A stretch of DNA of 64,000 bases from Escherichia phage vB_EcoM_CUA3: sequence record PP410321. One strand, 5' to 3'. Numbering within the stretch: the stretch's first letter is position 1; each line of letters opens with the position of its first letter. Positions 1 through 64,000 of the stretch are shown one piece after another. The notes beneath the pieces are model-generated. The model saw only the letters and a list, made by a program, of their open reading frames with translations. It made no database searches and was not told the DNA's origin. The translations under genes and the position numbers were made by a program.

Positions 1-14
1 AATATTTCCTTAGA

Positions 15-2225
15 TTAAGCCGCTTCCACGGCTTTCATGAATTTAACGATTTGAGCTACGGAAGCCTCGGTAATGGATGTTCCACGACGATACATGTAGT
101 CCGAAACTAAATGGTAATCAGATTCAAACTGTACAGTCATTTTATCATTGTTACTTGAAGCATTATTGGTTAACGTATTGAACGTCGTATTACAGATTTT
201 CTTGATAACAGAAAGTTTGTCATCAGTGATATACCCATGGAAATTCATATAACGGAATATATCATAGAAATTGCTCAAACGAGTATATGCTTCAGACACC
301 GGCTTATCACTGAAATACTTAGTCATGAAACCAAGCTCAGGGAACTTAGCAATGATTTCAAGATAATATCTTGCACGGGTATTGCTACCAATATAATCAT
401 CAATATCTACAGCATCTAATGCTTCGGCATAAGCTTCTAACGTGGTTTCCATCAAGCATTCACATTGGCCTAACTTTTTAATCTTTTTGGCAATCTGAGG
501 GCGAATGATATGGAATTCAGTAGCACCAATCAAATTAGCCATACGACACATGGTAGTGGTGTTGATGTCAAAGATACCATAAGCTTCGTCCATTCCCATG
601 ATATCAGAACGACTACCAAACAGTACGTACCCTGTAATTTCTTCTGCTTCTGCTGCAGTTAAGTATAGGGTCTCTTGTTGCCAACGCCCATCTTTAATGA
701 ACCAACGATAAGCACTTGGTGTTTTAGGACGAGGTTCGGATGAACGAACGGTAACCGGAATCCACGGCTTAGCAATTTTATTCAGTTCAGAGACTTTATA
801 AAAATGAATTGTATCACCTTTAAAAAGGGCTTTAACCTTTTCAAGTTGTTGCATTTGCAACATTGAATTTGGGTCGACGAAAATAAGGTCGGTTCCGTAT
901 TTAGGAATATTGTGCTCTTTAACAATCTTCTTGGCCGAAGCACTGTTGTCCATTGCCAGAGCCCAAAGTCCTCGAACTAATGGCACACGACCCTTTTCAT
1001 CATCATAAACAACATGGATTTCTTTCTTATTAATGCCTAATAAACCACTAAGTCCTGCTACCGAAGAAGTATTACCACTCGGCTTAATTCGTTTCAAACG
1101 TGGGTCTGAAACGATTTCGTAAACCACACCTAAATTAATAAGGTCGTTTTGAAGTGTATAACGCTGGTATAATTTCTCATATGTCAATTTTTCTGTAGTA
1201 AACAGGCTAGTTCCACCTTTTTTGGTAAGATAGTCTCGAGCACTGTAACCAAGGTTAGAAAGGTCACGATAAACATGGCGTGGATTATCAGATTCCACCC
1301 ATTCCTGTGTATCATTTTTAAAGACCACTGCATCCAGTGCTTCGATACGGGTTGCAATATTTTCCATCGTACGTTTATCAAGAGACAACACTTCACGAGA
1401 CGGAGCAATATCCAGTGAACCCATAGGGAACTTAATATAAACTACATCATGGCGAGTACGCATCCATGTGCCTTTATTATAAGCAGAATCCAATGGATAA
1501 ACAATACCACCGTAAACAGCATAAAGTCCTGAACGTTCAAANCTGNNNTAACCGGTATCGGTTACCGGGTAGTAGTCTTCGAATTCAGGGAAATAATCAA
1601 CTTCAACCCCATCGACATCGCCAAGGCCAATGAAAGGACGCATGATATAACGAACTTCAGTTTCAAACTTACGGAAATCTTCTTCATCTACAGGAACCGT
1701 GATTTCGATACCTGTTTTATCACCTGGCTGCATAGGTTCGACGAAAGTAGGTTTAATCTGCGGGCCGTCGCCATCCATATAAGCTACATAACCACGAACT
1801 TCACCGTTATGCCACGAGGTAATATTAAACGTTTCGGTATAACTGAACGGAGATTTTGAACCAAGGCCAAAGCCGCCGATGAAATCGTTAGAAGCCGTTT
1901 TGGATGATGCGAAATAAGAGTTATATAACCCTGTTTCGTTTTCATCACCTCGAATTTGGAAATCACTCATGCCTGGCCCGAAATCACGGCATACGAAACG
2001 AGGGTCCAGTTTACCAGGAACCTGTACTTTCCAACGTTCTTTATTACCATTCAGAATATGAGCATCAATCATGTTGGTAATTAGTTCACGAACTACAGCA
2101 CGTACTTTATTACTATAAAGGTCTGATGAAAGAATTTTAAAGACCTTAGGAGAAGCCTGGATAGTAAATCCTGTAGACTTAGAGCCGTTACCAATGATTT
2201 GTTCTTTTTCGGTTTCAATAATCAT
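15..2225 (-). CDS. rIIA: rIIA protein (membrane-associated, GHKL ATPase-like N-terminal region)
   Basis: 736-aa ORF with ATG start; N-terminus resembles T4 rIIA as recalled; followed by rIIA.1 and topoisomerase gene in T4 order. Confidence 0.85.
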
Positions 2226-2232
2226 ATTTTTC

Positions 2233-2436
2233 TCAATTCAGGTTACGTTTAAAAATATCTGCCACTTCAAGGAGCTCTTCCTTAGTAGCGATGTCGTTGA
2301 GTATTTTATACCGTATTTCCTTAAAGCGTTCTTTAAAATCTTCAGCTGCATTGATATCAAAAAATCTCTGGATTAGCCGGAATTCTTTGTGGACCGCTTT
2401 ATCGAACAAATCAATGTTGACTTTAAAGTTTGTCAT
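2233..2436 (-). CDS. small protein in rIIA.1 position
   Basis: 67-aa ORF immediately upstream of rIIA, ATG start; position and size match T4 rIIA.1. Confidence 0.45.
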
Positions 2437-2746
2437 TTTTAACTACCTCATGTTGAACATATTCTCTGGTAGAACCCAGTTCGGCCAGAATTCTTCTCAT
2501 AGAACCCATTGTACTTTTGTGCTCTCTGTGGCGATACATTATCTCTAAAACCTTTTCCTGGACAACAGGAGAGAGCGCCTGGTTATCTTTAATCTTTAAG
2601 GCAATAGATTTTACAGCCTTAAGATATTCTAGTCCCTTACCGCTTGTAATCACTACTCCTTCATCTTTACAGTTACGAATAGCAGTTTCCATAAAAGATA
2701 AAGCCAAGTTGTCAGTGTTCACTATACTGTTATCTTGCATAATCAT
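2423..2746 (-). CDS. hypothetical protein
   Basis: 107-aa ORF, ATG start with GAGGTGA SD; overlaps rIIA.1 start by 14 nt. Confidence 0.4.
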   Translation of the reverse strand: MIMQDNSIVNTDNLALSFMETAIRNCKDEGVVITSGKGLEYLKAVKSIALKIKDNQALSPVVQEKVLEIMYRHREHKSTMGSMRRILAELGSTREYVQHEVVKNDKL

Positions 2747-2788
2747 ATTCTCACCTCTNAGATAATCCTATCATAGTTTTGTTATGTT

Positions 2789-2818
2789 GTAAACCCCGAA
2801 AAGGGCCCGTAGGCCCTT
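2789..2818 (-). terminator. rho-independent terminator (minus strand)
   Basis: 7-bp GC-rich stem AAGGGCC/GGCCCTT with 4-nt loop, then U-rich TTTCGGGGTTT on the minus-sense RNA. Confidence 0.5.
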
Positions 2819-3024
2819 AATTANNNNNNNNNNNNNNNNNNNNNNNNNNNNNNNNNNNNNNNNNNNNNNNNNNNNNNNNNNNNNNNNNNNNNNNNNNNNN
2901 NNNNNNNNNNNNNNNNNNNNNNNNNNNNNNNCCAGAGATATCCAAATTCACCGGTGGCTAGCGTTATCCAGTACTTTCTCATAAAGTCTCCTNNTNTANG
3001 GCACTCATGTACCATACATATTTA

Positions 3025-4842
3025 TTACGACATCCAGGCCTTACGGAGTTGAGGGTCATTTCCAAGGAGCATTTCGAACTGTTCTTTCCAATCTTCCGGC
3101 AGTTGAACTACATCAAATTTAGGGTCTTGAATCATTCGACGGTATTCAGCCTTCTCAAGAGAACCTAGTCCTTTGATATAACGAATAGAATGTTTTGGTA
3201 GAGAGTCCTTAGCTTTGGTATAACTAGGAACATCATAGAACCATTCTTGTTCTTTACCAACCTGGGCAATAATCACCGGAGTTTTACAGAATCGTACTCG
3301 GCCTTGTTCGAACAATTCAGGCCATTGACTAAAGAAGGCCAGCAATGATGGATAAATCGAACCAGTACCATCCACATCGGCATCGGTCATGATAGCAATA
3401 TTACGATAGTTAGTTTTCTCTGCAGGTTCGCCAATAACCAGTCCAGTGATTGCACAGATATCAAACAATTCTTTGTTCTTCATGATATCTGTTGCTGACA
3501 TTCCCCAGGTATTCATAACCTTACCACGTAGTGGATAACCGCCTTGAAGATCTTTATTACGGACTTCAATGAAAGGACCCATAGCAGAATCGCCTTCGGT
3601 TAAGAACAAAGTCGTATCAGCATCTTTGCCGTATAAGTTAGCTTTAATATGCTTATGGACCTTGGCTTTAGAAGCTTTCTTAGCGGCTTTAGTTTCAGCT
3701 GCCTTTTCAGCTGCTAATTTACGGGCTAAAGCAGCTTCGACGATAGGCATAATAAGCCCTTCGTCTTTAAGAATANNNNNNNNNATTTTCTTTGCATCAA
3801 TTTGAATATGATTACGAATTTCACCGAATGGTGACGTCAAACGCTCTTTAGTCTGGGAATCAAAACGCATATTACTCATATCACGAATGAACATTACCAT
3901 CGTAAGGCATTCTTTAACACGAGCCTTGGTTACTTCAATTCCACGATATTTCTTTTTAATACCAGGCAGAAGGTGCTCACAAATATCATCGAATACACAT
4001 TCAACGTGGTGGCCACCATTCTTGGTGTGGATATTGTTTACATAAGTCAGTTGACGGAAACCATCCGGAGATGTAGTAAATGCCATTGAGACATTATCGG
4101 TTTCTTGAATTACTACATCTTTACCAAATTGATTAGCATACTTTTTAAAGTTACCATCTACTTTTTTACCATTAAAAGTAAATTGGATACTAGGATAAAT
4201 TACAGCTAGGGTTTTAAGACGATCTAAAGTAATATCCAGATAAATTTGGGTCAAACTATTTTCTTCGAAATGGTTAAAGTCTGGAGTGAATATAACCGAA
4301 GTGCCTTTATCTTTGGATTTCTTAGTAGTCCAACCTTTGTTTTCCATTCCGTTAGAACAGTTAACAGTAATCTCATTCTCGCCATCAGAGGTGATGCCTG
4401 TGAACAAAACAGAGAAGATATTAGTTAAACTACTACCGACACCATTCATGCCGCCTGTCTTACGCTCTGCGTCATCTCCAAAGTTACCACCGGCCTTCGG
4501 AATAGTCCATGCAGCTACGGGACCCGGAATTTGTTCACCGTTTTGGTCAGTAACCATTGCTTGTGGAATACCACGACCATTATCAGAAACTGAAACCTGA
4601 TTATTCTTAATTCGGACATCAATTTTGTTTGCGAATTTAAAATTAGTACGAATAGCTTCATCGACAGAGTTATCAATGATTTCGTCAATTAATTTAACTA
4701 GTCCAGGAACATAGTTAACCTGTGTAAAATTACCGAACAGGAATCGACCATGGGCTTCATTAGCACTAGAGCCAATATACATCCCACTACGTTTTTTGAT
4801 ATGTTCAATGTCGGACAGTACTTTAATTTCATTCTTAATCAT
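3025..4842 (-). CDS. 39: DNA topoisomerase II large subunit (GyrB-like ATPase), contiguous 39+60 form
   Basis: 605-aa ORF; GHKL ATPase and TOPRIM-like motifs; ATG with GAGGAAA SD; single ORF covers what T4 splits into genes 39 and 60. Confidence 0.9.
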   Translation of the reverse strand: MIKNEIKVLSDIEHIKKRSGMYIGSSANEAHGRFLFGNFTQVNYVPGLVKLIDEIIDNSVDEAIRTNFKFANKIDVRIKNNQVSVSDNGRGIPQAMVTDQNGEQIPGPVAAWTIPKAGGNFGDDAERKTGGMNGVGSSLTNIFSVLFTGITSDGENEITVNCSNGMENKGWTTKKSKDKGTSVIFTPDFNHFEENSLTQIYLDITLDRLKTLAVIYPSIQFTFNGKKVDGNFKKYANQFGKDVVIQETDNVSMAFTTSPDGFRQLTYVNNIHTKNGGHHVECVFDDICEHLLPGIKKKYRGIEVTKARVKECLTMVMFIRDMSNMRFDSQTKERLTSPFGEIRNHIQIDAKKXXXXILKDEGLIMPIVEAALARKLAAEKAAETKAAKKASKAKVHKHIKANLYGKDADTTLFLTEGDSAMGPFIEVRNKDLQGGYPLRGKVMNTWGMSATDIMKNKELFDICAITGLVIGEPAEKTNYRNIAIMTDADVDGTGSIYPSLLAFFSQWPELFEQGRVRFCKTPVIIAQVGKEQEWFYDVPSYTKAKDSLPKHSIRYIKGLGSLEKAEYRRMIQDPKFDVVQLPEDWKEQFEMLLGNDPQLRKAWMS

Positions 4843-4866
4843 GTTATTTCCTCATGTAGTAGGAGA

Positions 4867-4890
4867 ATATTATCCCATTTCACTTAAAGC
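4867..4890 (-). promoter_or_regulatory. middle-type (MotA-box-like) promoter upstream of topoisomerase gene
   Basis: minus-sense GCTTTA, 12 nt, TAATAT; matches T4 middle promoter architecture (MotA box about 12 bp upstream of -10). Confidence 0.4.
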
Positions 4891-4910
4891 ATAAAAGGGC
4901 CGAAGCCCTT
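4881..4910 (-). terminator. rho-independent terminator (minus strand)
   Basis: stem AAGGGC/GCCCTT with loop UUCG on minus-sense RNA, then TTTTATGCTTT. Confidence 0.6.
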
Positions 4911-5169
4911 AATCAAATCGAATGGTCGACTTTTTAAAGAATAATCCAGAACAAACCGTTCCTTCAACCCTTTTACCTGTCGGCCCTACAGCAATAAAGC
5001 CTGTGCGTTGGAAATCATCTTCAGAACAACCGAATAGGTTGTATCCTGTGATTTGGATTTGTTCGTAGCCATTTGCATCCAATACACGGGTAGCATTATC
5101 AGCATCAGTACAACCAACCAACGAAACTGCTAGTACAAGAGCTGCAATAGAACGATTAACATATTTCAT
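4909..5169 (-). CDS. putative lipoprotein
   Basis: 86-aa ORF; N-terminal signal peptide with lipobox-like LVGC. Confidence 0.5.
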   Translation of the reverse strand: MKYVNRSIAALVLAVSLVGCTDADNATRVLDANGYEQIQITGYNLFGCSEDDFQRTGFIAVGPTGKRVEGTVCSGLFFKKSTIRFD

Positions 5170-5175
5170 AATTTC

Positions 5176-5352
5176 TCACTTAGTTAGCAGGTCATAGAAC
5201 CCGCCGTTAACATGTTTAGGGGCCGAGACTAACCGAACAGCCAGCCGATGGCAATCAGGACAAACATCGTTATCTCTTTCAGAGATTTTCTTGATTTTTT
5301 CATATTCTTTTGCACAATCATCGGATTGGCATTTGTAATCATAAAGTGGCAT
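5176..5352 (-). CDS. small zinc-ribbon protein (FmdB-like)
   Basis: 58-aa ORF below the 60-aa track cutoff: MPLYDYKCQSDDC...CPDCH, two Cys pairs; AAGGA SD 6 nt upstream of ATG. Confidence 0.45.
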   Translation of the reverse strand: MPLYDYKCQSDDCAKEYEKIKKISERDNDVCPDCHRLAVRLVSAPKHVNGGFYDLLTK

Positions 5353-5438
5353 ATTATTCCTTAAAGTGGGCTTTCAACATCTGGTAAACTGTCCAGGCTT
5401 CAGAATTATTAGAGATAGTGATTTTAGTCAAAGGGAAA

Positions 5439-5936
5439 TCACTCGGTTCGGANNNNNNNNNNNNNNNNNNNNNNNNNNNNNNNNNNNNNNNNNNNNNNNN
5501 NNNNNNNNNNNNNNNNNNNNNNNNNNNNNNNNNNNNNNNNNNNNNNNNNNNNNNNNNNNNNNNNNNNNNNNNNNNNNNNNNNNNNNNNNNNNNNNNNNNN
5601 NNNNNNNNNNNNNNNNNNNNNNNNNNNNNNNNNNNNNNNNNNNNNNNNNNNNNNNNNNNNNNNNNNNNNNNNNNNNNNNNNNNNNNNNNNNNNNNNNNNN
5701 NNNNNNNNNNNNNNNNNNNNNNCATTGTAAGTCTCCTTCCAGAAGTCGGTGCCTTCAGCAGTGATTTCACGGAACACTGCATAGATAGGGTTTTTATCGC
5801 CTTGATTTTCGTATACATAAACCGACGATAAATGAGAAAACGTATCAGAATGTTCCTTTTGAACCACGATTAAATCAGGGTTGAACAGAACATCTTCAAA
5901 TTCTTCACGAGTCGAGTTCACAGTAACTTTAGCCAT
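5439..5936 (-). CDS. hypothetical protein (C-terminal part N-masked)
   Basis: ORF with ATG start and GAGAGGAAAA SD; interior masked by an N run so the 3' end is uncertain. Confidence 0.35.
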
Positions 5937-5954
5937 TTTATTTTCCTCTCATTT

Positions 5955-5998
5955 GTTGATAGGGTAATCTTATCACTACCCTATCTTGTTGTACACTG
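5955..5998 (-). promoter_or_regulatory. early-promoter-like cassette with inverted repeat
   Basis: minus-sense GTGTAC, spacer, TAAGAT, then CCTATCAAC; 9-bp inverted repeat GATAGGGTA/TACCCTATC brackets the -10. Confidence 0.4.
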
Positions 5999-6009
5999 CT
6001 TTTTAAACT

Positions 6010-6621
6010 TTATGAACGATGAATATTAGCATACTCGACAATAAAGCTTTCAGGAACTACTTTAAAGGTTCCAAGGAACACGATGTTATAAAGCTTAACG
6101 CCTTCTTCAACCCACTGGTCTGTGATGTAACCAGACATGCTGGTGGTTTCATAAGTACCGAAAATTTCGTCATAGTATTCAAACGGTTTAGGGGAAACGA
6201 AAAAGACACCTTGACCTAATTTCCATTTGAAATCAACACCTACATGAGATTGGTCAATAGTTTCAACGTCTTGAGCTACTACGCCACGGATATCATTGCT
6301 TTCACATACATACCCATCATGGGATTCGACTTCTTCAACTACAGGNNNNNNNNNNNNNNNNNNNNNNNNNNNNNNNNNNNNNNNNNNNNNNNNNNNNNNN
6401 NNNNNNNNNNNNNNNNNNNNNNNNNNNNNNNNNNNNNNNNNNNNNNNNNNNNNNNNNNNNNNNNNNNNNNNNNNNNNNNNNNNNNNNNNNNNNNNNNNNN
6501 NNNNNNNNNNNNNNNNNNNNNNNNNNNNNNNNNNNNNNNNNNNNNNNNNNNNNNNNNNNNNNNNNNNNNNNNNNNNNNNNNNNNNNNNNNNNNNNNNAGG
6601 TTTATTCTCCATAAGAGCCAT
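6010..6621 (-). CDS. hypothetical protein, paralog of adjacent gene
   Basis: 203-aa ORF (N-masked middle); C-terminus ITDQWVEEGVKLYNIVFLGTFKVVP is paralogous to 6651..7199; start uncertain because a promoter motif overlaps the first ATG. Confidence 0.45.
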   Translation of the reverse strand: MALMENKPXXXXXXXXXXXXXXXXXXXXXXXXXXXXXXXXXXXXXXXXXXXXXXXXXXXXXXXXXXXXXXXXXXXXXXXXXXXXXXXXXXXXPVVEEVESHDGYVCESNDIRGVVAQDVETIDQSHVGVDFKWKLGQGVFFVSPKPFEYYDEIFGTYETTSMSGYITDQWVEEGVKLYNIVFLGTFKVVPESFIVEYANIHRS

Positions 6622-6648
6622 TATAACATGGCTCTCGATAAAGTAAAC
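6620..6648 (-). promoter_or_regulatory. early-type promoter
   Basis: minus-sense GTTTAC, 17 nt, TATAAT; 8-bp inverted repeat AGAGCCAT/ATGGCTCT flanks the -10 hexamer. Confidence 0.5.
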
Positions 6649-6650
6649 TA

Positions 6651-7199
6651 TTAATTCAATACGTTAACCACTGCACTACGAGGTACTACGCTAAAATCAC
6701 CAGCATGAACAACGTTCAGAAGCTCAACACCATCTTCAACCCACTGGTCTGTTACCCATCCACAGATAGGATTATCAAAAGGACGGCGGATAGACACAGC
6801 ACGAGTTAGAAGGTCGGTAGGGCCTTGTTCTTCAACTTCTTGGAACAGGATGAACTCATCTTCATAAACCAGGTTTTTCTCTATTTTGTTATTATCTAAC
6901 CGGCGACCGTGGATGACGTAAGATTTGTCAAACCACTCACTTTTGGCAAATTCTTCAACAATAAATTCGCCTTCGCCAAAAACATCAGTCAGAGTTTTAT
7001 GGCCGGAAATCAAGGCATTAGTTTTAATTTCAGGTTCAACCAGTTTGTAGGTTTTTCCGATTTCGATAGTNNNNGTAGTCATAGTGGTTTCCTTAATTTC
7101 TAATGGTTCAATAGGGGCTACATAAGTGCTTAAAACATCAAAATCAATCAATTTGGCCGCCGGGTTCGGTGTGTATTTGGGATTATAATTAAATTTCAT
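6651..7199 (-). CDS. hypothetical protein, paralog of adjacent gene
   Basis: 182-aa ORF; C-terminus VTDQWVEDGVELLNVVHAGDFSVVP is paralogous to 6010..6621. Confidence 0.5.
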   Translation of the reverse strand: MKFNYNPKYTPNPAAKLIDFDVLSTYVAPIEPLEIKETTMTXXTIEIGKTYKLVEPEIKTNALISGHKTLTDVFGEGEFIVEEFAKSEWFDKSYVIHGRRLDNNKIEKNLVYEDEFILFQEVEEQGPTDLLTRAVSIRRPFDNPICGWVTDQWVEDGVELLNVVHAGDFSVVPRSAVVNVLN

Positions 7200-7201
7200 A
7201 A

Positions 7202-7705
7202 TTATCTCATTTCAATAAAATCTACGAGTTCAGCATGGGACTTGCGGAACATTACTTGGCGGTCACCAATGACTACCTCATCTTCAGGGATTTCGTAAAC
7301 AGCAAGGTAGAATCCTTTAGAAGATAATTCTTCGCGCTCTTCACGAGTGAACCAGCGCATCATATCATACTCGCTGGCAAAAGCAAAATGGTAGAGATTA
7401 ACAAACCAACCGGGNATATNNNNNNNNNNNNNNNNNNNNNNNNNNNNNNNNNNNNNNNNNNNNNNNNNNNNATTAGAATTTTTAACCAACAATTCATCTT
7501 GACTTGGTAGTGGGATGTTTTTATTATTAGTATGATGGTGTCTAAAATTAGGTCTGTCGAAACCCACTTCTAATAACCAACCTTCACTCCATTCATCAAA
7601 TGAGCCTCTATACGGGGTTAATTGGCGACATTGTTGACGAGTGATTGTGATAACATCGCTGTTATCTAAGATACTGAACGATGACTCAACTCGATAAATT
7701 TTCAT
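7202..7705 (-). CDS. hypothetical protein
   Basis: 167-aa ORF; ATG with GAGGAG SD; promoter cassette immediately upstream. Confidence 0.45.
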   Translation of the reverse strand: MKIYRVESSFSILDNSDVITITRQQCRQLTPYRGSFDEWSEGWLLEVGFDRPNFRHHHTNNKNIPLPSQDELLVKNSNXXXXXXXXXXXXXXXXXXXPGWFVNLYHFAFASEYDMMRWFTREEREELSSKGFYLAVYEIPEDEVVIGDRQVMFRKSHAELVDFIEMR

Positions 7706-7732
7706 TTTGTTCTCCTCATGTTGATAGGGTAG

Positions 7733-7761
7733 ATAATATCATGTCATGAGGAGAAGTAAAC
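7733..7761 (-). promoter_or_regulatory. early-type promoter with SD-complementary spacer
   Basis: minus-sense GTTTAC, 17 nt, TATTAT; spacer TCTCCTCATG is the exact reverse complement of 5'UTR CATGAGGAGA containing the SD. Confidence 0.6.
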
Positions 7762-7765
7762 ACTT

Positions 7766-8440
7766 TTATCGATTTTTTATACTTAATGGGTCTGGGTTCT
7801 CAGGAACATCTTCCAGGTTTAAAGCATATCGTTGGGCATATTTCAGCATCAAGATATCCTTAGCACAGTCATGGATAGAGTCATGAGCAACAAAGCCATT
7901 CAAGGTTCCGTTAGGCAGAGGGCACATGCTCAATCCCCGCGTCAGTGAATAGGCTTCAATGGCCGTACGGATATCGCGTTGGTTCCAGAATTTAACCGGT
8001 TCCAACTTAGTTGTATCGATTTCATTCTCAGGAACACCTTCAGAACGATAAGCATCACGAATAAGGTCCACTAAGATTGGAAAGTCAAAGGACATTCCAC
8101 GGCACCACATCTGTGATTTCCATTGGTCCACTTCGTTTTTACGACAGTATTCCAGGAAATTACCAATGCCGATAGAAGTACTTACATCAATTTCGGACGG
8201 AGCCAGGTTTTTACGTGCTTCAGGTCCTTGTTCTTTCCACCACTGCAATGTGCTTTTAGAGAACAGACGTTTATCGCGTTGAGAAGCCAAATCGAATTTA
8301 ATACGAAGGCCACGTTGAGTAAGCTCTTCAAACGATTCTACTACCTCTGGATTAGGGTCATAAGCAATTACGGCGAGGTCGATAACTGCTGCATTTTGGG
8401 TAGTGGCAAAGGTTTCGAAGTCAATAATTATATCTTTCAT
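7766..8440 (-). CDS. dexA: exonuclease A (DEDD-type 3'-5' exonuclease)
   Basis: 224-aa ORF; N-terminal IIDFETF motif; strong similarity to T4 DexA as recalled; T4 position upstream of dda. Confidence 0.8.
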   Translation of the reverse strand: MKDIIIDFETFATTQNAAVIDLAVIAYDPNPEVVESFEELTQRGLRIKFDLASQRDKRLFSKSTLQWWKEQGPEARKNLAPSEIDVSTSIGIGNFLEYCRKNEVDQWKSQMWCRGMSFDFPILVDLIRDAYRSEGVPENEIDTTKLEPVKFWNQRDIRTAIEAYSLTRGLSMCPLPNGTLNGFVAHDSIHDCAKDILMLKYAQRYALNLEDVPENPDPLSIKNR

Positions 8441-8676
8441 TTAACGTACCTCATAAGGTCTCGGATTTGGCCAACAGTATAGTCTTCAATATAAACCGAA
8501 GAGATATTGTCGTCCATCAGTTTTTGCACTGCAATAAAATCACTTTCAATATCTTTAAGAGAATGCAAGACCTTATGAGCCTTGCCAAGGATATTTGTAT
8601 CGTCCTTATTGTCCTTAATAATGTATTCCGTCTCGAATTTCAACTTATAAAATTGGTCTTTAGTTACTTTAATCAT
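8437..8676 (-). CDS. hypothetical protein
   Basis: track ORF 8437..8727 trimmed to the internal ATG (MIKVTKDQ) with strong GAGGAAAA SD; the longer form would overlap the dda C-terminus. Confidence 0.45.
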   Translation of the reverse strand: MIKVTKDQFYKLKFETEYIIKDNKDDTNILGKAHKVLHSLKDIESDFIAVQKLMDDNISSVYIEDYTVGQIRDLMRYVK

Positions 8677-8683
8677 ATTTTCC

Positions 8684-10015
8684 TCAAACGTAGTAGGCAT
8701 CAGTACGAGCACGAGTAATACTAACATAAGCTAGCTGTGAAGCTAAATTCGCATCGGCCATATGCATGCATGGAGTATAGATGAAACTGTTCTGGACAGT
8801 AAGACCCTGTGATTTATGGACGGTGCTCACCGGAAGGGCTCGAACCTTAGTGAACATTCGCTTGGCTTTCCAGAAATCAGCCCACTTAGGTTTCTTACCA
8901 GTTCCGCGCATGGCCTTGTACTCAGTAGCCACCTTAGCCAAGAAATAATGGAACTTCTCAACTGAAGCCTCATCGATAACCTTTAAGTGTTCTACGTAGT
9001 ACTCATCGTCCTCATCAATAGATTCAACCTGGAGGTCCCAGTAATTAATCATTTGTCGAGTGCCTACATCTTTAGCAGACAAGAACAATGAGGTATGATT
9101 CACATCTAGAATACGAACCATTTGACCGTTATTAAAAATGGTTTCAGAGAATTTCTTACCGTCGTATTCGAGCTCCTTCATAAAAGGCTCTTGCATCACG
9201 AGGATTTCACCCTTGATATAAGGCGCATCGGTTTCATAAAGCTTTTTACGAATAATACTATTCAGTTTTTCAACTGATTTATTTGTATAAGCAAACATCC
9301 TGTTCTCAAACAAGGCATCGGCATCTTTTACGATGGAAAAATAATTCATCATAAAATCTTTTAAAGCCGTTTGAGATTTAAAACCATGGACACCATGGCC
9401 TTCGAATATACAATCTCGGAACCATCCACCATTACGGATTTCAGTAGCAACCTCAATGATAGGAGCATTACTACGCATTACTTCAGTAAGGTGCAGCTGT
9501 TTAATTTTAGGATGGGTAAAGAATGGAGACAACTGAGGACTACCATCACTTCCAGGTTCTACTGGCTGTAACTGAGCTCGGTCGCCAATCCCCAGTACAG
9601 TGCACCACGGAGGAACCGAAGCTTCGATAATCTTAAACAACTTACCGTCAATCATTGAGCCTTCGTCGACCACAAGAACATTACATTTACTCAAATCAGG
9701 AGCTTCGCGTTGTTCAAAAATATCCTGGTCTTCGTATGTAGTCGGGTTAATCTTTAAGATTCGGTGAATTGTCGATGCTTCTTGGCCTGCGAGTTTCGAC
9801 AATACCTTCTTGGCCGCGTGTGTAGGTGCGGTCAAAATAACTCCGAGTTCGCCATTCTTGACTAAGTGGTCAAGGATAAATTTAGTAAGGGTCGTTTTAC
9901 CTGTACCCGCAGGACCATTCAATGTAATCCATTCGCCCTTACGTCGTTTAATAGCTTCAATGATTTCTTTAAAGGCCGTCCGTTGCCCAATATTCAAGTC
10001 TTCAAATGTAATCAT
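8684..10015 (-). CDS. dda: Dda DNA helicase (SF1B)
   Basis: 443-aa ORF; Walker A GPAGTGKTT and SF1 motifs; collinear with T4 Dda as recalled. Confidence 0.9.
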   Translation of the reverse strand: MITFEDLNIGQRTAFKEIIEAIKRRKGEWITLNGPAGTGKTTLTKFILDHLVKNGELGVILTAPTHAAKKVLSKLAGQEASTIHRILKINPTTYEDQDIFEQREAPDLSKCNVLVVDEGSMIDGKLFKIIEASVPPWCTVLGIGDRAQLQPVEPGSDGSPQLSPFFTHPKIKQLHLTEVMRSNAPIIEVATEIRNGGWFRDCIFEGHGVHGFKSQTALKDFMMNYFSIVKDADALFENRMFAYTNKSVEKLNSIIRKKLYETDAPYIKGEILVMQEPFMKELEYDGKKFSETIFNNGQMVRILDVNHTSLFLSAKDVGTRQMINYWDLQVESIDEDDEYYVEHLKVIDEASVEKFHYFLAKVATEYKAMRGTGKKPKWADFWKAKRMFTKVRALPVSTVHKSQGLTVQNSFIYTPCMHMADANLASQLAYVSITRARTDAYYV

Positions 10016-10308
10016 GCCAATTTTACTCGCTTAACATATAAAGTGTCTAAAATCAATTTTAATTCTCGGGCCCGCTCTTTGGTAGGAAAAACTGTTTTGG
10101 TTTCCCACTTATCAAACCACCATTTTCTTGGTGTGCACACCGTTTCAAGGCGTCCAAGCCGAAGATATCTTTTTGTTGCTATCTCATAGGCCTCTAAAGC
10201 AGTGTCGGCACCGACCTTTGTCGAATACAAAGTCACTTCACCTGCATCTTCTAATGGGATTTCATACCCGTCCTTATCTTTATGGACCAATACGTATGCA
10301 TAGTACAT
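10012..10308 (-). CDS. hypothetical protein (dda.1 position)
   Basis: 98-aa ORF from the internal ATG with GAGGT SD; the track start is GTG one codon upstream. Confidence 0.45.
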   Translation of the reverse strand: MYYAYVLVHKDKDGYEIPLEDAGEVTLYSTKVGADTALEAYEIATKRYLRLGRLETVCTPRKWWFDKWETKTVFPTKERARELKLILDTLYVKRVKLA

Positions 10309-10312
10309 CACG

Positions 10313-11062
10313 TTAACCTCTAATCAGTGAAAAAATTGAAGCATTCAATGGAAGACCTTTTTTCAATTTCAATTTGTCAATAAAAGAAAGGTGTTCTAAA
10401 CGCTCCAGACCTTGAATGATTTTATCATACATATCGTAACGCATTTCTGCTTCAGATGATTTCATCTTAACACGCCAATCAGGTCCGCCCAATACAGATT
10501 TAAGGCCCTTTTCCATCTGGCCGATAGAGGCATTGGAACCATGGATACGAGCCTTGATAGCAATAACAGAAGGAGATTTATCGGTAGCTCCTGATTTAAT
10601 AAGGGCTTTAAGATGTTTTTCGCGTTTCTTTAGACCTTTTTGGGTATCTTTTATATTTTTAACGATTTTACGAATTTTATAATAATCGTCAGGAGTAACT
10701 TTAAAACTATTTGGCATTTTGGAACCGCCTGAAATACGAACCGCTAAACGGGTCTGAGCACGTTTCAGTTCATCAAGGGATAAATCCGCGCGTAAGCTGT
10801 TATACTTAACTTTAACTGGGATTACATTACCCTCGATATAACCGATATCGTTGTTAAAACGTTCAAACGAAATCTTATCATTAACTGAATTCTCATCAAA
10901 GTGCTCGCCTGAATATGCACACACTTTTTGTTCAAGAAGTCTACGAACGTACTTGCTAGATAGATTAAAGTCCTTACCACGTTTTTTGGCAGAGGCTTTG
11001 GTGTGTTCGCGACGTTTGTAAACCTTTGCNGCAAATTCATCGTTAGTTTTAATAGTAGGCAT
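10313..11062 (-). CDS. hypothetical protein in srd position
   Basis: 249-aa ORF; position and size match T4 srd; a weak degenerate HNH-like segment (CAYSGEHFD...NVIPV) was noted but not accepted. Confidence 0.4.
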   Translation of the reverse strand: MPTIKTNDEFXAKVYKRREHTKASAKKRGKDFNLSSKYVRRLLEQKVCAYSGEHFDENSVNDKISFERFNNDIGYIEGNVIPVKVKYNSLRADLSLDELKRAQTRLAVRISGGSKMPNSFKVTPDDYYKIRKIVKNIKDTQKGLKKREKHLKALIKSGATDKSPSVIAIKARIHGSNASIGQMEKGLKSVLGGPDWRVKMKSSEAEMRYDMYDKIIQGLERLEHLSFIDKLKLKKGLPLNASIFSLIRG

Positions 11063-11101
11063 AATATTTTCTCATCTTACAGACGATTAGTTGATAGGTC
11101 T

Positions 11102-11130
11102 ATAGTATCATGTGGCTCGATAAAGTAAAC
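11102..11130 (-). promoter_or_regulatory. early-type promoter
   Basis: minus-sense GTTTAC, 17 nt, (TGa)TACTAT, then AGACCTATCAAC. Confidence 0.6.
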
Positions 11131-11199
11131 ACTTTTTTGCTTTAAATTTTCGACGGTATAATGAATCAAGGACTTTGCCTTTCAATTAAACCGGGTGGT

Positions 11200-11814
11200 T
11201 CAGTAAGAAAGAACTGAAAGATTCCAAATGGTGTAATTATTCCATTTAGGATTTCTCTCAATAGAGTCTACGCGTAGCGTAGTTCCCGCAGGGAACATCA
11301 TCTCATCTTCATCATTAATTAATTGTAAGTTTGCTACACGGGTAGATTCAGGAAATGCGCCTGGGAACTCTTCAGGGGGCGCAGCACATAACATTTTAAA
11401 GATTTCTTCCTGATAATTGTACACAAATGGTGCATCATTAATACAAAAGATATTAAATGTGCCGTAGAAGTTATAAGATGCAAAATTCCTTGCCACGTTG
11501 AAGTCTTTAGAGAAGCTCATCACGCGGTCGAATTCAATTACCGCACCCACACACATTGTGGACTCTAGATACTTTAGGGTCTTTTTAGATATACCGCGAT
11601 AGAGCTTATCAGGCACTACAGAAGTCAGATTCTTACGAATGATTTTGTTCAAAGTTTCTTGGATAGAATCCGGTTTATTTTCCATACACTGCCAGAGCGT
11701 GCTCTGTTCTAAATCGGAATACACCTCATCAATTTCTATCTGAGTATTCTCACGGAAATCCTCGCATTTGGCATTGTCGATAAATTCTGCTAATTTATGG
11801 CTTGGGTATAACAT
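11200..11814 (-). CDS. modB: ADP-ribosyltransferase (ModB-like, R-S-E class)
   Basis: 204-aa ORF; LYRGIS (Arg), SFS (Ser-x-Ser) and acidic EDE motif in ART order; paralog of the adjacent ORF; T4 order dda-srd-modB-modA. Confidence 0.65.
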   Translation of the reverse strand: MLYPSHKLAEFIDNAKCEDFRENTQIEIDEVYSDLEQSTLWQCMENKPDSIQETLNKIIRKNLTSVVPDKLYRGISKKTLKYLESTMCVGAVIEFDRVMSFSKDFNVARNFASYNFYGTFNIFCINDAPFVYNYQEEIFKMLCAAPPEEFPGAFPESTRVANLQLINDEDEMMFPAGTTLRVDSIERNPKWNNYTIWNLSVLSY

Positions 11815-11868
11815 ATTATTCTCCTCAGTTGACAGAAAGATAGTAACATAAGCATCCTTGCCTGTAAA

Positions 11869-12438
11869 CTAAAAATCCAACATTTTTAAATGAATTGTTT
11901 TGTACTCGATTTCGTATGGGTCCCTTTTGATAGTTTCGATTTCCACAATCTCGAACCGTGATAGACTGGAGACCATAAACTCACATTCAGTTTCAACCAT
12001 ATCATAAAGGTCTATGCGAGTTTCATCTATTTCAAGTTCATCTACGTTCCCTGCAAGAACAAGGTCAATAGCGTGGTTGTAGTAGTCGAAAATGAAGGGC
12101 GCATTCCTGAGACTTAAAATGGTTTTTGTTCCATATTCCCATGCCCCTGCAAACTGACGAGCCTGAGAGTATTGTGTACTAAAAGAAGTAACCCGGCCAG
12201 GAGACCACTGACACCCTACAGAAAGAACTTCAAGTTGCTCAAGTTCTCTGGGGGTAATCCCACGATAAAGCTCTACCGGAACCACTGAAGTAACATGCTT
12301 ACGAACCAGTTTGTCAAGGTCGTAATGGAAGTTAGGGTCTTTTTTGGCGTCCAGACATTTCTCTAACAATGCCTGTTCAGATTTTGAAAATTTGGAATTG
12401 ATTCGGTCTTGATAAAGACATTTTTGTTCGATGTTCAT
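11869..12438 (-). CDS. modA: ADP-ribosyltransferase (ModA-like, R-S-E class)
   Basis: 189-aa ORF; VTSVVPVELYRGIT and SFSTQ motifs; N-terminal half paralogous to 11200..11814. Confidence 0.65.
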   Translation of the reverse strand: MNIEQKCLYQDRINSKFSKSEQALLEKCLDAKKDPNFHYDLDKLVRKHVTSVVPVELYRGITPRELEQLEVLSVGCQWSPGRVTSFSTQYSQARQFAGAWEYGTKTILSLRNAPFIFDYYNHAIDLVLAGNVDELEIDETRIDLYDMVETECEFMVSSLSRFEIVEIETIKRDPYEIEYKTIHLKMLDF

Positions 12439-12462
12439 ATGACCTCCGGTGATTTAGAGGTC

Positions 12463-12490
12463 ATTATAACATGAAGGGAAGGGATGTAAA
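12463..12490 (-). promoter_or_regulatory. promoter with extended -10 upstream of modA-like gene
   Basis: minus-sense TTTACA, 16 nt, TGtTATAAT; downstream inverted repeat GACCTC/GAGGTC covers the GGAGG SD. Confidence 0.5.
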
Positions 12491-12493
12491 ACT

Positions 12494-12682
12494 TTATTTT
12501 ACCCAAGGAGCCCAGGGTGGAGGGTCTAAGTAATAAGAAGCGAGGTCATTAAGAACGTCTTTAGGCAACTTAAAGCCGTGCTTCTGTATAATCATATCAA
12601 GTTCATTGACAAGGTCAATAGGCGGCTCCTGAGTTGTTTCAGGNNNNNNNNNNNNNNNNNCGAACATATCAAATAAGTCCAT
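12494..12682 (-). CDS. hypothetical protein (partly N-masked)
   Basis: 62-aa ORF, codon-coupled to the neighbouring gene. Confidence 0.3.
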   Translation of the reverse strand: MDLFDMFXXXXXXPETTQEPPIDLVNELDMIIQKHGFKLPKDVLNDLASYYLDPPPWAPWVK

Positions 12683-13173
12683 TAGTAACCACCGATAGGA
12701 CCGTAACCGTACATACGAGCCCGTAACTTAGCATCACGAATAGCTTCTTCGGTCGGGGTAAAGCGCAGGCCTATATCAAAGTGTTTCCAAATCTGACATT
12801 CTACTTCTATAAGGTCTTCGACGGTAGAAATCAGATAAGTACGACCTTTAAGACGTTCATTGGACATTCTATCAGTGTCTTTATAGAAAATATCCGTTGT
12901 TCCTTCAGCATACGGGTCCGCCGGATAACGATAGCCTTTGATATGCAAGGCTTGAGCCACACTAAAAGGGCATCCCTCAGCAACATCAACGTTTTGATTA
13001 TGGCGTACTTTCATCATAACATTTTCAGGAAGATTGATATCTTTTAAGCGCGATTCTAACTGGGTGATAGAATTCATGCCATTGTCAACAAGGATAAGAG
13101 CCGCCGTGGCATCATAAGGACGCGTTTGGCCGGATGAATCACGCACATGGAATTCGAGTTCATAGACTTTCAT
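12682..13173 (-). CDS. hypothetical protein
   Basis: 163-aa ORF; ATG with AGAGGAAAA SD. Confidence 0.45.
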
Positions 13174-13327
13174 TATGTTTTCCTCTTTTTAGTTTACCTA
13201 CTAAAGGGCCATCCGGAATTTTATTTTCCTGGATGTATTTCTCGTTTTCTTCCATCATTTTACTACCAATTTTAAGAAGCAAATCCATTGCCTCTTTAGT
13301 ACGTGCTTCAGCTTCTTCAATAGTCAT
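13174..13327 (-). CDS. hypothetical small protein
   Basis: 51-aa ORF below the track cutoff; ATGA overlap with upstream gene stop; GGGGA SD. Confidence 0.3.
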
Positions 13328-13524
13328 GATTTATCCCCATAGATATCACGCATAATCCTAAGGGCCTCGCGTTCTAATTTCTTTTCACGCTCTTCACGGA
13401 TACCTTTAAGAATCCATTCCTCAGATTCATGTTTCATTTCTGCGTTAGCTTGGTCTAACCAACCGTCATCAAGATAATCGCCAGGACGGTCTAGCCAATC
13501 TTTAAGCCATGATAAAGGTTTCAT
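13324..13524 (-). CDS. hypothetical small acidic protein
   Basis: 66-aa ORF with coupled start. Confidence 0.35.
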
Positions 13525-13837
13525 TAATCACACGAGCCTGACGAAGAGTCACAGCTTCCTGAGTNNNNATAAGACGAATCACCGGTCCAAGAACTAACGG
13601 CGGCAGCCACTGCAATAGGAGTGGTATCAATATNNNNNNNNNNNNNNNNNNNNNNNNNNNNNNNNNNNNNNNNNNNNNNNNNNNNNNNNNNNNNNNNNNN
13701 NACATTACCTGCTTTTTCAGGCTGTCGGATAACTTCTTCCATCATACCATCGCCCACATAAACATATTCCTTNNNNNNNNNNNNNNNNNNNNNNNNNNNN
13801 NNNNNNNNNNNNTTGAAAAAATTCTTAAGCCACTGAA

Positions 13838-14047
13838 TCATAGGAAACCTCTTTTAAATTCAACTTTATCAATATCATCAGTCTCGTGACGGATTTCGGC
13901 ATTAAATTCGATAGAGCCGTCTTCATGCATCATAAATGAATGGACAATAACTTCAGTATACCAAGGAGTATAGAAGTACTTTTTCAATACGTGATTAGCG
14001 ATAATTTCATCCAAAGTTTTATTTGGTTTAATCCAACGGTTTAACAT
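13838..14047 (-). CDS. hypothetical protein
   Basis: 69-aa ORF; ATG with GAGGAG SD; promoter cassette upstream. Confidence 0.4.
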   Translation of the reverse strand: MLNRWIKPNKTLDEIIANHVLKKYFYTPWYTEVIVHSFMMHEDGSIEFNAEIRHETDDIDKVEFKRGFL

Positions 14048-14073
14048 AGTGTTCTCCTCTATAAGATACGTCT

Positions 14074-14103
14074 ATCTTAACATGGTCTACTCGTAAAGTA
14101 AAC
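14074..14103 (-). promoter_or_regulatory. early-type promoter
   Basis: minus-sense GTTTAC, 18 nt, TGtTAAGAT; inverted repeat TAAGATA/TATCTTA overlaps the -10. Confidence 0.5.
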
Positions 14104-14104
14104 T

Positions 14105-14137
14105 ACTAAAACGAAAAAAGGAACCCGAAGGTTCCTT
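14105..14137 (-). terminator. rho-independent terminator (minus strand)
   Basis: 8-bp stem AAGGAACC/GGTTCCTT with UUCG loop on minus-sense RNA, then TTTTTCGTTTT. Confidence 0.6.
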
Positions 14138-14724
14138 ATAATTAANCNNNNNNNNNNNNNNNNNNNNNNNNNNNNNNNNNNNNNNNNNNNNNNNNNNNNN
14201 NNNNNNNNNNNNNNNNNNNNNNNNNNNNNNNNNNNNNNNNNNNNNNNNNNNNNNNNNNNNNNNNNNNNNNNNNNNNNNNNNNNNNNNNNNNNNNNNNNNN
14301 NNNNNNNNNNNNNNNNNNNNNNNNNNNNNNNNNNNNNNNNNNNNNNNNNNNNNNNNNNNNNNNNNNNNNNNNNNNNNNNNNNNNNNNNNNNNNNNNNNNN
14401 NNNNNNNNNNNNNNNNNNNNNNNNNNNNNNNNNNNNNNNNNNNNNNNNNNNNNNNNNNNNNNNNNNNNNNNNNNNNNNNNNNNNNNNNNNNNNNNNNNNN
14501 NNNNNNNNNNNNNNNNNNNNNNNNNNNNNNNNNNNNNNNNNNNNNNNNNNNNNNNNNNNNNNNNNNNNNNNNNNNNNNNNNNNNNNNNNNNNNNNNNNNN
14601 NNNNNNNNNNNNNNNNNNNNNNNNNNNNNNNNNNNNNNNNNNNNNNNNNNNNNNNNNNNNNNNNNNNNNNNNNNNNNNNNNNNNNNNNNNNNNNNNNNNN
14701 NNNNNNNNNNNNNNNNNNNNNNNA

Positions 14725-15246
14725 TTAATAACCTCGGTCCTGACGTGCAAAGTTCTCGGCATTTTTCAGGTAATACAGCTTAAAGATTTCTTCAGCAGTC
14801 AGACCAAGACCCTGGAACATATTCAGAACAAAGTGCAGAATATCAATCATTTCGAATTTAATTTCGAGCTGGTCTTCAGGAGACANNNNNNNNNNNNNNN
14901 NNNNNNNNNNNNNNNNNNNNNNNNNNNNNNNNNNNNNNNNNNNNNNNNNTGCATCTTTCTCACCGTTGCTCATACCACCAAGAGATGTCAGAAGTTCACG
15001 GAATTCGTCATCAATATAATCTTTCTGGTTGCGAAGCCAGTCGACAACTTGACCTGCAGTAGCTAATTCATCCGGATTAGCATTAAACTCTGATTTTTCA
15101 GTAGCCAGACGAACCTGTAATGATTTCTGCATATCAAGCATAACCTGCAGAGGGTCTTTATCTTCGTGAATCAGAGCATTAAAATAAGCTTCTTCAGCTT
15201 TATCAGCACCAGCAATCAGTTGAGAACATTCATTAAAATGAGCCAT
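14725..15246 (-). CDS. 56: dCTP pyrophosphatase (dCTPase, MazG-like all-alpha NTP-PPase)
   Basis: about 173 aa from MAHFNE; EIKFEMIDILHF-type helix; position next to primase as in T4; part of the interior N-masked. Confidence 0.75.
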   Translation of the reverse strand: MAHFNECSQLIAGADKAEEAYFNALIHEDKDPLQVMLDMQKSLQVRLATEKSEFNANPDELATAGQVVDWLRNQKDYIDDEFRELLTSLGGMSNGEKDAXXXXXXXXXXXXXXXXXXXXXXSPEDQLEIKFEMIDILHFVLNMFQGLGLTAEEIFKLYYLKNAENFARQDRGY

Positions 15247-15287
15247 TATNTTTTTCCTTNTCAATTCATTNNTTAGTAAGTTAGATA

Positions 15288-15310
15288 ATTATAAACTGTT
15301 AGATTAAAGC
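15288..15310 (-). promoter_or_regulatory. middle-type (MotA-box-like) promoter for gene 56
   Basis: minus-sense GCTTTA, 11 nt, TATAAT, located about 35 nt upstream of the gene 56 ATG. Confidence 0.45.
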
Positions 15311-15340
15311 GAATAAATATTAATTTAACAGGAGGATAAC

Positions 15341-15541
15341 ATGGGTAGTATTTTTTATCAAATCTGGAAATTGGCAGAAAAGAAAGACAAGAAAATGATG
15401 TTAGGTTTTCTTGCGCTAGACGTATTCCTTTGGAATCTTTTAGTAGTCCCTGTAGCCGCTAGCCAAGGGGTAATTTTACCAGCGGTTACAATGGAACATG
15501 TAATGAGCATTATAGGATTCTTTACCGGAATCCCTGCTTAA
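15341..15541 (+). CDS. hypothetical small hydrophobic protein on the plus strand
   Basis: 66-aa ORF with strong AGGAGG SD 5 nt upstream of ATG; hydrophobic; late-promoter-like AATAAATA about 22 nt upstream; sits in the divergent gap between 56 and 61. Confidence 0.35.
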   Translation: MGSIFYQIWKLAEKKDKKMMLGFLALDVFLWNLLVVPVAASQGVILPAVTMEHVMSIIGFFTGIPA

Positions 15542-16566
15542 ATCTTGGAATATTTTGAAAGTCTCATTTTTGCCATTAAACCTTGGGCTATATTAGCTTT
15601 CATATATGCCAATATATCATTTATATCAGCTTTATCTTTCATAACCATATCATTTATATCTTTAGAAGGCCATGGAGCCTTGTCCCAGAATAGAACCCTT
15701 TCGCCGGCATCAACTAGGCGTTGCATACGCTTAATTGTGTCAGGATGACGGGGTTCATTATCCATTACCCACGCTCTTGTTTCTTTACATGGAACTACTG
15801 ATAAGTCTAATGACCCGCCAGTAATTGCTATGGCATTAGGAACAAATAAAGAATCAATAGGCCCTTCCATAACCCATACCAATTGACGTTCGTCAACCGT
15901 ATCCATTCCATATATTTTTGTAGCTTGGTCATGAGCTTTTATTGTAATATATTTTTGTGGAGCATCTTTACGTAAGGCGCGACCCTGGAAACTTTCTATT
16001 TGTTTATCCTTATTGAAAATAGGAATAACCAAACGTGGTTCAGGCATTTCTTTAGAATAGGTTCCTGGATTCACTGAGTTAACCAATGCCGGCCATTCTT
16101 TAGTAAACCATAGTCGATTCCACTTGTTTTCAGGAATGCAACGCAACGTTACATATTTGATAATAGGATGGTCTTTCGGCATTCTATCTAATCGTTCACA
16201 GAAATTAAGCTTTTCGATGACCGGCATCTTAGCTTTAATTTTTTCAGATATCTCCACCTTAGGTGCAGCTTGTCTCCCGAACGATTGCTCTTTATGTTTC
16301 TCAAGAATATATTCCCGATATAAATCAGGCTCATATTCGTATAGATATTTCTTAATTCCTGCTGAATAGTCGCAGTTAAAACAATGCAACATAATGGAAC
16401 CATCATTGGCCGGATAAGCCCAAAAACGAGCTTTGTTCTCATCTTTTTGTGAGTCACCGCACACACGGCAACGACAGTTTAATTTAAAATCACTACCGGT
16501 TACTTGTCTGAATTTAGGTTGGTAATTCAAGGCACGTACAGCAAATTCTTTATCGACATATGACAT
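15538..16566 (-). CDS. 61: DNA primase
   Basis: 342-aa ORF; N-terminal zinc ribbon CRCRVCGDS...CFNC and TOPRIM-like region; length as T4 gp61. Confidence 0.9.
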   Translation of the reverse strand: MSYVDKEFAVRALNYQPKFRQVTGSDFKLNCRCRVCGDSQKDENKARFWAYPANDGSIMLHCFNCDYSAGIKKYLYEYEPDLYREYILEKHKEQSFGRQAAPKVEISEKIKAKMPVIEKLNFCERLDRMPKDHPIIKYVTLRCIPENKWNRLWFTKEWPALVNSVNPGTYSKEMPEPRLVIPIFNKDKQIESFQGRALRKDAPQKYITIKAHDQATKIYGMDTVDERQLVWVMEGPIDSLFVPNAIAITGGSLDLSVVPCKETRAWVMDNEPRHPDTIKRMQRLVDAGERVLFWDKAPWPSKDINDMVMKDKADINDILAYMKANIAQGLMAKMRLSKYSKI

Positions 16567-16604
16567 TATTTTTCCTTGGGCTCTAAATTAATAGAGCCAT
16601 TATA

Positions 16605-16766
16605 TCATTCGTTTTCGGATTTTTCTTTACGCTTTTTAGATGGGATTTGTTCAGGCCCTTTGTTGACGACTGCGCCTGAGGTAGTTCCGGAGGCAATATT
16701 AGATGGATTTCCACCTGCATCACCTGCGACCATATCTTCGTTCATAACTTCTTTAAAAGATTTCAT
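16605..16766 (-). CDS. hypothetical small protein with late-type promoter
   Basis: 53-aa ORF below the track cutoff (MKSFKEVMNED...); exact TATAAATA on the minus strand at 16788-16795, about 22 nt upstream of ATG. Confidence 0.35.
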   Translation of the reverse strand: MKSFKEVMNEDMVAGDAGGNPSNIASGTTSGAVVNKGPEQIPSKKRKEKSENE

Positions 16767-16782
16767 AGGCTCCTGGCCTTAT

Positions 16783-16974
16783 TTATATTACGAAAATAGC
16801 TTTATCACCATTCACATCAGTGACTTCATAAGTATCTTCGTGGTACAGTGGAATAATCCAAGTCACACCATCACCAGCGATAACATGGATAGCTTCTTGG
16901 TCTTTTGATACGATTTCATATTCTTCGAATAATTCGAATACAGAAATCTTAGAGCCCGTACACATTGCAGTCAT
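16783..16974 (-). CDS. hypothetical protein
   Basis: 63-aa ORF in the 61.x interval. Confidence 0.35.
   Translation of the reverse strand: MTAMCTGSKISVFELFEEYEIVSKDQEAIHVIAGDGVTWIIPLYHEDTYEVTDVNGDKAIFVI
16788..16795 (-). promoter_or_regulatory. late-type promoter motif (TATAAATA)
   Basis: exact T4 late consensus on the minus strand upstream of the 53-aa ORF. Confidence 0.4.
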
Positions 16975-16975
16975 A

Positions 16976-17458
16976 TCAACCTCGGTTCATAAAGGCATTA
17001 AAAATCTGGTCGTCGATTGAATAAACCGGAGCTTCCAGAATTTTCAACAGGCTGTTTTTGATATACTTGCTAGGGATATCCATATTAACAGCATCATTCA
17101 ATTCATTGTTCGGGTTGATGTCTTTAAATTCGAACCTTTCAAACTCAACCTTGTCGGGAAAGCCATCAGCGAAAAAATAAACCAATTGGTGTATTGTATT
17201 GCATGAGAATAATTTAGACTTCACTGCAATAAGTTCTTGCCAATGGTTTAATTCTTTGTTAAGAAGTTTATGAGCAAACGTAATTCTATTATCACTATCA
17301 ACAAGAAAATAACCCAGGTATTGGNGGTCGTCGCTCCAAAACATCCTGTATGCCTGGGCATTTGGGTTTTTGCAACGGAGTTTTTTGATAATCAAATTTC
17401 TGTTAATCTTATTCACCTGTAACCTCTTTAACGATATTTTTGTTATCGAAATTAGCAT
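16976..17458 (-). CDS. hypothetical protein (start uncertain)
   Basis: track ORF begins with GTG and overlaps sp; internal ATG starts are possible; contains an N. Confidence 0.35.
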   Translation of the reverse strand: MLISITKISLKRLQVNKINRNLIIKKLRCKNPNAQAYRMFWSDDXQYLGYFLVDSDNRITFAHKLLNKELNHWQELIAVKSKLFSCNTIHQLVYFFADGFPDKVEFERFEFKDINPNNELNDAVNMDIPSKYIKNSLLKILEAPVYSIDDQIFNAFMNRG

Positions 17459-17702
17459 CGCAGTACAGAACATAGTTATACTGCATAACACCACTGGAAG
17501 CCAATTGGTCGGATACTTCTTTAACCATATCAGGACGGTCGCGTTTAGTGATGTTCATGATATCAGCATAAATCTGATGTTCAACTGATTCTTGGTCTGC
17601 AGTCATTGACCATTCACAAAGGTCTTTATCCAATCCGGCTGTAACTGGAGCCGTACCACATGATGCTACTGTAAGGATTGCTGCGATTAATAACTTTTTC
17701 AT
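17409..17702 (-). CDS. sp: Spackle periplasmic protein (superinfection exclusion, lysozyme inhibitor)
   Basis: true start MKKLLIAAILTVASCG (signal peptide, lipobox-like VASC); mature region DKDLCEWSMTADQ...VMQYNYVLYCD matches T4 Sp as recalled. Confidence 0.7.
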   Translation of the reverse strand: MKKLLIAAILTVASCGTAPVTAGLDKDLCEWSMTADQESVEHQIYADIMNITKRDRPDMVKEVSDQLASSGVMQYNYVLYCDANFDNKNIVKEVTGE

Positions 17703-17730
17703 TTTTAACTCCTCATTAGTTGATAGGTCT

Positions 17731-17760
17731 ATAGTATCACTACCATAGACCGATGTAAAC
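17731..17760 (-). promoter_or_regulatory. early-type promoter upstream of sp
   Basis: minus-sense GTTTAC, 18 nt, TACTAT, then AGACCTATCAAC; GGTCTAT/ATAGACC inverted repeat. Confidence 0.6.
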
Positions 17761-17761
17761 A

Positions 17762-18001
17762 CTATTTTAAAGAATCTTCTAAATAAATTTTACGGAATTT
17801 ACGTTTCGTCTGACGAATCTGACGTTTAGTAGGCTTCACAGGAAATTCGAAGAACTCTACGTATTCCTGTTCATAATCATTATGACCCACTGAAAGAACC
17901 AGTTCCCAGCTGCTTACGGTGCGTTGGATAAACATATTATGCTTACCAAAAGATTTATTCCAAAAAGAACTAGGAGTTGGCTTCATTAGTACAATATTCA
18001 T
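17762..18001 (-). CDS. hypothetical protein
   Basis: 79-aa ORF, ATG start. Confidence 0.4.
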   Translation of the reverse strand: MNIVLMKPTPSSFWNKSFGKHNMFIQRTVSSWELVLSVGHNDYEQEYVEFFEFPVKPTKRQIRQTKRKFRKIYLEDSLK

Positions 18002-18142
18002 TTATTCCTCGTCTTCATGTTTATGAGCAATTTCTTCGTATTCGCTGTCGCAATCTAAACAGGTCGCGTTATCCCAAACATCAAATACTGCCTGGTCTTC
18101 ATATACCGAACAACCACATACTACACATTCTACTTCTTCCAT
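18002..18142 (-). CDS. small C4 zinc-ribbon protein
   Basis: 46-aa ORF below the track cutoff: MEEVECVVCGCSVYED...CLDCDSEYEE, two Cys pairs, acidic tail. Confidence 0.35.
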   Translation of the reverse strand: MEEVECVVCGCSVYEDQAVFDVWDNATCLDCDSEYEEIAHKHEDEE

Positions 18143-18346
18143 TTAGATTTCCTCAATGCGGGCATCATATTCAAAAACTTTATTGTCATTAACAAAGGCT
18201 TTCACCAGTGCATTATTCACTTCTGCATACTGCACTGTAACCCATTCAATCATTTTTTGGTCACTAACATCCAGCGCAGTTTCTTTGGTAAACATATTAC
18301 CGTTTTCAAACCAACCAATAAATACTACGATCTCTAATTTAAACAT
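18143..18346 (-). CDS. possible Dmd-like antitoxin (by position and size)
   Basis: 67-aa ORF adjacent to gene 41 as T4 dmd; sequence resemblance is recalled only loosely. Confidence 0.35.
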   Translation of the reverse strand: MFKLEIVVFIGWFENGNMFTKETALDVSDQKMIEWVTVQYAEVNNALVKAFVNDNKVFEYDARIEEI

Positions 18347-18664
18347 TTAGATTTCCTCGCAGAAGGCCCATTCAGCATGATAAACCGTAGCGCCTTTAGT
18401 ATCATTTAAACAAACCACATCCACCGGAGCAATTACACGATAAAGACGAGGTTCTCCTCCCACTGAACGAGCAGCTCGTCCAGCATAAATCTTAGCCAAA
18501 CCGATGTCCTCAGTAAAGAATACACGATTCAGGTTTTTCTTACGACCAGTTTCAGACAGAACTCCTGTTTCCTCAGGAGGACAAAGCATATTACCAATAT
18601 TAGCAACACTACAACTTCCGTGATAATACACTTTATATTCTGCTTTACAGTCGATGGTTTCCAT
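18347..18664 (-). CDS. hypothetical protein with Arr-like ADP-ribosyltransferase signature
   Basis: about 105 aa from METID; YYHGSCSVANIGNML resembles the HGT motif region of rifampin ADP-ribosyltransferase Arr (H-Y-E class) as recalled; GGAGAA SD; no T4 counterpart at this position. Confidence 0.4.
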   Translation of the reverse strand: METIDCKAEYKVYYHGSCSVANIGNMLCPPEETGVLSETGRKKNLNRVFFTEDIGLAKIYAGRAARSVGGEPRLYRVIAPVDVVCLNDTKGATVYHAEWAFCEEI

Positions 18665-18688
18665 TTTATTCTCCAAGTTGATAGGTCT

Positions 18689-18717
18689 ATAATAACATAA
18701 CTAAAGGAGAAGTAAAC
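18689..18717 (-). promoter_or_regulatory. early-type promoter
   Basis: minus-sense GTTTAC, 17 nt, TGtTATTAT, then AGACCTATCAAC. Confidence 0.6.
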
Positions 18718-18718
18718 C

Positions 18719-18748
18719 CTTAAAACAAAAAAGGAGCCGAAGCTCCTT
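18719..18748 (-). terminator. rho-independent terminator after gene 41
   Basis: stem AAGGAGC/GCTCCTT with UUCG loop on minus-sense RNA, then TTTTGTTTT; stem overlaps the gene 41 stop codon. Confidence 0.6.
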
Positions 18749-20186
18749 AAAATTTGATAGATGCTGCTAAATCATCTAAATCGCTTCTATTAACACGCGA
18801 CTGGCGATTGACCTCTGCTTGGCGGTTCATTTCACCTGAGGCCTCACGAACGGTGTTCACTGGACCTGGGTTAGAATCGTCTTCAACTTCATACCAACGC
18901 TGATTTCCTTTCTTAACACCAATCTTAAATTTGTTGTAGTAGCTCTTATCACCATAACGAGATTTAAGCTGCTTAATCATCTGCATACCCATCTGAGCAA
19001 ACTCTTCTGTCTCGACCACACCTAACATGAAGTCTGCAGTATGTGCAATACCAAAGGATTCAGCGATATCAGCCATATCGATTTCGGCGGCAACGTTCGC
19101 ACCACGAGTAGTCTGGGCTGCAGTCCACAACAATAATTTCTTCTCTACTGCAAGACCACGTAATTCTTCGGCAACCATCTTAATCAATCCATAACTGTTT
19201 TCAGAGAAAACTTTCGTACGGGATGAAGCACAGATAGCCAAGTAGTCGACGATAACGACCTGTGGAACAAAGTTTTGTTTGAGCTTGTATTCATTTAATA
19301 ATGCACGGAATGTATCGGCATTAGCACCACCGGTAGGATACTGTTTAATCTTTAAACGACCTAAAGTAGCAGTTGAACGCCACTTATCCATCTTAGCTTT
19401 ATATTCAGGCCATGAGACGTGACCATCATCAATATCATCCAGTGATACATCCAGAAGGTTAGCATCGATACGCTTAGCACATACTTCCTCTGCCATCTCC
19501 ATGGAGATATAAAGAACATCATAACCGGATTGAAGGTAATCAGCAGCCAATGAACACAGTCCAAGAGACTTACCTACGTTTGTTCCTGCCAACAATACGT
19601 TTTCAGTACCAAACTCTGCGCCACCCTTAGTAATCTTGTTCAGAATATTAAGACGGAATGGAACCTTACGTGCTTTATCAGAATAACTTTTAAAACGTTC
19701 TTCATAGTCATCCATCCAGTCATGGCCTAATTCAGAATCGAAACAAATCGATAATGCATCACGCATGATATCTGGAATAGCACCGATACCTGGGAGTTTT
19801 CTATTTTGTTGCTCAACCGGAAGGTCGGCATTAGTTTGAATTTCAATAATTTTTGAAGTGGCATTATACATCGCTGCCTTCTGAACGTATTTCTCTGTCT
19901 CTTTAACCAACCATTCTTGGTCTTCAGGGCCAGCGTTCAGTGAACTTAAAAGCTCTTTAGCTCCTTGGTGTTCGACTTCTGAAAGGGTGCTGTTATCTAA
20001 TGCAATACTCAAAGCATTTTTAGAAGGCACCGCATTATATTCATTGACGTGTTTTTTGATTTCTTTGAAAAGGGTCTTTGCCGGACCCTGGTCAAAATAA
20101 GAATCATTCATATAAGGCCAGACCTTAGTGAAATAATCACTATTGCCTAGCAGTTGAGCCAAAATAGTTTCTACCACTTCCACCAC
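18747..20186 (-). CDS. 41: replicative DNA helicase (DnaB-like)
   Basis: 479-aa ORF; Walker A GTNVGKS; N-terminus MVEVVE aligns with T4 gp41; start codon is GTG. Confidence 0.9.
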   Translation of the reverse strand: MVEVVETILAQLLGNSDYFTKVWPYMNDSYFDQGPAKTLFKEIKKHVNEYNAVPSKNALSIALDNSTLSEVEHQGAKELLSSLNAGPEDQEWLVKETEKYVQKAAMYNATSKIIEIQTNADLPVEQQNRKLPGIGAIPDIMRDALSICFDSELGHDWMDDYEERFKSYSDKARKVPFRLNILNKITKGGAEFGTENVLLAGTNVGKSLGLCSLAADYLQSGYDVLYISMEMAEEVCAKRIDANLLDVSLDDIDDGHVSWPEYKAKMDKWRSTATLGRLKIKQYPTGGANADTFRALLNEYKLKQNFVPQVVIVDYLAICASSRTKVFSENSYGLIKMVAEELRGLAVEKKLLLWTAAQTTRGANVAAEIDMADIAESFGIAHTADFMLGVVETEEFAQMGMQMIKQLKSRYGDKSYYNKFKIGVKKGNQRWYEVEDDSNPGPVNTVREASGEMNRQAEVNRQSRVNRSDLDDLAASIKF

Positions 20187-20500
20187 CTCTTAGATTTAAT
20201 TTTATCCAGTTCTTCTTGTATTTGCATTGTAACACATTTTTCTACATGAAGCGCTAGCTCTTCTTTTCGGTCTTCGGAAGGCGTTCCGAAATCAACCGAC
20301 ACTTTTCCATCTTTCTCAATAACAATATTCATCACATAAACGATGTGAGCAGTGCCATCAGGTAATGTAAGCATAATTTCCTGCTTAACAGTCCCCATTG
20401 ACTTACGGATTATATCTAACGATTTCTCATAATAGCGAGGGTCACTAGGACCCTCTTCAGTATCTTTAACAAAATTATCTAAATCAGATAAATCAGTCAT
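20171..20500 (-). CDS. 40: protein in gene 40 position (head vertex assembly chaperone-like)
   Basis: 109-aa ORF between uvsX and 41 as in T4; called by position and size only. Confidence 0.45.
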   Translation of the reverse strand: MTDLSDLDNFVKDTEEGPSDPRYYEKSLDIIRKSMGTVKQEIMLTLPDGTAHIVYVMNIVIEKDGKVSVDFGTPSEDRKEELALHVEKCVTMQIQEELDKIKSKRWWKW

Positions 20501-21665
20501 NNAAATTCATGTTTTCTAAATCGTTTTCGATATCAGCAGCGCTTTGAGTATCACCACCTAATTTAACTGCAACGTTCTTAGAGACACGAGAGTTGATAAG
20601 GTCATTCACTGCATCATCGACTTCTTTAATAGAATTAATTGCACCAAGCTTATACTTATTCTCGATTGCTTCACGGAACGGAGCGTGTTTAAACAGAGGT
20701 CCCCAGAACTCGACACAATCAGTAGCTTTAGCACGCCATGATTTTTCTTCTTGAACCATTTCACCCGTGGTTTCGTCAAGGAATGCACGATTATACCAGC
20801 CAGCTTTAGGTTTCACGACAAAACCGATATCTGTAGCCATTTCAAGCAGACCACTAAACGGGTCGATACCGCCTTCAAAGTTCACAGTAATTGGGAACGT
20901 TGATTTCTCTTTAACAGTACGAGATTTCTCTGCCTTCAGGGTGAAGTCATAACCAGTGAGCTCAGTACCATCTTTAACCTGACGTTTAGAGATAAAGAAC
21001 ACGGTAGAAGCAGAGTACAGAATACCAGTACCACCACCCATAATCTCTTTAGGATACATTCCACCAATTTCCATAGCCGTATGGTTAATTGCTACACAAG
21101 GAATATCCTTGATAGTCAGATAAGGCGTTACGATACGGAACAGAGATTTAAGAGACTTAGCACGAGTCATATCACCTACAACTTTCTCGTTCAAAGCATC
21201 TTCGGTTTCTTTCTTAGAAGCGGTGTTACCGATGGAGTCGATAAAGATAATAACCTTTTCGCCACGAGTAATTTCTTCTAATTGGTTGGTCATGTCAACC
21301 TTCAGTTGTTCAACTGACTGGATTGGCGTATGAACTACACGTTCCAGGTCAACACCCATTGAACGGAAATAAGATTCTGAAGCACCGAACTCAGAGTCAT
21401 AGAACAAGCAAATTGCGTCTGGATATTTCTTCATATATGCCGCAACCATAGTTAATCCAAACAACGTTTTAAAGTGTTTAGACGGCGCAGCAAAGATTGT
21501 CAAACCTGATTGTAAGCCTGCATTCAACGCACCACCCAATGCAATATTAAGCATAGGAATACGAGTAGGAACTTCGTCACGACCATTAAACAATTTAGAT
21601 TTGGTCAGGTCGGCAGTCATTTTAGAAGTAGAAGCTTTAATCAAACGGGATTTTAAATCGGACAT
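20493..21665 (-). CDS. uvsX: UvsX recombinase (RecA-like)
   Basis: 390-aa ORF; RecA-fold motifs; length and position as T4 UvsX. Confidence 0.9.
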   Translation of the reverse strand: MSDLKSRLIKASTSKMTADLTKSKLFNGRDEVPTRIPMLNIALGGALNAGLQSGLTIFAAPSKHFKTLFGLTMVAAYMKKYPDAICLFYDSEFGASESYFRSMGVDLERVVHTPIQSVEQLKVDMTNQLEEITRGEKVIIFIDSIGNTASKKETEDALNEKVVGDMTRAKSLKSLFRIVTPYLTIKDIPCVAINHTAMEIGGMYPKEIMGGGTGILYSASTVFFISKRQVKDGTELTGYDFTLKAEKSRTVKEKSTFPITVNFEGGIDPFSGLLEMATDIGFVVKPKAGWYNRAFLDETTGEMVQEEKSWRAKATDCVEFWGPLFKHAPFREAIENKYKLGAINSIKEVDDAVNDLINSRVSKNVAVKLGGDTQSAADIENDLENMNXXD

Positions 21666-22761
21666 TATATTTTTCCATAGGCACCATTATATTTTTCTCA
21701 CGTTTTAAGATAGGGTAATTATAACACTTCACAATTACAGCATTANNNNNNNNNNNNNNNNNNNNNNNNNNNNNNNNNNNNNNNNNNNNNNNNNNNNNNN
21801 NNNNNNNNNNNNNNNNNNNNNNNNNNNNNNNNNNNNNNNNNNNNNNNNNNNNNNNNNNNNNNNNNNNNNNNNNNACCACGTCCTCATAACTTGGCATTTC
21901 GTGCTCAGAATGGATATGGGCACCGAAATAAATGAATTCAGCCAGACCCGGATGGAATACTAAACCCGGGTTCTCATGATAAATGATATGTGGTCTTGAT
22001 TTCAGAATCTGATAATATTCAACCTTACTCGGTTTGAATTTAACAATCTCTACATCAGGACGATAGTCTTCACGTTTAAATGAATCGTTAGGGTCAGTGA
22101 TATAAAGACGAGCACCTTCAGCCGCAGCTTGGTCTACAACTCTTTCGAATTGATAACACTTATCCGAAATACGGAATGGATGGAAAATACCATCAATTTT
22201 AATAGGCGCTAGACCTTCAGAGTAACGCTCAATTACTACCGGATTAATTACCTTTTGATCTACAAAAATCTTATCAGAGGATGCACCTCGTGACACCAGG
22301 ACGTCTTTCTGACATTGGTTCAGGACCGTGGTATAAAGTGAACGTTCAACTGAAGCCACATCAATATCAATGAACTCGTCAATATAATAACGAGGAACTT
22401 CAGGGTCCATTGTGATATTAAAGTTGAATTGTACAGTCTGAGCACCATCATAACCTGTGATATCGGTTACCAGTCCTGAGCAATCATAGTATTCGATTAG
22501 CGAATCGACCACAAACTCGTTTTCAGACCAGAAATGTTTACGGGTTTCATAAGCATTTTCTTTATACCAAAGCGGCACAAAATTCAGTTCAGGAAATAAT
22601 TCAATGCATTCTTTGATATCGCTCGAATTTCTAGGATAAGCCAGATAATCACCTGGACGAGCACGATTTAAATGGAGTTGAAAATTACCGTCCTTAAGGA
22701 CGGCATATTCACCTGTTTCGTAACTACGCATACTGAAAATAGGAACGATAAACAGACTCAT
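21637..22761 (-). CDS. hypothetical protein in the beta-glucosyltransferase slot (candidate DNA sugar transferase); 3' end uncertain
   Basis: 374-aa track ORF between gene 42 and uvsX; no resemblance to T4 beta-gt as recalled; C-terminal part is N-masked and the ORF reads through a promoter-like region, so the true stop is probably upstream of 21700. Confidence 0.35.
   Translation of the reverse strand: MSLFIVPIFSMRSYETGEYAVLKDGNFQLHLNRARPGDYLAYPRNSSDIKECIELFPELNFVPLWYKENAYETRKHFWSENEFVVDSLIEYYDCSGLVTDITGYDGAQTVQFNFNITMDPEVPRYYIDEFIDIDVASVERSLYTTVLNQCQKDVLVSRGASSDKIFVDQKVINPVVIERYSEGLAPIKIDGIFHPFRISDKCYQFERVVDQAAAEGARLYITDPNDSFKREDYRPDVEIVKFKPSKVEYYQILKSRPHIIYHENPGLVFHPGLAEFIYFGAHIHSEHEMPSYEDVXXXXXXXXXXXXXXXXXXXXXXXXXXXXXXXXXXXXXXXXXXXXNAVIVKCYNYPILKREKNIMVPMEKYNVRFKIPFD
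21718..21745 (-). promoter_or_regulatory. possible middle promoter upstream of uvsX
   Basis: minus-sense GCTGTA, 12 nt, TGtTATAAT; CCCTATC follows; the -35 side abuts an N run. Confidence 0.3.
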
Positions 22762-23456
22762 TTCAGAAAACCTCGGACGTAGTCAAAATCACGTTCAAAC
22801 ACGTGTGCACTTACCATGGTATGAGAATATGTACCCAAACCAACACCACACTGTTCAGCAATAAAGGCCATCAGTTTACCTTGCAGATAAAAATCCAGCT
22901 GCATAACAACAGCACAGTTCTGTGAACGCATATGAGTGTGTGCATACAAACGACCATCACGAATATAATACGTTACTGAATCAGTGCATGGATATTCTAA
23001 GGATTCATCAGAATCAAGGAGGGCTTGGTCTTGTTCTTGGAGAATCTGGAATACAACTCTTCGGGAGTTAGGCTTTTCTTTAAGCTCTTTAAGTAGGGCT
23101 GGGAGTTGGGCCACAATTCGAGGTCCATAGAAAGTGTTGAAGTTTGCAGGCAATACGTCACTTTTCGGCTTATCAATGAACTTAGCAACATTAGGGTATT
23201 CCTTAAATGCTTCGGCAGCGTCAGTACCGCCAGAAATCATAAATTTCCAAAAGGATTCGGCATATTCGTAACTAATACGATTAATACGTGGGTCGGTGAA
23301 TTTATAGGTGCTTGCATCCAGTACTTCTACCGAAGCAGAACCAATTTCATAGCAACGTCCGATACGAGAATCAACTGCAAACTGTGGAGCTTCCAGGATT
23401 TCTTCGTTCATTTGTTTAAATGCGTTTTCAAAACTAACAGCGGTAATGTGTTTCAT
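22758..23456 (-). CDS. 42: deoxycytidylate 5-hydroxymethyltransferase (thymidylate-synthase fold)
   Basis: 232-aa ORF; catalytic-Cys context EYPCTDSVTYYIRD and MRSQNCAVVMQLDFY align with T4 gp42 FMCTNTVQYLIRD...MRSNDVVFGFRNDY, including the Asp equivalent to T4 Asp179 that marks cytosine rather than uracil specificity. Confidence 0.7.
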   Translation of the reverse strand: MKHITAVSFENAFKQMNEEILEAPQFAVDSRIGRCYEIGSASVEVLDASTYKFTDPRINRISYEYAESFWKFMISGGTDAAEAFKEYPNVAKFIDKPKSDVLPANFNTFYGPRIVAQLPALLKELKEKPNSRRVVFQILQEQDQALLDSDESLEYPCTDSVTYYIRDGRLYAHTHMRSQNCAVVMQLDFYLQGKLMAFIAEQCGVGLGTYSHTMVSAHVFERDFDYVRGFLK

Positions 23457-23989
23457 TTATTCACCTTATTTTCAATATATCCATTCAGACGTTTTAATTC
23501 TACCATATCAACATTAAGCAAATTATTATGGCCGTCGTGGTTTAAGATTTTAAACACGTTTTCAAAACATGTTTCGTATTGCCGGATAGTTAGGTTGAAC
23601 TCATCTTTGGTTAATTTAATAAGGTCGTCTTCAAAGTCTTCATCTAATGGATTACGAGTTAAAATAACCTCGATAACGTTAAATTCAGATTTAAACCCTT
23701 TCCAATCTTCCAGTTCTACATAAGGGTCCATTTCACCACGAAGGAATCCGGAGTAAACAATATTACTAGGGTATCCACGGTCTAAGATATAGACAAAATT
23801 AGGGTCTAAAAACTTATACAAGGTTTCAACCAAAGCCTTGTCATTATCAGTTCCTAATGAAATACATTTACCATTAATCTTTTTAGGAAAATCAATAAGA
23901 CGATATTTCTTATCAGATAAAAGGGTTTCGATTAAAGTAGACTTCCCGGAATTATCCGGGCCGTCTATAACAATGATTTTTGGATTCAT
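23453..23989 (-). CDS. P-loop nucleoside-monophosphate-kinase-like protein
   Basis: 178-aa ORF; Walker A GPDNSGKST; DRGYPSNIVYSG resembles the thymidylate-kinase DRY motif; no T4 gene at this position. Confidence 0.55.
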   Translation of the reverse strand: MNPKIIVIDGPDNSGKSTLIETLLSDKKYRLIDFPKKINGKCISLGTDNDKALVETLYKFLDPNFVYILDRGYPSNIVYSGFLRGEMDPYVELEDWKGFKSEFNVIEVILTRNPLDEDFEDDLIKLTKDEFNLTIRQYETCFENVFKILNHDGHNNLLNVDMVELKRLNGYIENKVNK

Positions 23990-24384
23990 GGATGATAGGC
24001 CTTATAACTATCAAGAGTTCCTTCACGAACCATTTCTTTAAAGTGGTCAGGACGGATTGCTCGGTCATCGATGATAAAAGTATAACTCGGCTTGTGTGTA
24101 AGCAAATTGTGATATTTCAATCCAATTTTTTCAAGGTTCTTAACCAATGCAGGAACTACTTCAACCAAGATTCGACCTGGGCCACATGAAGTCATACCAC
24201 GGGCAGTGAACAATGTAATCTCATGACCTTCATCGTACAGCTTATTAATCATGGACACCATTTCGGTGTCCGGTTTAAAGTTTTCATAATCACGGTCATG
24301 GTTCCAAATCGTGATTGTGTTATCGATGTCAAAGCACAANNNNNNNNNNNNNNNNNNNNNNNNNNNCATTAAATTTTCTTCCAT
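23986..24384 (-). CDS. HAD-superfamily phosphatase
   Basis: 132-aa ORF; HAD motif I LCFDIDNTIT; N-terminus partly N-masked. Confidence 0.55.
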   Translation of the reverse strand: MEENLMXXXXXXXXXLCFDIDNTITIWNHDRDYENFKPDTEMVSMINKLYDEGHEITLFTARGMTSCGPGRILVEVVPALVKNLEKIGLKYHNLLTHKPSYTFIIDDRAIRPDHFKEMVREGTLDSYKAYHP

Positions 24385-26042
24385 TGTTTGTGGAGTTCAG
24401 TAGAACCTGTAGGTTTATATTTTACACCAGTTTCCTGGTCAAGCAAAACCCACTTATCAGGGCAACGAGTAATAATTTGTGCCGTAATAGGGTCACGAAC
24501 TTCATCAACGAATTCACCTGTAATAAGCTTACGCTTACGAGGATGCCGCTTCAGCAGCACACTCAATTGATACAAACCGTTATAATAAGCGCCCAGAGCT
24601 TTCAGAGGATTATTCTTAAAGTAACCTGCCAGTGCCATCCAGATAACAGCAATCCAGAGCTTGTGCTTAAATGTGCACATAGGAATATCGTCTAAAGGCA
24701 TAACCTTTTCAATATCAACGAATACACGAGTTCCGTTACGAGTTAAGCCGCCCCATAGAGGGTCTGAGTTAAATTTGTCATAGCCATCGATAGAATAAAG
24801 CACCTTGGCTTCGTCATAAATCGCAGGGCCTTTAGAACTATTGCCGAAATAACCTCGTGGGTCGATGATTTTAATATCACCTTCGTCCGACAACATAATA
24901 TTGCTATAGTGCGGGTCGCCGTGAATAAGTTGGTATGGTTCTTTATGTTCGGACAGAATTTCTAAGGCATGACGTAGAAGTTTTTCAGGGTCGCCTACCT
25001 TGAAATCGTTAACATGGGTAATGCCCTGTGGAGCAAAGCCTTCAATCAATCCAGCAATAGAAGCATTACGAATCAGGACCTTATCCAATACTTCTTTCTT
25101 AACATCAGAATACCATTGCTCATCAGTCGGATTATCAATAGTTCCACCGAATGAACGTAATGCACTAATGACCTTATAAACCATGAGGACTTTAGTTTCT
25201 TTAGACATGAACCGGTAGGCATCTGCCATGGTACGACCAAAGATACGTTCCATTTTAATGAATTCGCCCGGAGCAAAGTCTACAATGCTCGGAACGAATT
25301 CAGAATCAATAGAATTATACCAATTGATTTCTTTAGATTGGATTTCTTTACCTAATTCGTTGGTTGGTACTTTAATAGCCAGATTCTCAGTGAATTCTAA
25401 TTTATTAAATTCACGGTTAATTTCAGATTCTTCATGAGCCTTGGCCAGTTTCAGTTTATCACCGACATCAACTACAAAGTCTAGTTTACGTTCGGTCAAA
25501 TAGACCATTGAATCCAGGTTATCAGCAAGGTCTTCACCGTAATTGGAACGGTCGAAACCTGTCCAATTAGCCACCTGATACAAACCAACTACGCCGCCAC
25601 CGGTACCAATTTCGCGCAAGTACGGTTCTTCAAATGTAAAACGACAATCGGTTCCATAGGTATAACAGTAGTCGTTACCCCATTCAACTTTATGGCCGAT
25701 AGGAATAATATCACACCAGTTAAACAGGACGTTATGCCCGATAATATCTTCAGCAATGCAATCGATAGCATGAGCTGAACCATTAGCAACATCAACGTTA
25801 CGAATAGTAAACTTAGGCTTATCGCCCGTAATCATGTTAATGGATTTAATATAGCCTTTAACGAGGTCGTTAAATTTGCTATGGATTACCAAAATGATTT
25901 CGTCGGATTGGTTACTGTACAAATCATACAAATGCTTTAATACCGTATGTTGTTTGTAGTTAACCAATACCTTAGGAATTTCGTTAGTAATTGGATACAA
26001 CCGTGAGCCAAGACCTGCGCCTAAAATAACAACCTTTTTCAT
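24369..26042 (-). CDS. bifunctional sugar-1-phosphate nucleotidyltransferase / sugar kinase (APH/choline-kinase fold)
   Basis: N-terminal KVVILGAGLGSRLYPIT...PKVLV is the G-x-G-x-R-L NTP-transferase signature; C-terminal LIHGDPHYSNIM...IKIIDPRG is the APH/ChoK catalytic HGD...N...D motif; start set at the internal ATG (MKKVVIL) with GAGGAA SD. Confidence 0.7.
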   Translation of the reverse strand: MKKVVILGAGLGSRLYPITNEIPKVLVNYKQHTVLKHLYDLYSNQSDEIILVIHSKFNDLVKGYIKSINMITGDKPKFTIRNVDVANGSAHAIDCIAEDIIGHNVLFNWCDIIPIGHKVEWGNDYCYTYGTDCRFTFEEPYLREIGTGGGVVGLYQVANWTGFDRSNYGEDLADNLDSMVYLTERKLDFVVDVGDKLKLAKAHEESEINREFNKLEFTENLAIKVPTNELGKEIQSKEINWYNSIDSEFVPSIVDFAPGEFIKMERIFGRTMADAYRFMSKETKVLMVYKVISALRSFGGTIDNPTDEQWYSDVKKEVLDKVLIRNASIAGLIEGFAPQGITHVNDFKVGDPEKLLRHALEILSEHKEPYQLIHGDPHYSNIMLSDEGDIKIIDPRGYFGNSSKGPAIYDEAKVLYSIDGYDKFNSDPLWGGLTRNGTRVFVDIEKVMPLDDIPMCTFKHKLWIAVIWMALAGYFKNNPLKALGAYYNGLYQLSVLLKRHPRKRKLITGEFVDEVRDPITAQIITRCPDKWVLLDQETGVKYKPTGSTELHKQWKKI

Positions 26043-26102
26043 TATCTGTTCCTCAAGTGAATGTAGGTACATTATACACTATTTTTAATAAATTTCTACT
26101 GC

Positions 26103-26603
26103 TTAAATCTTATCTTTACCGTATTCCATGCACTGTTCTACTGCAGCAGGCACTTTGGTCTTAAGCTTGTTGATTTGTTTCTTATAATCACGAGCCTTAT
26201 CGAAGCTCTCGGTTTCGAGCATTTCGTAATAACGGGCCTCATGGATAGAAACCTGTAAATTGATATGGTTTACACACATCGCATACAGCTTCTGCTTTTT
26301 GTACAAATCATCTTGGCGCTTCATTTCTGCCTGGTGTTTGGCTAGTACCGCTTCACGCTTAGACTCTTGCTCACGTTGGAATTCAATTTCTCGTTGTGCG
26401 TATTTGGCACAGTTATTACCGCACTGATTATTAGCCCGGGTATACACAAGTCCAGAACCTGCACGGAATTTCATTTCACCGTCATATTGTTTCTGCTCAG
26501 CAGCAATACGAGCTTTACCAACTTCATCCGCCGAAACTGCATCACCGTATTGGACTGCGCAACCTGAAAGGAGCATACTCATTGCGATAATTAACTTTTT
26601 CAT
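26103..26603 (-). CDS. putative lipoprotein
   Basis: 166-aa ORF; signal peptide MKKLIIAMSMLLSGC with lipobox. Confidence 0.5.
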   Translation of the reverse strand: MKKLIIAMSMLLSGCAVQYGDAVSADEVGKARIAAEQKQYDGEMKFRAGSGLVYTRANNQCGNNCAKYAQREIEFQREQESKREAVLAKHQAEMKRQDDLYKKQKLYAMCVNHINLQVSIHEARYYEMLETESFDKARDYKKQINKLKTKVPAAVEQCMEYGKDKI

Positions 26604-26610
26604 GATATCC

Positions 26611-26748
26611 TCAATTAAAACAGTTATACTTAATTTGTGCTATAAGAATAATCCATCCCATGATTAATGTTGGAATCATTGGTGGAATAGCCACTGCCCA
26701 ATAAACGGTAAAGGCAGTCATTATAAGAAATAAAATAATTATTTTCAT
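26611..26748 (-). CDS. small hydrophobic peptide (imm.1-like position)
   Basis: 45-aa ORF below the track cutoff, overlapping the imm stop. Confidence 0.3.
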   Translation of the reverse strand: MKIIILFLIMTAFTVYWAVAIPPMIPTLIMGWIILIAQIKYNCFN

Positions 26749-26981
26749 TGTTTAACAATAATGATTTGTGCGTTTGATTTACGTTCAGCGGCGATAGCCC
26801 AGATTAAAGCCACTACCCAACCAATCATTGTCCACCCTAACAAGAGATTAAGGAAGAAGATTCCGACATTACTACGGGTGCCTCGCAGAAGAGCTAAAAT
26901 CCATGGTAAGAAGTAAGCGACGAACATCATAACCAGAGAACCGAATCCTAAAACACCAGCACTAACGATTAAAGCTTCCAT
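26745..26981 (-). CDS. imm: superinfection immunity membrane protein
   Basis: 78-aa ORF with two predicted TM helices; position between 43 and 42 as T4 imm. Confidence 0.6.
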   Translation of the reverse strand: MEALIVSAGVLGFGSLVMMFVAYFLPWILALLRGTRSNVGIFFLNLLLGWTMIGWVVALIWAIAAERKSNAQIIIVKQ

Positions 26982-27011
26982 TGTAATTTCCTCANGTAGT
27001 TGTTAGGATGG

Positions 27012-27041
27012 ATAATACCACGTTCCATGTGGTATGTAAAC
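27012..27041 (-). promoter_or_regulatory. early-type promoter upstream of imm
   Basis: minus-sense GTTTAC, 18 nt, TGgTATTAT; inverted repeat ATACCAC/GTGGTAT overlaps the -10. Confidence 0.55.
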
Positions 27042-27043
27042 AC

Positions 27044-29755
27044 TTAAAAGTCAAACATGTCAAATAATGTTGCTTTTTTCTCGTAGTCGATTTTAGCAGA
27101 CTCGGTAAAACCAGTCAGAGGTTTGATAAAGGTCTTTTGGAACAGTACGTTGTAGTCCATCCAACGGAGAACTTGGTCACGAATCTGAATCGGAAGCTCA
27201 ATACCTGACGGCCATGCCATACAAGCTTCACCGAACGGGTTGCCTTCTTTAAGCGGTAGTACATATACCTTTTCACCATCAACGATACGAGGCATAGTCA
27301 AATCACCTGCAGAAGCACGCATGTAAGCTAAGCAACCTTTGATGTGGTATGGGCATTTGGAACCAGGGAATCCGCCTTCATTATATTTCTCGATGTTGTT
27401 AGCACTGGATACTGCAGCAATGCTTACATAGTCTAATTCGTTAAATTCCTTATTAAACTGTTTGAAATACTCTTGCAAAGAGGCCTCGCCTTCTTGAAGC
27501 ATACGACGGATACATTCTTTCAGTGCTTTCTGAACCGCTTTAGGTGTACTTGATTTCTGGGTTTCGAGACCCATGATTTTCAAGTGTGGTTCGGCATAAC
27601 GGGTACCTTCCATGTCCCAAACGTTCAGTGCATAACGTTTCTTGCCTGTCCAGAATCCACCAAGACCTTTAGAACCAAGTGGAGGACCAGCGATAGCTTC
27701 TCGGTCCATGAACATCAAGTGCTGTTTATTGTTCATGTATTCACACATCTCACGGAAGCCTGCATCAATAGCTGGTTCCATACGTTCACGTGCAAATTTA
27801 TCTAAGAAGTCAACCCAGTGGTTAGTATCACGGAATTTGTCTTCGCCTACTTTATTGATGATTGCATCAGCCTTAACATAAATGGAGTCGGTATCACCAT
27901 AGAGCACGAACTTCTGGTTTTCAGTCTTGCACACGCCATTCAAATATTCGTTAACCTTACGTTCAATCCATTGGAGGGCCATTTGACCAAACAATGTGAT
28001 TGCAGTTGCGTTCCTGAGGTCATAGTAACGGAACCATACGTTACCAAGTGCACCATAAAGGGAGTTGATAAGCAACTTACGGTTAATCTGAGCAGTCATA
28101 CCTGCGACTTCAGTACGTTCGGCTTTGAACAACATTTCTTTTAAAGAAGATGCTGACAATTTTTTAATCTGAGCTTTGATTTCGTCAGAGAAGTCGAAAC
28201 GATAATCGATATCCAGTGGACTATCAACAGACAGATTAGGATTTTCTAATGCTTCTTTAATTAACTCACCATTACGTTGAGCTGCAAGCATATAACCTTT
28301 ATGTTCTTTACGCTGTAAGAACACCTTCGTGATTTCTGTAGGAATAACACCATCACGGTCTTTATAGTACATCATGCCGTTAGGAGAGCAACTGTAGGTG
28401 TCGCTAGGACGCGGAGCAGTTCCGGCAATATATTCATGTATCGGTGCGTTGGCGAATGTCCCTGCGATGGTCTCTGGGCTTATATTCACTTGTCGAATGA
28501 TACTCGGGTACAGAGATGTAAGGTCGAAACTCATTACATATTTGTATGCATTAGGAATAGGTTCCTTAACGAAAGCACCTGGATAAGGTTGAACAGCATG
28601 CGATTTGGCCTGAGGAATAACTTTACCCTGTTCTTTAAGGCTATTAAAGATAATAGCATCCCAAGTCTTAATTGGACTGAACACCGACTGAATTTGCATT
28701 TTGGCATAGTAACCCATGTCCAAACTCAGAAGAATGAACTGGCGCTTCATATCAATCTGCACAACACGATATACGTCGATAATGTTATAGGAAATATATC
28801 GTTGGTGGTCCGTCTCACGTAACTTGGAGATAGGGCCATCATATTTCAACTTACCTACTTTCAATTCATATTCAGAAACATAATCCAGAGAATAAGAAGG
28901 CTGGTTGGTAAAGCTGAATTTTTTATAAAGGTCGATATAATCCAGAACAGAGATACCGAACAATGTAATAATTTCACGAACACCGTACATATTCTCGATA
29001 ACTTTAACACGAGTCTTACGATGCGGGCTTAATCGCTTAGCAGTGTTCTCACCAAACAGATTTTTCAGACGGTTATAAACGTATGGTACGTCAAATGATT
29101 CAACGTTCCATCCAGTCAAAATCACAGGAGTTTTCTGTTGCCAGAAATTCAGATACTCAAGCATCATTTCTTCTTCAGAATTAAACGGAAGATAAACGAT
29201 TTTGTCAATGATTTCTTGTGGAACTTCGTCACCACCTTCGTCTTGGAGTTTCTCAGCGATTTTAATCGACCACTCTTCGACCGTACCATAAGGTGAAACT
29301 AAAAGGTCAAATACATAGAATTTATCATCAATCGAGTCGTAGTGAGTAATGGCATCGATAGGATGTTTAGCCTGGGCAGGTTCAGGGAATCCATCAGGAG
29401 ATGTTACCTCGATGTCGAAGTTAGCAATACGAATCTTGGAAGAATCATACTTGATTTCTTTACGATAGGTATCAGACAAATAGGCTAATTTGTAGTCGTC
29501 CATACCAAGGGCTTCGAGACCCATATCGTCCATGCGCTTCATCCACTGAGAAGCATCGCGCATTGAATCAAATTCTTTCTTAACACAGCCCTTACCGTAG
29601 ATGTCAATATATTTTACGGCTTGCTCTGGGTTAGCATGCATAAACATTGTAGGCTTGTATGGAACTTCACGACTACGTTCGTTACCATTTTTATCGATGT
29701 AACGTTCGAGAATATTATCACCGATTTGTTCGACTGTCAAATAGAATTCTTGCAT
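27044..29755 (-). CDS. 43: DNA polymerase (family B, 3'-5' exonuclease proofreading)
   Basis: 903 aa from the ATG at 29755 (MQEFYLTVEQIG); Exo I FDIEV and Pol motif YGDTDS; very similar to RB69-type gp43 as recalled; the track ORF begins at an upstream TTG. Confidence 0.95.
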   Translation of the reverse strand: MQEFYLTVEQIGDNILERYIDKNGNERSREVPYKPTMFMHANPEQAVKYIDIYGKGCVKKEFDSMRDASQWMKRMDDMGLEALGMDDYKLAYLSDTYRKEIKYDSSKIRIANFDIEVTSPDGFPEPAQAKHPIDAITHYDSIDDKFYVFDLLVSPYGTVEEWSIKIAEKLQDEGGDEVPQEIIDKIVYLPFNSEEEMMLEYLNFWQQKTPVILTGWNVESFDVPYVYNRLKNLFGENTAKRLSPHRKTRVKVIENMYGVREIITLFGISVLDYIDLYKKFSFTNQPSYSLDYVSEYELKVGKLKYDGPISKLRETDHQRYISYNIIDVYRVVQIDMKRQFILLSLDMGYYAKMQIQSVFSPIKTWDAIIFNSLKEQGKVIPQAKSHAVQPYPGAFVKEPIPNAYKYVMSFDLTSLYPSIIRQVNISPETIAGTFANAPIHEYIAGTAPRPSDTYSCSPNGMMYYKDRDGVIPTEITKVFLQRKEHKGYMLAAQRNGELIKEALENPNLSVDSPLDIDYRFDFSDEIKAQIKKLSASSLKEMLFKAERTEVAGMTAQINRKLLINSLYGALGNVWFRYYDLRNATAITLFGQMALQWIERKVNEYLNGVCKTENQKFVLYGDTDSIYVKADAIINKVGEDKFRDTNHWVDFLDKFARERMEPAIDAGFREMCEYMNNKQHLMFMDREAIAGPPLGSKGLGGFWTGKKRYALNVWDMEGTRYAEPHLKIMGLETQKSSTPKAVQKALKECIRRMLQEGEASLQEYFKQFNKEFNELDYVSIAAVSSANNIEKYNEGGFPGSKCPYHIKGCLAYMRASAGDLTMPRIVDGEKVYVLPLKEGNPFGEACMAWPSGIELPIQIRDQVLRWMDYNVLFQKTFIKPLTGFTESAKIDYEKKATLFDMFDF

Positions 29756-29810
29756 TTCATTTCCTTTATAGACGAGTGATTGTCTTTTGTTTGTTGGTGA
29801 ATCATTATAC

Positions 29811-29834
29811 TCCAAAAAGGGACCGAAGTCCCTT
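29811..29834 (-). terminator. rho-independent terminator upstream of gene 43
   Basis: stem AAGGGAC/GTCCCTT with UUCG loop on minus-sense RNA, then TTTTTGG. Confidence 0.5.
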
Positions 29835-30054
29835 TGCTTAAATTTCCATNNNNNNNNNNNNNNNNNNNNNNNNNNNNNNNNNNNNNNNNNNNNNNNNNNN
29901 NNNNNNNNNNNNNNNNNNNNNNNNNNNNNNNNNNNNNNNNNNNNNNNNNNNNNNNNNNNNNNNNNNNNNNNNNNNNNNNNNNNNNNNNNNNNNNNNNNNN
30001 NNNNNNNNNNNNNNNNNNNNNNNNNNNNNNNNNNNNNNNNNNNNNNNNNTCATA

Positions 30055-30417
30055 TTAATTACCAATGGTATACTTAGACAATAGTTCCCAGTCATTTTTC
30101 TGTTTAAAGGAAATGACACGGAAGTTATTGGTGATTTCGAACAATTCGGAATCGTCTACAATATCAATAAGTCCCCAATCCTTAAGAAGCTGGGCTATGG
30201 AATCACGGCGTTGGTAGTCTTCACCATCGATATCTACCTGGCGACCGTCCATACGCAACATCTCTTTAAAGTGGACAATATAATACCGTCCTTGCTTTTG
30301 CAAAATGTGACAGGATTGATATAATTTCTTTTCTTTATTATTAGCGATACCCATACGAGTCAGGGTCTCTTTCACTTTTAGGAAGTCTTCAGGTTGCTTC
30401 AGAGTAATTTCAATCAT
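30055..30417 (-). CDS. regA: RegA translational repressor
   Basis: 120-aa ORF; MIEITLKQPEDFLKVKETLTRMGIANN... collinear with T4 RegA. Confidence 0.9.
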   Translation of the reverse strand: MIEITLKQPEDFLKVKETLTRMGIANNKEKKLYQSCHILQKQGRYYIVHFKEMLRMDGRQVDIDGEDYQRRDSIAQLLKDWGLIDIVDDSELFEITNNFRVISFKQKNDWELLSKYTIGN

Positions 30418-30423
30418 TTTAAT

Positions 30424-30996
30424 TTACCATTCCAATGCTTTCTTTTTCAATTCTTTTTGTTCTTTCACATTTTTGGTTACGGATTTCAAGAACTCGTCCG
30501 TAACCAACCCTTTCATCTTCTTAAGCATTGCCGGAAGATGGCCTTTAATTTTATAAGTCTCGAGATAACGATAAGCGTCATCATTATTAATTGAATGGTA
30601 TTTCATCAATAAACGAGTAATAAAAACTACACTAACTTCATCATCATGGGCCTTAGCCCATTTACCAAATCTCTTACCCTTAGGAACAGCATGTAAAAGA
30701 TAATTGAAGTGGCTTTGGTCGTCAAGTTTAAGACAGTTAACCATTGCCGCTTGCATAATGCAATCTACATGTTGGCTCAAACTATTATCTAGCCAGAATT
30801 GATTATAGTTTTCCGATTGCGCTAAGTTACGTTGTTTCTTACCATACGTGATGTCGTTCATAATGGCGAACAATTCATTTTCAGCCTTTTCTTTAAATGA
30901 ATCGGCTAAGGCTTGAATAGCAGCGTCGTTACGTTGTTTCCAAGCAACTTCATGTTCATTCAGTTCAACGTCATCATCAAAAAGACTTATAGCCAT
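30424..30996 (-). CDS. 62: clamp loader small subunit
   Basis: 190-aa ORF; similarity to T4 gp62 (FNYLLHAVPKGKRFGKWAK). Confidence 0.85.
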   Translation of the reverse strand: MAISLFDDDVELNEHEVAWKQRNDAAIQALADSFKEKAENELFAIMNDITYGKKQRNLAQSENYNQFWLDNSLSQHVDCIMQAAMVNCLKLDDQSHFNYLLHAVPKGKRFGKWAKAHDDEVSVVFITRLLMKYHSINNDDAYRYLETYKIKGHLPAMLKKMKGLVTDEFLKSVTKNVKEQKELKKKALEW

Positions 30997-31946
30997 TGGA
31001 GCTCCAGAGCAAGTTGGATAAACAGATAAGTCAAGTGAATTTCTGGGTTAGCAGCAATACCATGGTATTGGTTATTTTCACCGACGATTTCATACATTCT
31101 AACAATGCTTGGCCCAGGCAATTTACCGTAGAGTTCGTTAGCCAATGTCATAATAAAGTTGGCATAATCATTGACATGACGTGGAGCTAATGCACGGAGT
31201 TCTTTAAAGTTTTTATCTTTCAGTGCAGCCACTACTTCATCAATAGGCGAATTGGTATTCATTACAATACTCAAAATGCCTGTATCGATTTTACCACTTG
31301 AGGAATAACGGTCTAGTTGGTTAACTGTTTTACGGAAGTCAGGGAAGTTTTGTTTAACTAATGCAGCAATAACTTTAAGGTCTTCGACTTCGATATTTTC
31401 GTTTTTACAAATTGCTACTGCACGATGAATCATTTCTTTCATCATGGCTGTTTGGTCAGCTGGAGTGGCTTCACCAAATTTAATTACACGACAACGAGAT
31501 TGAAGTGGACCGATGATACCATCAATATTGTTTGCTGTAATAATTACAGAACAGTTTGAGGAATAGGCCTCTAAGAATGAACGAAGGTGGCGTTGAGCTT
31601 CGGCAACACCAGCACGGTCGAATTCGTCAATAACAATTACCTTACGTTTACCTTCGATAGATTTAGAAGATGCAAAACGAGTAAGTTCGTTACGAACGAA
31701 ATCAATACGACAGTCGGAACCGTTAACAAACAACATGTCTGAATTTGTATCAGCACACAATGCTTTAGCCACGGTAGTTTTACCTGTGCCTGGTGAAGCA
31801 GAGACTAGGATAATGTTAGGGATTAGGCCCTTATTAACAATGGCTTGGAGAGTTTCTTTATCATGGGCAGGCAGAATACATTCAGATAAAGTACCTGGAC
31901 GATATTTCTGTTCCCACATGAATTCATTATTATTTACTGTAAGCAT
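30987..31946 (-). CDS. 44: clamp loader ATPase subunit (AAA+)
   Basis: 319-aa ORF; Walker A GTGKTT, Walker B VIVIDEFD. Confidence 0.9.
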   Translation of the reverse strand: MLTVNNNEFMWEQKYRPGTLSECILPAHDKETLQAIVNKGLIPNIILVSASPGTGKTTVAKALCADTNSDMLFVNGSDCRIDFVRNELTRFASSKSIEGKRKVIVIDEFDRAGVAEAQRHLRSFLEAYSSNCSVIITANNIDGIIGPLQSRCRVIKFGEATPADQTAMMKEMIHRAVAICKNENIEVEDLKVIAALVKQNFPDFRKTVNQLDRYSSSGKIDTGILSIVMNTNSPIDEVVAALKDKNFKELRALAPRHVNDYANFIMTLANELYGKLPGPSIVRMYEIVGENNQYHGIAANPEIHLTYLFIQLALELQWL

Positions 31947-32007
31947 ATTAATTTCCTCAGGTTTGTTTTTACATTATACTCCAAGGGAGGAATTTCCTCC
32001 CTATGCT

Positions 32008-32706
32008 TTAGAACGAGTGGCTTGAGCCTGCTTCCATAGCTAATACATAAGAAGCTTGTGTACCTTCAAACTTAGCTGCAAATCGAGCATCTTGACCTTC
32101 ACCGCGTGCCCATAACAACACATGATAATCGGCTGGCATCATTTTCATATTGGTTTTGTTAATGATGAACTTAAAGTCAGGACCATCATGGTCGGCTACT
32201 ACCAAAGAATACAGTGGACGAGTTAATTCTTTATCGTCGACTTGTTTATAACCGTTGATAACAATTTTACCATCGTCTACAGTGATTGCAAATGTATCAA
32301 TACTCAGACCAGAGGACACACGCATCAACTGTTGATAATCTTCGGCTTTCAGGTCGAAAATAACTTCAGCCACAGGGAACGGAATAGCTTTACTTGGGAA
32401 TGCGATTGTGCTTGGGTCAGCAATAGGCCACTTAATTGTTGAACGTTGGTCTTTAATAATTAATGTGGTTTGGTCTTCACTTACCGAAACTTCAGCACTT
32501 TCTGATACCAAAGACAGAATACTTAAGAAGCCATTCAAATCATAGATTGCCGCTTCGATATCGAATGTATCACTTACAGTAGCTTCACCATAACTTGCAC
32601 CGGTAACAGATCGGGTCAGAATGGTGTTACCTGGTTTAAGCATAATGCCTGGGTTAATACCGGAGAAGTTTTTAAGAATGTTCAGGGTTTCTTTAGAGAA
32701 TTTCAT
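32008..32706 (-). CDS. 45: sliding clamp (processivity factor)
   Basis: 232-aa ORF collinear with T4 gp45 (MKFSKETLNILKNF...FEGTQASYVLAMEAGSSHSF). Confidence 0.9.
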   Translation of the reverse strand: MKFSKETLNILKNFSGINPGIMLKPGNTILTRSVTGASYGEATVSDTFDIEAAIYDLNGFLSILSLVSESAEVSVSEDQTTLIIKDQRSTIKWPIADPSTIAFPSKAIPFPVAEVIFDLKAEDYQQLMRVSSGLSIDTFAITVDDGKIVINGYKQVDDKELTRPLYSLVVADHDGPDFKFIINKTNMKMMPADYHVLLWARGEGQDARFAAKFEGTQASYVLAMEAGSSHSF

Positions 32707-32731
32707 AATGTTTCCTTATCAAGTCAAATTA

Positions 32732-33193
32732 TTAAGCAATAACGATCATTTGTTTACGAATGGATTCAGGCAGAGATTCAATATACTCTGGAATCTGGGA
32801 AGCAACAATAGCACCGGCTTCAAGCAACTGCTCATCAGGGTCGACGCAATAATCATCTTCTAAACGTTCAGAACCGTCGCGGTCGATAACAAGTTTAGCA
32901 CCTGCAGCCAGTGAATCATTATAATGGCGACGCATGATTTCTACCCACTTATCAGATACGTCGTTATCAATAATACCGTAGAGCATGAACTTAGTTTCTT
33001 GTGGAAGAGACTGCAATCGACGTGCGGAGTTGGTATCAATATTCAGTACCCATGATTTACGGATACGGTTCTGATTATGTGGGTTGGAATCAGTACGGAT
33101 GGTTTTAACTTGGATATCTTTAACGGTAACGCCATTAGAAGTAGCAAACATAATATTTTCTCTCATTTGGTTGGTAAATGTATTATAAATCAA
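32732..33193 (-). CDS. hypothetical protein in rpbA position
   Basis: 153-aa ORF downstream of gene 45, where T4 has rpbA. Confidence 0.4.
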   Translation of the reverse strand: MIYNTFTNQMRENIMFATSNGVTVKDIQVKTIRTDSNPHNQNRIRKSWVLNIDTNSARRLQSLPQETKFMLYGIIDNDVSDKWVEIMRRHYNDSLAAGAKLVIDRDGSERLEDDYCVDPDEQLLEAGAIVASQIPEYIESLPESIRKQMIVIA

Positions 33194-33207
33194 TATTTTA
33201 AAGCAAT

Positions 33208-33399
33208 TTAATCAAAGTACTCGTAGACAAACCATGCTGGATTTCTATTTGACATGATTTTATCATATTCTGACTTAAAAGCATTTTGGAGATATTCTTC
33301 AGTAACAAGATGTTCATCCCCAGAGAAGTTGTTAACTAAAACATATCTCTTTATTTCCGGAACGGCCAACAAATGCTGGCCCGTTATAAAATTACTCAT
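33208..33399 (-). CDS. hypothetical small protein
   Basis: 63-aa ORF coupled to gene 46. Confidence 0.35.
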   Translation of the reverse strand: MSNFITGQHLLAVPEIKRYVLVNNFSGDEHLVTEEYLQNAFKSEYDKIMSNRNPAWFVYEYFD

Positions 33400-35081
33400 T
33401 CCATCACCGTGAATCGTCCAACTTTCTTCATTTGAAGATGTTGGCCGTAAGCTTGTGGGTCATGGTCTCGGTGAGAGATAATGAACACGTTCGTATCCTC
33501 AAGGCTATTCAAGATGGTTGCAATGCTCTTAACGCCTTCAGCGTCAGTTGCACTGTCAAATACCTCATCAAGAATCAGTGTGGATATATTAACACCCGAT
33601 ACCTTAGAAGCAATATCACGCCATGTAAAAAGAAGTGCGATATCAATACGTGCTTTCTCACCCTGTGAAAATGAAGCATAACTAAAGTCTTCACGTCCAC
33701 GTGATTTAATCGTCTCATTGAATTCTTCGTCTAGGGTAAAGACGTAGTCCGCTTCCATAATCTTCAAATAAGAATTAATCTGCTTATTAAAGATAGGAAT
33801 GTATTTCTTAATAATGGAACCTTTAATACCAGTATCCTTTAACATTTCTGTCAGAATTCCACGATGATATTTTTCCATTACCAAGGACGATTTGGTAGAG
33901 ACGATTTTATCAAGCTCTGCTTGAAGCGCAGCAATCTCTTCAGCATTACTTACGAACTCAGCTGCTGCCTGGTCAATTAATACCTTAACCTTTTTGGCTT
34001 TCTCGACAGCAGTAATAGCTTGCTGCTTATGAGTAGCTATCTGAGATTTAATAGCCAATGCTTTATTGCGTTGTTCGGTTACTTGGTCTTTAATGAGCTT
34101 GAGTTCTTGGTATTGCTCATTAATCTTATCCAAAGATTTTTGAAGCTCAAAGTTTTTATCCTTAATTTTAGTAAGGATGTTTCCATGCTCTTCTAACCCT
34201 TGCATACACGTAGGGCAGTGGCCACCTGTTTCGTATAACTTAACTACCTTTGTAAAGGTTGCCATATCATTTTTGATTGCAAATCCTTTATTACTCAGGT
34301 CACTCATGGAGTTGCTAGGGTCATCATCTACAATAACATTGAGTAATTCATCAGTCAGGGATTCTATGCTCGCCTTCGCAGTCCTGGCTTCTTTAACGAG
34401 CTCATCGTACATTAATTGCAGACGGGCAGCGTTCTCGCCGGATAATTTACGTTGACGTTCTTCGTTGTCATTATAAATTTTAATTTGTTGGGTAATAGAA
34501 TCCTGTTTAACGTCTATCACCTGGATTTGGCTATTAGTCTCACGAATCAAAGATTTGTTCAACTTATCCATATCCGCTAATACGGAAACCTCTAAAAGGT
34601 CTTCCACCAGCTTTCNNNNNNNNNNNNNNNNNNNNCCCATGAAAGGGGTGTACCCTGCCGTGCCAAGAACGACAATCTGTTTGAAGCTGGCGTAGGACAT
34701 TCCGATAAGCTGTTCAAATTCCGCTTGGAAGTCTTTACTGCTGGCAGATTCATCAAGACGTTCACCGCCACAGGAGATTTCGAAAACATTAGGTTTTTGC
34801 CCACGTTTGATATAGTATTCTTTGCCATCATATTCCATCCACAGTTCGACCAAAAGGTCTTTCTTATTACTTGAGTTAATTAATTGCCCTTTCTTAACAT
34901 CGCGAAAAGGCTTACCAAATAGAGCAAATGTAACGGCTTCAAGGAATGTTGATTTACCTGCACCATTCTTACCTGTGACTAAGGTCTTTTGGACCTTATC
35001 AAGTTGGATTGTGATGGGCTGTTGGCCTACCGACATAATATTTTTATACGTTACTTTCTTTAACTTAAAAGTCTTCATCAT
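33396..35081 (-). CDS. 46: recombination endonuclease subunit (Rad50/SbcC-like ATPase)
   Basis: Walker A GKNGAGKST, coiled-coil middle, C-terminal signature/D-loop; collinear with T4 gp46; start trimmed to MMKTFKL. Confidence 0.9.
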   Translation of the reverse strand: MMKTFKLKKVTYKNIMSVGQQPITIQLDKVQKTLVTGKNGAGKSTFLEAVTFALFGKPFRDVKKGQLINSSNKKDLLVELWMEYDGKEYYIKRGQKPNVFEISCGGERLDESASSKDFQAEFEQLIGMSYASFKQIVVLGTAGYTPFMXXXXXXXXKLVEDLLEVSVLADMDKLNKSLIRETNSQIQVIDVKQDSITQQIKIYNDNEERQRKLSGENAARLQLMYDELVKEARTAKASIESLTDELLNVIVDDDPSNSMSDLSNKGFAIKNDMATFTKVVKLYETGGHCPTCMQGLEEHGNILTKIKDKNFELQKSLDKINEQYQELKLIKDQVTEQRNKALAIKSQIATHKQQAITAVEKAKKVKVLIDQAAAEFVSNAEEIAALQAELDKIVSTKSSLVMEKYHRGILTEMLKDTGIKGSIIKKYIPIFNKQINSYLKIMEADYVFTLDEEFNETIKSRGREDFSYASFSQGEKARIDIALLFTWRDIASKVSGVNISTLILDEVFDSATDAEGVKSIATILNSLEDTNVFIISHRDHDPQAYGQHLQMKKVGRFTVME

Positions 35082-35328
35082 TATAAGCATCCTTGATGCA
35101 TGATTCAGCCATATGAATTAATGTTTCTGGAGTATCATCTACCATTACATTAAAGCTAAATTCCACAGCCCAATCAGTAGCAACATAGACTTTAATAAGC
35201 TCGTTGGTGTCACGAGTGCTCACAGCTTCAAACCAGAACTTAATTGTATTAGGTTGGCCGTCGTCATCAATAACTATACAGTCGTGTTCCAGTTCAAGTC
35301 CTGATTTTTTGAATTCATCTAAAGTCAT
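35065..35328 (-). CDS. hypothetical protein
   Basis: 87-aa ORF between 47 and 46. Confidence 0.4.
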   Translation of the reverse strand: MTLDEFKKSGLELEHDCIVIDDDGQPNTIKFWFEAVSTRDTNELIKVYVATDWAVEFSFNVMVDDTPETLIHMAESCIKDAYNDEDF

Positions 35329-36347
35329 CGTGTAACCTCATTATAAAGTTGCGCAGCCATAGTCTTAAGGGCTTTAACATCGTCTTCAGTGTGGCCATCA
35401 GGAAGGGCATCGATATAATCATACATCATATCCAAGAGGGATTTAACTTCATCTTCCTCTTCAGAATCATCGATATCAACACTATTATCTACCTTAGACA
35501 CAATACGTAAAGAGTGAACAACCTTTTCAAGCTCTGATTCGAACTTAGTAAGACCGTCATCAATTTTATCGACTATAACACGAACTGCGATATTTGTAAA
35601 ATCTTTGTAATCGATAGTCGCGTTAGGATAATGAATCTTACGATGCCAACAGGTTTCATTAATGATGAAATCCATTTTATGAGTTTCGGTATCGAAAATC
35701 CAGAAACCACGAGGGTCGTTCTCATCACCTGCAGTAAGGGTCCATGGAGTACCAATGTACTTAACGTTTGCTGCATCAGAAATAGTGTGGAAGTGGCCTG
35801 ACCAAACTTGCTTATACTTTTTAAGGAAATCAGGTTCTAAACCATGGGATTTCATTCCTTTATAGAAATAGAAACCATTTAATTCCCAGTGGCCGATACA
35901 GAAATCTGCTGTAGTATTTTTGATATGGTCCATGATATCGGTCGTGTTTTCTTCACACATCCATGGAATCAAATCAATTTCGGTGCCATCAAAGTTAACC
36001 GTAGTAGGTTTTTCAATAACCTTGATATGGTCATATTTACCCAGAACTTCAGAAGCAGCGTTAGGAGTCAAGGTATTTTTGTAGTGCATATCATGATTAC
36101 CAACAACGGTATACATGGTAATGCCATTAGCTTTAAGCAAATCAGAGATTTCGCGAGCGAATTCCATACACTTATGGGTAATTGCTTTACGAACATCAAA
36201 AATATCACCGTATTGAATCCATACAGTAATACCGTTTGCTTTAGAATAATTAATAGCGTCTTGGATACCTTGACGTTGGATATTCTGTACCCATACATCA
36301 TCGGCCTTAACTCCAAGGTGCCAGTCACCTGTGTTTAATATTTTCAT
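35325..36347 (-). CDS. 47: recombination endonuclease subunit (Mre11/SbcD-like phosphoesterase)
   Basis: 340-aa ORF; metallophosphatase motifs DWHLG, GNHD, GHWE. Confidence 0.9.
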   Translation of the reverse strand: MKILNTGDWHLGVKADDVWVQNIQRQGIQDAINYSKANGITVWIQYGDIFDVRKAITHKCMEFAREISDLLKANGITMYTVVGNHDMHYKNTLTPNAASEVLGKYDHIKVIEKPTTVNFDGTEIDLIPWMCEENTTDIMDHIKNTTADFCIGHWELNGFYFYKGMKSHGLEPDFLKKYKQVWSGHFHTISDAANVKYIGTPWTLTAGDENDPRGFWIFDTETHKMDFIINETCWHRKIHYPNATIDYKDFTNIAVRVIVDKIDDGLTKFESELEKVVHSLRIVSKVDNSVDIDDSEEEDEVKSLLDMMYDYIDALPDGHTEDDVKALKTMAAQLYNEVTR

Positions 36348-36525
36348 AANNNNNNNNNNNNNNNNNNNNNNNNNNNNNNNNNNNNNNNNNNNNNNNNNNN
36401 NNNNNNNNNNNNNNNNNNNNNNNNNNNNNNNNNNNNNNNNNNNNNNNNNNNNNNNNNNNNNNNNNNNNNNNNNNNNNNNNNNNNNNNNNNNNNNNNNNNN
36501 NNNNNNNNNNNNNNNNNNNNNNNNN

Positions 36526-36552
36526 AAAGCNAAAAAGGAGCCTAAGCTCCTT
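36526..36552 (-). terminator. rho-independent terminator
   Basis: stem AGGAGC/GCTCCT with CUAA-type loop, then T-tract on the minus-sense RNA. Confidence 0.45.
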
Positions 36553-36750
36553 TACCAATTAATATGCCATACAGAGGTTCGCGATTAGACGTGAACTTGA
36601 TTTTCTTATAAGTAATGGTACCTTCATTTTCCGCTTTAATACGAGCAGCTTCAAATTTAAGTATCATCTCATTTTTGTCAGATTTAATCTTATCAAAATC
36701 CATCGAATTCGTCATTCATAAAACCTCTTAAACTTTTTCGTATTCATCAT

Positions 36751-37005
36751 TCATAAGCTTAAAAATCCGGGTGTTCGTCTTNCGTTANNCANNNNNNNNN
36801 NNNANCATCGTTTCCACCATTTCTTAAGTTGATGAGAATCCACCCAAACCTTGGCTACAGGCTCAATCCGAAAAATTTCATCGGAATATTGCCCAACCAT
36901 TTTATATTCGGTTTCGGTCTGCTTAATACAGATATTACCGTATGAGCGAAGTCTAAAGGCGGCTCCAATAAGAAGCCGTTTAAAGGGTTTATTTACCAGA
37001 GCCAT
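36751..37005 (-). CDS. hypothetical protein (N-terminus masked)
   Basis: 84-aa track ORF with Ns near the start. Confidence 0.3.
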   Translation of the reverse strand: MALVNKPFKRLLIGAAFRLRSYGNICIKQTETEYKMVGQYSDEIFRIEPVAKVWVDSHQLKKWWKRXXXXXXXNXRRTPGFLSL

Positions 37006-37300
37006 TGACGATTTCCCAAATTTGTTTGCGGGTGGATTCCCACATCAATTGAACAAGTTCATCAGTAACAGGTTGACGGTAAATACCACGTAATTTAATT
37101 AAAGCGTACTTATATGCTTCAAAGTTGTTTTCAAGTACAGCGCCTTGGGCATGNNNNNNNNNNNNNNNNATTTCACGAGCATTCTTCTTAAGAATCTTAG
37201 CCGCTTGCGAATTAGCTTCTTTAATATTATGCTCTTCTAAACGTTGCTGGGCTTCTTCAATTTGCTCATCAGTCAATTGAGAAATGTCATGGCTTTGCAT
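36989..37300 (-). CDS. hypothetical protein
   Basis: 103-aa ORF; ATG with AAGGA SD. Confidence 0.4.
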   Translation of the reverse strand: MQSHDISQLTDEQIEEAQQRLEEHNIKEANSQAAKILKKNAREXXXXXXHAQGAVLENNFEAYKYALIKLRGIYRQPVTDELVQLMWESTRKQIWEIVNGSGK

Positions 37301-37499
37301 ATTAATCCTTNNNNNNNNNNNNNNNNNNNNNNNNNNNNNNNNNNNNNNNNNNNNNNNNNNNNNNNNNNNNNNNNNNNNNNNNNNNNNNNNNNNNNNNNNN
37401 NNNNNNNNNNNNNNNNNNNNNNNNNNNNNNNNNNNNNNNNNNNNNNNNNNNNNNNNNNNNNNNNNNNNNNNNNNNNNNNNNNNNNNNNNNNNNNNNNNN

Positions 37500-38070
37500 N
37501 NNNNNNNNNNNNNNNNNNNTGAGTTCCATATAAAAAATCCAGTTCACCGACTTTAGGTTCGGCACTCTTATCAGACCCTGGTGCTTTAGTTAAAGAGGTT
37601 TCATACTGTGTCATTTTGTCGTAGATATCTTGGATAAAGGTTTCATCTGCAATACCTACCATGTCGTCATCATTACTGTCGTAGACATTATGGACGAAGT
37701 AGCTATATTTCTTTGCCATTTCTTTACGTTCTTTCTTGATACGCTGAACAAAGGCATTAAAACAAGCCATAGTGATATATGCATGTGGGTTGTCGTATTT
37801 TGTTTCGTCGAAGTTGTGAAGGCCTTTAATAGAAGCTTCGATTCCATCAGCAATCATTTCTTGCTTCCAGGATTGGGTATACCCGGAGAAGTTGAAACGC
37901 TTAGAAAGGCCTTCAGCAATGAGCATAATAGCCAAGCCGATAACATCGTTCTGACGAACTATTTTATTAGGGTCGGTATTTTCTCTGAGTTCCGTTTTCC
38001 ACTGGGTAATGGCTTTCAGAAGCTCCTTATTATTTACATAGTTATTTTTAGTCAGTTTAATTTCGGTCAT
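37500..38070 (-). CDS. 55: late-transcription sigma factor
   Basis: N-terminal 183 aa collinear with T4 gp55 ([17 protein letters not shown]); C-terminus falls in an N run, so the end is approximate; the track ORF runs on artificially to 37273. Confidence 0.8.
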
Positions 38071-38396
38071 TGTTACCTCAGATAACTCAAAACATAGGTC
38101 TATTATATCATAGTATTTGGAGACCCGTTTAAAGCATCAACGGAGTAAGCAATAAGCCTGAAATACTGTTTCAAGAATTTTTTTGAACTCNNNNNNNNNN
38201 NNNNNNNNNNNNNNNNNNNNNNNNNNNNNNNNNNNNNNNNNNNNNNNNNNNNNNNNNNNNNNNNNNNNNTGGTTGTATTTGGAAATATGAGACTTCCACA
38301 CTTCAGAAGTCTCTCCACAAATAAACTCAACATTCATATAACTATCTATTAAGAAAAATCCTAAGCCTTCATAAGCTAATGTTATGGATACTGGCG

Positions 38397-38663
38397 TCAT
38401 TGTAGGAATCTGGCTCCTTCTAGTGCATCATCAAGATTATCAAACTCGTCAACGTAATCAATACCGCCGACCTCATCTTTAGCGTATAGCCAGTACTGTT
38501 TAAATTCATATTCGATAATAAAGTGGTCACCCTCAATCTGGAGAACCGCATCACTATTAAATTGAACTGCATAACCAGTAAAGCGAACATCATTCAGGAG
38601 TTCTTCTTTCATAGCAATCATTTCCAAGTTTTTATCGTAATTAGAGAGTTTTATTTTAATCAT
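38397..38663 (-). CDS. hypothetical protein
   Basis: 88-aa ORF. Confidence 0.4.
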   Translation of the reverse strand: MIKIKLSNYDKNLEMIAMKEELLNDVRFTGYAVQFNSDAVLQIEGDHFIIEYEFKQYWLYAKDEVGGIDYVDEFDNLDDALEGARFLQ

Positions 38664-38989
38664 TTCGCAGCCTTAACAATTTTAAGGTCAACGAATTTTT
38701 TCTTACGTTGATTCTTCATACGACGGATGGTTTTGTCTGTGATTTCACCTGGGTGCCAAGCTTTAGATTCGACACCAAAAGCGGCAACATCAAACTCATC
38801 AAGGATATATTGGACCAGGATTTCACGAATACCATTCTTACCGATTTTCTGGTCTTTAGAATGCATAATTGGTAACAGTTCAGCAACCCATTGGTCAAGA
38901 ACCTGAGGAGTTACAAAGCCAGTTTTCATCAGTTCGTTTACTTTATCGAAAGCGAAAGAGTTCAGTACGTTTTTAATAGCTTGTGACAT
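38660..38989 (-). CDS. hypothetical protein sharing its start module with 45642..46484
   Basis: true start MSQAIKNV with GAGGAAA SD; the first 5 codons and about 25 nt of 5'UTR are near-identical to the gene at 46484. Confidence 0.45.
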   Translation of the reverse strand: MSQAIKNVLNSFAFDKVNELMKTGFVTPQVLDQWVAELLPIMHSKDQKIGKNGIREILVQYILDEFDVAAFGVESKAWHPGEITDKTIRRMKNQRKKKFVDLKIVKAAK

Positions 38990-39029
38990 AATAATTTCCT
39001 CAGTTNNNNAATTTATAATCCGTAGGACC

Positions 39030-39059
39030 ATTATACTCCGGTCCCAAGAGTTTGTAAAC
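39030..39059 (-). promoter_or_regulatory. early-type promoter
   Basis: minus-sense GTTTAC, 18 nt, TATAAT; inverted repeat GGACC/GGTCC flanks the -10. Confidence 0.55.
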
Positions 39060-39259
39060 TATTTTTGTGCTAATGCACCTTTCCAACCTTCGTACATCGC
39101 CGCAGCCGATATTAATATTGCTCCTGCGCATTTTGAATATTTGTTATTCCAAAACCAGTTTAGAAAAACTTCGTCATCAATACCTTGGGCTATCATATTT
39201 TCAAAGAATTGACGACGGGCTTCAGCAACACGTTGTGATAATTTAGATTCAGGATTCAT
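39059..39259 (-). CDS. hypothetical protein
   Basis: 66-aa ORF, ATG start. Confidence 0.4.
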   Translation of the reverse strand: MNPESKLSQRVAEARRQFFENMIAQGIDDEVFLNWFWNNKYSKCAGAILISAAAMYEGWKGALAQK

Positions 39260-39391
39260 TTAAATTTTCCAGTTACCGTTTTCATCAATAAATTTAATCC
39301 AGTCATTTACTGACCACTTAGTCGTATCGCCTTTTGGAGCAACATTTAAAGTGTATAATCCTTGTTTAAAAAGCATACGTTTGATATTCAT
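39260..39391 (-). CDS. hypothetical small protein
   Basis: track ORF trimmed to the ATG (MNIKRMLFKQG) with GAGGAAAA SD. Confidence 0.3.
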   Translation of the reverse strand: MNIKRMLFKQGLYTLNVAPKGDTTKWSVNDWIKFIDENGNWKI

Positions 39392-39694
39392 ATTTTCCTC
39401 AGCTATAGTAATAACAGGTATTAGCTTTACGTTTGGCTGTTCGATGTGAAGTATTGTAATCCGGTTCGTCATCCATGTAAACATCTTTTTTCAGCTTTCT
39501 CACTTCNNNNNNNNNNNNNNNNNNNNNNNNNNNNNNNNNNNNNNNNNNNNNNNNNNNCATACGTTTCCATTTGTCTGAACGGAAGATATTTTCNNNNNNN
39601 NNNNNNNNNNNNNNNNNNNNNNNNNNNNNNNNNNNNNNNNNNNNNNNNNNNNNNNNNNNNNNNAATTCTTTACGACGGATAGTTTTACCCATAG

Positions 39695-39949
39695 TTACCT
39701 CAGCAGTTTGTATCCAATAAGATTTTTAATGTACTGGACATCTTTGACATCCAAATCCAACTTAATATCTTTCAGGCGTTCAGCCAGAGTAAGAAATGTT
39801 ACGCGTTTCCAATTCTTAACAGGACAGCAATACGTCTTAGGACCGTTGGCGATTTCAATATTTTTATCTGTGACGGTGAGAAAAACCAGACGCTCATCAT
39901 CAAGATTAAGGGTGATGACACTTTTGGTTGAATGTAGTTTCAGGCTCAT
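39695..39949 (-). CDS. hypothetical protein
   Basis: 84-aa ORF; AAGGAAA SD. Confidence 0.4.
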   Translation of the reverse strand: MSLKLHSTKSVITLNLDDERLVFLTVTDKNIEIANGPKTYCCPVKNWKRVTFLTLAERLKDIKLDLDVKDVQYIKNLIGYKLLR

Positions 39950-40122
39950 AATTCAATTTCCTTGGCTATCGAACAAAATATGGCGCGGTCACAAATCATT
40001 TTAATATTAAGTTCAATTATGGTATACCACACGTCCAGGCTAGATATTTCAGTTACTAGAACAGCTTTGCCGTTGATTGAATAATACTGGTCGGCTTTAA
40101 TTTCTTTATCTTGGATAGTCAT
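39946..40122 (-). CDS. hypothetical small protein
   Basis: 58-aa ORF below the track cutoff; GAGGAG SD; ATGA coupling to the downstream gene; promoter cassette upstream. Confidence 0.4.
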   Translation of the reverse strand: MTIQDKEIKADQYYSINGKAVLVTEISSLDVWYTIIELNIKMICDRAIFCSIAKEIEL

Positions 40123-40151
40123 AATGTTCTCCTCATGTGTTGATAGGATAG

Positions 40152-40180
40152 ACTATACCACGTGAGGAGAGGAAGTAAAC
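40152..40180 (-). promoter_or_regulatory. early-type promoter with SD-complementary spacer
   Basis: minus-sense GTTTAC, 17 nt, TGgTATAGT; spacer TCTCCTCACGTG pairs with 5'UTR CACATGAGGAGA (11 of 12). Confidence 0.6.
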
Positions 40181-40181
40181 A

Positions 40182-40499
40182 CTAATCTTCAATTAAATCT
40201 CGGTCATAACCAAGTTCAATCAAAAGTGCTTTAAAAGCAGGAATATTTTCTATTTTCTTATTATCAACAAAGATGACAGGATAGCGTATCGCTAAGCTCT
40301 TGAAGCCGGCCCGTTTGGCCAATGATACTATAAGAAGCTTGTCATATACTGCGCCTGACGGCGTCTGATTAATCACAGGATAGAAAGTATGTGGGATAGA
40401 AAGGGAATTTAGGAGCGATAGAACAGCAATGCACCCTGGACAGCGCATGACTGTCTCAGGGATACCGTAAATCTCAATTTTAGTTAACTTTTGGTCCAC
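40182..40499 (-). CDS. glutaredoxin/thioredoxin-like protein (CPGC active site)
   Basis: 105-aa ORF; KIEIYG...RCPGC redox motif; GTG start with AAGGAG SD. Confidence 0.5.
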   Translation of the reverse strand: MDQKLTKIEIYGIPETVMRCPGCIAVLSLLNSLSIPHTFYPVINQTPSGAVYDKLLIVSLAKRAGFKSLAIRYPVIFVDNKKIENIPAFKALLIELGYDRDLIED

Positions 40500-40776
40500 A
40501 GGAAATAACTCCTTGGTAGTCCCAAGTTTTTAGAACTTCGTCCTCATTAGTTCCATATGGAACGTAAATCTGGATAAGGAACCCGGTATCATCAAAAGAG
40601 AAGTAGACAGTAGGTTTAATACCATGAATCTCTGACAGAGCGTAGATGTCCTTGAGGTCGTCTTCCTTATCGACAAAGAATTCCGGGTTCAGGTCGCAGT
40701 CATGGAAGTACCAATCATCACCGAACTTGTCCCATGCGGTCCAATTCAAAGCTACATACTCTTCAAAACGTTTCAT
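40480..40776 (-). CDS. hypothetical protein
   Basis: 98-aa ORF; ATG with GAAGGTGA SD. Confidence 0.4.
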   Translation of the reverse strand: MKRFEEYVALNWTAWDKFGDDWYFHDCDLNPEFFVDKEDDLKDIYALSEIHGIKPTVYFSFDDTGFLIQIYVPYGTNEDEVLKTWDYQGVISCGPKVN

Positions 40777-40988
40777 TCTTTCACCTTCAGCATTTTTGCG
40801 ATAACACTATGAACAGACTGGATTCGTTTGTCGAACTCAGACCCTTCAAGACCCTTTTCAGTACTCAATGCGCCAATAATCATGAACAGCAATCCAAACG
40901 GAATAGCCAGGATTAAAAGGCATACGATAAACAGAACTAATGTAATATTGGCCAGGATATCAGAAACAGCATTACGAAATTTATTCAT
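40773..40988 (-). CDS. hypothetical membrane protein
   Basis: about 71 aa from MNKFRN; one to two predicted TM helices. Confidence 0.35.
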   Translation of the reverse strand: MNKFRNAVSDILANITLVLFIVCLLILAIPFGLLFMIIGALSTEKGLEGSEFDKRIQSVHSVIAKMLKVKE

Positions 40989-41094
40989 TAAAGAACCCAC
41001 ATGTTAGTTACAACAAATAACCATTGAGCTGGATACTCAACACCCATNNNNNNNNNNNNNNNNNNNNNNNNNNNNNNNNAGCCATAAAAATTAA

Positions 41095-41568
41095 TCATTT
41101 AAGCGATTTCCTCAGTTGTTTTTTAAATGAATCCACCATTTGTTTCTTAGTGGCAGATTCATTATAAGTCATTCCATGTGAAAGCATTTCAGCAATCATT
41201 TCTTCCTTACCCAACCTGCTGAACTCTTTGGTTTTATCAGGAACGAAATTAGGATGAATATTGTTTTCAGTATAATCGGTTTTCAGATAGACCAGCAAAT
41301 TCTCTAACCATTCGAGGTAGTCAACGTTTTGACCTTTCAAACCGGAACGGTTGAACTTATGCTTCATTTGTCCTTCTGCAGCATTGCACAGATTACATAG
41401 TAAACCACGAACCTTACCTGCTTTTGGCCCGTTCAATTCATGGTCGTGGTCAAGGTGGTTACTTTGAACATCAGGGTTTAATTCGCGCTTACAAATCAAA
41501 CACTTACCATGTTGTGCATCATAAAGTTTTTGTTTTTCTTCTTTGTATAATTTGCCACTCAGCAACAT
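41095..41568 (-). CDS. 49: endonuclease VII (Holliday junction resolvase)
   Basis: 157-aa ORF collinear with T4 endo VII (zinc-binding CLICKRELNP...HLDHDHELNGPKAGKVRGLLCNLCN). Confidence 0.9.
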   Translation of the reverse strand: MLLSGKLYKEEKQKLYDAQHGKCLICKRELNPDVQSNHLDHDHELNGPKAGKVRGLLCNLCNAAEGQMKHKFNRSGLKGQNVDYLEWLENLLVYLKTDYTENNIHPNFVPDKTKEFSRLGKEEMIAEMLSHGMTYNESATKKQMVDSFKKQLRKSLK

Positions 41569-41573
41569 AATAA

Positions 41574-41604
41574 ACCCTTACCATTATTAGATAAGGGTAT
41601 TTAT
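41574..41604 (-). promoter_or_regulatory. RBS-sequestering hairpin with late-promoter-like motif upstream of gene 49
   Basis: minus-sense TAATAAATA followed by ACCCTTA-(11 nt)-TAAGGGT then TTATT-ATG; the 3' arm contains the AAGGG SD. Confidence 0.4.
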
Positions 41605-42377
41605 TANNNNNNNNNNNNNNNATAGAACGAACGGTGCAACCGTTTAAATTGACGAATCATCTTTTTGGTAGGACGGGTATACAACCCTATACAAGTGGCC
41701 ATAAACTGGTCAGTAGGACTTCCTTTGATAAGAAGTTTCCAGACCTTGTCACCGTTAAACTTTTCGGTATANNNNNNNNNNNNNNNNNNNNNNNNNNNNN
41801 NNNNNNNNNNNNNNNNNNNNNNNNNNNNNNNNNNNNNNNNNNNNNNNNNNNNNNNNNNNNNNNNNNNNNNNNNNNNNNNNNNNNNNNNNNNNNNNNNNNN
41901 NNNNNNNNNNNNNNNNNNNNNNNNNNNNNNNNNNNNNNNNNNNNNNNNNNNNNNNNNNNNNNNNNNNNNNNNNNNNNNNNNNNNNNNNNNNNNNNNNNNN
42001 NNNNNNNNNNNNNNNNNNNNNNNNNNNNNNNNNNNNNNNNNNNNNNNNNNNNNNNNNNNNNNNNNNNNNNNNNNNNNNNNNNNTTCATCAGAACGCCTTA
42101 TCAGCAAAGCGAAGTTGAGCTTCAAGCCAATGGATATAATCAGCTGCAGCNNNNNNNNNNNNNNNNNNNNNNNNNNNNNNNNNNNNNNNNNNNNNNNNNT
42201 CGTAAAGTGAATGTTCAATCAGACGGCCTTTATGTCGGCCAACTTCAATTTTGGTACTCATATCCAAACTCCATATCGATTAAATCATTGTTTGAAGGTT
42301 CATTATACTCTATTTCGGAATCGTTGTAAACCGGTTCCTCTGGCTCGGTAGTTTCCCACCGAGCGACATACCATGGC

Positions 42378-42686
42378 TTAACGGTCACACCACCAACTAC
42401 TTACTTCAAAATCAGGCTCGCCGTTTTCCCAATACCAAGGGCCAACTGGATGCCAATCGCCATGTTCATCTTCTTCAAATTCTTCAGATTCAAGCCCAAC
42501 GTATTGCCATTGGACTTCATAAGCGGTGCCACCGATTACAACAGTGTTCTCGCCATATGGATGGGCTACAGCAAAGTCTATACCTTCTGCTTTGGCTAAC
42601 CAAACCATATATTCGTATAGCTTATATTCCAGGTCATCTTCGGTGCCATCACCTAGAAAAATGGTTTGTTCGTTTAATTCAATCAT
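42378..42686 (-). CDS. hypothetical acidic protein
   Basis: 102-aa ORF; ATGA coupling with the nrdC stop. Confidence 0.4.
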   Translation of the reverse strand: MIELNEQTIFLGDGTEDDLEYKLYEYMVWLAKAEGIDFAVAHPYGENTVVIGGTAYEVQWQYVGLESEEFEEDEHGDWHPVGPWYWENGEPDFEVSSWWCDR

Positions 42687-42946
42687 TTGAAATACGCTCG
42701 CAGTTGGTCAAACCCACCGATAGAAGTTCCGTCCGGAGCAAATACCTGAGGCATGGTCAAACCTACTTGAGATTCACGACCAAGAGCAGCCAGGAGTTCA
42801 GCAATCTTCTCATCATCAAATACGCCTTTTTCCGGCATCACGTTAATGAATTCGTAAGGTTGTTTCTTAACATCAAGCAGACGTTTGGCATTATCACAGA
42901 AAACACAACGGTGAATATTTGAATCGTAACCATAAACTTTAAACAT
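42683..42946 (-). CDS. nrdC: thioredoxin/glutaredoxin
   Basis: 87-aa ORF collinear with T4 NrdC (MFKVYGYDSNIHRCVFCDNAK...). Confidence 0.85.
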   Translation of the reverse strand: MFKVYGYDSNIHRCVFCDNAKRLLDVKKQPYEFINVMPEKGVFDDEKIAELLAALGRESQVGLTMPQVFAPDGTSIGGFDQLRAYFK

Positions 42947-43388
42947 TTTAAATTCCTAATACTTGTTTGAATGCCTCAGAACGGTCAAGTTCTGTTCCAT
43001 ATTTTTCCATGTGCTCATATTTTAAATCATACACATCAGATAGTATATTATTATACGAGCGAGTTAAAGCAGATTTCAATACCGAATAACTGTCCGGGAA
43101 TTTACCGTGCTCTTTATAATAAGCTAGAGTAAGTTCGCGGACTGCCTTATCGGCAGCCTCTACATATTCTTTACGCTTTGCCATTTTCAACTCTATCAAA
43201 TTTATGTTTACAATGGCGACATTTNNNNNNNNNNNNNNNNNNNNNNNNNNNNNNNNNNNNNNNNNNNNNNNNNNNNNNNNNNNNNNNNNNNNNNNNNNNN
43301 NNNNNNNNNNNNNNNNNNNNNNNNNNNNNNNNNNNNNNNNNNNNNNNNNNNNNNNNNNNNNNNNCAATATCTTCAGCTAAACGTTGTT

Positions 43389-44399
43389 TCATTTCAACAG
43401 CTCCAGAGCTTGTTCAAGACGGTCTAAACGATTGGTAGACTCTTCCCAAAGTTTCTTGGCGGCAGTATATTGACCGGTAAGTTTTTTGTTAATAGCAAGG
43501 GCATCTTTATACGCTTTTTCCAAAGCAACTATTTCTGGCAACTTAGATTTAGTAATTGGCGTAGGAGCCATGATAGGGCTATTCAAGTCATTAATCAAGT
43601 CTTCTAATGTAGCAGGCTCTTTATCAATGTTCACAATTTCCTCACATTTTTCTTGGTAAATTTCGGCATCAGTTTTTGGAACACGGCATTTGATTTCACG
43701 GACTGTTACTAAGACCTCATATCCTTTCCAGCCTAAGTGGTGTTTAACTTCTTGGGTCTCATATTTCTCTACTGTATCCATCAGAGCTAAAGCTTGTTCG
43801 ATAGTATTCAAGGTATCATAAGCAATATCTTGATACTTTACAACTTCCGCGTCATCTTTAGGTTTCCTATTAGGTGACCAAATAACAGAAATAATTGCTT
43901 TTCCTTTATAACTATTTGTTTTAATCATGCAATTCGCCATAGGGTGAATAGTACGGGAACCACCGGAAACTATGGTTTTAGAGGCCGCTTTGAGAATTAA
44001 TGCAGAGTTAGCCTTGAATTCGGTAACCCAACGTTGTGGAAATAAACTACTAGGGTCCATACCTTTAATTTTGATATAACTTTTTATGGTATCACCAAAC
44101 CATTTGTAGCTAACAGCATGGCTAGAACCCGGATATTTCTCTTTACCGAACTCAGAAAGGATGTCCTTATTGACCAGTCGCGAAAGCAGTCGAGAACCTT
44201 TAAATGTATTTACGATATCAGGAATAAACAAGCGACCCGCGATCTTTTCGATTTCGGCTTTGAAACAGCGCGATAATGCATCATCAATTTGGTCGACCCA
44301 TTTATTGATATTAGAAACTATTACCACATATGGGGTTAATGGAGGGGTGTTGGCAGTGATATACGTAGTAAAGGCATTGATGTATTCAGTACGAGTCAT
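43389..44399 (-). CDS. hypothetical protein
   Basis: track ORF trimmed to the ATG (MTRTEY) with GAGGAG SD downstream of a promoter cassette; about 336 aa. Confidence 0.45.
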   Translation of the reverse strand: MTRTEYINAFTTYITANTPPLTPYVVIVSNINKWVDQIDDALSRCFKAEIEKIAGRLFIPDIVNTFKGSRLLSRLVNKDILSEFGKEKYPGSSHAVSYKWFGDTIKSYIKIKGMDPSSLFPQRWVTEFKANSALILKAASKTIVSGGSRTIHPMANCMIKTNSYKGKAIISVIWSPNRKPKDDAEVVKYQDIAYDTLNTIEQALALMDTVEKYETQEVKHHLGWKGYEVLVTVREIKCRVPKTDAEIYQEKCEEIVNIDKEPATLEDLINDLNSPIMAPTPITKSKLPEIVALEKAYKDALAINKKLTGQYTAAKKLWEESTNRLDRLEQALELLK

Positions 44400-44427
44400 G
44401 ATATTCTCCTCANNAGTTGATAGAAAG

Positions 44428-44457
44428 ATTATACTCCATCCATCCTTGGATGTAAAC
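44428..44457 (-). promoter_or_regulatory. early-type promoter
   Basis: minus-sense GTTTAC, 18 nt, TATAAT, then CTTTCTATCAAC. Confidence 0.55.
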
Positions 44458-44458
44458 A

Positions 44459-45364
44459 TTATTTTAGAGCTAATACTGCGGCGCGGAGCTTGTCACGCTG
44501 GAGTTCCATGTTCTTGATGCGAATCAATACGTCTTGAATACTCTTTTTCTCATCTTCGATCTGACCGTTTAAACGGTGGATTGATTCCTGGAGGTGGTCC
44601 TCATGATACTTCTCGATAGGTTTCATCGTAGGGTTAGTAACCACCATAGAATTATCAGGTGTAATTTTCCAATGATACGGTTTGGAATTGAATGGACTAG
44701 GCACCGCGGTGGTTTTGAATTTGTCATAGGCTGCATATTGGCCTACGCTATCACATGATACCGCAGAGGTAGAGATAGAGATACGTCGTTCCATTTGTGG
44801 GTCCTTTTGTTGGGATTGATAAGGGGCATAAGACAAAAGATATTCGCGAGTTAGTTTAACTCTGATATAAACTGCATCAGCTCGCCCAGAACAATCAGCA
44901 TATTCATCGGTTGTAACTTTATATGATTCTACTGCCTTAATACGAGTCATTGCTTCCCTGAATAAGGTTTCGAATGCTTCACGAAGGGCCTTATTGCCTT
45001 TTGAGGTGGGACGGAAACGAACTTGGATACCGTCAGGCAGAATATTAATGACTAGGTTACGAGCCGTAAAATTAATATTCTTGATATTAACAGGAACAGT
45101 AGCAATGCGTCCTGCAGTAGCCAAGAGGTCTTTGATATTAGCTCGCAATGTTGCACCAAACAGTTGGGCTGGGCTACGGCAATAGTCATTCAAAGAGCTG
45201 ATGTAAGTTCCTTTACGGCCTACACCATAAGTATAATTACCATTACAAATATGGCCAAAGTCTGCCAGCCGATCGATAGCGATACGACGTGTGGTATCAA
45301 AATCATATCGGGAATATTCTTTACGTGTTTTAATGTTCATATTAAAGTCCAAATAATTTTTCAT
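44459..45364 (-). CDS. hypothetical protein (start uncertain)
   Basis: about 300-aa ORF; track start is TTG; candidate ATG starts at 45364 or 45340. Confidence 0.4.
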   Translation of the reverse strand: MKNYLDFNMNIKTRKEYSRYDFDTTRRIAIDRLADFGHICNGNYTYGVGRKGTYISSLNDYCRSPAQLFGATLRANIKDLLATAGRIATVPVNIKNINFTARNLVINILPDGIQVRFRPTSKGNKALREAFETLFREAMTRIKAVESYKVTTDEYADCSGRADAVYIRVKLTREYLLSYAPYQSQQKDPQMERRISISTSAVSCDSVGQYAAYDKFKTTAVPSPFNSKPYHWKITPDNSMVVTNPTMKPIEKYHEDHLQESIHRLNGQIEDEKKSIQDVLIRIKNMELQRDKLRAAVLALK

Positions 45365-45557
45365 AGAATTTAGCAATAGGCCANNNNAAACANATCATAA
45401 NNNNNNCNAAGCAAAACAGAGGCCATACTAGTGTAATGAATACTGCATCATAGCTTGATTCAATTTCGATTGGATTCCAATCACCTGATTTATGAATGAT
45501 AAAGGTCGTCACGAATCCTAGCACAAAGTAAAGGAGAATAAAACCTACAATTTCCAT
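45342..45557 (-). CDS. hypothetical membrane protein
   Basis: 71-aa ORF with N-terminal TM helix. Confidence 0.4.
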   Translation of the reverse strand: MEIVGFILLYFVLGFVTTFIIHKSGDWNPIEIESSYDAVFITLVWPLFCXXXXMXCXXWPIAKFYEKLFGL

Positions 45558-45641
45558 ATTAACCTATAATGTTTGAGAAAATTAGCCACAGAACACCCGT
45601 GGCCACGATTACATATCCAAGAACGGCGAGCCATTCCATAA

Positions 45642-46484
45642 TTAATCCTTAAGAAGATTTAGGATATCGATATATTTTTGACGTTCAGCCTTAGCTTTAG
45701 CATTCAGACCAGAGAGTCGGAAAATCTCATCATCTTGTTGTTGGATTGTAACATTCAAGCAAGTAAGCAAATTGCTAAAATACTCGATTTGAGATTGATG
45801 CTTCTCATTGCTGCGCACTGGTACAGGTTCCGGTTTAGGAGCTTCTGAATGCTCTTNNNNNNNNNNNNNNNNNNNNNNNNNNNNNNNNNNNNNNNNNNNN
45901 NNNNNNNNNNNNNNNNNNNNNNNNNNNNNNNNNNNNNGTTCTAGTTCAGACAAAGCCAATCGAAGATGGAATTTCCAGTTGTCATATTGACAACCACTAA
46001 AAGTTGAAGTAAGATACTCGTTTTCGTTACCTGGTTGGTTGACAATATTAAAGATAATCCAATCGCCTGAACCATTAGTCTTAAATGGCATTTGCTTATC
46101 TTGACCTTTTGCAAGGCGAGCACCCAGTGCTAGTAAACGACGTTGGTTAGTACGAAGGTCTTTAACAACTTCATCAAATGACATCGCCGGGATTAAACGA
46201 CCGTAGAGGTCATAGCCTTTGTTATAATTTCTAAGAATAATTCTGGCGTTAGCACGAGTCAACATACCTGTCCTGTGAAGAGATTTCATGACTCGGTCTT
46301 CTAACGTAAACAAACCTTTAGTCTTGTCAAAGATTTTAGTGAATTCATCTNNNACAGTACAAACTTCAAACTTTTCCCACATCATNNNNNNNACCTTTTC
46401 AACCACTTCTTTATNNNTCGGAATACGACCAAATTTAATAACTTTTTTAACTTCAGAACGAATTTGATTAATTGCTTGTGACAT
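45642..46484 (-). CDS. hypothetical protein sharing its start module with 38660..38989
   Basis: 280-aa ORF starting MSQAINQ; upstream ACTGAGGAAATTATTATGTCACAAGC is shared with the gene at 38989. Confidence 0.45.
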   Translation of the reverse strand: MSQAINQIRSEVKKVIKFGRIPXXKEVVEKXXXMMWEKFEVCTXXDEFTKIFDKTKGLFTLEDRVMKSLHRTGMLTRANARIILRNYNKGYDLYGRLIPAMSFDEVVKDLRTNQRRLLALGARLAKGQDKQMPFKTNGSGDWIIFNIVNQPGNENEYLTSTFSGCQYDNWKFHLRLALSELEXXXXXXXXXXXXXXXXXXXXXXXXXXXXEHSEAPKPEPVPVRSNEKHQSQIEYFSNLLTCLNVTIQQQDDEIFRLSGLNAKAKAERQKYIDILNLLKD

Positions 46485-46521
46485 AATAATTTCCTCAGTA
46501 AGTAATTAAGAACCTAGAACC

Positions 46522-46546
46522 ATTATACCATCCTTGGTATAAAGCG
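46522..46546 (-). promoter_or_regulatory. middle-type (MotA-box-like) promoter
   Basis: minus-sense GCTTTA, 12 nt, TATAAT. Confidence 0.45.
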
Positions 46547-46547
46547 T

Positions 46548-47072
46548 TTATGCGAGAACCGTCTTTAAACGCTCTTCAAATTTCTGAAGCAGAGCTTGGC
46601 GTTCAGCTCGTTGTGATTTGTACTGCTCGATACGACCTGAAGTGAGGGCGTACTGTTCGTTTACTGATTCCCGCATAAATTCAGGAATCTCTTTACAAGC
46701 TTTGATTTCGTCAAACTTATCAATAACCGCTTGTTCCTCGGCAATCAGATTATCGAAATAAGCGATATCCGATTTAACGTTTGCCAGGTCAGATTCAGTA
46801 GGCATTAAACGTTTGTTACGTTCAGCTTGATAAGCCTGGTTGGTTTCACGACTCCAGTGGAGAGTACGTTTTTTGTTAGTGTTTTTATAGAGCTCTACAA
46901 TACCAACTGAATCGATGATAGCAATCCAGTTCCAACGGCTTTTGTAAATCTCTCCTCCAGATACGGTAATCTCATTACCACAAGCAACGTCGTTAAAGAA
47001 CTTGCTTTGTTTTTCAGATTTGAAATTACCGTTGTTAAAATTAATCAGTGAAAAAATATCTTTAGCGTTCAT
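46548..47072 (-). CDS. hypothetical protein
   Basis: 174-aa ORF; promoter cassette upstream. Confidence 0.45.
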   Translation of the reverse strand: MNAKDIFSLINFNNGNFKSEKQSKFFNDVACGNEITVSGGEIYKSRWNWIAIIDSVGIVELYKNTNKKRTLHWSRETNQAYQAERNKRLMPTESDLANVKSDIAYFDNLIAEEQAVIDKFDEIKACKEIPEFMRESVNEQYALTSGRIEQYKSQRAERQALLQKFEERLKTVLA

Positions 47073-47098
47073 GATAACCTCCAGTAGTTGATAGGTCT

Positions 47099-47127
47099 AT
47101 AGTATCATTTCTACTGGAGATGTAAAC
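47099..47127 (-). promoter_or_regulatory. early-type promoter with SD-complementary spacer
   Basis: minus-sense GTTTAC, 17 nt, TGaTACTAT; spacer CTCCAGTAG pairs with 5'UTR CTACTGGAG. Confidence 0.6.
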
Positions 47128-47471
47128 TACTNNNNNNNNNNNNNNNNNNNNNNNNNNNNNNNNNNNNNNNNNNNNNNNNNNNNNNNTTTCCGTTGGTGTT
47201 TAATACGAATAAGGTATTCATTCCTGATGGCGCAGAGTTCATCTCTGAAGTCGCCTGCCAACTTAACCTGCTTACGGTCTAGATTTATTAAGGCCTGGGT
47301 CTTCGCGGCCAAGGCCAGTCTCTTGTAGTCTCCTTCTTCACAATCGGTTTTATAAACCTTCTCAGCGAATTGGTACTTAAATTCATTATCATAGTCTTCG
47401 ATAGACTGTTTCATGGCATTAGAGTATTTCAACTCTGCTTTTATAAGGTCGTAACTAAATTGTTCGAACAT
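47127..47471 (-). CDS. hypothetical protein (C-terminus masked)
   Basis: 114-aa ORF, ATG start. Confidence 0.4.
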   Translation of the reverse strand: MFEQFSYDLIKAELKYSNAMKQSIEDYDNEFKYQFAEKVYKTDCEEGDYKRLALAAKTQALINLDRKQVKLAGDFRDELCAIRNEYLIRIKHQRKXXXXXXXXXXXXXXXXXXX

Positions 47472-47481
47472 AATTTCACCT

Positions 47482-48462
47482 TTATTTCAGAAGTGTAACT
47501 TCAGCGATTTCGCTCCAGTCATTTTTATCGGTGGCAATGAAGTCCGCCAGATAAAGAGCTGTACGTAATGATACGTTACGAAGGCGAGATACATTAGCCT
47601 TCATCCATGCTAAAGCTTGATAAGTCTCGGCATCGTTCAGACCACGGTTTTGCATCATATCAGTGGACAAGATAACGTCTTCAACACGAACCATAATCTC
47701 TTCGTTTGAGTGAACACCCAAGTCGAGATAAACGGAACGAGATACTAAAGCCTGGAGGTGTGGAGCAAGTTTAGTACCACGTTCTAATTCACGGTCAATA
47801 TCAACGTTGGTGATGAACACGATGGTGCCTTCGTATTCGAATTCTTTATCGATGTTTTTATCATCGAGATAAGAACTTGAAGTGCTCCAACATACCTTAC
47901 GTTTCTCGCCTGTATCCAATGCCGCTTTCAGAAGGTTCAGGATATCCATGTCAGAGAATACATCAACATCATCGATAAGAAGAACACTATTAGGGCCGCG
48001 GTTATTCCAAAGCTGCTCGTAAAGACCGATTCCACTAATCTTTCCGTTGATTGATTTATATTCGATAGTTTCATTTTCGTGGGCATTCTGTAATGCTTTA
48101 TCCAAAGAGTATGTTTTACCAATACCGGCGGCACCAGAGATGATAAGGGAACGAATTTTACCATCGATGATTCCGTTAGTCATCATGTTCATTACTTTAA
48201 AACGTTTGTTGATGCGGTGTTTCATTTCTTCGGCGGATTCGGTAATCGCTACAGGAGCTTCAGCACCTTCCATTTCGATGTCACATTTAAACACCCATAC
48301 ACCACGTTCAACACCATCAATCTGTACAAATACCTTACCATCACCGAGATGAGCTTCAGATTCATGAATTTTATTAGGAAACCAGGTTTTACCTGAACTC
48401 ATGAACGTACCAGAGATTTCATTACCGCGATAGATGCCTTTGTTGATTTTGATAGTTAACAT
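47482..48462 (-). CDS. P-loop NTPase (AAA-like ATPase)
   Basis: Walker A ISGAAGIGKTYSL, Walker B VLLIDDVD; start trimmed to ATG (MLTIKINKG) with GAAGGAGAA SD. Confidence 0.55.
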   Translation of the reverse strand: MLTIKINKGIYRGNEISGTFMSSGKTWFPNKIHESEAHLGDGKVFVQIDGVERGVWVFKCDIEMEGAEAPVAITESAEEMKHRINKRFKVMNMMTNGIIDGKIRSLIISGAAGIGKTYSLDKALQNAHENETIEYKSINGKISGIGLYEQLWNNRGPNSVLLIDDVDVFSDMDILNLLKAALDTGEKRKVCWSTSSSYLDDKNIDKEFEYEGTIVFITNVDIDRELERGTKLAPHLQALVSRSVYLDLGVHSNEEIMVRVEDVILSTDMMQNRGLNDAETYQALAWMKANVSRLRNVSLRTALYLADFIATDKNDWSEIAEVTLLK

Positions 48463-48477
48463 TTTATTCTCCTTCAC

Positions 48478-48508
48478 TCAGTAGATTTGATAGGTCCATA
48501 ATAACATG
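48478..48508 (-). promoter_or_regulatory. promoter cassette fragment (-10 and CCTATCAA box; -35 masked)
   Basis: minus-sense TGtTATTAT GGACCTATCAAATC; upstream half lies in an N run. Confidence 0.35.
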
Positions 48509-48799
48509 NNNNNNNNNNNNNNNNNNNNNNNNNNNNNNNNNNNNNNNNNNNNNNNNNNNNNNNNNNNNNNNNNNNNNNNNNNNNNNNNNNNNNNNNNNNN
48601 NNNNNNNNNNNNNNNNNNNNNNNNNNNNNNNNNNNNNNNNNNNNNNNNNNNNNNNNNNNNNNNNNNNNNNNNNNNNNNNNNNNNNNNNNNNNNNNNNNNN
48701 NNNNNNNNNNNNNNNNNNNNNNNNNNNNNNNNNNNNNNNNNNNNNNNNNNNNNNNNNNNNNNNNNNNNNNNNNNNNNNNNNNNNNNNNNNNNNNNNNNN

Positions 48800-48817
48800 T
48801 GATAGGTCTATAATAAC
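48800..48817 (-). repeat. promoter cassette fragment flanked by N runs
   Basis: GTTATTATAGACCTATCA on the minus strand, identical to the cassette core; implies an intergenic region and a masked small gene between 48509 and 48799. Confidence 0.35.
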
Positions 48818-48921
48818 NNNNNNNNNNNNNNNNNNNNNNACTTTTTTGCACTAAACCCAAAAAAGGNNNNNNNNNNNNNNNNNNNNNNNNNNNNNNNNNN
48901 NNNNNNNNNNNNNNNNNNNNN

Positions 48922-49892
48922 TCGACGAACTTGTCCCAGAACTTCATGTCCACCTTCGCAGGCATACCATTCTTAGCTGCCCAGATGGCATTGGTTTCGA
49001 CTTCATCAACTATAGCTTCGAGCTCAGCCTGTACATCTTTAAAAGCATGTAGCCCTTGTTTGATTTCAAGGATAAATGGTGCTGTTCGTAAAGGATATTG
49101 AAGGTCACCAGTTTGATAGATTTCCTTCAACTGGTATCCAGCCCGATAAGCATGGCTCAGAGCTTTCCAGTCAATACCTTCATTGGCTTCTGCCTTACGA
49201 GCGCGCTCGCCATATTCAGCATCAAGTTTATTCAGGGATTGCTTGAGCTCTGTAATTGATAACGTTGTTTGGTACTTACGTCCGAGAACAGTATAGAACG
49301 TTTGTGGACCTGTTTTCTCATGGTTATGGAATACCCATTCACAGAACTCGTTTTCAGGGAGTCTGTGTTTGATATCTTCTACCTTAGTACGACGNNNNNN
49401 NNNNNNNNNNNCTTCTTGATAGTCGACCCACTGTTCAGGAATCTGGTTAACGATTGCCAGTACACCACGCAGTGCAGCCAATCGAGAACCTTTAACACCA
49501 TATTTGGAAGCTTGCTTACGGACATACCCTAAATAGGCTTTCATGTTAGTTGTATAGAACCGAGAACGGTTGTCTTGGATAAACTTCCACACATCCGGTA
49601 AATCAGATTTGACTACCAGTTCAGGAGGGGTATGAATCATGTCTAGAGCAACAGTTTCACCTTCAGCGGCCAGTTTAAAGAAATATTTCAGACTATAAAG
49701 CTCATGGTCAATATCGTCTTTTGTATTTTTGGATGCAGTGTTATTCGTGTTCAGGTTGGTATGGTTCATTGCCGTACCCAACAGAATATCACGCGGATGA
49801 GGAACAAAGATTTCTTTAAAATCGACATCAGATTCTGGAGTACTTGTTCCATAAAGATGGCTACCGAAGTAGCCTTTCATAACTGTTCTCAT
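48922..49892 (-). CDS. Pol-beta-superfamily nucleotidyltransferase-like protein (3' end masked)
   Basis: N-terminal YFGSHLYGTSTPESDVDFKEIFVP matches the GS-x9-13-D-x-D minimal nucleotidyltransferase signature; the 472-aa track ORF is artificially extended through N runs and promoter fragments. Confidence 0.45.
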
Positions 49893-50351
49893 TTCTTAGC
49901 CTCAAAATGGATTACCGGACACATCTTAGATTTACGAGCTTTAATATATTGNNNNNNNNNNNNNNNNNNNNNNNNNNNNNNNNNNNNNNNNNNNNNNNNN
50001 NNNNNNNNNNNNNNNNNNNNNNNNNNNNNNNNNNNNNNNNNNNNNNNNNNNNNNNNNNNNNNNNNNNNNNNNNNNNNNNNNNNNNNNNNNNNNNNNNNNN
50101 NNNNNNNNNNNNNNNNNNNNNNNNNNNNNNNNNNAACAGGAGTACTCAATACAAAGAACTGCTCCAATATACCGGCACCTGCAACAGTTAAGCCGAAAAT
50201 AGTACTACCTGCAANNNNNNNNNNNNNNNNNNNNNCCCAAACCATTTTCCAGAAGTATGCNNNNNNNNNNNNNNNNNNNNNNNNNNNGNCATAAAAGCGG
50301 TCATGTAATTTAACATGCCAAGAGTTTTCATTGATAATCATAATATTTNCC

Positions 50352-50912
50352 TTAAGGGTTCATAGTTGGGATAACAGAGTTCAGATAAGATACTAAAACT
50401 TTTAGCTCGTCCTTCGTAAATACAACTTCATTTTCACCGTCGTGTCTTTGGACCAAGGATAGCAAATCACGGCCCTGGTGTTGATACACGGTTAGTTCGG
50501 TATCATAATCCATTTCTTCTTCATCACCTTCAAAGGTTTCACTAGAACGAATTACGGCATCTTGACCAGGGACTTTCCATTCAACTTCCGGCTTGCATTC
50601 TTCCTGGAACAGTTTAAAAATACATTTAAAGAAATTACTAGAATCGCTAATGCTCAGACATTCNNNNNNNNNNNNNNNNNNNNNNNNNNNNNNNNNNNNN
50701 NNNNNNNNNNNNNNNNNNNNNNNNNNNNNNNNNNNNNNNNNNNNNNNNNNNNNNNNNNNNNNNNNNTGTTTGTCCAAAACCTTTAAATCATAAAGCGGCT
50801 TGATATCTTGGATAGTCAGTACGATTTTATCGTCTTCTTGTGAAAGCACAATTGCATTATCAACTACTTCAGCAGTCAGGTCACCAAACAGCCCAGATGT
50901 TTCAATAATCAT
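50352..50912 (-). CDS. hypothetical acidic protein
   Basis: 186-aa ORF, partly N-masked. Confidence 0.4.
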   Translation of the reverse strand: MIIETSGLFGDLTAEVVDNAIVLSQEDDKIVLTIQDIKPLYDLKVLDKXXXXXXXXXXXXXXXXXXXXXXXXXXXXXXXXXXXECLSISDSSNFFKCIFKLFQEECKPEVEWKVPGQDAVIRSSETFEGDEEEMDYDTELTVYQHQGRDLLSLVQRHDGENEVVFTKDELKVLVSYLNSVIPTMNP

Positions 50913-50922
50913 TTTCCGTTCC

Positions 50923-51120
50923 TCACCGGTTATGTTTTAAAATACTATAAAGCTCTTCGACTTGGCTTGCATTCAGACAAATCATATCATTTTCTTGTTG
51001 GAGCGTGATTCCGCCTTTTTCTTCCCAATCTTTAACAAAGATGTCATCGTCAGACTCTTCGACATCTGCCAAAAGGACAATAATACCATCTTCAGAACAA
51101 CCGTTTGGATCGTATAACAT
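50923..51120 (-). CDS. hypothetical small acidic protein
   Basis: track ORF trimmed to the ATG (MLYDPNG) with GAGGAAA SD; the track start is TTG. Confidence 0.35.
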   Translation of the reverse strand: MLYDPNGCSEDGIIVLLADVEESDDDIFVKDWEEKGGITLQQENDMICLNASQVEELYSILKHNR

Positions 51121-51211
51121 TACAGTTTCCTCGCTAACCATGAAAAGAATAAACCTATTAAAACTGGACCAATAAGCATTGTAAGCCAAGCCCAAGGTTC
51201 AAGATAGTAAA

Positions 51212-51469
51212 TCATCTCATGCTCCTATGCCAGCAGTTACGTGGCTCACGTTTAAAAATTTCATCATGCATTGACTGACAACCTATACAGTATATCACAC
51301 CTTTGATAGCTTGACGTCGTGCTTCAGGAATCTCTTCATCACAATCAAAACAATATTTAGCCGATTCACGTTCAACTGCTACTTGCTTACGGGCGTGTAC
51401 TATAGCGGCCTGAACGACCGCTTCCATTTCTAGCTGTTCAGCTCCGTCCTTAGCAAATCCAACGGCCAT
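51212..51469 (-). CDS. DksA/TraR-type C4 zinc-finger protein
   Basis: 85-aa ORF; CFDCDEEIPEARRQAIKGVIYCIGC. Confidence 0.5.
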   Translation of the reverse strand: MAVGFAKDGAEQLEMEAVVQAAIVHARKQVAVERESAKYCFDCDEEIPEARRQAIKGVIYCIGCQSMHDEIFKREPRNCWHRSMR

Positions 51470-51920
51470 TATGCTTTCAACTCATTAAGATACTCAACCA
51501 AGGCTGCTTTAGAGTTAGCCAAATCCCGTTTACACTGCTCTATTCCGGAATACGAATAGCCTTCGCAATATTCAACAGCTAGGTCATTGGATGCGTTTTC
51601 AATGTGCTGGGCGAGTTTGATAATTTTCTCAATCTGTTCAGTAGTTAACATAANNNNNNNNNNNNNNNNNNNNNNNNNNNNNNNNNNNNNNNNNNNNNNN
51701 NNNNNNNNNNNNNNNNNNNNNNNNNNNNNNNNNNNNNNNNNNNNNNNNNNNNNNNNNNNNNNNNNNNNNNNNNNNNNNNNNNNNNNNNNNNNNNNNNNNN
51801 NNNNNNNNNNNNNNNNNNNNNNNNNNNNNNNNNNNNNNNNNNNNNNNNNNNNNNNNNNNNNNNNNNNNNNNNNNNNNNNNNNNNNNNNNNNNACTNTTCT
51901 CCTCATTAGTTGATAGGTCT

Positions 51921-51949
51921 ATAGTATCACGTTCCTAGAGGATGTAAAC
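51921..51949 (-). promoter_or_regulatory. early-type promoter
   Basis: minus-sense GTTTAC, 17 nt, TGaTACTAT, then AGACCTATCAACTAATGAGGAG. Confidence 0.6.
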
Positions 51950-51987
51950 ACCAAAACGAAAAAAGGTCCCACCGAAGTGAGACCTTT
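51950..51987 (-). terminator. rho-independent terminator
   Basis: 9-bp stem with one mismatch and UUCG loop, then TTTTTTCGTTTT on the minus-sense RNA; directly upstream of a promoter cassette. Confidence 0.55.
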
Positions 51988-51989
51988 GA

Positions 51990-52373
51990 TTATTCTAACG
52001 TTAACAAATACTTAGTTTGGTAAAAGACACCAGTGATGTCGTCCAAAGTCGATTGGATGGCCTTAGGAAGATTTTTGTAGATTTTATCAGACGCTTTAAT
52101 AAGTTCATCAAGAAAATCTATGGGGTCTTTAGGCAGTTCTGAAGCGGATGGGAGTGATGCTTTATATTCTTTGCCACTAAATCCTAGATACTGCTCACTG
52201 AACTGGTCTAGTGGTCCTTGAACTTCTGTATAATAGAAGTCATATGCTTTGTGTCTTGCATAGCTTTTGGTTTCCAAATGGGCTGACTTAAAATAGGCTA
52301 AAGAAACCAACAGCCAACCAATATAAGAATCCACTTCAGTCCCTCGACTAAGTACGAAATCATTGAATTTCAT
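51990..52373 (-). CDS. hypothetical protein
   Basis: 127-aa ORF, ATG start. Confidence 0.4.
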   Translation of the reverse strand: MKFNDFVLSRGTEVDSYIGWLLVSLAYFKSAHLETKSYARHKAYDFYYTEVQGPLDQFSEQYLGFSGKEYKASLPSASELPKDPIDFLDELIKASDKIYKNLPKAIQSTLDDITGVFYQTKYLLTLE

Positions 52374-52653
52374 TATCTACCTTCATTAGTTTCGCGTATC
52401 GTTCTCCGATAGCCCGACCTTCAATCGAGCAAGACTCTATTGTATTGCAATTTGAAATTTTCCAAGAAGCAGTTACATAAGCCCAGTAGTCTTCGGAGGC
52501 CTTTACACTAGGTTTACTCATTTGCGCATAAACTGGCATCGCACTACTAGCAAAGGCATCCATCAATTTAGGATCGGTTTTGTTTGCTAGTGAAGATGTC
52601 GGGCTTAAACATCCAATCATAAGGATACAAGCCACTGTACGGAAAATACCCAT
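52360..52653 (-). CDS. putative secreted protein/lipoprotein
   Basis: 97-aa ORF; signal peptide MGIFRTVACILMIGC. Confidence 0.4.
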   Translation of the reverse strand: MGIFRTVACILMIGCLSPTSSLANKTDPKLMDAFASSAMPVYAQMSKPSVKASEDYWAYVTASWKISNCNTIESCSIEGRAIGERYAKLMKVDNEIQ

Positions 52654-52746
52654 ACAAAAGTCCTTTGTTATTTTATACGAATTTGCCTTTCGGCCTTAAC
52701 CGATAGCGATTACCAAAAGCTAAAGCTCTACGGTTAGTATTACTAT

Positions 52747-53025
52747 TTATAGCTTTTTAAGCTTACGACAATACGAATAGAACACGTCGTTAAAATTATA
52801 TTCAACCCAATTCCTCTGTATAGGCGAGGTAATGGAAAGCATATAATGGGCTTTAATTAAATCCATTCCATTTTTATTAGGACATTCTTTATTATTAGCA
52901 TTATACGTCGCTGCTACAACTTCTATCTCTCTTTTGTAAGCCGCATCATCCATGATGGGCGAAAGAACAATATAAGAGATGGCCACAGCGAACGCTAGAA
53001 TTAAAATCTTTGAATTTAGGTCCAT
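52747..53025 (-). CDS. hypothetical membrane/secreted protein
   Basis: 92-aa ORF with N-terminal hydrophobic segment. Confidence 0.4.
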   Translation of the reverse strand: MDLNSKILILAFAVAISYIVLSPIMDDAAYKREIEVVAATYNANNKECPNKNGMDLIKAHYMLSITSPIQRNWVEYNFNDVFYSYCRKLKKL

Positions 53026-53032
53026 AGTACCC

Positions 53033-53605
53033 TCAACTCGTTATTTCTATCCAGTGCTTCCTGCACAATGACACGTAAGAATCGTTGCCACCTATAGAAA
53101 CTTGGGCTCCGTCCTTAATTGCGACACCATCTTGGACCCTAGCAGTCATAGTAGCTTTACGGCCGCAATGGCACACACCTTTGTACTCAACGAGTTTATC
53201 TGCCGTAGCGAGTAATTCAGCAGAACCAGGAAACAGTTTACCCTGAAAATCAGTTCTTAGCCCATAGCACATAACTGGAACATTATAATTGTCTACTATC
53301 TTTGCCAGTTGTTTTATCTGTGCAGGTTCTAAGAACTGTGCTTCATCCACAAATACACAGTGGATATCTTTTTGGGATTCAGCCCAACGATAGAACTCGT
53401 ATAGGTCCATATCCGGAGTCACTGCATTAGCCTCTTGACTAATCCCTATACGAGACGAAATGGTATGGCTTGATTCTCTATTGTCTATCGCAGGCTTTAA
53501 AAGGAGCACGCCCATACCACGTTCTTTGTAGTTATGGGCCGCTGTTAGCAATGAAGCGGTCTTACCTGAGTTCATTGCCGCATAATGAAAATAAAGTTGA
53601 GCCAT
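53033..53605 (-). CDS. tk: thymidine kinase
   Basis: 190-aa ORF; P-loop YAAMNSGKT, Walker B VFVDEAQF and C-terminal zinc ribbon CxxC...CxxH typical of type II TK. Confidence 0.85.
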   Translation of the reverse strand: MAQLYFHYAAMNSGKTASLLTAAHNYKERGMGVLLLKPAIDNRESSHTISSRIGISQEANAVTPDMDLYEFYRWAESQKDIHCVFVDEAQFLEPAQIKQLAKIVDNYNVPVMCYGLRTDFQGKLFPGSAELLATADKLVEYKGVCHCGRKATMTARVQDGVAIKDGAQVSIGGNDSYVSLCRKHWIEITS

Positions 53606-53614
53606 ATTACCTTC

Positions 53615-53800
53615 TTAAAGACTATTTACATAAGCAATTAATTCGTTTTCTTTCTCATCAAATCGATTAGCAAATTCTTCCAGATGGTCGGCATCTATCG
53701 GGCCATATTCATCGTAAAAAGCGTTTGCTTCGGCATGTTCATCCAAAAGCTCGTGGATAAGCTCAAACAATTTGTCTTTCTGTTCTTTACTCAAACTCAT
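53615..53800 (-). CDS. hypothetical small acidic protein
   Basis: 61-aa ORF. Confidence 0.35.
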   Translation of the reverse strand: MSLSKEQKDKLFELIHELLDEHAEANAFYDEYGPIDADHLEEFANRFDEKENELIAYVNSL

Positions 53801-54651
53801 TTAGGTTCACCATATCGCACAAATTTAGGATGTTCGCACCCACCAGAATAAAGGCCTTCGCCTTTATGGTTAATGCACCCTTTATTGGAACAGTACCACC
53901 AGTAATCATATTCGCAATTCATTTCATCATTGCATAAAGCTGCGATTACCGGCCATTCACATTTTTCACATTTAGCCGTTTTAAGAATTCTAGCTTGGCT
54001 CATAACCANNNNNNNNNNNNNNNNNNNNNNNNNNNNNNNNNNNNNNNNNNNNNNNNNNNNNNNNNNNNNNNNNNNNNNNNNNNNNNNNNNNNNNNNNNNN
54101 NNNNNNNNNNNNNNNNNNNNNNNNNNNNNNNNNNNNNNNNNNNNNNNNNNNNNNNNNNNNNNNNNNNNNNNNNNNNNNNNNNNNNNNNNNNNNNNNNNNN
54201 NNNNNNNNNNNNNNNNNNNNNNNNNNNNNNNNNNNNNNNNNNNNNNNNNNNNNNNNAATTTAGAAACCTTGTCCCAATCACCGCCAGCAATACCACAACC
54301 TATGCGCGGAATATAAATTCTTGGTTTAAACAAAAGGGTTTCTGCTTGTAGATTTAATTCTATCATACAGTTTACTAAAGCACCGTAATCAAGATTAGGG
54401 CCTGGTTCGTATTGGGTGTATAAATTATAGCANNNNNNNNNNNNNNNNNNNNNNNNNNNNNNNNNNNNNNNNNNNNNNNNNNNNNNNNNNNNNNNNNNNN
54501 NNNNNNNNNNNNNNNNNNNNNNNNNNNNNNNNNNNGCTAATTGACCCGCTACACCTGAACCCATAGTGTGAAAACAATTACACCCATGTGCAATAATATT
54601 ACCTTGGAGAAACAGGGCGACGATATCGCCCTTAATATAATTAATAATCAT
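53797..54651 (-). CDS. macro-domain protein with Cys-rich C-terminal region (two N-masked segments)
   Basis: N-terminal IKGDIVALFLQGNIIAHGCNCFHTMGSGVAGQL resembles the macro-domain ADP-ribose-binding core; C-terminus has 9 Cys (CEKCEW...CNDEMNC...CSNKGC...CEH); continuity across the Ns is unverified. Confidence 0.45.
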   Translation of the reverse strand: MIINYIKGDIVALFLQGNIIAHGCNCFHTMGSGVAGQLXXXXXXXXXXXXXXXXXXXXXXXXXXXXXXXXXXXCYNLYTQYEPGPNLDYGALVNCMIELNLQAETLLFKPRIYIPRIGCGIAGGDWDKVSKXXXXXXXXXXXXXXXXXXXXXXXXXXXXXXXXXXXXXXXXXXXXXXXXXXXXXXXXXXXXXXXXXXXXXXXXXXXXXXXXXXXXVMSQARILKTAKCEKCEWPVIAALCNDEMNCEYDYWWYCSNKGCINHKGEGLYSGGCEHPKFVRYGEPK

Positions 54652-55004
54652 TTAGAGTTTAGCCCTCGATTGTAAGAGTCAACGAGTCTGTCTACCATAG
54701 ACGCGCACATTTCTTTGTACTTTTTATCAGACGGAACACATTCAGTAACGTTTAGACGTTGCTCGTATCTTTTAGAAAGAGTTTTCTCTTTCATTCGGCG
54801 ATGCTCGACGTCGTTCTGCCCATCTTTAAAAGCAGCTGTTATTTTTGAACTGAATTCAATAACACATTCAGTATTACTCGGATGACAATAATCTTTTGCT
54901 GTACGGGTGGCATACTCGACAATTGAATTATTTGTATCATCAACCTGTGACGCTAATACTCCCGGAGCAATCAACATAAGCGCTATAGTCATCTGTTTAA
55001 TCAT
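54648..55004 (-). CDS. putative secreted protein
   Basis: 118-aa ORF; signal peptide MIKQMTIALMLIAPGVLA. Confidence 0.4.
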   Translation of the reverse strand: MIKQMTIALMLIAPGVLASQVDDTNNSIVEYATRTAKDYCHPSNTECVIEFSSKITAAFKDGQNDVEHRRMKEKTLSKRYEQRLNVTECVPSDKKYKEMCASMVDRLVDSYNRGLNSK

Positions 55005-55544
55005 TTAATATACCGCCTCAAACATCTTTTTAGATTTTAGGTAATTGGCCTTTTCTAGAACTTCAGAAGCATATTTACTACCTGCTTTGACATTCCAGCC
55101 CGCATTATAAGAAGCAATCGCTTTTCTCAGGTCACCTTTGTGAACATCAATCCAATAAGACAGTTCAATGTAGGCCCAAGAGGCACTGTTCTGTCGTTTT
55201 TGGACCATACGAATTATTTCTTTGTCTGACATCTTCCAACCTACCTGTTGAACACGACTTCTTAACGTAGGCAAGTAATTTTGGAACATGCCATAAGCAT
55301 GGTGCTTATCTTTATTTAAACCCTGATTAATTCCGGCAGATGATTCCTGCCATAACAATCCGGCCATTATATATCCTAATCCTTTTTGATTAGGGTTTTC
55401 TTTGAACTTTCCCGACTTTTGGTATTGTTCACCGAAAGCATACGCATAATGTAAATTATCGAGTTGTTCATTACTGAAAGTAGGCTCTACGCTATGGGCA
55501 GACATACTAACTGTCAATAGTAAAGTGGCTAATACTTTTTTCAT
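55005..55544 (-). CDS. secreted lytic transglycosylase (SLT domain)
   Basis: 179-aa ORF; signal peptide; WQESSAG (catalytic Glu-Ser), AYGMFQ and YNAGWN in SLT-domain order. Confidence 0.55.
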   Translation of the reverse strand: MKKVLATLLLTVSMSAHSVEPTFSNEQLDNLHYAYAFGEQYQKSGKFKENPNQKGLGYIMAGLLWQESSAGINQGLNKDKHHAYGMFQNYLPTLRSRVQQVGWKMSDKEIIRMVQKRQNSASWAYIELSYWIDVHKGDLRKAIASYNAGWNVKAGSKYASEVLEKANYLKSKKMFEAVY

Positions 55545-55556
55545 GAGACCTCATTA

Positions 55557-56015
55557 TTAAAGATAGATTACTTTCGTGCTGGTTTTACCTTCTAAACGTT
55601 TAGAGTTAACAAATGCCATACGGCATTTTAATGAATATCCTTTATCAGGATGTTTACGGTCTACGGTCATACCCAACCATAAGGTTTTATCGGTAATCTC
55701 GAGACGCAGTGGTCGATACACTTTACCTGGGACAATTTCAGATTCTACATCAGGAAGAGGCTCCTGGATTAAAAATTCATGGATTTCTTTAACATGATTG
55801 TGGAGCTTCTTGAACAAAGAGAAAACATATTTTTCGTCAATTTCACGTTGGATAGCACGGTCCAACAGGTGATTAGAGTACTTAATAAAGAAAGCTGGGA
55901 CACCGCTCTTGACGGCGGCTTTTTTGATGGACGCGTTAAGTTCACGAAATTCGGTTTCGAACTGTCGACGTAATTTGTTGCGGCGGATGAATACTTCTGA
56001 ATTAATTTCTGACAT
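55557..56015 (-). CDS. regB: RegB sequence-specific endoribonuclease
   Basis: 152-aa ORF collinear with T4 RegB (EVFIRRNKLRR...HLLDRAIQREIDE). Confidence 0.8.
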   Translation of the reverse strand: MSEINSEVFIRRNKLRRQFETEFRELNASIKKAAVKSGVPAFFIKYSNHLLDRAIQREIDEKYVFSLFKKLHNHVKEIHEFLIQEPLPDVESEIVPGKVYRPLRLEITDKTLWLGMTVDRKHPDKGYSLKCRMAFVNSKRLEGKTSTKVIYL

Positions 56016-56043
56016 TTTGTAATCTCCTGTAGTTGATAGGTCT

Positions 56044-56072
56044 ATAGTACCACGCCTACAGGAGATGTAAAC
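56044..56072 (-). promoter_or_regulatory. early-type promoter with SD-complementary spacer (regB)
   Basis: minus-sense GTTTAC, 17 nt, TGgTACTAT; spacer ATCTCCTGTAGG pairs with 5'UTR CTACAGGAGAT. Confidence 0.6.
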
Positions 56073-56077
56073 TGCTT

Positions 56078-56356
56078 TTAGTATTTCTCTTCAGGTTGGA
56101 AAACACCACGACAAGCCCACATAGAAGCTTCTTTCAANNNNNNNNNNNNNNNNNNNNNNNNNNNNNNNNNNNNNNNNNNNNNNNNNNNNNNNNNNNNNNN
56201 NNNNNNNNNNNNNNNNNNNNNNNNNNNNNNNNNNNNNNNNNCNTCTTCAAGCGCTTTAAAGATTAATCCCAATCGAACTTCAGCATCTTTGATGGCATTC
56301 ACTTTACCGATTTTATCGTCGGTATGTGGCTTGTAACCTTTGATATCTTCAATCAT
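56078..56356 (-). CDS. hypothetical protein (partly masked)
   Basis: 92-aa ORF. Confidence 0.3.
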   Translation of the reverse strand: MIEDIKGYKPHTDDKIGKVNAIKDAEVRLGLIFKALEXXXXXXXXXXXXXXXXXXXXXXXXXXXXXXXXXXXXLKEASMWACRGVFQPEEKY

Positions 56357-56571
56357 TTCACTTCCTCGCCAGTTGCGATATCATATTCTACCAAACGAAG
56401 GCCTTCANNTCCANCNCTNACCGAGATATACGTAGTCGGGTAAACCATTTCTTTACCATTCCACTGACCACCATCCCAGACTTCCAGAAAGTCTTGTTCN
56501 NNNNNNNNNNNNNNNNNNNNNNNNNNNNNNNNNNNNNCTGCATCAGAGCCTTCAATTGTCAATTTAGACAT
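56353..56571 (-). CDS. hypothetical protein (partly masked)
   Basis: 72-aa ORF. Confidence 0.3.
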   Translation of the reverse strand: MSKLTIEGSDAXXXXXXXXXXXXXEQDFLEVWDGGQWNGKEMVYPTTYISXXXGXEGLRLVEYDIATGEEVK

Positions 56572-56860
56572 ATTTTTTCCAGTCAGAAATCATACGAATC
56601 TCTTGGTCATAAGTCAAGAGACTACGAGTAATAATACCCTTACAAGGCCCTGAGATGAACTCGAGAGTGAAGTAAGGAACCAATTTCATTAATCGGATGC
56701 TTGGGGCATGGCATCTAAAACGAGAGCCCTTAAAGGGCCCTGTCATGAATACATATTCCAATGGATAGAAATAAGCATATTCGAAATTTGTAGTAAGGTC
56801 CTCTCTTCGAACCTTACGTGAGAAATAACAGAACTCAAAAAGCTCTTCATCAGTCATCAT
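56564..56860 (-). CDS. hypothetical protein
   Basis: 98-aa ORF. Confidence 0.35.
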   Translation of the reverse strand: MMTDEELFEFCYFSRKVRREDLTTNFEYAYFYPLEYVFMTGPFKGSRFRCHAPSIRLMKLVPYFTLEFISGPCKGIITRSLLTYDQEIRMISDWKKYV

Positions 56861-57384
56861 TGCATTCCTATCACAAAGAACAGCGGCAGAGGTTTAGAAC
56901 CCTGGCACATAAATTTATTAATCATTACCTGGTAAGCTTCATAAAACTTATCCATCGCCGGAAGGCGCATTGGCTCTTCGATAATAATCAATAATCGAGT
57001 AACAGATAGTCCACGATACTTATGGAAATTGTCTTCATCNAANANTGNNCGTACAGTATCATACACAACAAACCCAGGACCTTCTACTTGAAGGTGTGGT
57101 TGGGCCTTAGAAACCCTTTTTATTATATTACAGATTTCTCGTGAGCGATGTGAAGAACTTGACATAACAATTACATCATTACCCTTGGAAACCCAATCAG
57201 CTGCGAACTGGGCAAGGGCGCTTGTTTTACCTGTTTGCCTTCCCCCGTCAAGTCGAAGAGTACCAAACTCTTGCATTCTTGAAGCGGGTTCGTACCAGGT
57301 GTATTGGTCTGAATCTAAGCGTTCAATGGCGCGTTCAGCGAAGGCGTGCATTAAGGTTAGATAAATGGGAGTTAAAAATTTCAT
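56857..57384 (-). CDS. hypothetical P-loop protein
   Basis: 175-aa ORF; Walker-A-like GGRQTGKTSA. Confidence 0.4.
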   Translation of the reverse strand: MKFLTPIYLTLMHAFAERAIERLDSDQYTWYEPASRMQEFGTLRLDGGRQTGKTSALAQFAADWVSKGNDVIVMSSSSHRSREICNIIKRVSKAQPHLQVEGPGFVVYDTVXXXXDEDNFHKYRGLSVTRLLIIIEEPMRLPAMDKFYEAYQVMINKFMCQGSKPLPLFFVIGMQ

Positions 57385-57475
57385 AATTGTCTCTTAGTTG
57401 AGGGGCCGTTCCTTGGCACATAATTCATCCCTTTCTCNGNATTTNNACCCATTACCGCACTTGGGCTCGACCTTA

Positions 57476-57844
57476 TTACAGGTTGGNNNNNNNNNNNNNN
57501 NNNNNNNNNNNNNNNNNNNNNNNNNNNNNNNNNNNNNNNNNNNNNNNNNNNNNNNNNNNNNNNNNNNNNNNNNNNNNNNNNNNNNNNNNNNNNNNNNNNN
57601 NNNNNNNNNNNNNNNNNNNNNNNNNNNNNNNNNNNNNNNNNNNNNNNNNNNNNNNNNNNNNNNNNNNNNNNNNNNNNNNNNNNNNNNNNNNNNNNNNNNN
57701 NNNNNNNNNNNNNNNNNNNNNNNNNNNNNNNNNNNNNNNNNNNNNNNNNNNNNNNNNNNNNNNNNNNNNNNNNNNNNNNNNNNNNNNNNNNNNNNNNNNN
57801 NNNNNNNNNNNNGATTCTGTAATAAATTGTTGATAAGTTTTCAT
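57476..57844 (-). CDS. internal-protein-like gene (capsid-targeting N-terminus; body N-masked)
   Basis: starts MKTYQQFITE, matching the T4 internal-protein capsid targeting sequence (MKTYQEFIAE) as recalled; lies next to denV as ipII/ipIII do in T4. Confidence 0.45.
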   Translation of the reverse strand: MKTYQQFITEXXXXXXXXXXXXXXXXXXXXXXXXXXXXXXXXXXXXXXXXXXXXXXXXXXXXXXXXXXXXXXXXXXXXXXXXXXXXXXXXXXXXXXXXXXXXXXXXXXXXXXXXXXXXXXNL

Positions 57845-57886
57845 ATTATTCCTTAAGTTGATAGAAGTATTCTATCACGGATTTAA

Positions 57887-58303
57887 TTAAGCGTAAATAG
57901 CCTTACCATAATGTTTGTACCAGGTAGGGCGTTGTGCAATTTTTTCATCCAAACGGGCTTGTGAAATAGCGATAGAAGCTTCGTGAGGAACATAATCACC
58001 ACGGAATTCCTGAGGAATGTCGCTAATATCCTGGACCGTAGTATCCTTGATATTAAAACCACGTTTTAAACATTCGGCTATAAGCTCAATTTGGCGTTTA
58101 CGTAAGAACTCTAGCTTATCGTAAAAGAACGTAACATGACCTGTGCCAAGGATAAAAGTAGGACTGATTTTGAAATCACGAACACGTTTACCATTAGCCA
58201 CATGCTTACGAACTGCACCGAAAACACGGGGTAATTCACGATATTCGGCCATAAGATGTTGGTCAGCCAATTCAGATACTAAGGTAAGGTTGATACGAGT
58301 CAT
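57887..58303 (-). CDS. denV: endonuclease V (pyrimidine-dimer DNA glycosylase/AP lyase)
   Basis: 138-aa ORF, near-collinear with T4 DenV ([26 protein letters not shown]...). Confidence 0.9.
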
Positions 58304-58305
58304 TT

Positions 58306-58758
58306 TTAATCTCCTGTAGTTGATAGGTTTATAGTATCATGCCTACAGGAGATGTAAACNNNNNNNNNNNNNNNNNNNNNNNNNNNNNNNNNNNNNNNNN
58401 NNNNNNNNNNNNNNNNNNNNNNNNNNNNNNNNNNNNNNNNNNNNNNNNNNNNNNNNNNNNNNNNNNNNNNNNNNNNNNNNNNNNNNNNNNNNNNNNNNNN
58501 NNNNNNNNNNNNNNNNNNNNNNNNNNNNNNNNNNNNNNNNNNNNNNNNNNNNNNNNNNNNNNNNNNNNNNNNNNNNNNNNNNNNNNNNNNNNNNNNNNNN
58601 NNNNNNNNNNNNNNNNNNNNNNNNNNNNNNNNNNNNNNNNNNNNNNNNNNNNNNNNNNNNNNNNNNNNNNNNNNNNNNNNNNNNNNNNNNNNNNNNNNNN
58701 NNNNNNNNNNNNNNNNNNNNNNNNNNNNNNNNNNNNNAAATTCATTGTAAGTTTTCAT
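58306..58758 (-). CDS. internal-protein-like gene (capsid-targeting N-terminus; body N-masked)
   Basis: starts MKTYNEF; the rest is masked; position between denV and lysozyme as T4 ipII/ipIII. Confidence 0.45.
58331..58359 (-). promoter_or_regulatory. early-type promoter with SD-complementary spacer (denV)
   Basis: minus-sense GTTTAC, 17 nt, TGaTACTAT; spacer ATCTCCTGTAGG pairs with 5'UTR CTACAGGAGAT. Confidence 0.6.
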
Positions 58759-59480
58759 NNNNNNNNNNNNNNNNNNNNNNNNNNNNNNNNNNNNNNNNNN
58801 NNNNNNNNNNNNNNNNNNNNNNNNNNNNNNNNNNNNNNNNNNNNNNNNNNNNNNNNNNNNNNNNNNNNNNNNNNNNNNNNNNNNNNNNNNNNNNNNNNNN
58901 NNNNNNNNNNNNNNNNNNNNNNNNNNNNNNNNNNNNNNNNNNNNNNNNNNNNNNNNNNNNNNNNNNNNNNNNNNNNNNNNNNNNNNNNNNNNNNNNNNNN
59001 NNNNNNNNNNNNNNNNNNNNNNNNNNNNNNNNNNNNNNNNNNNNNNNNNNNNNNNNNNNNNNNNNNNNNNNNNNNNNNNNNNNNNNNNNNNNNNNNNNNN
59101 NNNNNNNNNNNNNNNNNNNNNNNNNNNNNNNNNNNNNNNNNNNNNNNNNNNNNNNNNNNNNNNNNNNNNNNNNNNNNNNNNNNNNNNNNNNNNNNNNNNN
59201 NNNNNNNNNNNNNNNNNNNNNNNNNNNNNNNNNNNNNNNNNNNNNNNNNNNNNNNNNNNNNNNNNNNNNNNNNNNNNNNNNNNNNNNNNNNNNNNNNNNN
59301 NNNNNNNNNNNNNNNNNNNNNNNNNNNNNNNNNNNNNNNNNNNNNNNNNNNNNNNNNNNNNNNNNNNNNNNNNNNNNNNNNNNNNNNNNNNNNNNNNNNN
59401 NNNNNNNNNNNNNNNNNNNNNNNNNNNNNNNNNNNNNNNNNNNNNNNNNNNNNNNNNNNNNNAGGAGATGTAAACNNNTT

Positions 59481-59969
59481 TTATCTATAAGCGGCCCAAG
59501 TGCCGGTTTTAAAGGTAGAGATAACTCGCTTAGCTCGGTTAGGGGTTTGCTTGTACCAACGAGACTGGGCCAGGTTAACTGCTGCATCGTCCCAACGTTT
59601 TTGCTGAAGCATACGCAGAGAGTTAGTGAACCCTGCTACACCCGCTTCACCCATTTGGAAGACCATATTAATCAATGCACAACGACGAACTTCGTCCAGC
59701 ACATCATAAACAGGTTTCAATTTAGGATTACGCAATATAGCTCTACGAGCATTTTCCACTGAACGATTAAAGAGTTGTTCAGCCTCAGCCATAGTAATAC
59801 GACCATTGCAAACTCGACCCATAAGTTTGTCAAGTTCAGCACGAGCAACATCTTTAGATGGGTTCTTGGTAACTAACTGACCGATACCAATAGTCCAATA
59901 ACCTTCAGTATCTTTATAAAGATTTAAATCAAGACCTTCGTCTTGACGTAACATATCAAAAATATCCAT
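59481..59969 (-). CDS. e: lysozyme (endolysin, T4 e family)
   Basis: 162-aa ORF collinear with T4 lysozyme ([13 protein letters not shown]...[13 protein letters not shown], catalytic Glu11/Asp20 context). Confidence 0.9.
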
Positions 59970-60000
59970 AATTACCTCCTGAGTATAGGAGGTATTTATA

Positions 60001-60450
60001 TTAGAATAACGAACTTAAAACCTTATACATCGATGGACCCATGACATATTCCCATTGCGAACGTTTAATCAAGGCAAAAGCATCGAATTCAGGAATAGTA
60101 CGACCATCAGGGAACGTATGGTAAGCTGTACATTTGCAATCCTTGAACTGCTCGTGTTCCACAGGCACAGTGTATAAGAACAGATGTAGATTCTTATTGC
60201 TTGAGTATTTGAACTCACCTAGGTCTTTCAGGAACGCAGGATCGTATGCAGTGAATCCAATCTCTTCTTCAGTTTCACGCATAGCGGCTTGAATAGGCTC
60301 TTCACCCGGTTCGACATGACCTTTAGGGATGTCCCATTTATGACGCATATTCTCTGGATTACGAGAGCCTGTTACACGACCCATAACCAATTCTTTATCG
60401 GCAGTCATGAACAAAATACCAGCAGATAATTCTTTAACTTTCTTACTCAT
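60001..60450 (-). CDS. nudE: Nudix hydrolase
   Basis: Nudix box [22 protein letters not shown]; start trimmed to MSKKVKEL; position after e as in T4. Confidence 0.7.
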
Positions 60451-60679
60451 CGTCTCGTTTCCATGATTGGTTAAAAATATCTTGCATAATAATTTGAAGT
60501 CTATTTTCTGATGATGGACTTTCACTATCAGACACTTGAAGCATATAGTCACCAATAGGACAGAACATATCCATATCGCTTTCTAAGTCTTCTTTAATTT
60601 TCTCTTCTGATGTTCCGGTATCATAGGAATACAGATAAGAATCACACGACTCAGATTTAATATAAATTGCAATACTCAT
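60443..60679 (-). CDS. hypothetical acidic protein
   Basis: 78-aa ORF. Confidence 0.35.
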   Translation of the reverse strand: MSIAIYIKSESCDSYLYSYDTGTSEEKIKEDLESDMDMFCPIGDYMLQVSDSESPSSENRLQIIMQDIFNQSWKRDDE

Positions 60680-61263
60680 TTACGGCATTCCTCAATAAAA
60701 GAGTTTAATGTATTTTTCTTGGTTATATCGTCATACACCTTTTTAACTTTAGAAATACGAAAAGGTACTTCGATAACAGAGGTCCATAAAAATGATGCAA
60801 TAAGACCTAAGATAGCCGCAGACATCGCTGAAGCGAATACAGTAACAGGCAGCTCATTATCTGTTGTCAGGAAAAACCCTAGGAGCGGGAAAAATAATAT
60901 ACCCATCCAAACATAGAACCTAGAACTCACCAATTTGTCGTATTCATCACTCCATGCACGAAAGCCATATTTTTTGCTATAACAAATCAATGGGTCCGGG
61001 GTCTGTTCTTTATTAGGTTCTGCTTGCCAACCATTTACGATATAACCCATTTTATATTCCTCAATTAAAAGCTGTTTCATTTCAGCGGTACAACCCGACC
61101 AATCTATTGTACTGGCTGAAATTCCTTCATCACCATCATCAATATTTCGCCAGGACTTTTTAATAACCATATTCTCACCACTTGGGATAATAATTCCAGC
61201 ATTTTCTGACCGACGGATGAAGTTTACATCAACACCCATACAACCCGGTTCGTAAAGGGCCAT
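60676..61263 (-). CDS. hypothetical membrane protein
   Basis: 195-aa ORF with two predicted TM helices in the C-terminal half. Confidence 0.4.
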   Translation of the reverse strand: MALYEPGCMGVDVNFIRRSENAGIIIPSGENMVIKKSWRNIDDGDEGISASTIDWSGCTAEMKQLLIEEYKMGYIVNGWQAEPNKEQTPDPLICYSKKYGFRAWSDEYDKLVSSRFYVWMGILFFPLLGFFLTTDNELPVTVFASAMSAAILGLIASFLWTSVIEVPFRISKVKKVYDDITKKNTLNSFIEECRK

Positions 61264-61949
61264 TACCAGCCCTCCATAGGAAATTCCAGATATACTTGAG
61301 CATTAACGCGGATTTCATTAGTAATCTTTTTAACACGGTCTGTATTACGAGACACACGACCAAACCAACGCCAACCATTACTTACTGCACGGGAACCTGT
61401 ATGCCATGTCTGCCAATCGAACTGGAGCAACGTGCGGTCAGGAGCATCCCACTTGGTTAATTCATTAGACTCAATTTTTTCCAGAACTTCTTTATGCCAC
61501 TGGCGATAGATAAGTTCGCCTTCAGGAATCTGACTGAACTGTGCAGTTCCGGTTGCAAAATGAGTAGGACACACATCAGCGTTAACAAGACCAAGAATAT
61601 GTTCAGAATGGTATCGAGGATTATCATAATCAGGTTGCCCTGCGGTAATAAAGTGTTGACCTACCGGAATATCCGGGCGTGGTACATCATCATGGTGGAA
61701 GCCTGGAATTGCAGGGTACCAACCGGGCATTAACATGTGTACACGGGAATCAAATACAANNNNNNNNNNNNNNNNNNNNNNNNNNNNNNNNNNNNNNNNN
61801 NNNNNNNNNNNNNNNNNNNNNNNNNNNNNNNNNNNNNNNNNNNNNNNNNNNNNNNNNNNNNNNNNNNNNNNNNNNNNNNNNNNNNNNNNNNNNNNNNNNN
61901 NNNNNNNNNNNNNNNNAGCTTTAGAATTAAAAGTTTTTGGACCGTTCAT
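61263..61949 (-). CDS. hypothetical protein (N-terminal part masked)
   Basis: 228-aa track ORF. Confidence 0.35.
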   Translation of the reverse strand: MNGPKTFNSKAXXXXXXXXXXXXXXXXXXXXXXXXXXXXXXXXXXXXXXXXXXXXXXXXXXXXXVFDSRVHMLMPGWYPAIPGFHHDDVPRPDIPVGQHFITAGQPDYDNPRYHSEHILGLVNADVCPTHFATGTAQFSQIPEGELIYRQWHKEVLEKIESNELTKWDAPDRTLLQFDWQTWHTGSRAVSNGWRWFGRVSRNTDRVKKITNEIRVNAQVYLEFPMEGW

Positions 61950-61963
61950 AATATTTTCCTCAC

Positions 61964-62188
61964 TTACTTTTTGTTGAAAAAGTACATTTTACCTTTAGGG
62001 GATAAGGATACACGAAGTGCGTTACCAATACCAACTGAACATTTAACCAGGTCAGCAGATTTCAATTCACCAAATGCTTGACGAAGGTCACCGTCACGAG
62101 TGTTAACCATCAGGCATTTAGCACCAGCTGCACGAACTTCGTTTAACATGTTGATTGCTTGGTTAGAAAGTTTCATTTTATTCTCCAT
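61964..62188 (-). CDS. hypothetical protein
   Basis: track ORF trimmed to MENKMKLS, downstream of the promoter cassette that the longer ORF would span. Confidence 0.4.
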   Translation of the reverse strand: MENKMKLSNQAINMLNEVRAAGAKCLMVNTRDGDLRQAFGELKSADLVKCSVGIGNALRVSLSPKGKMYFFNKK

Positions 62189-62213
62189 TTCACTCTGTTG
62201 TTTTGATAGGTCT

Positions 62214-62242
62214 ATAGTATCACACCTATAGACCTTGTACAC
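62214..62242 (-). promoter_or_regulatory. early-type promoter variant
   Basis: minus-sense GTGTAC, 17 nt, TGaTACTAT; perfect 9-bp inverted repeat GGTCTATAG/CTATAGACC around the -10. Confidence 0.5.
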
Positions 62243-62254
62243 TGTTTTATGCAA

Positions 62255-63214
62255 TTATTTTTCGAAAGGGCGAATTAAATGATGGTTATCTTGGAACCGC
62301 TTGATGTAGTCTTCNNNACCTAACGTCTTATACATATTCACTACAGCTTGGTAGTTTTCCCAGGCATACTCACGGAACCACCCGGAAGTAATTGAGGTGC
62401 ACACTTTCTCAAGAGCNNNNNNNNNNNNNNNNNATGGTGAAATATTAAAGTCATTAGGAACCTGCGAACGTTCTAGTGCCAACACACAGGTTTCTTCATA
62501 TACACCAGCTAGTTTAATAGCTTCAGGCAAAGCTTCAAACTTCTCACGAGAGGTCATGACTTCAGAACCATCTTTCATATAAAAGGTATATGCAGGGCGG
62601 CCTGCCAATGCCACGGCTTCATGAATAGAGTCATGGTCCAGCGTATAAATGGTATCGTTAAAGAATGACGATTTATTAACATCCAATTTAGGATGAGAAT
62701 AGCTCAACGTTTCTTTCTGACGTTGCAGCATGATTTCTTGGAGCTCTTCGTTCAAGGTTACACCTTTATTACGAAGGTATTTGATGTGAGACATCGTCTT
62801 CAGAAAGAACGGGTTGTTCTTCAAATAACGATGGCTCATTTTGATGGCCAGACAGATATCAGGAGTAGCCCAATAGAAACCTGTAAGACGGTCTTTCTTA
62901 ATATGGTTTTCAGCATATTTCAAGAGACGATAGCTTGAAGTGAAATCCTCATCTTGAAGTTCGCCAGTAATTTCACGGACATTAGTCAGAGCACGAACGA
63001 TATAAGCTTCAAAATAGGTTTCTTTACCATTGTGCATGCATTTAAAGGCCTGGACATCAGGGTTGTCTACATGTACATGGGCGCCGAACATCCGAGCTTT
63101 AAATTGATTCCATGACCCCTGGTCGGCAATAAAATCCCAATCAGAATTTTCGATATATTTACTTTCAATCAAACCAGCGTGGTGCAGTGCACGAGAACCA
63201 ATAACTAGCATCAT
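62255..63214 (-). CDS. hypothetical protein
   Basis: 319-aa ORF; ATG with GAGGAAAA SD. Confidence 0.45.
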   Translation of the reverse strand: MMLVIGSRALHHAGLIESKYIENSDWDFIADQGSWNQFKARMFGAHVHVDNPDVQAFKCMHNGKETYFEAYIVRALTNVREITGELQDEDFTSSYRLLKYAENHIKKDRLTGFYWATPDICLAIKMSHRYLKNNPFFLKTMSHIKYLRNKGVTLNEELQEIMLQRQKETLSYSHPKLDVNKSSFFNDTIYTLDHDSIHEAVALAGRPAYTFYMKDGSEVMTSREKFEALPEAIKLAGVYEETCVLALERSQVPNDFNISPXXXXXXALEKVCTSITSGWFREYAWENYQAVVNMYKTLGXEDYIKRFQDNHHLIRPFEK

Positions 63215-63241
63215 AATATTTTCCTCATTAATAAAGACGAG

Positions 63242-63394
63242 TTACTTCATATTTACCCAGTTCAGATTTTTTGCTTCAATACGCGTTGCGGCTAGATTAG
63301 CAGCCTCTAGTGAAGAAAATTGGACCACTTGGGAAGTATTCTGCCTTACGCCACCTTGTGGGTGAGTAACAAAAACAATAAGAACATTATACAT
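63242..63394 (-). CDS. hypothetical small protein
   Basis: 50-aa ORF below the track cutoff with GAGGAAAA SD. Confidence 0.3.
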   Translation of the reverse strand: MYNVLIVFVTHPQGGVRQNTSQVVQFSSLEAANLAATRIEAKNLNWVNMK

Positions 63395-63415
63395 AATATT
63401 TTCCTCAGAGTAAAC

Positions 63416-63664
63416 TTAAATTTCAGCAACGTAATCGTTATGCAATTCCCACATATCATCAGAATTATTCTTAATGATAGGAATTATCTCATTAGAGATT
63501 TCTTCTGCATAAGGGTCATTGATACAGTGAGCATCTTCAAAACGAACACCGTAATCAGACTTCTTATAGGCAAAGCCATAAATCTTTTTAAACTTGGCAC
63601 GACTAATGCGCACCGGCTCATCAGACTTATCAGACTTATCAGACAGTGGAGAGTAATACCACAT
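63416..63664 (-). CDS. hypothetical protein
   Basis: 82-aa ORF; GAGGAG SD; promoter-like motif upstream. Confidence 0.4.
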   Translation of the reverse strand: MWYYSPLSDKSDKSDEPVRISRAKFKKIYGFAYKKSDYGVRFEDAHCINDPYAEEISNEIIPIIKNNSDDMWELHNDYVAEI

Positions 63665-63692
63665 AATGTTCTCCTCATGTTTGTGTAAGGTA

Positions 63693-63722
63693 ATAGTAAC
63701 ACAAGTTTTTAGAGTTGTACAT
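63693..63722 (-). promoter_or_regulatory. early-type promoter variant
   Basis: minus-sense TGTACA, about 18 nt, TGtgTTACTAT. Confidence 0.4.
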
Positions 63723-63984
63723 CACTTCTGCAATATTCTAAAAATAATTTATCGCTGTCTACTGTATCCCAACGCCGCCAAGATGGATTCCAGACCAAAG
63801 CGTTGTCACCACAATCATTGAGCTTAAAATGGTCATAGTACATAGCTATGTGTCTAGTCTCGTCACCAGAGAACCCTAGTATAGGCTCGCCATGGGTATG
63901 ATACATATGATGGTGCATTGAGAGGTCGCATTTATAAAACATCTCACGTTTACCACGAACGAACAAGAAAGCTTGCCCGTTCAT
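63709..63984 (-). CDS. hypothetical protein
   Basis: 91-aa track ORF near the window edge. Confidence 0.3.
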   Translation of the reverse strand: MNGQAFLFVRGKREMFYKCDLSMHHHMYHTHGEPILGFSGDETRHIAMYYDHFKLNDCGDNALVWNPSWRRWDTVDSDKLFLEYCRSDVQL

Positions 63985-64000
63985 ATAGAATTCTTTATCT

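Follow-up and report, generated by a model that had tools for sequence, protein, structure and literature searches.

Arbiol et al. (2010) defined the promoter-early-stem-loop (PeSL) cassette by its parts: an AT-rich region, a sigma-70 promoter, a stem-loop, and a Shine-Dalgarno (SD) site with its ATG (PMC2839356). Early promoters of the T4 group have been described with a GTTTAC -35 element, a TGn-extended -10 element and an A-rich upstream tract (PMC2988021; PMC1524935). The mechanism of the hairpin that accompanies the late promoter of gene e has also been reviewed (PMC3014915). The T4 RegB/S1 site, GGAGAAUAAAA, is single-stranded, and RegB sites within RNA structure are protected from cleavage (PMC1702504; PMC3014915).

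The window analyzed here, a stretch of 64,000 nucleotides, comes from a T4-like coliphage of the JS10/JS98 group. It matches bases 1-64000 of Dhakavirus JS10 position for position, with ~5% substitutions and 6250 N in the window. The first-pass annotation had reported more than 20 copies of a recurrent element upstream of minus-strand starts, between limits (5955 and 63722) that are the first and last copies. We found 23 cassettes (Table 1). All lie on the minus strand, and behind each comes an SD site and then the ATG start codon, 24-50 nt downstream. The inventory includes three weaker intergenic copies. Cassettes are designated here by the first base of the -35 element. Those at 59475, 48838 and 48526 are largely N-masked in the window, and their letters were taken from JS10 in the common coordinates. 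The order of the parts is an A-rich tract, GTTTAC, 17-18 nt, TGn-TAYTAT, AGACCT followed by ATCAAC, a GGAG-type SD site and ATG. In functional terms, a cassette would consist of a UUCG-loop intrinsic terminator of the upstream unit (4 copies), an A-rich UP-like tract, the promoter, a discriminator/start box (AGACCT, then A(+1)TCAAC), a leader of ~20-45 nt, the GGAG(A-rich) SD site and ATG. The +1 position was inferred from the -10 spacing and the published T4-group logos.

Table 1. Promoter cassettes of the window and the gene e leader.
Feature	Coordinates	Strand	-35 first base	Stem and other elements	MFE (kcal/mol)
before cef	5934..5996	-	5996	-35 GTGTAC 5991-5996, -10 5967-5972, inferred +1 ~5960; GATAGGGTA/TACCCTATC brackets -10; SD site free	-16.6
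before motB	6571..6648	-	6648	AGAGCCAT/ATGGCTCT brackets TATAAT	
before motB.2	7703..7761	-	7761	11-bp anti-SD stem TTCTCCTCATG/CATGAGGAGAA	-19.4
before srd	11060..11130	-	11130	AGACCTATCAAC box exact; without strong stem	
before modA	11812..11869	-	11869	stem weak	
before modB	12436..12491	-	12491	-35 TTTTAC; hairpin ATGACCTCT/GGAGGTCAT: 5' arm overlaps -10 and start, 3' arm is SD site	
before mrh.2	14045..14103	-	14103	preceded by UUCG terminator 14118-14137	
before sp	17700..17760	-	17760	GGTCTATGG/CTATAGACC brackets -10	-16.0
before ORF upstream of dmd (JS10 EpJS10_0034)	18662..18717	-	18717	6-bp anti-SD stem TTCTCC/GGAGAA; UUCG terminator 18731-18748	
before imm, gene 43 region	26979..27041	-	27041	ATACCAC/GTGGTAT, ending in -10	
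before 55.2	38987..39059	-	39059	GGGACC/GGTCC brackets TATAAT	
before 55.6	40120..40180	-	40180	anti-SD stem TCTCCTCA/TGAGGAGA	-18.4
before nrdC.4	44397..44457	-	44457	small local stems only	
before nrdC.8	47070..47127	-	47127	anti-SD stem ATCTCCAGTAG/CTACTGGAGGT	-18.3
two near-identical cassettes	48460..48838	-	48838, 48526	39 nt exact	
before 78-aa ORF	51890..51949	-	51949	behind UUCG terminator 51962-51987	
before regB	56013..56072	-	56072	11-bp anti-SD stem ATCTCCTGTAG/CTACAGGAGAT	-19.1
before JS10 EpJS10_0110	57842..57898	-	57898	weaker cassette (ATTTAC)	
before denV	58301..58359	-	58359	anti-SD stem same as regB	-19.3
before ipIII	59394..59475	-	59475	mostly N in window; letters from JS10	
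cassette 62242	62174..62242	-	62242	9-bp stem GGTCTATAG/CTATAGACC brackets -10	-15.4
before JS10 EpJS10_0121	63662..63722	-	63722	weakest cassette (-35 ATGTAC, 6.7 bits)	
gene e leader (outside cassette family; in-window precedent)	59973..59994	-		late promoter TATAAATA	

The early-promoter motif in the window is confirmed to be real and non-random. The exact AGACCTATCAAC box occurs 6 times, on the minus strand only; with up to 2 mismatches there were 14 matches against 4.55 expected, a count reached in 0 of 100 shuffles. A weight matrix of two blocks (the -35 block and the -10/start block, spacer 16-19) gave 20-21 minus-strand matches in the window at thresholds of at least 15-25 bits. Since this matrix was trained on 20 of the cassettes themselves, these counts largely recover their own seeds, and the independent support comes from the plus strand of the window, with 0 matches, and from dinucleotide shuffles, with ~0. 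A genome-wide motif search, proposed in the first-pass annotation, gave 45 matches on the early-gene strand of the whole JS10 genome, ~43 of which directly precede an SD site and ATG, and 0 matches on the other strand. The likeness to T4 early promoters also held: T4 (NC_000866, 1-76000), scanned alike, gave 25 promoters of the same build, the downstream ...CTATCAACTACTGAGGAG region is common to both, and the -35 element, the TGn/-10 element and the A-rich upstream tract agree with the published descriptions. The denV cassette is nearly identical to the T4 denV promoter. The analysis supports the view that the cassettes are T4 early promoters arranged as PeSL cassettes, and host sigma-70 RNA polymerase would fire them immediately upon infection.

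The five inverted repeats first described, at 6648, 62242, 5996, 27041 and 39059 (the last as GGACC/GGTCC), all exist, and the one at 62242 recurs at 17760 with one mismatch. Their presence in "nearly every copy" was, however, an overstatement. Strong stems, defined by a helix of at least 6 bp whose 5' arm precedes the start and by a minimum free energy (MFE) of -10 kcal/mol or lower, were found in 13 of the 23 cassettes. The other 10 have a weak stem or none, and the hairpin is therefore not an obligate part of the cassette. A further point had been overlooked: in many copies the spacer arm pairs with the SD site and not with the -10 flank.

The promoter spacer has two classes of partner, the -10/discriminator or the SD site (about half of the copies have complementarity). 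The SD site is the 3' arm in 7-12 cassettes, and in the MFE folds it pairs with pre-start sequence in 12/23 window copies and 10/25 T4 copies. The 5' arm of every copy that folds is located between the -35 element and the inferred +1. The hairpin would therefore be possible in read-through RNA only. The pairing is copy-specific: the duplex energy of the 5' and 3' parts of the same copy averaged -10.5 kcal/mol, compared with -7.2 +/- 0.5 after partners were swapped among copies, and the native value was reached by 0 of 20000 permutations. The same test gave a z-score of -8.6 genome-wide in JS10 (n=44), and -9.9 vs -6.1 +/- 0.44 in T4 (n=25; 0/20000 permutations).

An alignment of nine anti-SD copies and orthologues, with the anti-SD subset chosen by eye, showed pairing in 93.9% of cells and two-sided change in 5 of 11 pairs. 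The observed percentage paired or covariation score was reached in 0 of 500 shuffles, the counts of pairs and of pair types were reached by 11 and 13 of 500, and slid controls gave 36-63% paired. G-U pairs occur within the helix, and one compensatory pair separates the nrdC.8 stem from those of regB and denV. The regB promoter hairpin is kept, with different arm sequences, in six lineages (Dhakavirus, Mosigvirus, T4, Karamvirus, Jiaodavirus with phage Roth34, and Klebsiella phage Clarke_MM3), and it sequesters the SD site in five of them. The hairpin pairing is under selection and is maintained by compensatory changes. The counter-view is that 3' arms may land on the -10 flank or the SD site since a freely evolving spacer easily matches a fixed partner.

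Our reading, to which we assign a probability of about 0.6, is that the cassettes are immediate-early T4-type promoters in repeated cassettes of the PeSL kind, and that the spacer-SD hairpin ties translation to the cassette's own early promoter. A transcript from that promoter would be without the 5' arm and could not fold, whereas RNA started upstream could. In the anti-SD class the ribosome-binding and RegB sites would be locked in the read-through helix, and translation would thus depend on the cassette's own promoter. In read-through transcripts, the hairpin probably serves to hide the SD site. The -10-bracketing stems end before +1 and do not involve the SD site. SD occlusion therefore cannot explain them, and one mechanism does not cover all copies; these stems may reduce read-through or shield the upstream RNA at its 3' end. 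The cassettes themselves are known T4-type early promoters; the folding in read-through RNA only, the SD site as 3' arm and the compensatory pairing go beyond the first reading.

The window holds a precedent in the gene e leader, where the hairpin TACCTCCT-ATAC-TCAGGAGGTA behind the late promoter sequesters the SD site of the lysozyme gene. The T4 genes e, soc, 49 and I-TevI follow the same logic, but the embedded promoter is late in these genes and early in the cassettes. GGAG SD sites were found in 13 of 20 cassette genes and 9 of 101 other genes (Fisher p = 2e-7). The cassette SD sites, with their A-rich context, resemble the consensus target of the RegB nuclease, so that the messages could be inactivated minutes after infection.

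UUCG-loop terminators had been noted directly upstream of several copies, and four were found (51949, 48838, 18717 and 14103). These were recovered by a terminator scan of both strands, which flagged none of the promoter-embedded stems; none of the latter has a T/U tract behind it. On sequence grounds, the PeSL "terminator" label is therefore not transferable. In the original PeSL view, the embedded stem-loops are terminators or attenuators that would halt or lower transcription coming from upstream. Transcription would begin anew at each cassette, and the SD pairing would be fortuitous. An RB49 stem-loop, PeSL211/210, is reported to have lowered lacZ expression to an extent similar to rrnB T1, and attenuation of read-through was proposed (Arbiol et al. 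2010, PMC2839356). This terminator-like effect, measured for one stem-loop, supports a different hairpin function in at least that phage. Folding in read-through RNA only, which attenuation also needs, and the tendency of terminator-preceded cassettes to weaker internal stems (a trend only; pooled one-sided p = 0.06) are in keeping with it. The tails behind the embedded stems, however, are A-rich (e.g. ...GGAGATTACAAAATG), and the 20-25 nt loops of the anti-SD class make poor terminator hairpins. Attenuation also leaves unexplained why the SD site is the 3' arm in 12/23 copies and is kept so at regB in 5/6 lineages. We therefore regard this explanation as unlikely for the present cassettes.

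The repeats have the promoter itself at their centre, and the mechanism of T4 early-promoter shut-off has been described as incompletely understood (PMC3014915). The repeats might thus act on double-stranded DNA, as a cruciform or through a palindrome-sensing protein, and shut off early promoters minutes after infection. Arm sequences vary between copies, however, and ~40% of the promoters, though of the same class, have no strong repeat. Short stems with loops of this kind are poor at cruciform extrusion, and the stems of 7-11 bp with loops of 8-25 nt would be expected to extrude poorly. The G-U pairs of the helix are informative for RNA and not for DNA. Action on double-stranded DNA is accordingly highly improbable. 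A sequence-specific dimeric repressor at the repeats is excluded by the variation of the arm sequences among copies.

The cassettes were also compared with synteny breakpoints, as first suggested. Between JS10 and JS98/WG01, 6 of 17 rearrangement sites have a cassette no more than 30 nt away, where random placement expects 1.4 (P = 0.0004), and 9 of 30 long N runs adjoin one. The excess over random positions thus stood, but it vanished against a gene-boundary null (4.65 expected, 6 observed, P = 0.31), and 11 of the 17 rearrangements are not near any cassette. A junction coincides exactly with a cassette edge at 12490/12494, 58359, 59476 and 6598, three at the 5' edge of a -35 element and one between a -10 hairpin and the SD site. 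At modB this is a 233-bp insertion in JS98 and WG01, at denV an N run and a WG01 deletion junction (58359/58360), at ipIII a 405-bp WG01 insertion, and at motB an N run and a JS98/WG01 replacement junction beginning at 6597/6598, between hairpin and ATG. Just upstream of the mrh.2 cassette comes the variable soc segment (N run 14148-14723). In WG01 the body of EpJS10_0110 has been replaced, and in the window it is N (57487-57812).

These junctions would also be expected if the cassettes were primarily mobile recombination modules, spread by PeSL-type mini-circle excision and integration, with the inverted repeats as recombination or junction-processing sites in DNA and not as structures in RNA. 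Mini-circles have been demonstrated for RB49 and phi1 (PMC2839356). A 120-nt block (terminator, promoter, leader, SD site) recurs with 84% identity at two loci 117 kb apart, and BLASTP found no match between the two ORFs that it drives. Tandem copies flank small ORFs. Homology-driven exchange, however, requires a direct repeat, not an internal inverted one, and the arms differ by copy yet co-vary, which fits a selected structure better than a shared recombination site. Most cassettes, moreover, precede conserved early genes at positions common to T4. Mobility as the primary function seems to us doubtful, somewhat more so than termination. Under the promoter-hairpin reading, recombination could be a by-product: 40-120 bp of near-identical cassette sequence along one strand would offer homology, and exchange between cassettes could insert, delete or swap small ORFs. 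The junctions at cassette edges, the tandem copies and the 120-nt block speak for this as well, as does a T4 motB-type cassette at the 55.2 locus, ~86% identical to the T4 motB promoter, whose locus is not the orthologous one.

The near-identical cassettes 48838 and 48526 are 312 bp apart in JS10, on either side of a 76-aa ORF (48529-48759) unannotated in JS10; a UUCG terminator precedes the upstream copy, and most of the interval is N in the window (48509-48799). The 78-aa ORF driven by cassette 51949 (51656-51892), also unannotated in JS10, coincides with the N run 51654-51892. The ATG of cassette 62242, at 62176, is in frame with JS10 EpJS10_0119, 27 nt upstream of its annotated start.

The box AGACCTATCAAC occurs six times exactly in the window, always on the minus strand, and at up to two mismatches it gave 14 matches against 4.55 expected; none of 100 shuffles reached 14. 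All CTATCAA-like sites were listed, and they share the context aaaaGT-GTTTAC-N17/18-(G)TGaTAcTAT-AGACCTATCAAC-taatGAGGAG-N-ATG, that is, a T4-type early promoter, a leader, a Shine-Dalgarno (SD) sequence and a start codon (hereafter the cassette). Chance or low complexity as the source of the motif was ruled out by the shuffles and the strict strand bias. A strict consensus scan (GTTTAC and TATAAT, each with at most one mismatch) gave only 17 minus-strand matches, several of them intragenic, and missed the copies with TACTAT. It was replaced by a weight matrix of two blocks, built from 20 clear cassette copies. On the minus strand the matrix gave 20-21 sites at thresholds of at least 15-25 bits; this count is largely a recovery of the copies that had seeded it. 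The independent control is the plus strand of the window, where no site was found, together with dinucleotide shuffles, which gave nearly none. Generic sigma-70 scans did not discriminate (64 matches against 51 expected, and 48 against 45), and the family is visible only with its own matrix. At the cassette matches, the generic scan flagged "TG before second hexamer". Rfam at gathering thresholds gave no match in the window.

The inventory holds 23 cassettes including three weaker intergenic copies, all on the minus strand, and a start codon follows 24-50 nt downstream in each. Each cassette is designated here by the window position of the first base of its -35. The first-pass annotation had claimed more than 20 copies, and the limits it gave match the first (5996) and the last (63722) of those found. 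The -35 is GTTTAC in 16 copies, GTGTAC in four, and ATTTAC, TTTTAC and ATGTAC in one each; thirteen copies have a 17-nt spacer between -35 and -10, the other ten one of 18 nt. Most copies have (G)TGnTAYTAT, and aaaa(g)t directly 5' of the -35. Positions masked as N in the window were read from the related phage JS10; cassettes 59475 (before ipIII), 48838 and 48526 are mostly masked. Over the whole JS10 genome the matrix gave 45 sites, all of them on the minus strand, which carries the early genes; the plus strand gave none. About 43 of the 45 are directly followed by an SD and an ATG, and the proposed placement at gene starts thus holds genome-wide.

The published class of T4 early promoters consists of an UP tract, a -35, TGn and a -10 (PMC2988021; PMC1524935). 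The cassettes match this class, as the first-pass annotation had stated, and they also match T4 itself. They share with T4 the GTTTAC -35 and its distance of 17-18 nt from a TGn-extended -10, an A-rich tract near -40, the location and orientation before early genes and, in our scan of T4, the downstream ...CTATCAACTA(A/C)TGAGGAG leader. The T4 denV promoter is almost base for base that of the denV and regB cassettes of the window. Unlike T4, the window has preferably TACTAT or TATTAT as the -10, and its start box is AGACCTATCAAC, as against ACAACTATCAAC in T4. At some loci the type of the cassette also differs from that of the T4 orthologue, regB having the denV type and 55.2 the T4 motB type. 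The cassettes are very likely early promoters. Their +1 was placed from the -10 spacing and the C-rich -3 to -1 region of relatives (PMC1524935).

Each copy was folded from the -35 to the ATG, and two recurrent arrangements were found. In the first, the spacer is paired to the discriminator and the end of the -10, the -10 itself lies in or beside the loop, and the SD is free (the -10-bracketing class). In the second, the initial bases of the spacer pair with the SD region (the anti-SD class). Clear anti-SD helices of 8-11 bp are present in cassettes 58359, 56072, 47127, 40180 and 7761, and also in 12491 (before modB), whose 5' arm extends over the -10 and the start while the SD serves as the 3' arm. 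By a minimum-free-energy criterion, the SD lies in a helix with its 5' arm upstream of the inferred +1 in 12 of the 23 copies. This +1 is the A of ATCAAC, some 7 nt past the -10 (for example 56037, 58324, 47092 and 7726), and the 5' arm lies upstream of it in every folded copy. With such a start, the transcript from a cassette's own promoter cannot form the hairpin, and only RNA begun further upstream can. The five inverted repeats named in the first-pass annotation are all present in the window. Its statement that nearly every copy carries one was too broad: a helix of at least 6 bp with a fold energy no higher than -10 kcal/mol was found in only 13 of the 23, and the remaining stems are weak. 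A sequence-specific palindromic operator was ruled out, as the arms differ among copies.

Stems, terminators, leader and small ORFs in the window, with the arms of the regB promoter hairpin by lineage. For cassettes, the position is that of the first -35 base.
Feature	Locus or lineage	Window position	Strand	Arms or remarks
-10-bracketing stem	cassette before cef	5996	minus	GATAGGGTA/TACCCTATC
-10-bracketing stem	cassette before motB	6648	minus	AGAGCCAT/ATGGCTCT
-10-bracketing stem	cassette before sp	17760	minus	
-10-bracketing stem	cassette before imm	27041	minus	ATACCAC/GTGGTAT
-10-bracketing stem	cassette before 55.2	39059	minus	GGGACC/GGTCC
-10-bracketing stem	cassette	62242	minus	GGTCTATAG/CTATAGACC
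Anti-SD stem	cassette before motB.2	7761	minus	TTCTCCTCATG/CATGAGGAGAA
Anti-SD stem	cassette before 55.6	40180	minus	TCTCCTCA/TGAGGAGA
Anti-SD stem	cassette before nrdC.8	47127	minus	ATCTCCAGTAG/CTACTGGAGGT
Anti-SD stem	cassette before regB	56072	minus	ATCTCCTGTAG/CTACAGGAGAT
Anti-SD stem	cassette before denV	58359	minus	ATCTCCTGTAG/CTACAGGAGAT
Anti-SD stem, weaker	cassette before ORF upstream of dmd	18717	minus	
Anti-SD stem, weaker	cassette	51949	minus	
UUCG intrinsic terminator		14118-14137		G+C-rich hairpin and U tract
UUCG intrinsic terminator		18731-18748		G+C-rich hairpin and U tract
UUCG intrinsic terminator		51962-51987		G+C-rich hairpin and U tract
UUCG intrinsic terminator	before cassette 48838			G+C-rich hairpin and U tract
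Gene e leader	gene e (start 59969)	59973-59994	minus	late promoter TATAAATA, then hairpin TACCTCCT-ATAC-TCAGGAGGTA sequestering the SD
Cassette-driven ORF	76 aa	48529-48759	minus	mostly N in the window, read from JS10
Cassette-driven ORF	78 aa	51656-51892	minus	mostly N in the window, read from JS10
regB promoter arms	Dhakavirus			ATCTCCTGTAG/CTACAGGAGAT
regB promoter arms	Mosigvirus			TTCTCCTCTAGTTG/CAACTAGAGGAGAA
regB promoter arms	T4			TTTTCCTCTTGACTG/CAGTTAAGAGGAGAA
regB promoter arms	Karamvirus			outer TCTCC/GGAGA, inner GGGCTATGA/CTATAGCCC
regB promoter arms	Jiaodavirus and phage Roth34			outer TTTCCTT/AAGGAGA, inner GGGCCATG/TATGGCCC
regB promoter arms	Klebsiella phage Clarke_MM3			GGTGTAAGAGTAT/ATTCTTACACC; SD free

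For duplex energies, the spacer of each copy was taken as its 5' part and the stretch from the -10 to the ATG as its 3' part, and all combinations were calculated. The native mean in the window (n = 23) was -10.5 kcal/mol, as against -7.2 +/- 0.5 for the swapped combinations. The corresponding values were -10.0 and -7.1 +/- 0.34 kcal/mol (z = -8.6) for the whole genome of JS10 (n = 44), and -9.9 and -6.1 +/- 0.44 kcal/mol for bases 1-76000 of T4 (n = 25). The native value was reached by 0 of 20000 permutations in each of the three sets. The swapped baseline is already low because many spacers start with (A/T)TCTCC, which matches any GGAG SD; the excess of the native energy over the swapped energy comes from copy-specific extensions of the arms.

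A hairpin at the regB promoter was found in all lineages recovered, with the -10 in the loop or the 3' arm and with differing arms. A MAFFT alignment of the regB promoters of six lineages placed the helices out of register and was not used for pair counts. The promoters were instead folded one by one, and pairs were counted in a hand-picked subset in the same register. This alignment comprises nine anti-SD copies and orthologues; 93.9% of its cells pair, and changes on both sides were seen in 5 of the 11 pairs. Neither the percentage paired nor the covariation score was reached by any of 500 shuffles, and slid controls were 36-63% paired; the counts of pairs and of pair types were reached by 11 and 13 of the 500 shuffles, respectively. 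Since the subset was chosen by eye, this covariation evidence is weaker than the permutation tests. In the -10-bracketing class, paralogues within JS10 show AGACC replaced by AGCCC or AGCCT with a matching change in the spacer, and GGGACC/GGTCC replaced by GGGAGC/GCTCC. The stems are very probably under selection. The spacer-SD pairing, which is the less expected part of the finding, is by these comparisons statistically robust, conserved by compensatory change across genera, and common to T4.

Cassettes of a related kind were described as promoter-early-stem-loop (PeSL) cassettes in RB49 and phi1 (Arbiol et al. 2010, PMC2839356), and T4/PST and nt-1/KVP40 were added by Comeau et al. 2014 (PMC4122927). 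[quoted passage not shown] The resemblance to PeSL cassettes that had been pointed out holds for the window: an AT-rich region, a sigma-70 promoter, a stem-loop, an SD and an ATG were all found, the stem being strong in the 13 copies. The many repeats on the early strand and the stem position seen in RB49 and phi1 are also shared, and an association with small ORFs and indels is seen in individual cases. Unlike those of RB49, the cassettes of the window have a T4-type GTTTAC promoter, not a near-perfect TTGACA, and unlike PeSL stems their stems have neither a G-tract/C-tract nor a U tract. The stems of PST and T4 were published as "just upstream of the promoter", whereas in the window, and in T4 by our scan, they also lie inside the promoter. 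For the most part, then, the finding is well-described biology (T4 early promoters and PeSL cassettes) in a phage of the JS10/JS98 group.

In the PeSL papers the embedded stems are read as transcription terminators or attenuators. In the window, however, a U tract is absent after every embedded stem, and none of these stems was flagged by a terminator scan that does find UUCG hairpins. UUCG terminators directly 5' of several cassettes had been claimed; they were found before four (51949, 48838, 18717 and 14103, the last before mrh.2). The terminator-preceded cassettes tend to have weaker internal stems (-7.4 as against -10.5 kcal/mol). This is a trend only (one-sided p = 0.06-0.07), and it would fit any read-through-related role. 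Terminator activity on the opposite strand was rejected, as the T run complementing the UP tract begins about 9 nt past the stem and the scan flags nothing.

Another role of such hairpins is known from T4. In the long transcripts of genes e, soc, 49 and I-TevI the SD is locked in a helix, and from a promoter in the 5' arm or the loop come short transcripts that are translated, the inhibitory arm being absent from them (PMC3014915). The hairpin of the gene e leader is conserved in the window as in T4. The anti-SD cassettes have the same geometry: the arm that pairs with the SD lies further upstream and is missing from a transcript begun at the embedded promoter. The embedded promoter is late (TATAAATA) in the T4 leaders, whereas it is an early sigma-70 promoter in the cassettes; no cassette carries an embedded late promoter, and TATAAATA was found only at the gene e leader. 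Since the geometry of the device is shared, with an early promoter in it, read-through RNA is proposed to be silent at the anti-SD cassettes. The effect in e, soc, 49 and I-TevI is temporal, with no early translation, whereas the effect of the cassettes would be to limit translation to the immediate-early burst.

The SD of the cassettes is also of interest with regard to RegB. The target of T4 RegB/S1 is single-stranded GGAGAAUAAAA (PMC1702504), and RNA structure is reported to be protective against RegB (PMC3014915). Within 22 nt upstream of the start, a GGAG SD was found in 13 of 20 cassette genes and, among the 101 other genes of the window, in 9 (Fisher p = 2e-7). Many cassette SDs read GGAGAATAAAATG, in which GGAG is followed by an A-rich run, near the RegB/S1 target consensus of T4. 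GGAG with an A-rich tail is present in 20 of 44 cassettes of JS10, the genome across which the tail was counted. The regB gene itself lies inside the window and has a GGAG-type candidate RegB site. In the anti-SD copies, read-through RNA would escape both translation and RegB cleavage at the gene concerned, and expression of the gene would follow its own promoter and stop at the shut-off of early promoters. By analogy with the T4 leaders, we give about an even chance to occlusion of the SD being the function of the anti-SD class. The -10-bracketing stems are not explained by SD occlusion; possible roles for them are attenuation of read-through and protection of upstream RNA at its 3' ends.

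A more general reading is that T4-type early promoters lying inside SD-hiding hairpins, formed only in read-through RNA, are a common device from T4 to the Klebsiella Jiaodaviruses. Such a device would make immediate-early translation and the cutting of GGAG by RegB depend on the gene's own promoter, and the PeSL "stem-loops" would be translational insulators, not terminators. We put the probability of this tentative reading at roughly 0.4. If it is correct, the principle of genes e, soc, 49 and I-TevI would apply to a large share of the early promoters and no longer to a few late ones only, and a function would be assigned to a feature read as a terminator in the PeSL papers. There would be a structural reason for RegB to spare the same GGAG sites within longer middle-mode transcripts, which bears on the inactivation by RegB of early but not middle transcripts. 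Densely packed early genes would each keep a sharp immediate-early window despite later read-through transcription. A translational-insulation role of PeSL or early-promoter stems is not described in the accessible reviews and the PeSL papers, and the 2010 paper (PMC2839356), in which "translat" and "ribosome" have no occurrence, never considers translation. The accessible reviews likewise hold no early-promoter case of an SD-sequestering hairpin, older subscription literature being outside the scope of this search.

The nature of the window was analyzed by comparison with relatives. A 12-kb piece aligns over 98% of its length with JS10, JS98 and other Dhakaviruses at about 96% identity, with identical coordinates in JS10. 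ORF coordinates are common to the window and bases 1-64000 of JS10 (EU863409.1). The two differ by 2992 substitutions (about 5%) without indels or a register shift, and the window holds 6250 N in about 90 runs. It spans rIIA through the e/nudE region, with all annotated genes on the minus strand. Because the ORF coordinates match and there is no register shift, the window is, to judge from its sequence, the consensus of a close relative in JS10 coordinates. Its long N runs fall on segments that differ by replacement or deletion between JS10 and JS98/WG01 (for example 6346-6597, 14148-14723, 21746-21874, 57487-57812 and 58360-58737). The sequence has the appearance of a consensus built on a reference, N being kept where segments diverged. 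One masked segment covers soc-like genes at 14145-14699, of which there are two in JS10 and one in JS98 and WG01 (553 as against 248 bp). The window is all N over this segment, whose end is at the UUCG terminator of cassette 14103, about 40 nt upstream of the cassette itself.

Comparison of JS10 with JS98 and WG01 over the range of the window gave 17 insertion, deletion or replacement sites. At six of them a junction lies within 30 nt of a cassette, as against 1.4 expected at random placement (P = 0.0004). When junctions were drawn from gene boundaries, 4.65 were expected (P = 0.31). The breakpoint comparison thus shows enrichment over random positions but not over gene boundaries, unlike what is described for PeSL cassettes, and we therefore do not claim a specific enrichment. 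Nine of the 30 long N runs of the window adjoin a cassette, as against 2.7 expected. Some junctions fall exactly at the 5' edge of the -35 (12490/12494, 58359 and 59476), and the one at 6598 separates the -10 hairpin from the SD. The 78-aa ORF under cassette 51949 matches the N run 51654-51892 in extent. Cassettes 48838 and 48526 flank the 76-aa ORF and have 39 nt exactly in common, as direct repeats at a distance of 312 bp; this pair would be the best substrate for mini-circles formed by recombination between neighboring copies. A 120-nt block within 48440-48900 is 84% identical to one within JS10 165230-165720 upstream of motA, 117 kb away, where the cassettes of the pair lie at JS10 165654 and 165309. 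It consists, in order, of a UUCG terminator, TTTTTGGGTTTAGTGCAAAAAAGT, a promoter with the spacer ATCTGCTTTAAACATG, the leader and CGGAGATAnAAAAATG. At each locus the block drives a small ORF (76 and 75 aa) and is followed by a second cassette before a conserved gene (nrdC.10 and motA, respectively); no BLASTP match between the two small ORFs was found. Together with the T4 motB-type cassette before 55.2 and the denV-type cassette before regB, these individual junction and tandem cases are suggestive of shuffling. The cassettes plausibly serve as recombination homology, with no excess over other gene boundaries shown by this test. In cassette 18717 (18689-18717), the window differs from JS10 at adjacent positions of the spacer and the -10 (TTTAGTTATGTTATTAT as against TGTAGGCATGATACTAT) with near-identical flanks, as if the patch had been converted from another cassette copy.

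For annotation, the gain is the base-level placement of 23 promoters, a pair of small ORFs absent from the JS10 record and one probable correction of a start codon. The 76-aa and 78-aa ORFs are unannotated in EU863409.1, and WG01 annotates ORF93 and ORF99 at the corresponding places. An ATG at 62174-62176, after GGAGAATAAA, is in frame with JS10 EpJS10_0119 and lies 27 nt upstream of the annotated start 62149; the counterpart of EpJS10_0119 probably begins at this ATG (70 aa). Three further promoter-like sites were seen on the minus strand. One, at 63386-63415, is a good GTTTAC-18-TATAAT site without the cassette downstream box in a 200-bp intergenic gap, of which 160 bp (63231-63392) are absent from WG01. 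The other two, at 42302-42331 and 39453-39482 inside 49.1 and 55.5, read GTTTAC-18-TATAAT/TACAAT (12-15 bits) without a downstream box and SD, the former lying about 90 bp from a WG01 deletion (41789-42244). These two intragenic sites may be weak internal promoters or chance matches.

Follow-up and report, generated by a model that had tools for sequence, protein, structure and literature searches.

The intergenic region at positions 7706-7761 of the window, by which we mean the whole stretch of 64,000 nucleotides from Escherichia phage vB_EcoM_CUA3 (PP410321) analysed here, separates dexA from motB.2 and holds one of five 60-nt cassettes in which the spacer of an early promoter is complementary to the Shine-Dalgarno (SD) segment of the gene that follows, the other four preceding 55.6, nrdC.8, regB and denV. 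The window belongs to a Dhakavirus (JS10/JS98-like, about 95% identical), and a 2-kb probe around 7706-7761 is 94.7% identical to the Dhakavirus phages dhaeg, CLB_P2 and JS10. Because it is broken by 93 runs of N, the gap-free JS10 sequence (NC_012741; loci L001 and L002), with which it is colinear at matching coordinates, was used as guide and as source of gene names. All genes near 7706-7761 lie on the minus strand, and the plus-strand words quoted in an earlier reading made without database searches (the sequence-only reading) are therefore the reverse complements of the RNA arms.

Anatomy of the early promoter cassettes

Read along the minus strand, each of the five cassettes consists of GTTTAC (-35), a spacer of 17 nt, TAnnnT (-10), about 11 nt, the SD arm, 4-6 nt and the ATG. 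The 5' arm begins one base past the -35 and complements the part of the 5'UTR that carries the GGAG SD, giving a stem of 11-12 bp whose loop contains both the -10 box and the predicted start. Start sites are in all cassettes predicted from the position of the -10, and in these five +1 is expected about 7 nt downstream of it and about 5 nt ahead of the 3' arm. The cassettes wholly fill intergenic gaps of 57-60 nt behind co-oriented genes (dexA, nrdH, an ORF, vs.4 and an ORF, respectively), the stop codons of which are found 0-5 nt before the -35 and 6-11 nt before the 5' arm. There is no terminator in the gap between stop codon and arm, and it is from this lack of terminators that we infer read-through into the cassettes. 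The features are as follows.

7756-7761, minus strand: -35 hexamer GTTTAC of motB.2, with the dexA stop codon 4 nt upstream
7745-7755, minus strand: motB.2 5' arm (anti-SD) TTCTCCTCATG, within the promoter spacer
7733-7738, minus strand: motB.2 -10 hexamer TATTAT, inside the hairpin loop, with the predicted start about 7 nt downstream
7710-7720, minus strand: motB.2 3' arm CATGAGGAGAA with the SD; ATG at 7703-7705
40159-40170, minus strand: 55.6 5' arm TCTCCTCACGTG in the spacer; -35 at 40175-40180, -10 at 40152-40157
40128-40139, minus strand: 55.6 3' arm CACATGAGGAGA with the SD; ATG at 40120-40122
47111-47121, minus strand: nrdC.8 5' arm ATCTCCAGTAG in the spacer; -35 at 47122-47127, -10 at 47099-47104
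47077-47087, minus strand: nrdC.8 3' arm CTACTGGAGGT with the SD; ATG at 47070-47072; one G.U pair
56056-56066, minus strand: regB 5' arm ATCTCCTGTAG in the spacer; -35 at 56067-56072, -10 at 56044-56049
56022-56032, minus strand: regB 3' arm CTACAGGAGAT with the SD; ATG at 56013-56015
58343-58353, minus strand: denV 5' arm ATCTCCTGTAG in the spacer; -35 at 58354-58359, -10 at 58331-58336
58309-58319, minus strand: denV 3' arm CTACAGGAGAT with the SD; ATG at 58301-58303
12439-12464, minus strand: modB variant, in which the anti-SD ATGACCTC (12457-12464) pairs with GAGGTCAT (12439-12446) across the SD
51893-51949, minus strand: weak or partial case, ATCCTCTAG versus CTAATGAGGAG, 5+3 bp with a bulge; UTR partly masked by Ns
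18662-18717, minus strand: weak case, TTCTCC/GGAGAA, 6 bp; UUCG terminator directly upstream

Complementarity between spacer and SD at early promoters is confirmed by these data, and all five sites that the sequence-only reading had cited lie where it had placed them. Its claim that the spacer is the reverse complement of the SD segment is literally true of motB.2 (TTCTCCTCATG/CATGAGGAGAA, -35 at 7761) and of regB and denV (ATCTCCTGTAG/CTACAGGAGAT, -35 at 56072 and 58359), which pair perfectly over 11 bp. It has to be relaxed for 55.6 (TCTCCTCACGTG/CACATGAGGAGA, -35 at 40180), where 11 of 12 positions pair around a single C.A mismatch and there is no exact reverse complement, and for nrdC.8 (-35 at 47127), where CTCCAGTAG/CTACTGGAG gives 9 bp and the longer ATCTCCAGTAG/CTACTGGAGGT gives 11 bp with one G.U pair included. 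The G quoted as twelfth base of the regB and denV arms is unpaired, and their helix is one of 11 bp. These two cassettes are near-identical copies (about 93% identity). The five positions flanking the core on the inside of CTCC/GGAG occur in the window as TCATG/CATGA, TGTAG/CTACA and AGTAG/CTACT, and the proposal of variable flanks with preserved complementarity thus stands on three inner-arm pairs here and on many more in relatives.

In modB the anti-SD overlies the last bases of the -10 together with the discriminator, a position that remains upstream of the predicted start. An intrinsic terminator is found directly upstream of the 51949 cassette, and a cassette at 59475 is interrupted by Ns. 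The window holds about 22 early promoters in total, of which five have a strong SD hairpin and one, modB, the variant form. The suggestion that the design is applied to many early genes accordingly narrows to roughly a quarter of them. A second class of hairpins is embedded in the promoters with -35 at 62242, 17760, 5996, 6648 and 39059 and leaves the SD free.

Excess over chance and predicted folding

Watson-Crick helices of at least 8 bp between the spacer and the transcribed 5'UTR are present at 5 of the 19 evaluable early promoters of the window, while composition-preserving shuffles of the spacers give a mean of 0.073 and none of 2000 reaches five, so that the complementarity is indeed commoner than in shuffled controls. 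For helices of at least 10 bp, three are observed against 0.004 expected from spacer shuffles, and the same spacer-5'UTR test in gap-free JS10 gives the same picture. The RNA folding energies of the five cassettes, calculated over the stretch between -35 and ATG, are -18.3 to -19.4 kcal/mol (z -3.6 to -6.7 versus dinucleotide shuffles), and that of the weak 18717 cassette is -8.1 kcal/mol (z = -0.9). Both strands of the cassettes fold equally well, G.U and A.C combinations inside the helices number 3 versus 2 and thus carry no strand-specific RNA signature, and Rfam covariance models run over the whole window gave 0 matches at the gathering threshold.

Accessibility of the SD was compared between a read-through RNA, modelled with 60 nt of upstream context, and a promoter-initiated RNA starting 7 nt past the -10. 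In the predicted folds the probability of the SD being unpaired is 0.000-0.004 in the former and 0.2-0.8 in the latter, the promoter-initiated value of regB varying with the amount of coding sequence included. It had been proposed that read-through RNA forms a hairpin which hides the SD, with the -10 and start site in the loop, and that transcripts from the cassette promoter lack the 5' arm and are translatable; the folds agree with both parts, since the SD is essentially never unpaired in read-through RNA and is mostly free in promoter-initiated RNA, the arm lying upstream of the predicted start.

The folding test was furthermore applied to all 115 JS10 genes with a recognisable SD, 22 of which have their own early promoter and 93 do not. 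An SD less than 0.02 unpaired is found in 6/22 genes with and 5/93 without such a promoter, and at a threshold of 0.05 the counts are 6/22 versus 7/93 (Fisher p = 0.017). The six occluded genes with their own promoter are motB.2, 55.6, nrdC.8, regB, denV and modB. The top match among the promoterless genes is gene e, the classical late-promoter hairpin, which thereby serves as positive control of the folding test and which is present in the window as TATAAATA-CCTCCT...AGGAGG at 59970-60000.

Conservation and covariation across T4-like phages

Orthologous cassettes were collected from IMG/VR loci that encode relatives of the motB.2, 55.6, nrdC.8, regB and denV proteins, a choice blind to the motif, and the 56-68 kb region of the T4 genome was compared as well. 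Among 67 distinct upstream regions of these genes from diverse T4-like phages, 50 have an SD less than 0.05 unpaired in read-through RNA, and in all of these 50 the SD is more than 0.2 unpaired in promoter-initiated RNA, where an occluded SD occurs in 0/67. The medians over the 67 regions are 0.001 for read-through and 0.577 for promoter-initiated RNA (Wilcoxon p = 5e-12), and composition-preserving shuffles yield p < 0.01 in 25/67 regions, 0.67 being expected. Examples of the pairings, which show the same architecture with different arms in other genera, are given below.

regB, locus L017: TTTCTCCTCTTTATG/CATAAAGAGGAGAAA, 15 bp
denV, locus L042: TTCTCCTGTAGATG/CATCTACAGGAGAA, 14 bp
denV, locus L029: ATCTCCGTTTG/CAAACGGAGAT, 11 bp
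denV, locus L026: TTCCTCCAAG/CTTGGAGGAA, 10 bp
motB.2, locus L106: TCCTCGGTTAG/CTACTGAGGA, 10 bp including one G.U and one bulge
55.6, locus L124: TCTCCTTGTGTG/CACATGAGGAGA, 12 bp including two G.U pairs

The feature is found in T4 itself, where regB has GTTTAC-TTTTCCTCTTGA...TTAAGAGGAGAA (12 bp including two G.U pairs) and denV carries the cassette ATCTCCTGTAG/CTACAGGAGA, the same as in the window. In many denV orthologues the anti-SD is relocated to the -10/discriminator, as in TATGAT-GTCCTCC...GGAGGAC. Two features are invariant across the orthologues and modB, a 5' arm ahead of the predicted start and a 3' arm on the SD. Composition-preserving shuffles have little power for the discriminator-type design, in which only 6 nt are permuted (p 0.02-0.15 for helices of 7-12 bp, and p = 0.31 for the 8-bp helix of L045), and the folding comparison was therefore relied on instead.

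Compensatory change was addressed by scanning IMG/VR with a pattern that fixes the core only, GTTTAC-N-TCTCC-N(28-40)-GGAGA. Of the 108 unique matches, 51 are in promoter context, having a correctly spaced -10 and an ATG past the SD, and the other 57 are chance occurrences in unrelated DNA. An inward extension of the helix by at least 5 bp is present in 29/51 of the former and 0/57 of the latter (Fisher p = 9e-13), and the inner-arm 5-mers among the promoter-context matches comprise 15 different words. When 41 distinct promoter-context cassettes are aligned without gaps, they give a covariation score of 0.265. Shuffles score 0.108 +/- 0.013, with 0/500 as high as the real alignment, and slid registers score 0.04-0.09. 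Each inner pair position shows 3-6 standard pair types, and the base preceding TCTCC covaries with the base following GGAGA. Judged from the sequences compared, pairing is kept through changes on both sides in paralogous as well as orthologous cassettes. Part of the apparent compensatory pattern could be accounted for by templated quasipalindrome correction, through which perfect inverted repeats can persist with no selection on two separate mutations, and whole-cassette transfer appears to lie behind part of the covariation, regB and denV having one cassette and T4 denV the same.

Terminators and possible insulation

Intrinsic termination was considered as a function of the SD hairpins and rejected, as the loop is 23-24 nt, the tail is A-rich (e.g. 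AUUAAAAAUG) with no T-run, and a terminator scan, which does report true terminators upstream of promoters 14103 and 18717, does not call them. An intrinsic terminator at an early promoter occupies the same intergenic site and would likewise insulate the downstream gene, but its action is at the level of transcription and it depends on a GC stem with a 3-8 nt loop followed by a T-run; the loop and tail features are lacking in the SD hairpins. The two appear to replace each other in some phages: denV of L046, L050, L052 and L056, which are phage contigs of about 350 kb, has no SD hairpin and a free SD with a terminator overlapping the -35, and 55.6 of L120 similarly has a terminator overlapping the -35 in place of the SD hairpin and a free SD. 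In the window, UUCG terminators precede the promoters 14103 and 18717, neither of which has a strong SD hairpin, and 0/5 of the JS10 promoters preceded by a terminator have one, numbers that are too small for significance. These swaps fit a shared role in insulating the gene from upstream transcription and are suggestive of it, the counts being small and the phages related.

Comparison with known systems

Gating by a hairpin over the ribosome-binding site (RBS) combined with an internal promoter is experimentally established for T4 e, soc, 49 and I-TevI (PMC3014915; PMC2988022). In T4 e, soc, 49, I-TevI/II/III and segB and in Aeh1 mobE the SD, at times with the AUG, constitutes the 3' arm in long transcripts, as it does here. 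In all of these the promoter furthermore lies in or beside the 5' arm and gives rise to a shorter, translated RNA without that arm, which is also what is predicted for the cassettes. All described cases of this set however have a gp55 late promoter TATAAATA, whereas the window cassettes have a sigma-70 early promoter and carry the 5' arm in the -35/-10 spacer or the discriminator. Genes regulated by RBS sequestration are stated to be all late (PMC2988022), there is no early case of an RBS-sequestering hairpin in the review PMC3014915, and regB, denV, motB.2, 55.6 and nrdC.8, belonging to the early region, fall outside the late-promoter/late-gene type. The sequence-only reading had invoked the logic of e, soc and 49, and the geometry of hairpin and internal promoter bears this out; the timing does not, because the internal promoter is an early sigma-70 one, so that the predicted effect is translation that is early and confined to promoter-proximal RNA from the gene's own promoter rather than delay until late. 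With upstream and internal promoters both early, the benefit is also less obvious than for late genes.

The PeSL cassettes of RB49/phi1, PST/T4 and nt-1/KVP40 resemble those of the window in being compact repeated intergenic modules of stop codon, strong sigma-70-like promoter, SD and ATG with a stem-loop; variable small ORFs and exchange of cassettes accompany both. PeSL stem-loops are found upstream of, within or just past the promoter in five subclasses, all of which end before the start site, and they have been interpreted as terminators or attenuators, the SD being counted as an element of its own further 3' (PMC2839356; PMC4122927). In the SD hairpins, by contrast, the stem spans the -10 and start site, the 3' arm is the SD itself and there is no T-run. 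The PeSL placement is accordingly not seen in the five SD cassettes, and it is seen at 62242, 17760, 5996, 6648 and 39059. An SD-spanning hairpin at an early promoter is covered neither by what is described of the late hairpins of e, soc, 49 and I-TevI nor by the PeSL descriptions; no description of one was found in the literature searched, and an earlier mention in older T4 papers is possible.

Alternative explanations

That a pyrimidine-rich spacer should by chance match a purine-rich SD is a notion that draws on the (A/T)TC preference just past the -35, which is common among these promoters and could make the anti-SD core partly a promoter feature, but it is refuted by the 2000 spacer shuffles, by inner flanks that pair in promoter context and never in the chance matches, and by a covariation score above all 500 shuffles, and we consider its probability negligible. 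A more serious contender is a generic stem-loop of the PeSL type, which would attenuate upstream transcription or protect the 3' end of the upstream mRNA and would overlap the SD only because it is forced to by the 60-nt space. [quoted passage not shown] In addition true terminators occupy some orthologous sites, and the existence in the window of the second hairpin class, which spares the SD, means that the function of cassette hairpins may be broader, for instance in attenuation or in stabilising RNA, as proposed for PeSLs. However, the long loop without a T-run gives no terminator call, the 3' arm is fixed on the SD across genera while the 5' arm shifts between spacer and discriminator, and the SD is occluded specifically in read-through RNA at 50 of the 67 orthologous regions; a stability hairpin would moreover have no need for a 5' arm upstream of the start site. 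Attenuation by a route other than intrinsic termination may take place at SD hairpins, but as a full account the generic stem-loop seems unlikely to us.

Another rival involves the nuclease RegB, whose cleavage at GGAG in early SDs is prevented by secondary structure (PMC3014915; PMC1702504). RegB target sites in T4 early SDs share GGAG and an A-rich tail with the 3' arms, but a RegB site is a single-stranded motif and the window adds a complementary 5' arm that would hide it in long RNA. The motB.2 SD GGAGAACAAAA is an exact match to the strong-site consensus GGAGRAYARAA (7/7 positions past GGAG), denV matches at 6/7 positions and the 55.6 and regB sites are poorer, single-strandedness depending on the transcript isoform. 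Shielding from RegB, and from later RNase G/E attack, could then be the purpose, with long RNAs surviving and promoter-proximal RNA with exposed GGAG quickly inactivated, and the hairpin is indeed found on regB itself in Dhakavirus, T4 and other genera. Such shielding is nonetheless compatible with masking of the SD, one stem doing both, and protection would be unnecessary at T4 denV, the GGAG of which served as a poorly cleaved substrate (PMC1702504). The SD hairpin is moreover present in environmental T4-like contigs of unestablished RegB status, and we find shielding improbable as the main function. Stems that mask an SD until they are melted by ribosomes translating upstream are the classical mechanism of translational coupling. 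Here the upstream stops precede the 5' arm by just 6-11 nt, and ribosomes terminating there might open the stem, in which case downstream output would be proportional to upstream translation. The footprint of a ribosome on the stop codon however extends about 9-10 nt past it and so could disrupt no more than 0-4 of the 11 bp, and coupling has no use for a promoter within the stem-loop or for a 5' arm that is kept ahead of the start site, which leaves it with a rather low probability. Finally, the inverted repeat could act in DNA, as recombination or gene-conversion substrate, cruciform or protein-binding site, and have no function in RNA. This would agree with the recombination and mini-circle formation of PeSL cassettes (PMC2839356), with the near-identity of the regB and denV cassettes and the presence of the same one at T4 denV, with strands that fold equally well and with the uninformative count of G.U versus A.C. 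It is on the other hand made very improbable by the facts that arms 23-37 nt apart are poor cruciform formers, that a single sequence-specific protein could not account for 15 or more different arms, that homologous recombination needs direct similarity between cassettes and not an internal palindrome, and that one arm is always the SD, which is meaningful in sense RNA only.

Proposed mechanism and implications

We favor masking of the SD such that each gene is translated from transcripts of its own promoter only, and to this model as a whole we assign a probability of about 0.58. The anatomy, the excess over chance and the covariation are observed and the folds predicted, and the start site, the read-through and the effect on translation are inferred. 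The interpretation of the sequence-only reading is in this sense supported by statistics, folding and covariation, while its functional step is a prediction. Each cassette would be a compact early-gene module whose sigma-70 promoter and RBS form the two arms of one RNA hairpin. A polymerase coming from the upstream gene would copy both arms, whereupon a stem of 11-12 bp, together with a short helix inside its loop, would hide the GGAG SD, leave the downstream gene poorly translated and probably also shield the GGAG from RegB. A transcript from the gene's own promoter, predicted to begin about 5 nt before the 3' arm, would lack the 5' arm and have its SD free. Translation of motB.2, 55.6, nrdC.8, regB, denV and, in variant form, modB would thus be tied to their own early promoters and insulated from transcription arriving from upstream, and upon shut-off of these promoters synthesis should stop even if longer transcripts cross the gene.

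A wider notion, which we put forward only tentatively, is that T4-like phages might widely use a mobile, self-insulating cassette by which a shuffled gene is translated solely from transcripts of its own promoter. If the cassettes work as predicted, this would explain how gene cassettes that are shuffled horizontally maintain an expression level independent of context, and it would also provide synthetic biology with a natural part of 60 nt in which a promoter is coupled to an RBS and insulated from read-through. T4 is the reference system of phage gene regulation, and the model, if true, would add to it an undescribed layer of early-gene control that is present even at T4 regB and denV. The T4 regB promoter, an early one, is reported to fall silent 2-3 min into infection, and tight control of RegB synthesis has been described (PMC3014915). 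A rule of translation from the gene's own promoter only would then apply to a sizeable set of early genes including this nuclease, internal RegB sites would be hidden in polycistronic RNA, and the abrupt stop of some immediate-early proteins despite longer transcripts crossing their genes could be explained, and with it, in part, the abrupt shut-off of early protein synthesis.

Variants of the SD-masking hairpin

Upstream of the lysozyme gene e, the window conserves the classical late-promoter hairpin, which reads TATAAATA, followed by CCTCCT...AGGAGG, and which the screen for SD accessibility recovered as a positive control. A variant of the SD-masking design is furthermore found upstream of modB, where the end of the -10 and the discriminator overlap with the anti-SD ATGACCTC, whose partner GAGGTCAT spans the SD, the unpaired probability of which is 0.004 in read-through RNA versus 0.38 in RNA initiated at the cassette's own predicted start. 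In other T4-like genera, denV is commonly preceded by this type of design.

59970-60000, minus strand: gene e late-promoter hairpin, upstream of gene e
12436-12491, minus strand: modB variant of the SD-masking design

Within the loop of the cassette hairpin, TGATA of the extended -10 region can pair with TATCA to form a 5-bp inner helix (for instance at 7722-7742 and 58320-58340). Both elements are conserved, TATCA constituting the first transcribed bases within the conserved CCTATCAAC, and the inner helix may be one reason for the strong conservation of the CTATCAAC block after the -10.

Promoter hairpins that leave the SD free

In a second class of inverted repeats within promoters, with the -35 at 62242, 17760, 5996, 6648 and 39059 on the minus strand, the spacer pairs with the -10/discriminator across a loop of 4-8 nt, such that the SD stays free. 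The stem-loop positions match those of the RB49-type PeSL (promoter-early stem-loop) cassettes.

-35 at 62242, minus strand: arms AGGTCTATAG/CTATAGACCT
-35 at 5996, minus strand: arms ATAGGGTA/TACCCTAT
-35 at 6648, minus strand: arms AGAGCCAT/ATGGCTCT

The 14-bp promoter-embedded hairpins of T4 (L126) upstream of ipII, ipIII and mobD.2 likewise belong to the SD-independent class, the arms being TCCTAGAATTGTGA/TCACAATTCTAGGA around the -10 for ipII and AGTTGACAAGATTA/TAATCTTGTCAACT for mobD.2. The ipIII promoter of the Dhakavirus JS10 has kept the 5' half ATCTCCTAGAATTGTGA and lost the 3' arm. The SD is also free at four orthologous denV loci on phage contigs of ~350 kb (L046, L050, L052, L056) and at one 55.6 locus (L120), all of which carry a GC-rich hairpin with a T-run overlapping the -35, for example GGGTTGAC-TTCG-GTCAGCCC-TTTTT; such a hairpin is a terminator that forms part of the promoter.

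Cassettes as possible mobile units

Many N runs of the window correspond to whole small ORFs of JS10, including the ORF upstream of denV, both soc copies, a-gt.5 and several hypothetical genes, and some start 0-4 nt from a cassette -35.

Examples of N runs: 58360-58737, 47132-47186, 14148-14723, 41772-42083, 37311-37519, 29850-30049

This pattern would fit a reference-guided assembly spanning variable genes that had been replaced, the cassettes being the junctions, or deliberate masking. The regB (56013-56072) and denV (58301-58359) cassettes of the window are ~93% identical over 59 nt despite unrelated flanking genes, and the same cassette is found upstream of denV in T4, the regB cassette of which is different. 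These similarities point to entire cassettes of promoter and SD having passed from one locus or genus to another by transfer or gene conversion.

Follow-up and report, generated by a model that had tools for sequence, protein, structure and literature searches.

The interval between primase gene 61 and gene 56 of Escherichia phage vB_EcoM_CUA3 raises the question of whether a 66-codon ORF on the plus strand, opposite to its neighbors, is a gene and, if so, what its product would do. The first-pass annotation of the 64,000-nucleotide stretch of DNA analyzed here (sequence record PP410321; referred to as the window) read this ORF either as the gene of a small late membrane protein or as a false one that overlies the gene 56 promoter region. 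We conclude, with a probability of roughly 85%, that the ORF is a genuine gene of T4-like phages, in the joint sense that it is protein coding, that its product is a membrane protein, and that it has the architecture of a late promoter upstream. Existing entries (dam.1, phrog_2024, and many GenBank records) already list its product as a hypothetical protein.

Layout of the locus and its relation to dam

The coordinates of the window are those of JS10 (Dhakavirus, Tevenvirinae), whose copy of the ORF protein shares 98.5% identity with that of the window. The minus strand carries all 90 CDSs annotated in JS10 1-50000; the ORF is therefore the odd one out in strand, in keeping with its initial description as a lone plus-strand ORF. 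Masking as N affects 6250 window bases (14148-14723 and about 40 other runs, both soc genes included), with single masked bases within the spacer between gene 56 and the ORF at 15250, 15260, and 15271-15272; the absences given below refer to the unmasked sequence. The features discussed below are as follows.

14725-15246, minus strand: gene 56 (dCTPase)
15288-15311, minus strand: candidate MotA-dependent middle promoter of gene 56, by consensus only
15312-15319, plus strand: predicted T4 late-promoter-like element AATAAATA (consensus TATAAATA, A at -13), read directly
15330-15335, plus strand: Shine-Dalgarno sequence AGGAGG, read directly, then 5 nt (ATAAC) and the ATG
15341-15541, plus strand: the ORF, dam.1 ortholog and phrog_2024 member (ATG, 66 codons, TAA), from the ORF list, profile match, and frame conservation
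15395-15463, plus strand: predicted transmembrane (TM) helix, codons 19 to 41, from hydropathy and AlphaFold2
15431-15481, plus strand: motif W-N-x4-P-x-A-x3-G-x2-L-P, codons 31 to 47, from the family alignment
15538-15541: TTAA palindrome common to the convergent stops of the ORF and primase gene 61 (4-nt overlap)
15538-16566, minus strand: primase gene 61
3019, 15313 (plus strand), 16780, 18318 (plus strand), 41598, 52744, and 59993: copies of ATAAATA in the window

The gap between genes 61 and 56 measures 291 bp, of which the spacer between gene 56 and the ORF takes up 94 bp. Direct reading of 15330-15335 confirmed the AGGAGG reported 5 nt before the ATG, and the stop described as abutting the primase stop in fact overlaps it by 4 nt (TTAA). 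The same TTAA(A) stop overlap is present in T4, fPS-90, NBG1, Biddle_MM4, STML-198, Moon, and a metagenomic T4-like contig (L026). An opposite-strand position at the 3' end of gene 61 was found in T4, T4T, fPS-90, VR5, Biddle_MM4, PM2, and Q7622, as well as in VR7, PEi20, KpV477, STML-198, Moon, NBG1, and contig L026; the ORF always converges on the primase gene, and the stops usually overlap.

The locus had also been characterized as the gap in which T4 carries dam, with no Dam-like methyltransferase present. The second part stands, as tblastn with T4 Dam gave a best E value of 0.8 in the unmasked part of the window, and the gap between genes 61 and 56, only 291 bp long, holds no Dam gene. 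The first part is correct as far as the gene order of T4 is concerned (61, dam, 56) but misses that T4 has the ORF too. The T4 homolog is a 66-aa plus-strand ORF at T4 17738-17938, within the 309-bp interval between dam and gene 61; its stop likewise overlaps the primase stop, GATAAATATTAATTTAAAGGAGGATATATATG lies upstream of it, and a GATAAATA element lies upstream of T4 17738. We therefore rejected the notion of the ORF as a stand-in for dam, since T4 carries dam and the homologous ORF side by side.

Annotation of this gene differs among records. The 309-bp interval of T4 has no annotation in NC_000866, no CDS other than dam and gene 61 is listed under the T4 match in AF158101 or NC_000866, and the T4 homolog is without annotation in X01416, as is the ORF in the JS10 and JS98 records (GenBank and RefSeq). 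In the T4T record (HM137666, ADJ39749.1), the homolog is named "dam.1, hypothetical protein," and RB32 ORF030w is cited for the homolog in the VR7 record. The window ORF shares with dam.1 of T4T, RB32 ORF030w, and phrog_2024 the family (HMM E value of 3e-28), the W-N-x4-P...G-x2-L-P motif, the length (61 to 69 aa among aligned lineages), and the place, orientation, overlapping stops, and upstream ATAAATA and Shine-Dalgarno sequence. Differences are that the window (Dhakavirus) and T4 proteins are only about 22% identical outside the motif and that the left neighbor is gene 56 in the window and dam in T4. The dam.1, RB32 ORF030w, and phrog_2024 entries have no assigned function, and a survey of the literature on dam.1, on T4 small ORFs by ribosome profiling, and on T4 transcription-start maps found nothing on the ORF.

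Predicted promoters and transcript ends around the ORF

The late-promoter-like sequence noted upstream of the ORF is AATAAATA at 15312-15319, 21 nt from the ATG, and its core is kept in relatives. Of 14 lineages, 12 have ATAAATA at a distance of 20 to 29 nt from the ATG, with T, A, G, or C as the base in front of it, and the other two (Gelderlandvirus and Moonvirus) have TTAAATA in its place. All 14 lineages have an RBS of the GGAG/GGAGG type 8 to 12 nt before the ATG. The ATAAATA core is depleted in the window, with 7 copies in 64 kb on both strands versus 24.6 +/- 5.0 in dinucleotide shuffles, which suggests selection against stray late promoters within the early region. Only two of the copies are on the plus strand, and one of these sits 21 nt before the ORF ATG. 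Elsewhere in the window, the minus-strand copy at 41598-41604 lies 29 nt upstream of the gene 49 ATG, and a perfect TATAAATA on the minus strand at 16780-16787 lies 13 nt before the gene 61.1 ATG (16766), then AGGCCAGGAGCCT; judged by its sequence, the latter element may be a late promoter for gene 61.1 and the primase gene.

The consensus of T4 late promoters is TATAAATA (Geiduschek and Kassavetis, PMC2988020), and A at -13 is the commonest variant, found in 9 of the 50 T4 late promoters listed there. T4 late transcripts can be of either polarity (PMC2988020). The ORF has such a TATAAATA-type element at about -10, without a -35 element and at the right distance from the gene. A comparable arrangement is that of T4 soc, which also combines a TATAAATA-type late promoter (29 nt before the ATG), a short leader, and a strong RBS inside a block of early and middle genes; soc, however, encodes a capsid protein and lies on the same strand as its neighbors, whereas the window gene is on the opposite strand and is predicted to encode a membrane protein. 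From the conserved element and RBS, the depletion of the core, the published properties of T4 late promoters, and the likeness to soc, we infer on good grounds that transcription of the ORF is late and gp55 dependent. A gp55/gp33/gp45-dependent polymerase would transcribe the gene from AATAAATA, and the transcript would start near 15325, with a leader of about 15 nt.

Read on the minus strand, the same spacer contains CGCTTTA (15311-15305), 11 nt, and TATAAT (15293-15288), followed by the gene 56 ATG at 15246. The consensus of MotA middle promoters is TGCTTtA, about 12 bp, and TAnnnT, and the arrangement in the window is probably a MotA-dependent middle promoter of gene 56. The MotA-type element is conserved in VR5, NBG1, and PM2, and fPS-90 has a perfect TGCTTTA that is annotated as "predicted middle promoter." The MotA box directly adjoins the late-promoter element of the opposite strand, so the spacer would contain two back-to-back promoters, and the ORF would not lie over the gene 56 promoter.

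The interval between gene 56 and the ORF is also an insertion hotspot, holding mobE in VR5 and a homing endonuclease gene in fPS-90. In Biddle_MM4, gene 56 is annotated as two pieces around a 253-aa ORF, and Q7622 also has two adjacent NTP-pyrophosphohydrolase CDSs (loci in these phages: L001 784-1440, L022 480-1130, L002 368-1129, and L004 593-1393).

Downstream of the ORF, no plus-strand terminator was found in the window, and the fold there is no better than that of shuffled sequences (z of -1.07). Tequatroviruses have a minus-strand terminator-like hairpin (ATGGCA, 8 nt, TGCCAT, and a T run) within codons 5 to 12 of the ORF (L005, T4, 3250-3285; L022 1205-1245, minus strand), which presumably ends gene 61 transcripts. 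No equivalent of this minus-strand hairpin was seen in the window.

Conservation of the reading frame and coding status

The protein matches phrog_2024 (unknown function) with an E value of 3.1e-28, residues 1 to 64 aligning to profile positions 1 to 64 of 65. In tblastn searches, the window protein hit 131 phage records at an E value of ≤0.01, from hosts including Escherichia, Klebsiella, Enterobacter, Citrobacter, Salmonella, Pectobacterium, Edwardsiella, and others, and the T4-type protein hit 699 records at an E value of ≤0.1, mainly Tequatrovirus and Mosigvirus. A homolog is encoded in about 830 phage records. At the same spot, a plus-strand hypothetical protein is annotated in VR5, PM2, Q7622, Biddle_MM4, KpV477, Moon, STML-198, NBG1, and T4T.

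Conservation of the frame in relatives had been set as a refutation test for the ORF, and it holds: each of the nine named Tevenvirinae genera sampled keeps the frame, and the protein is under purifying selection. The ORF and its frame are open in 12 of 12 diverged T4-like lineages, and this is the sole such frame of the six, yet synonymous sites are near saturation (dS of 1 to 3). By the Nei-Gojobori method, dN/dS is 0.07 against both VR5 (dS of 0.31) and Klebsiella phage Biddle_MM4 (dS of 1.9) and 0.1 to 0.43 for the remaining pairs within subgroups. Substitutions fall mostly at the third codon position (for example, 11, 3, and 35 at positions 1, 2, and 3, respectively). Together with the conserved late-promoter-like element and RBS, the conserved frame supports the reading of the ORF as the gene of a small, putatively late membrane protein.

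Three other explanations of the locus have to be weighed against this reading. It is very improbable that the interval is a noncoding spacer with the gene 56 promoter and gene 61 3' signals in which the frame is accidental. In favor of this view are the shortness of the ORF, its location in a 291-bp gap of an AT-rich genome, its lack of annotation in JS10, JS98, and the T4 reference, and the Tequatrovirus minus-strand terminator hairpin inside its first codons; but an accidental frame would not be expected to stay open in all 12 lineages despite a dS of 1 to 3, with low dN/dS within subgroups and invariant motif residues. The suggestion that the ORF is false and overlies the gene 56 promoter is rejected on the same grounds and because that promoter probably maps upstream, in the 94-bp spacer, and not inside the ORF. 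A late antisense RNA running into gene 61 might instead shut down primase synthesis, the peptide being incidental. The ORF does converge on gene 61 with overlapping stops, and since no plus-strand terminator was found after it, read-through antisense to gene 61 is likely. An RNA-only role nevertheless leaves the third-position bias, the dN/dS of 0.07, the strong RBS, and the invariant W-N...P unexplained, and we regard it as quite unlikely; antisense RNA could be an additional effect beside the protein. The chance that the real gene is an antisense 50-aa ORF at 15358-15510 on the minus strand, cotranscribed with genes 61 and 56, is practically negligible. Its polarity is that of all neighboring genes, and its frame is fairly open in 8 of 12 lineages (56 to 65 stop-free codons), but it is broken in Q7622, KpV477, STML-198, and Moon, where the longest stop-free runs are 22 to 33 codons; moreover, the substitution pattern fits the plus-strand frame, and all annotated relatives call the plus-strand gene.

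Additional copies of the gene occur in some phages. VR7 (Gaprivervirus) has tandem paralogs between gene 56 and the primase gene (L007 1295-1492 and 1501-1770), the first of T4 type and the second of Dhakavirus type. Close to the 3' end of the second, an insertion of 1 nt, which is either a sequencing error or decay, extends the frame by 24 codons into the primase gene. UPEC01 and DK-13 have two matching places each for the window protein. A search for a paralog of the ORF in the window found none.

The predicted membrane protein and its possible role

The ORF product is predicted from hydropathy, charge, and AlphaFold2 to be a 66-residue inner-membrane protein. Residues 1 to 18 are amphipathic and basic (5 K/R and 2 D/E), and residues 19 to 41 are strongly hydrophobic, with Kyte-Doolittle means of 1.6 to 2.1 in 15-residue windows starting at 19 to 28. 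A conserved loop, G-x-x-L-P-x-V-x-L/M-E, follows at residues 42 to 50, and residues 51 to 66 are moderately hydrophobic with no basic residue; overall, residues 42 to 66 contain no K/R and one D/E, and the C terminus reads ...SIIGFFTGIPA. Across 38 aligned family members, W31, N32, and P37 do not vary, and conservation reaches at least 90% at G43 and P47. AlphaFold2 places helices at residues 2 to 14, 17 to 41, and 51 to 62 at low confidence (pLDDT of 66). As for three TM segments, there is one clear hydrophobic helix (19 to 41), and the helices at 2 to 14 (amphipathic) and 51 to 62 (12 residues) are too short or polar for certain TM status. The charge distribution favors, by the positive-inside rule, an N terminus in the cytoplasm. 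The basic amphipathic N-terminal helix would thus lie in the cytoplasm, with one TM helix at residues of about 19 to 41 and the conserved G-x-x-L-P-x-V-x-L-E loop and short hydrophobic C-terminal helix on the periplasmic face. Neither Pfam nor NCBIfam yielded a match for the window protein (in Pfam, none even at an E value of ≤10), and Foldseek with the AlphaFold2 model against viral predicted structures recovered its own family only (E value of about 0.02) plus noise. A dual-start holin/antiholin motif was considered and rejected; Met19 and Met20 precede the TM helix but are not conserved in PM2 or T4.

An exhaustive profile search of 1.84 billion representative proteins returned only 22 clusters. 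Some of these represent additional T4-like phages in which the synteny is preserved (P0125); other clusters hold proteins of 70 to 99 aa from a siphovirus-like phage type and from enterobacterial chromosomes (Enterobacter, Klebsiella, Serratia, Pectobacterium, Yersinia, and, rarely, E. coli). A prophage relative, annotated as hypothetical, is present in 2 of 5426 complete E. coli genomes. The link between the T4-like family and these longer relatives is solid at the level of sequence comparison: hhalign joins the two alignments with 98.3% probability (E value of 1.2e-14) over the TM helix, loop, and C-terminal helix, and the relatives match phrog_2024 at E values of 1e-7 to 4e-11. In a 96-aa relative, the common core is modeled at a pLDDT of 85 to 94.

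The siphovirus-like relatives have two constant companions, uncharacterized proteins roughly 180 and 105 aa in length, in cyclically permuted order (186-103-96 in copies on enterobacterial chromosomes, L013-L016, and 82-180-109 in metagenomic contigs). In the vicinity of this three-gene module are genes for a J-like tail tip protein and endonuclease VII and, in some cases, for a T4-type lysozyme (L013-L017, L025, and L027). The 180-aa companion weakly matches the minor tail protein family phrog_1924, the 105-aa companion matches no family, and in one contig the companions adjoin tail chaperone and tape-measure genes. No copy of the 180-aa partner is detectable in T4-like phages, apart from a single match in the record of Escherichia phage DCP80 (L028, PQ671644; 141 kb, filed as Gaprivervirus). 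In this record, the early 56-61 region adjoins a tail sheath gene, and a gene otherwise seen only in siphovirus-like relatives is also present; the record looks chimeric or misassembled, and we discarded the linkage.

The longer relatives also supply the lead toward lysis. In 34 of 47 of them, PF11351 (GTA_holin_3TM) is the most frequent weak Pfam match, in the same register, at 12 to 19 bits in the tables shown (best E value of 8.5e-4), all scores lying below the Pfam gathering threshold of 24.8 bits. A few longer relatives weakly match phrog_3427 "holin," and one weakly matches the "GTA-like holin" of Pseudanabaena phage Pan1. PF11351 matches none of the 38 T4-like members, which give only scattered weak matches to unrelated membrane families; in UniRef, one of the T4-like members is named "Holin." A T4-type lysozyme gene lies within 1 to 2 kb in two contexts of the distant relatives; in a third, there is no lysozyme gene within the 10-kb locus, and tail chaperone and tape-measure genes adjoin. 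ICP1 TeaA was assigned to PF11351 by remote homology and has holin activity in experiments (PMC7182436), and ICP1 ORF137 (taken as TeaA/Gp137) gave no direct Pfam match. As a PF11351 comparison set, we used Oceanospirillum phage ORF26, assigned to PF11351 by a paper, and five Vibrio phage homologs, whose gene adjoins an M15 peptidase gene in three records; hhalign of this set against both alignments gave probabilities of 0.2 to 0.3%, and the set itself has no Pfam match at an E value of ≤0.01.

Likeness to GTA-type 3TM holins (PF11351; phrog_3427) consists in being a small phage membrane protein, in the PF11351 matches of the longer relatives over the TM helix, loop, and C-terminal helix, and in a similar three-helix layout of the models. 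The T4-like protein differs from them in that it lacks a long hydrophilic linker and a charged C terminus, its ORF is not beside an endolysin gene, and T4-like members have no PF11351 match. The general holin traits of small size, at least one TM domain, and late expression are found in its 66 aa, in the TM segment at 19 to 41, and in a lateness judged from the promoter only, whereas a holin-type hydrophilic charged C-terminal tail is absent from the window protein. In T4-like phages, no endolysin gene lies beside the ORF, the neighbors being primase and gene 56, dam, or a homing endonuclease gene. T4 lysis genes are themselves scattered around the genome and not gathered in a cassette. Of the T4 lysis and lysis-inhibition proteins (holin T, antiholins RI and RIII, and spanins PseT.3/PseT.2), T, RI, and the spanins are membrane associated as the ORF product is predicted to be, but no sequence similarity to the ORF was found, no genetic link between the ORF and lysis is reported, and the T holin has a single TM segment and a large periplasmic domain. 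T4 already has this holin, and t mutants do not lyse; dam.1 therefore cannot be a sufficient holin.

The likeliest single role, proposed tentatively and with the odds clearly against it, is that of an accessory factor, holin-family-like, that would act in the membrane late in infection on lysis or its timing; it is a lead only, because the holin resemblance of the longer relatives is weak, transitive, and always below threshold. In its narrower form, somewhat more doubtful still, dam.1 would be a miniaturized member of the GTA-type holin superfamily acting beside T as a late modulator of lysis timing or inhibition, for example, as a second holin-like subunit or as a membrane partner of T or RI. 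We put at about even odds that the ORF encodes a real membrane protein with a role outside lysis, whether in assembly, in protection (against superinfection, lysis from without, or host defenses), or as a virion-associated membrane-insertion peptide. The subthreshold holin resemblance agrees with such a role, as does the company of the roughly 180-aa and 105-aa proteins, the former weakly minor-tail-like, in which the relatives travel. The family is, moreover, confined to phages and chromosomes of Enterobacterales (22 clusters), which, with the strictly conserved short loop, suggests a specific partner rather than a generic pore. Against a role outside lysis, there is no positive evidence for any of the roles listed, the 180-aa partner has no detectable copy in T4-like phages, and, for exclusion in particular, imm and sp, the exclusion genes known in T4, belong to the early rather than the late genes.

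Since many GenBank records and PHROGs already contain it as a conserved hypothetical gene, the finding is ordinary in itself. The records of the reference organism T4 (NC_000866/AF158101), of JS10, and of JS98 omit a gene that strong purifying selection preserves in all nine named Tevenvirinae genera sampled, and proteomic or transcriptomic analyses based on these records will miss it. The value of the result is that the annotation of JS10, JS98, and the T4 reference can be corrected and that the gene is a well-defined knockout candidate. If the weak link to GTA-type holins is true, the gene would bear on the timing of lysis in T-even phages; as a modulator of lysis beside T, it would be an unrecognized component of the classic T4 lysis system.
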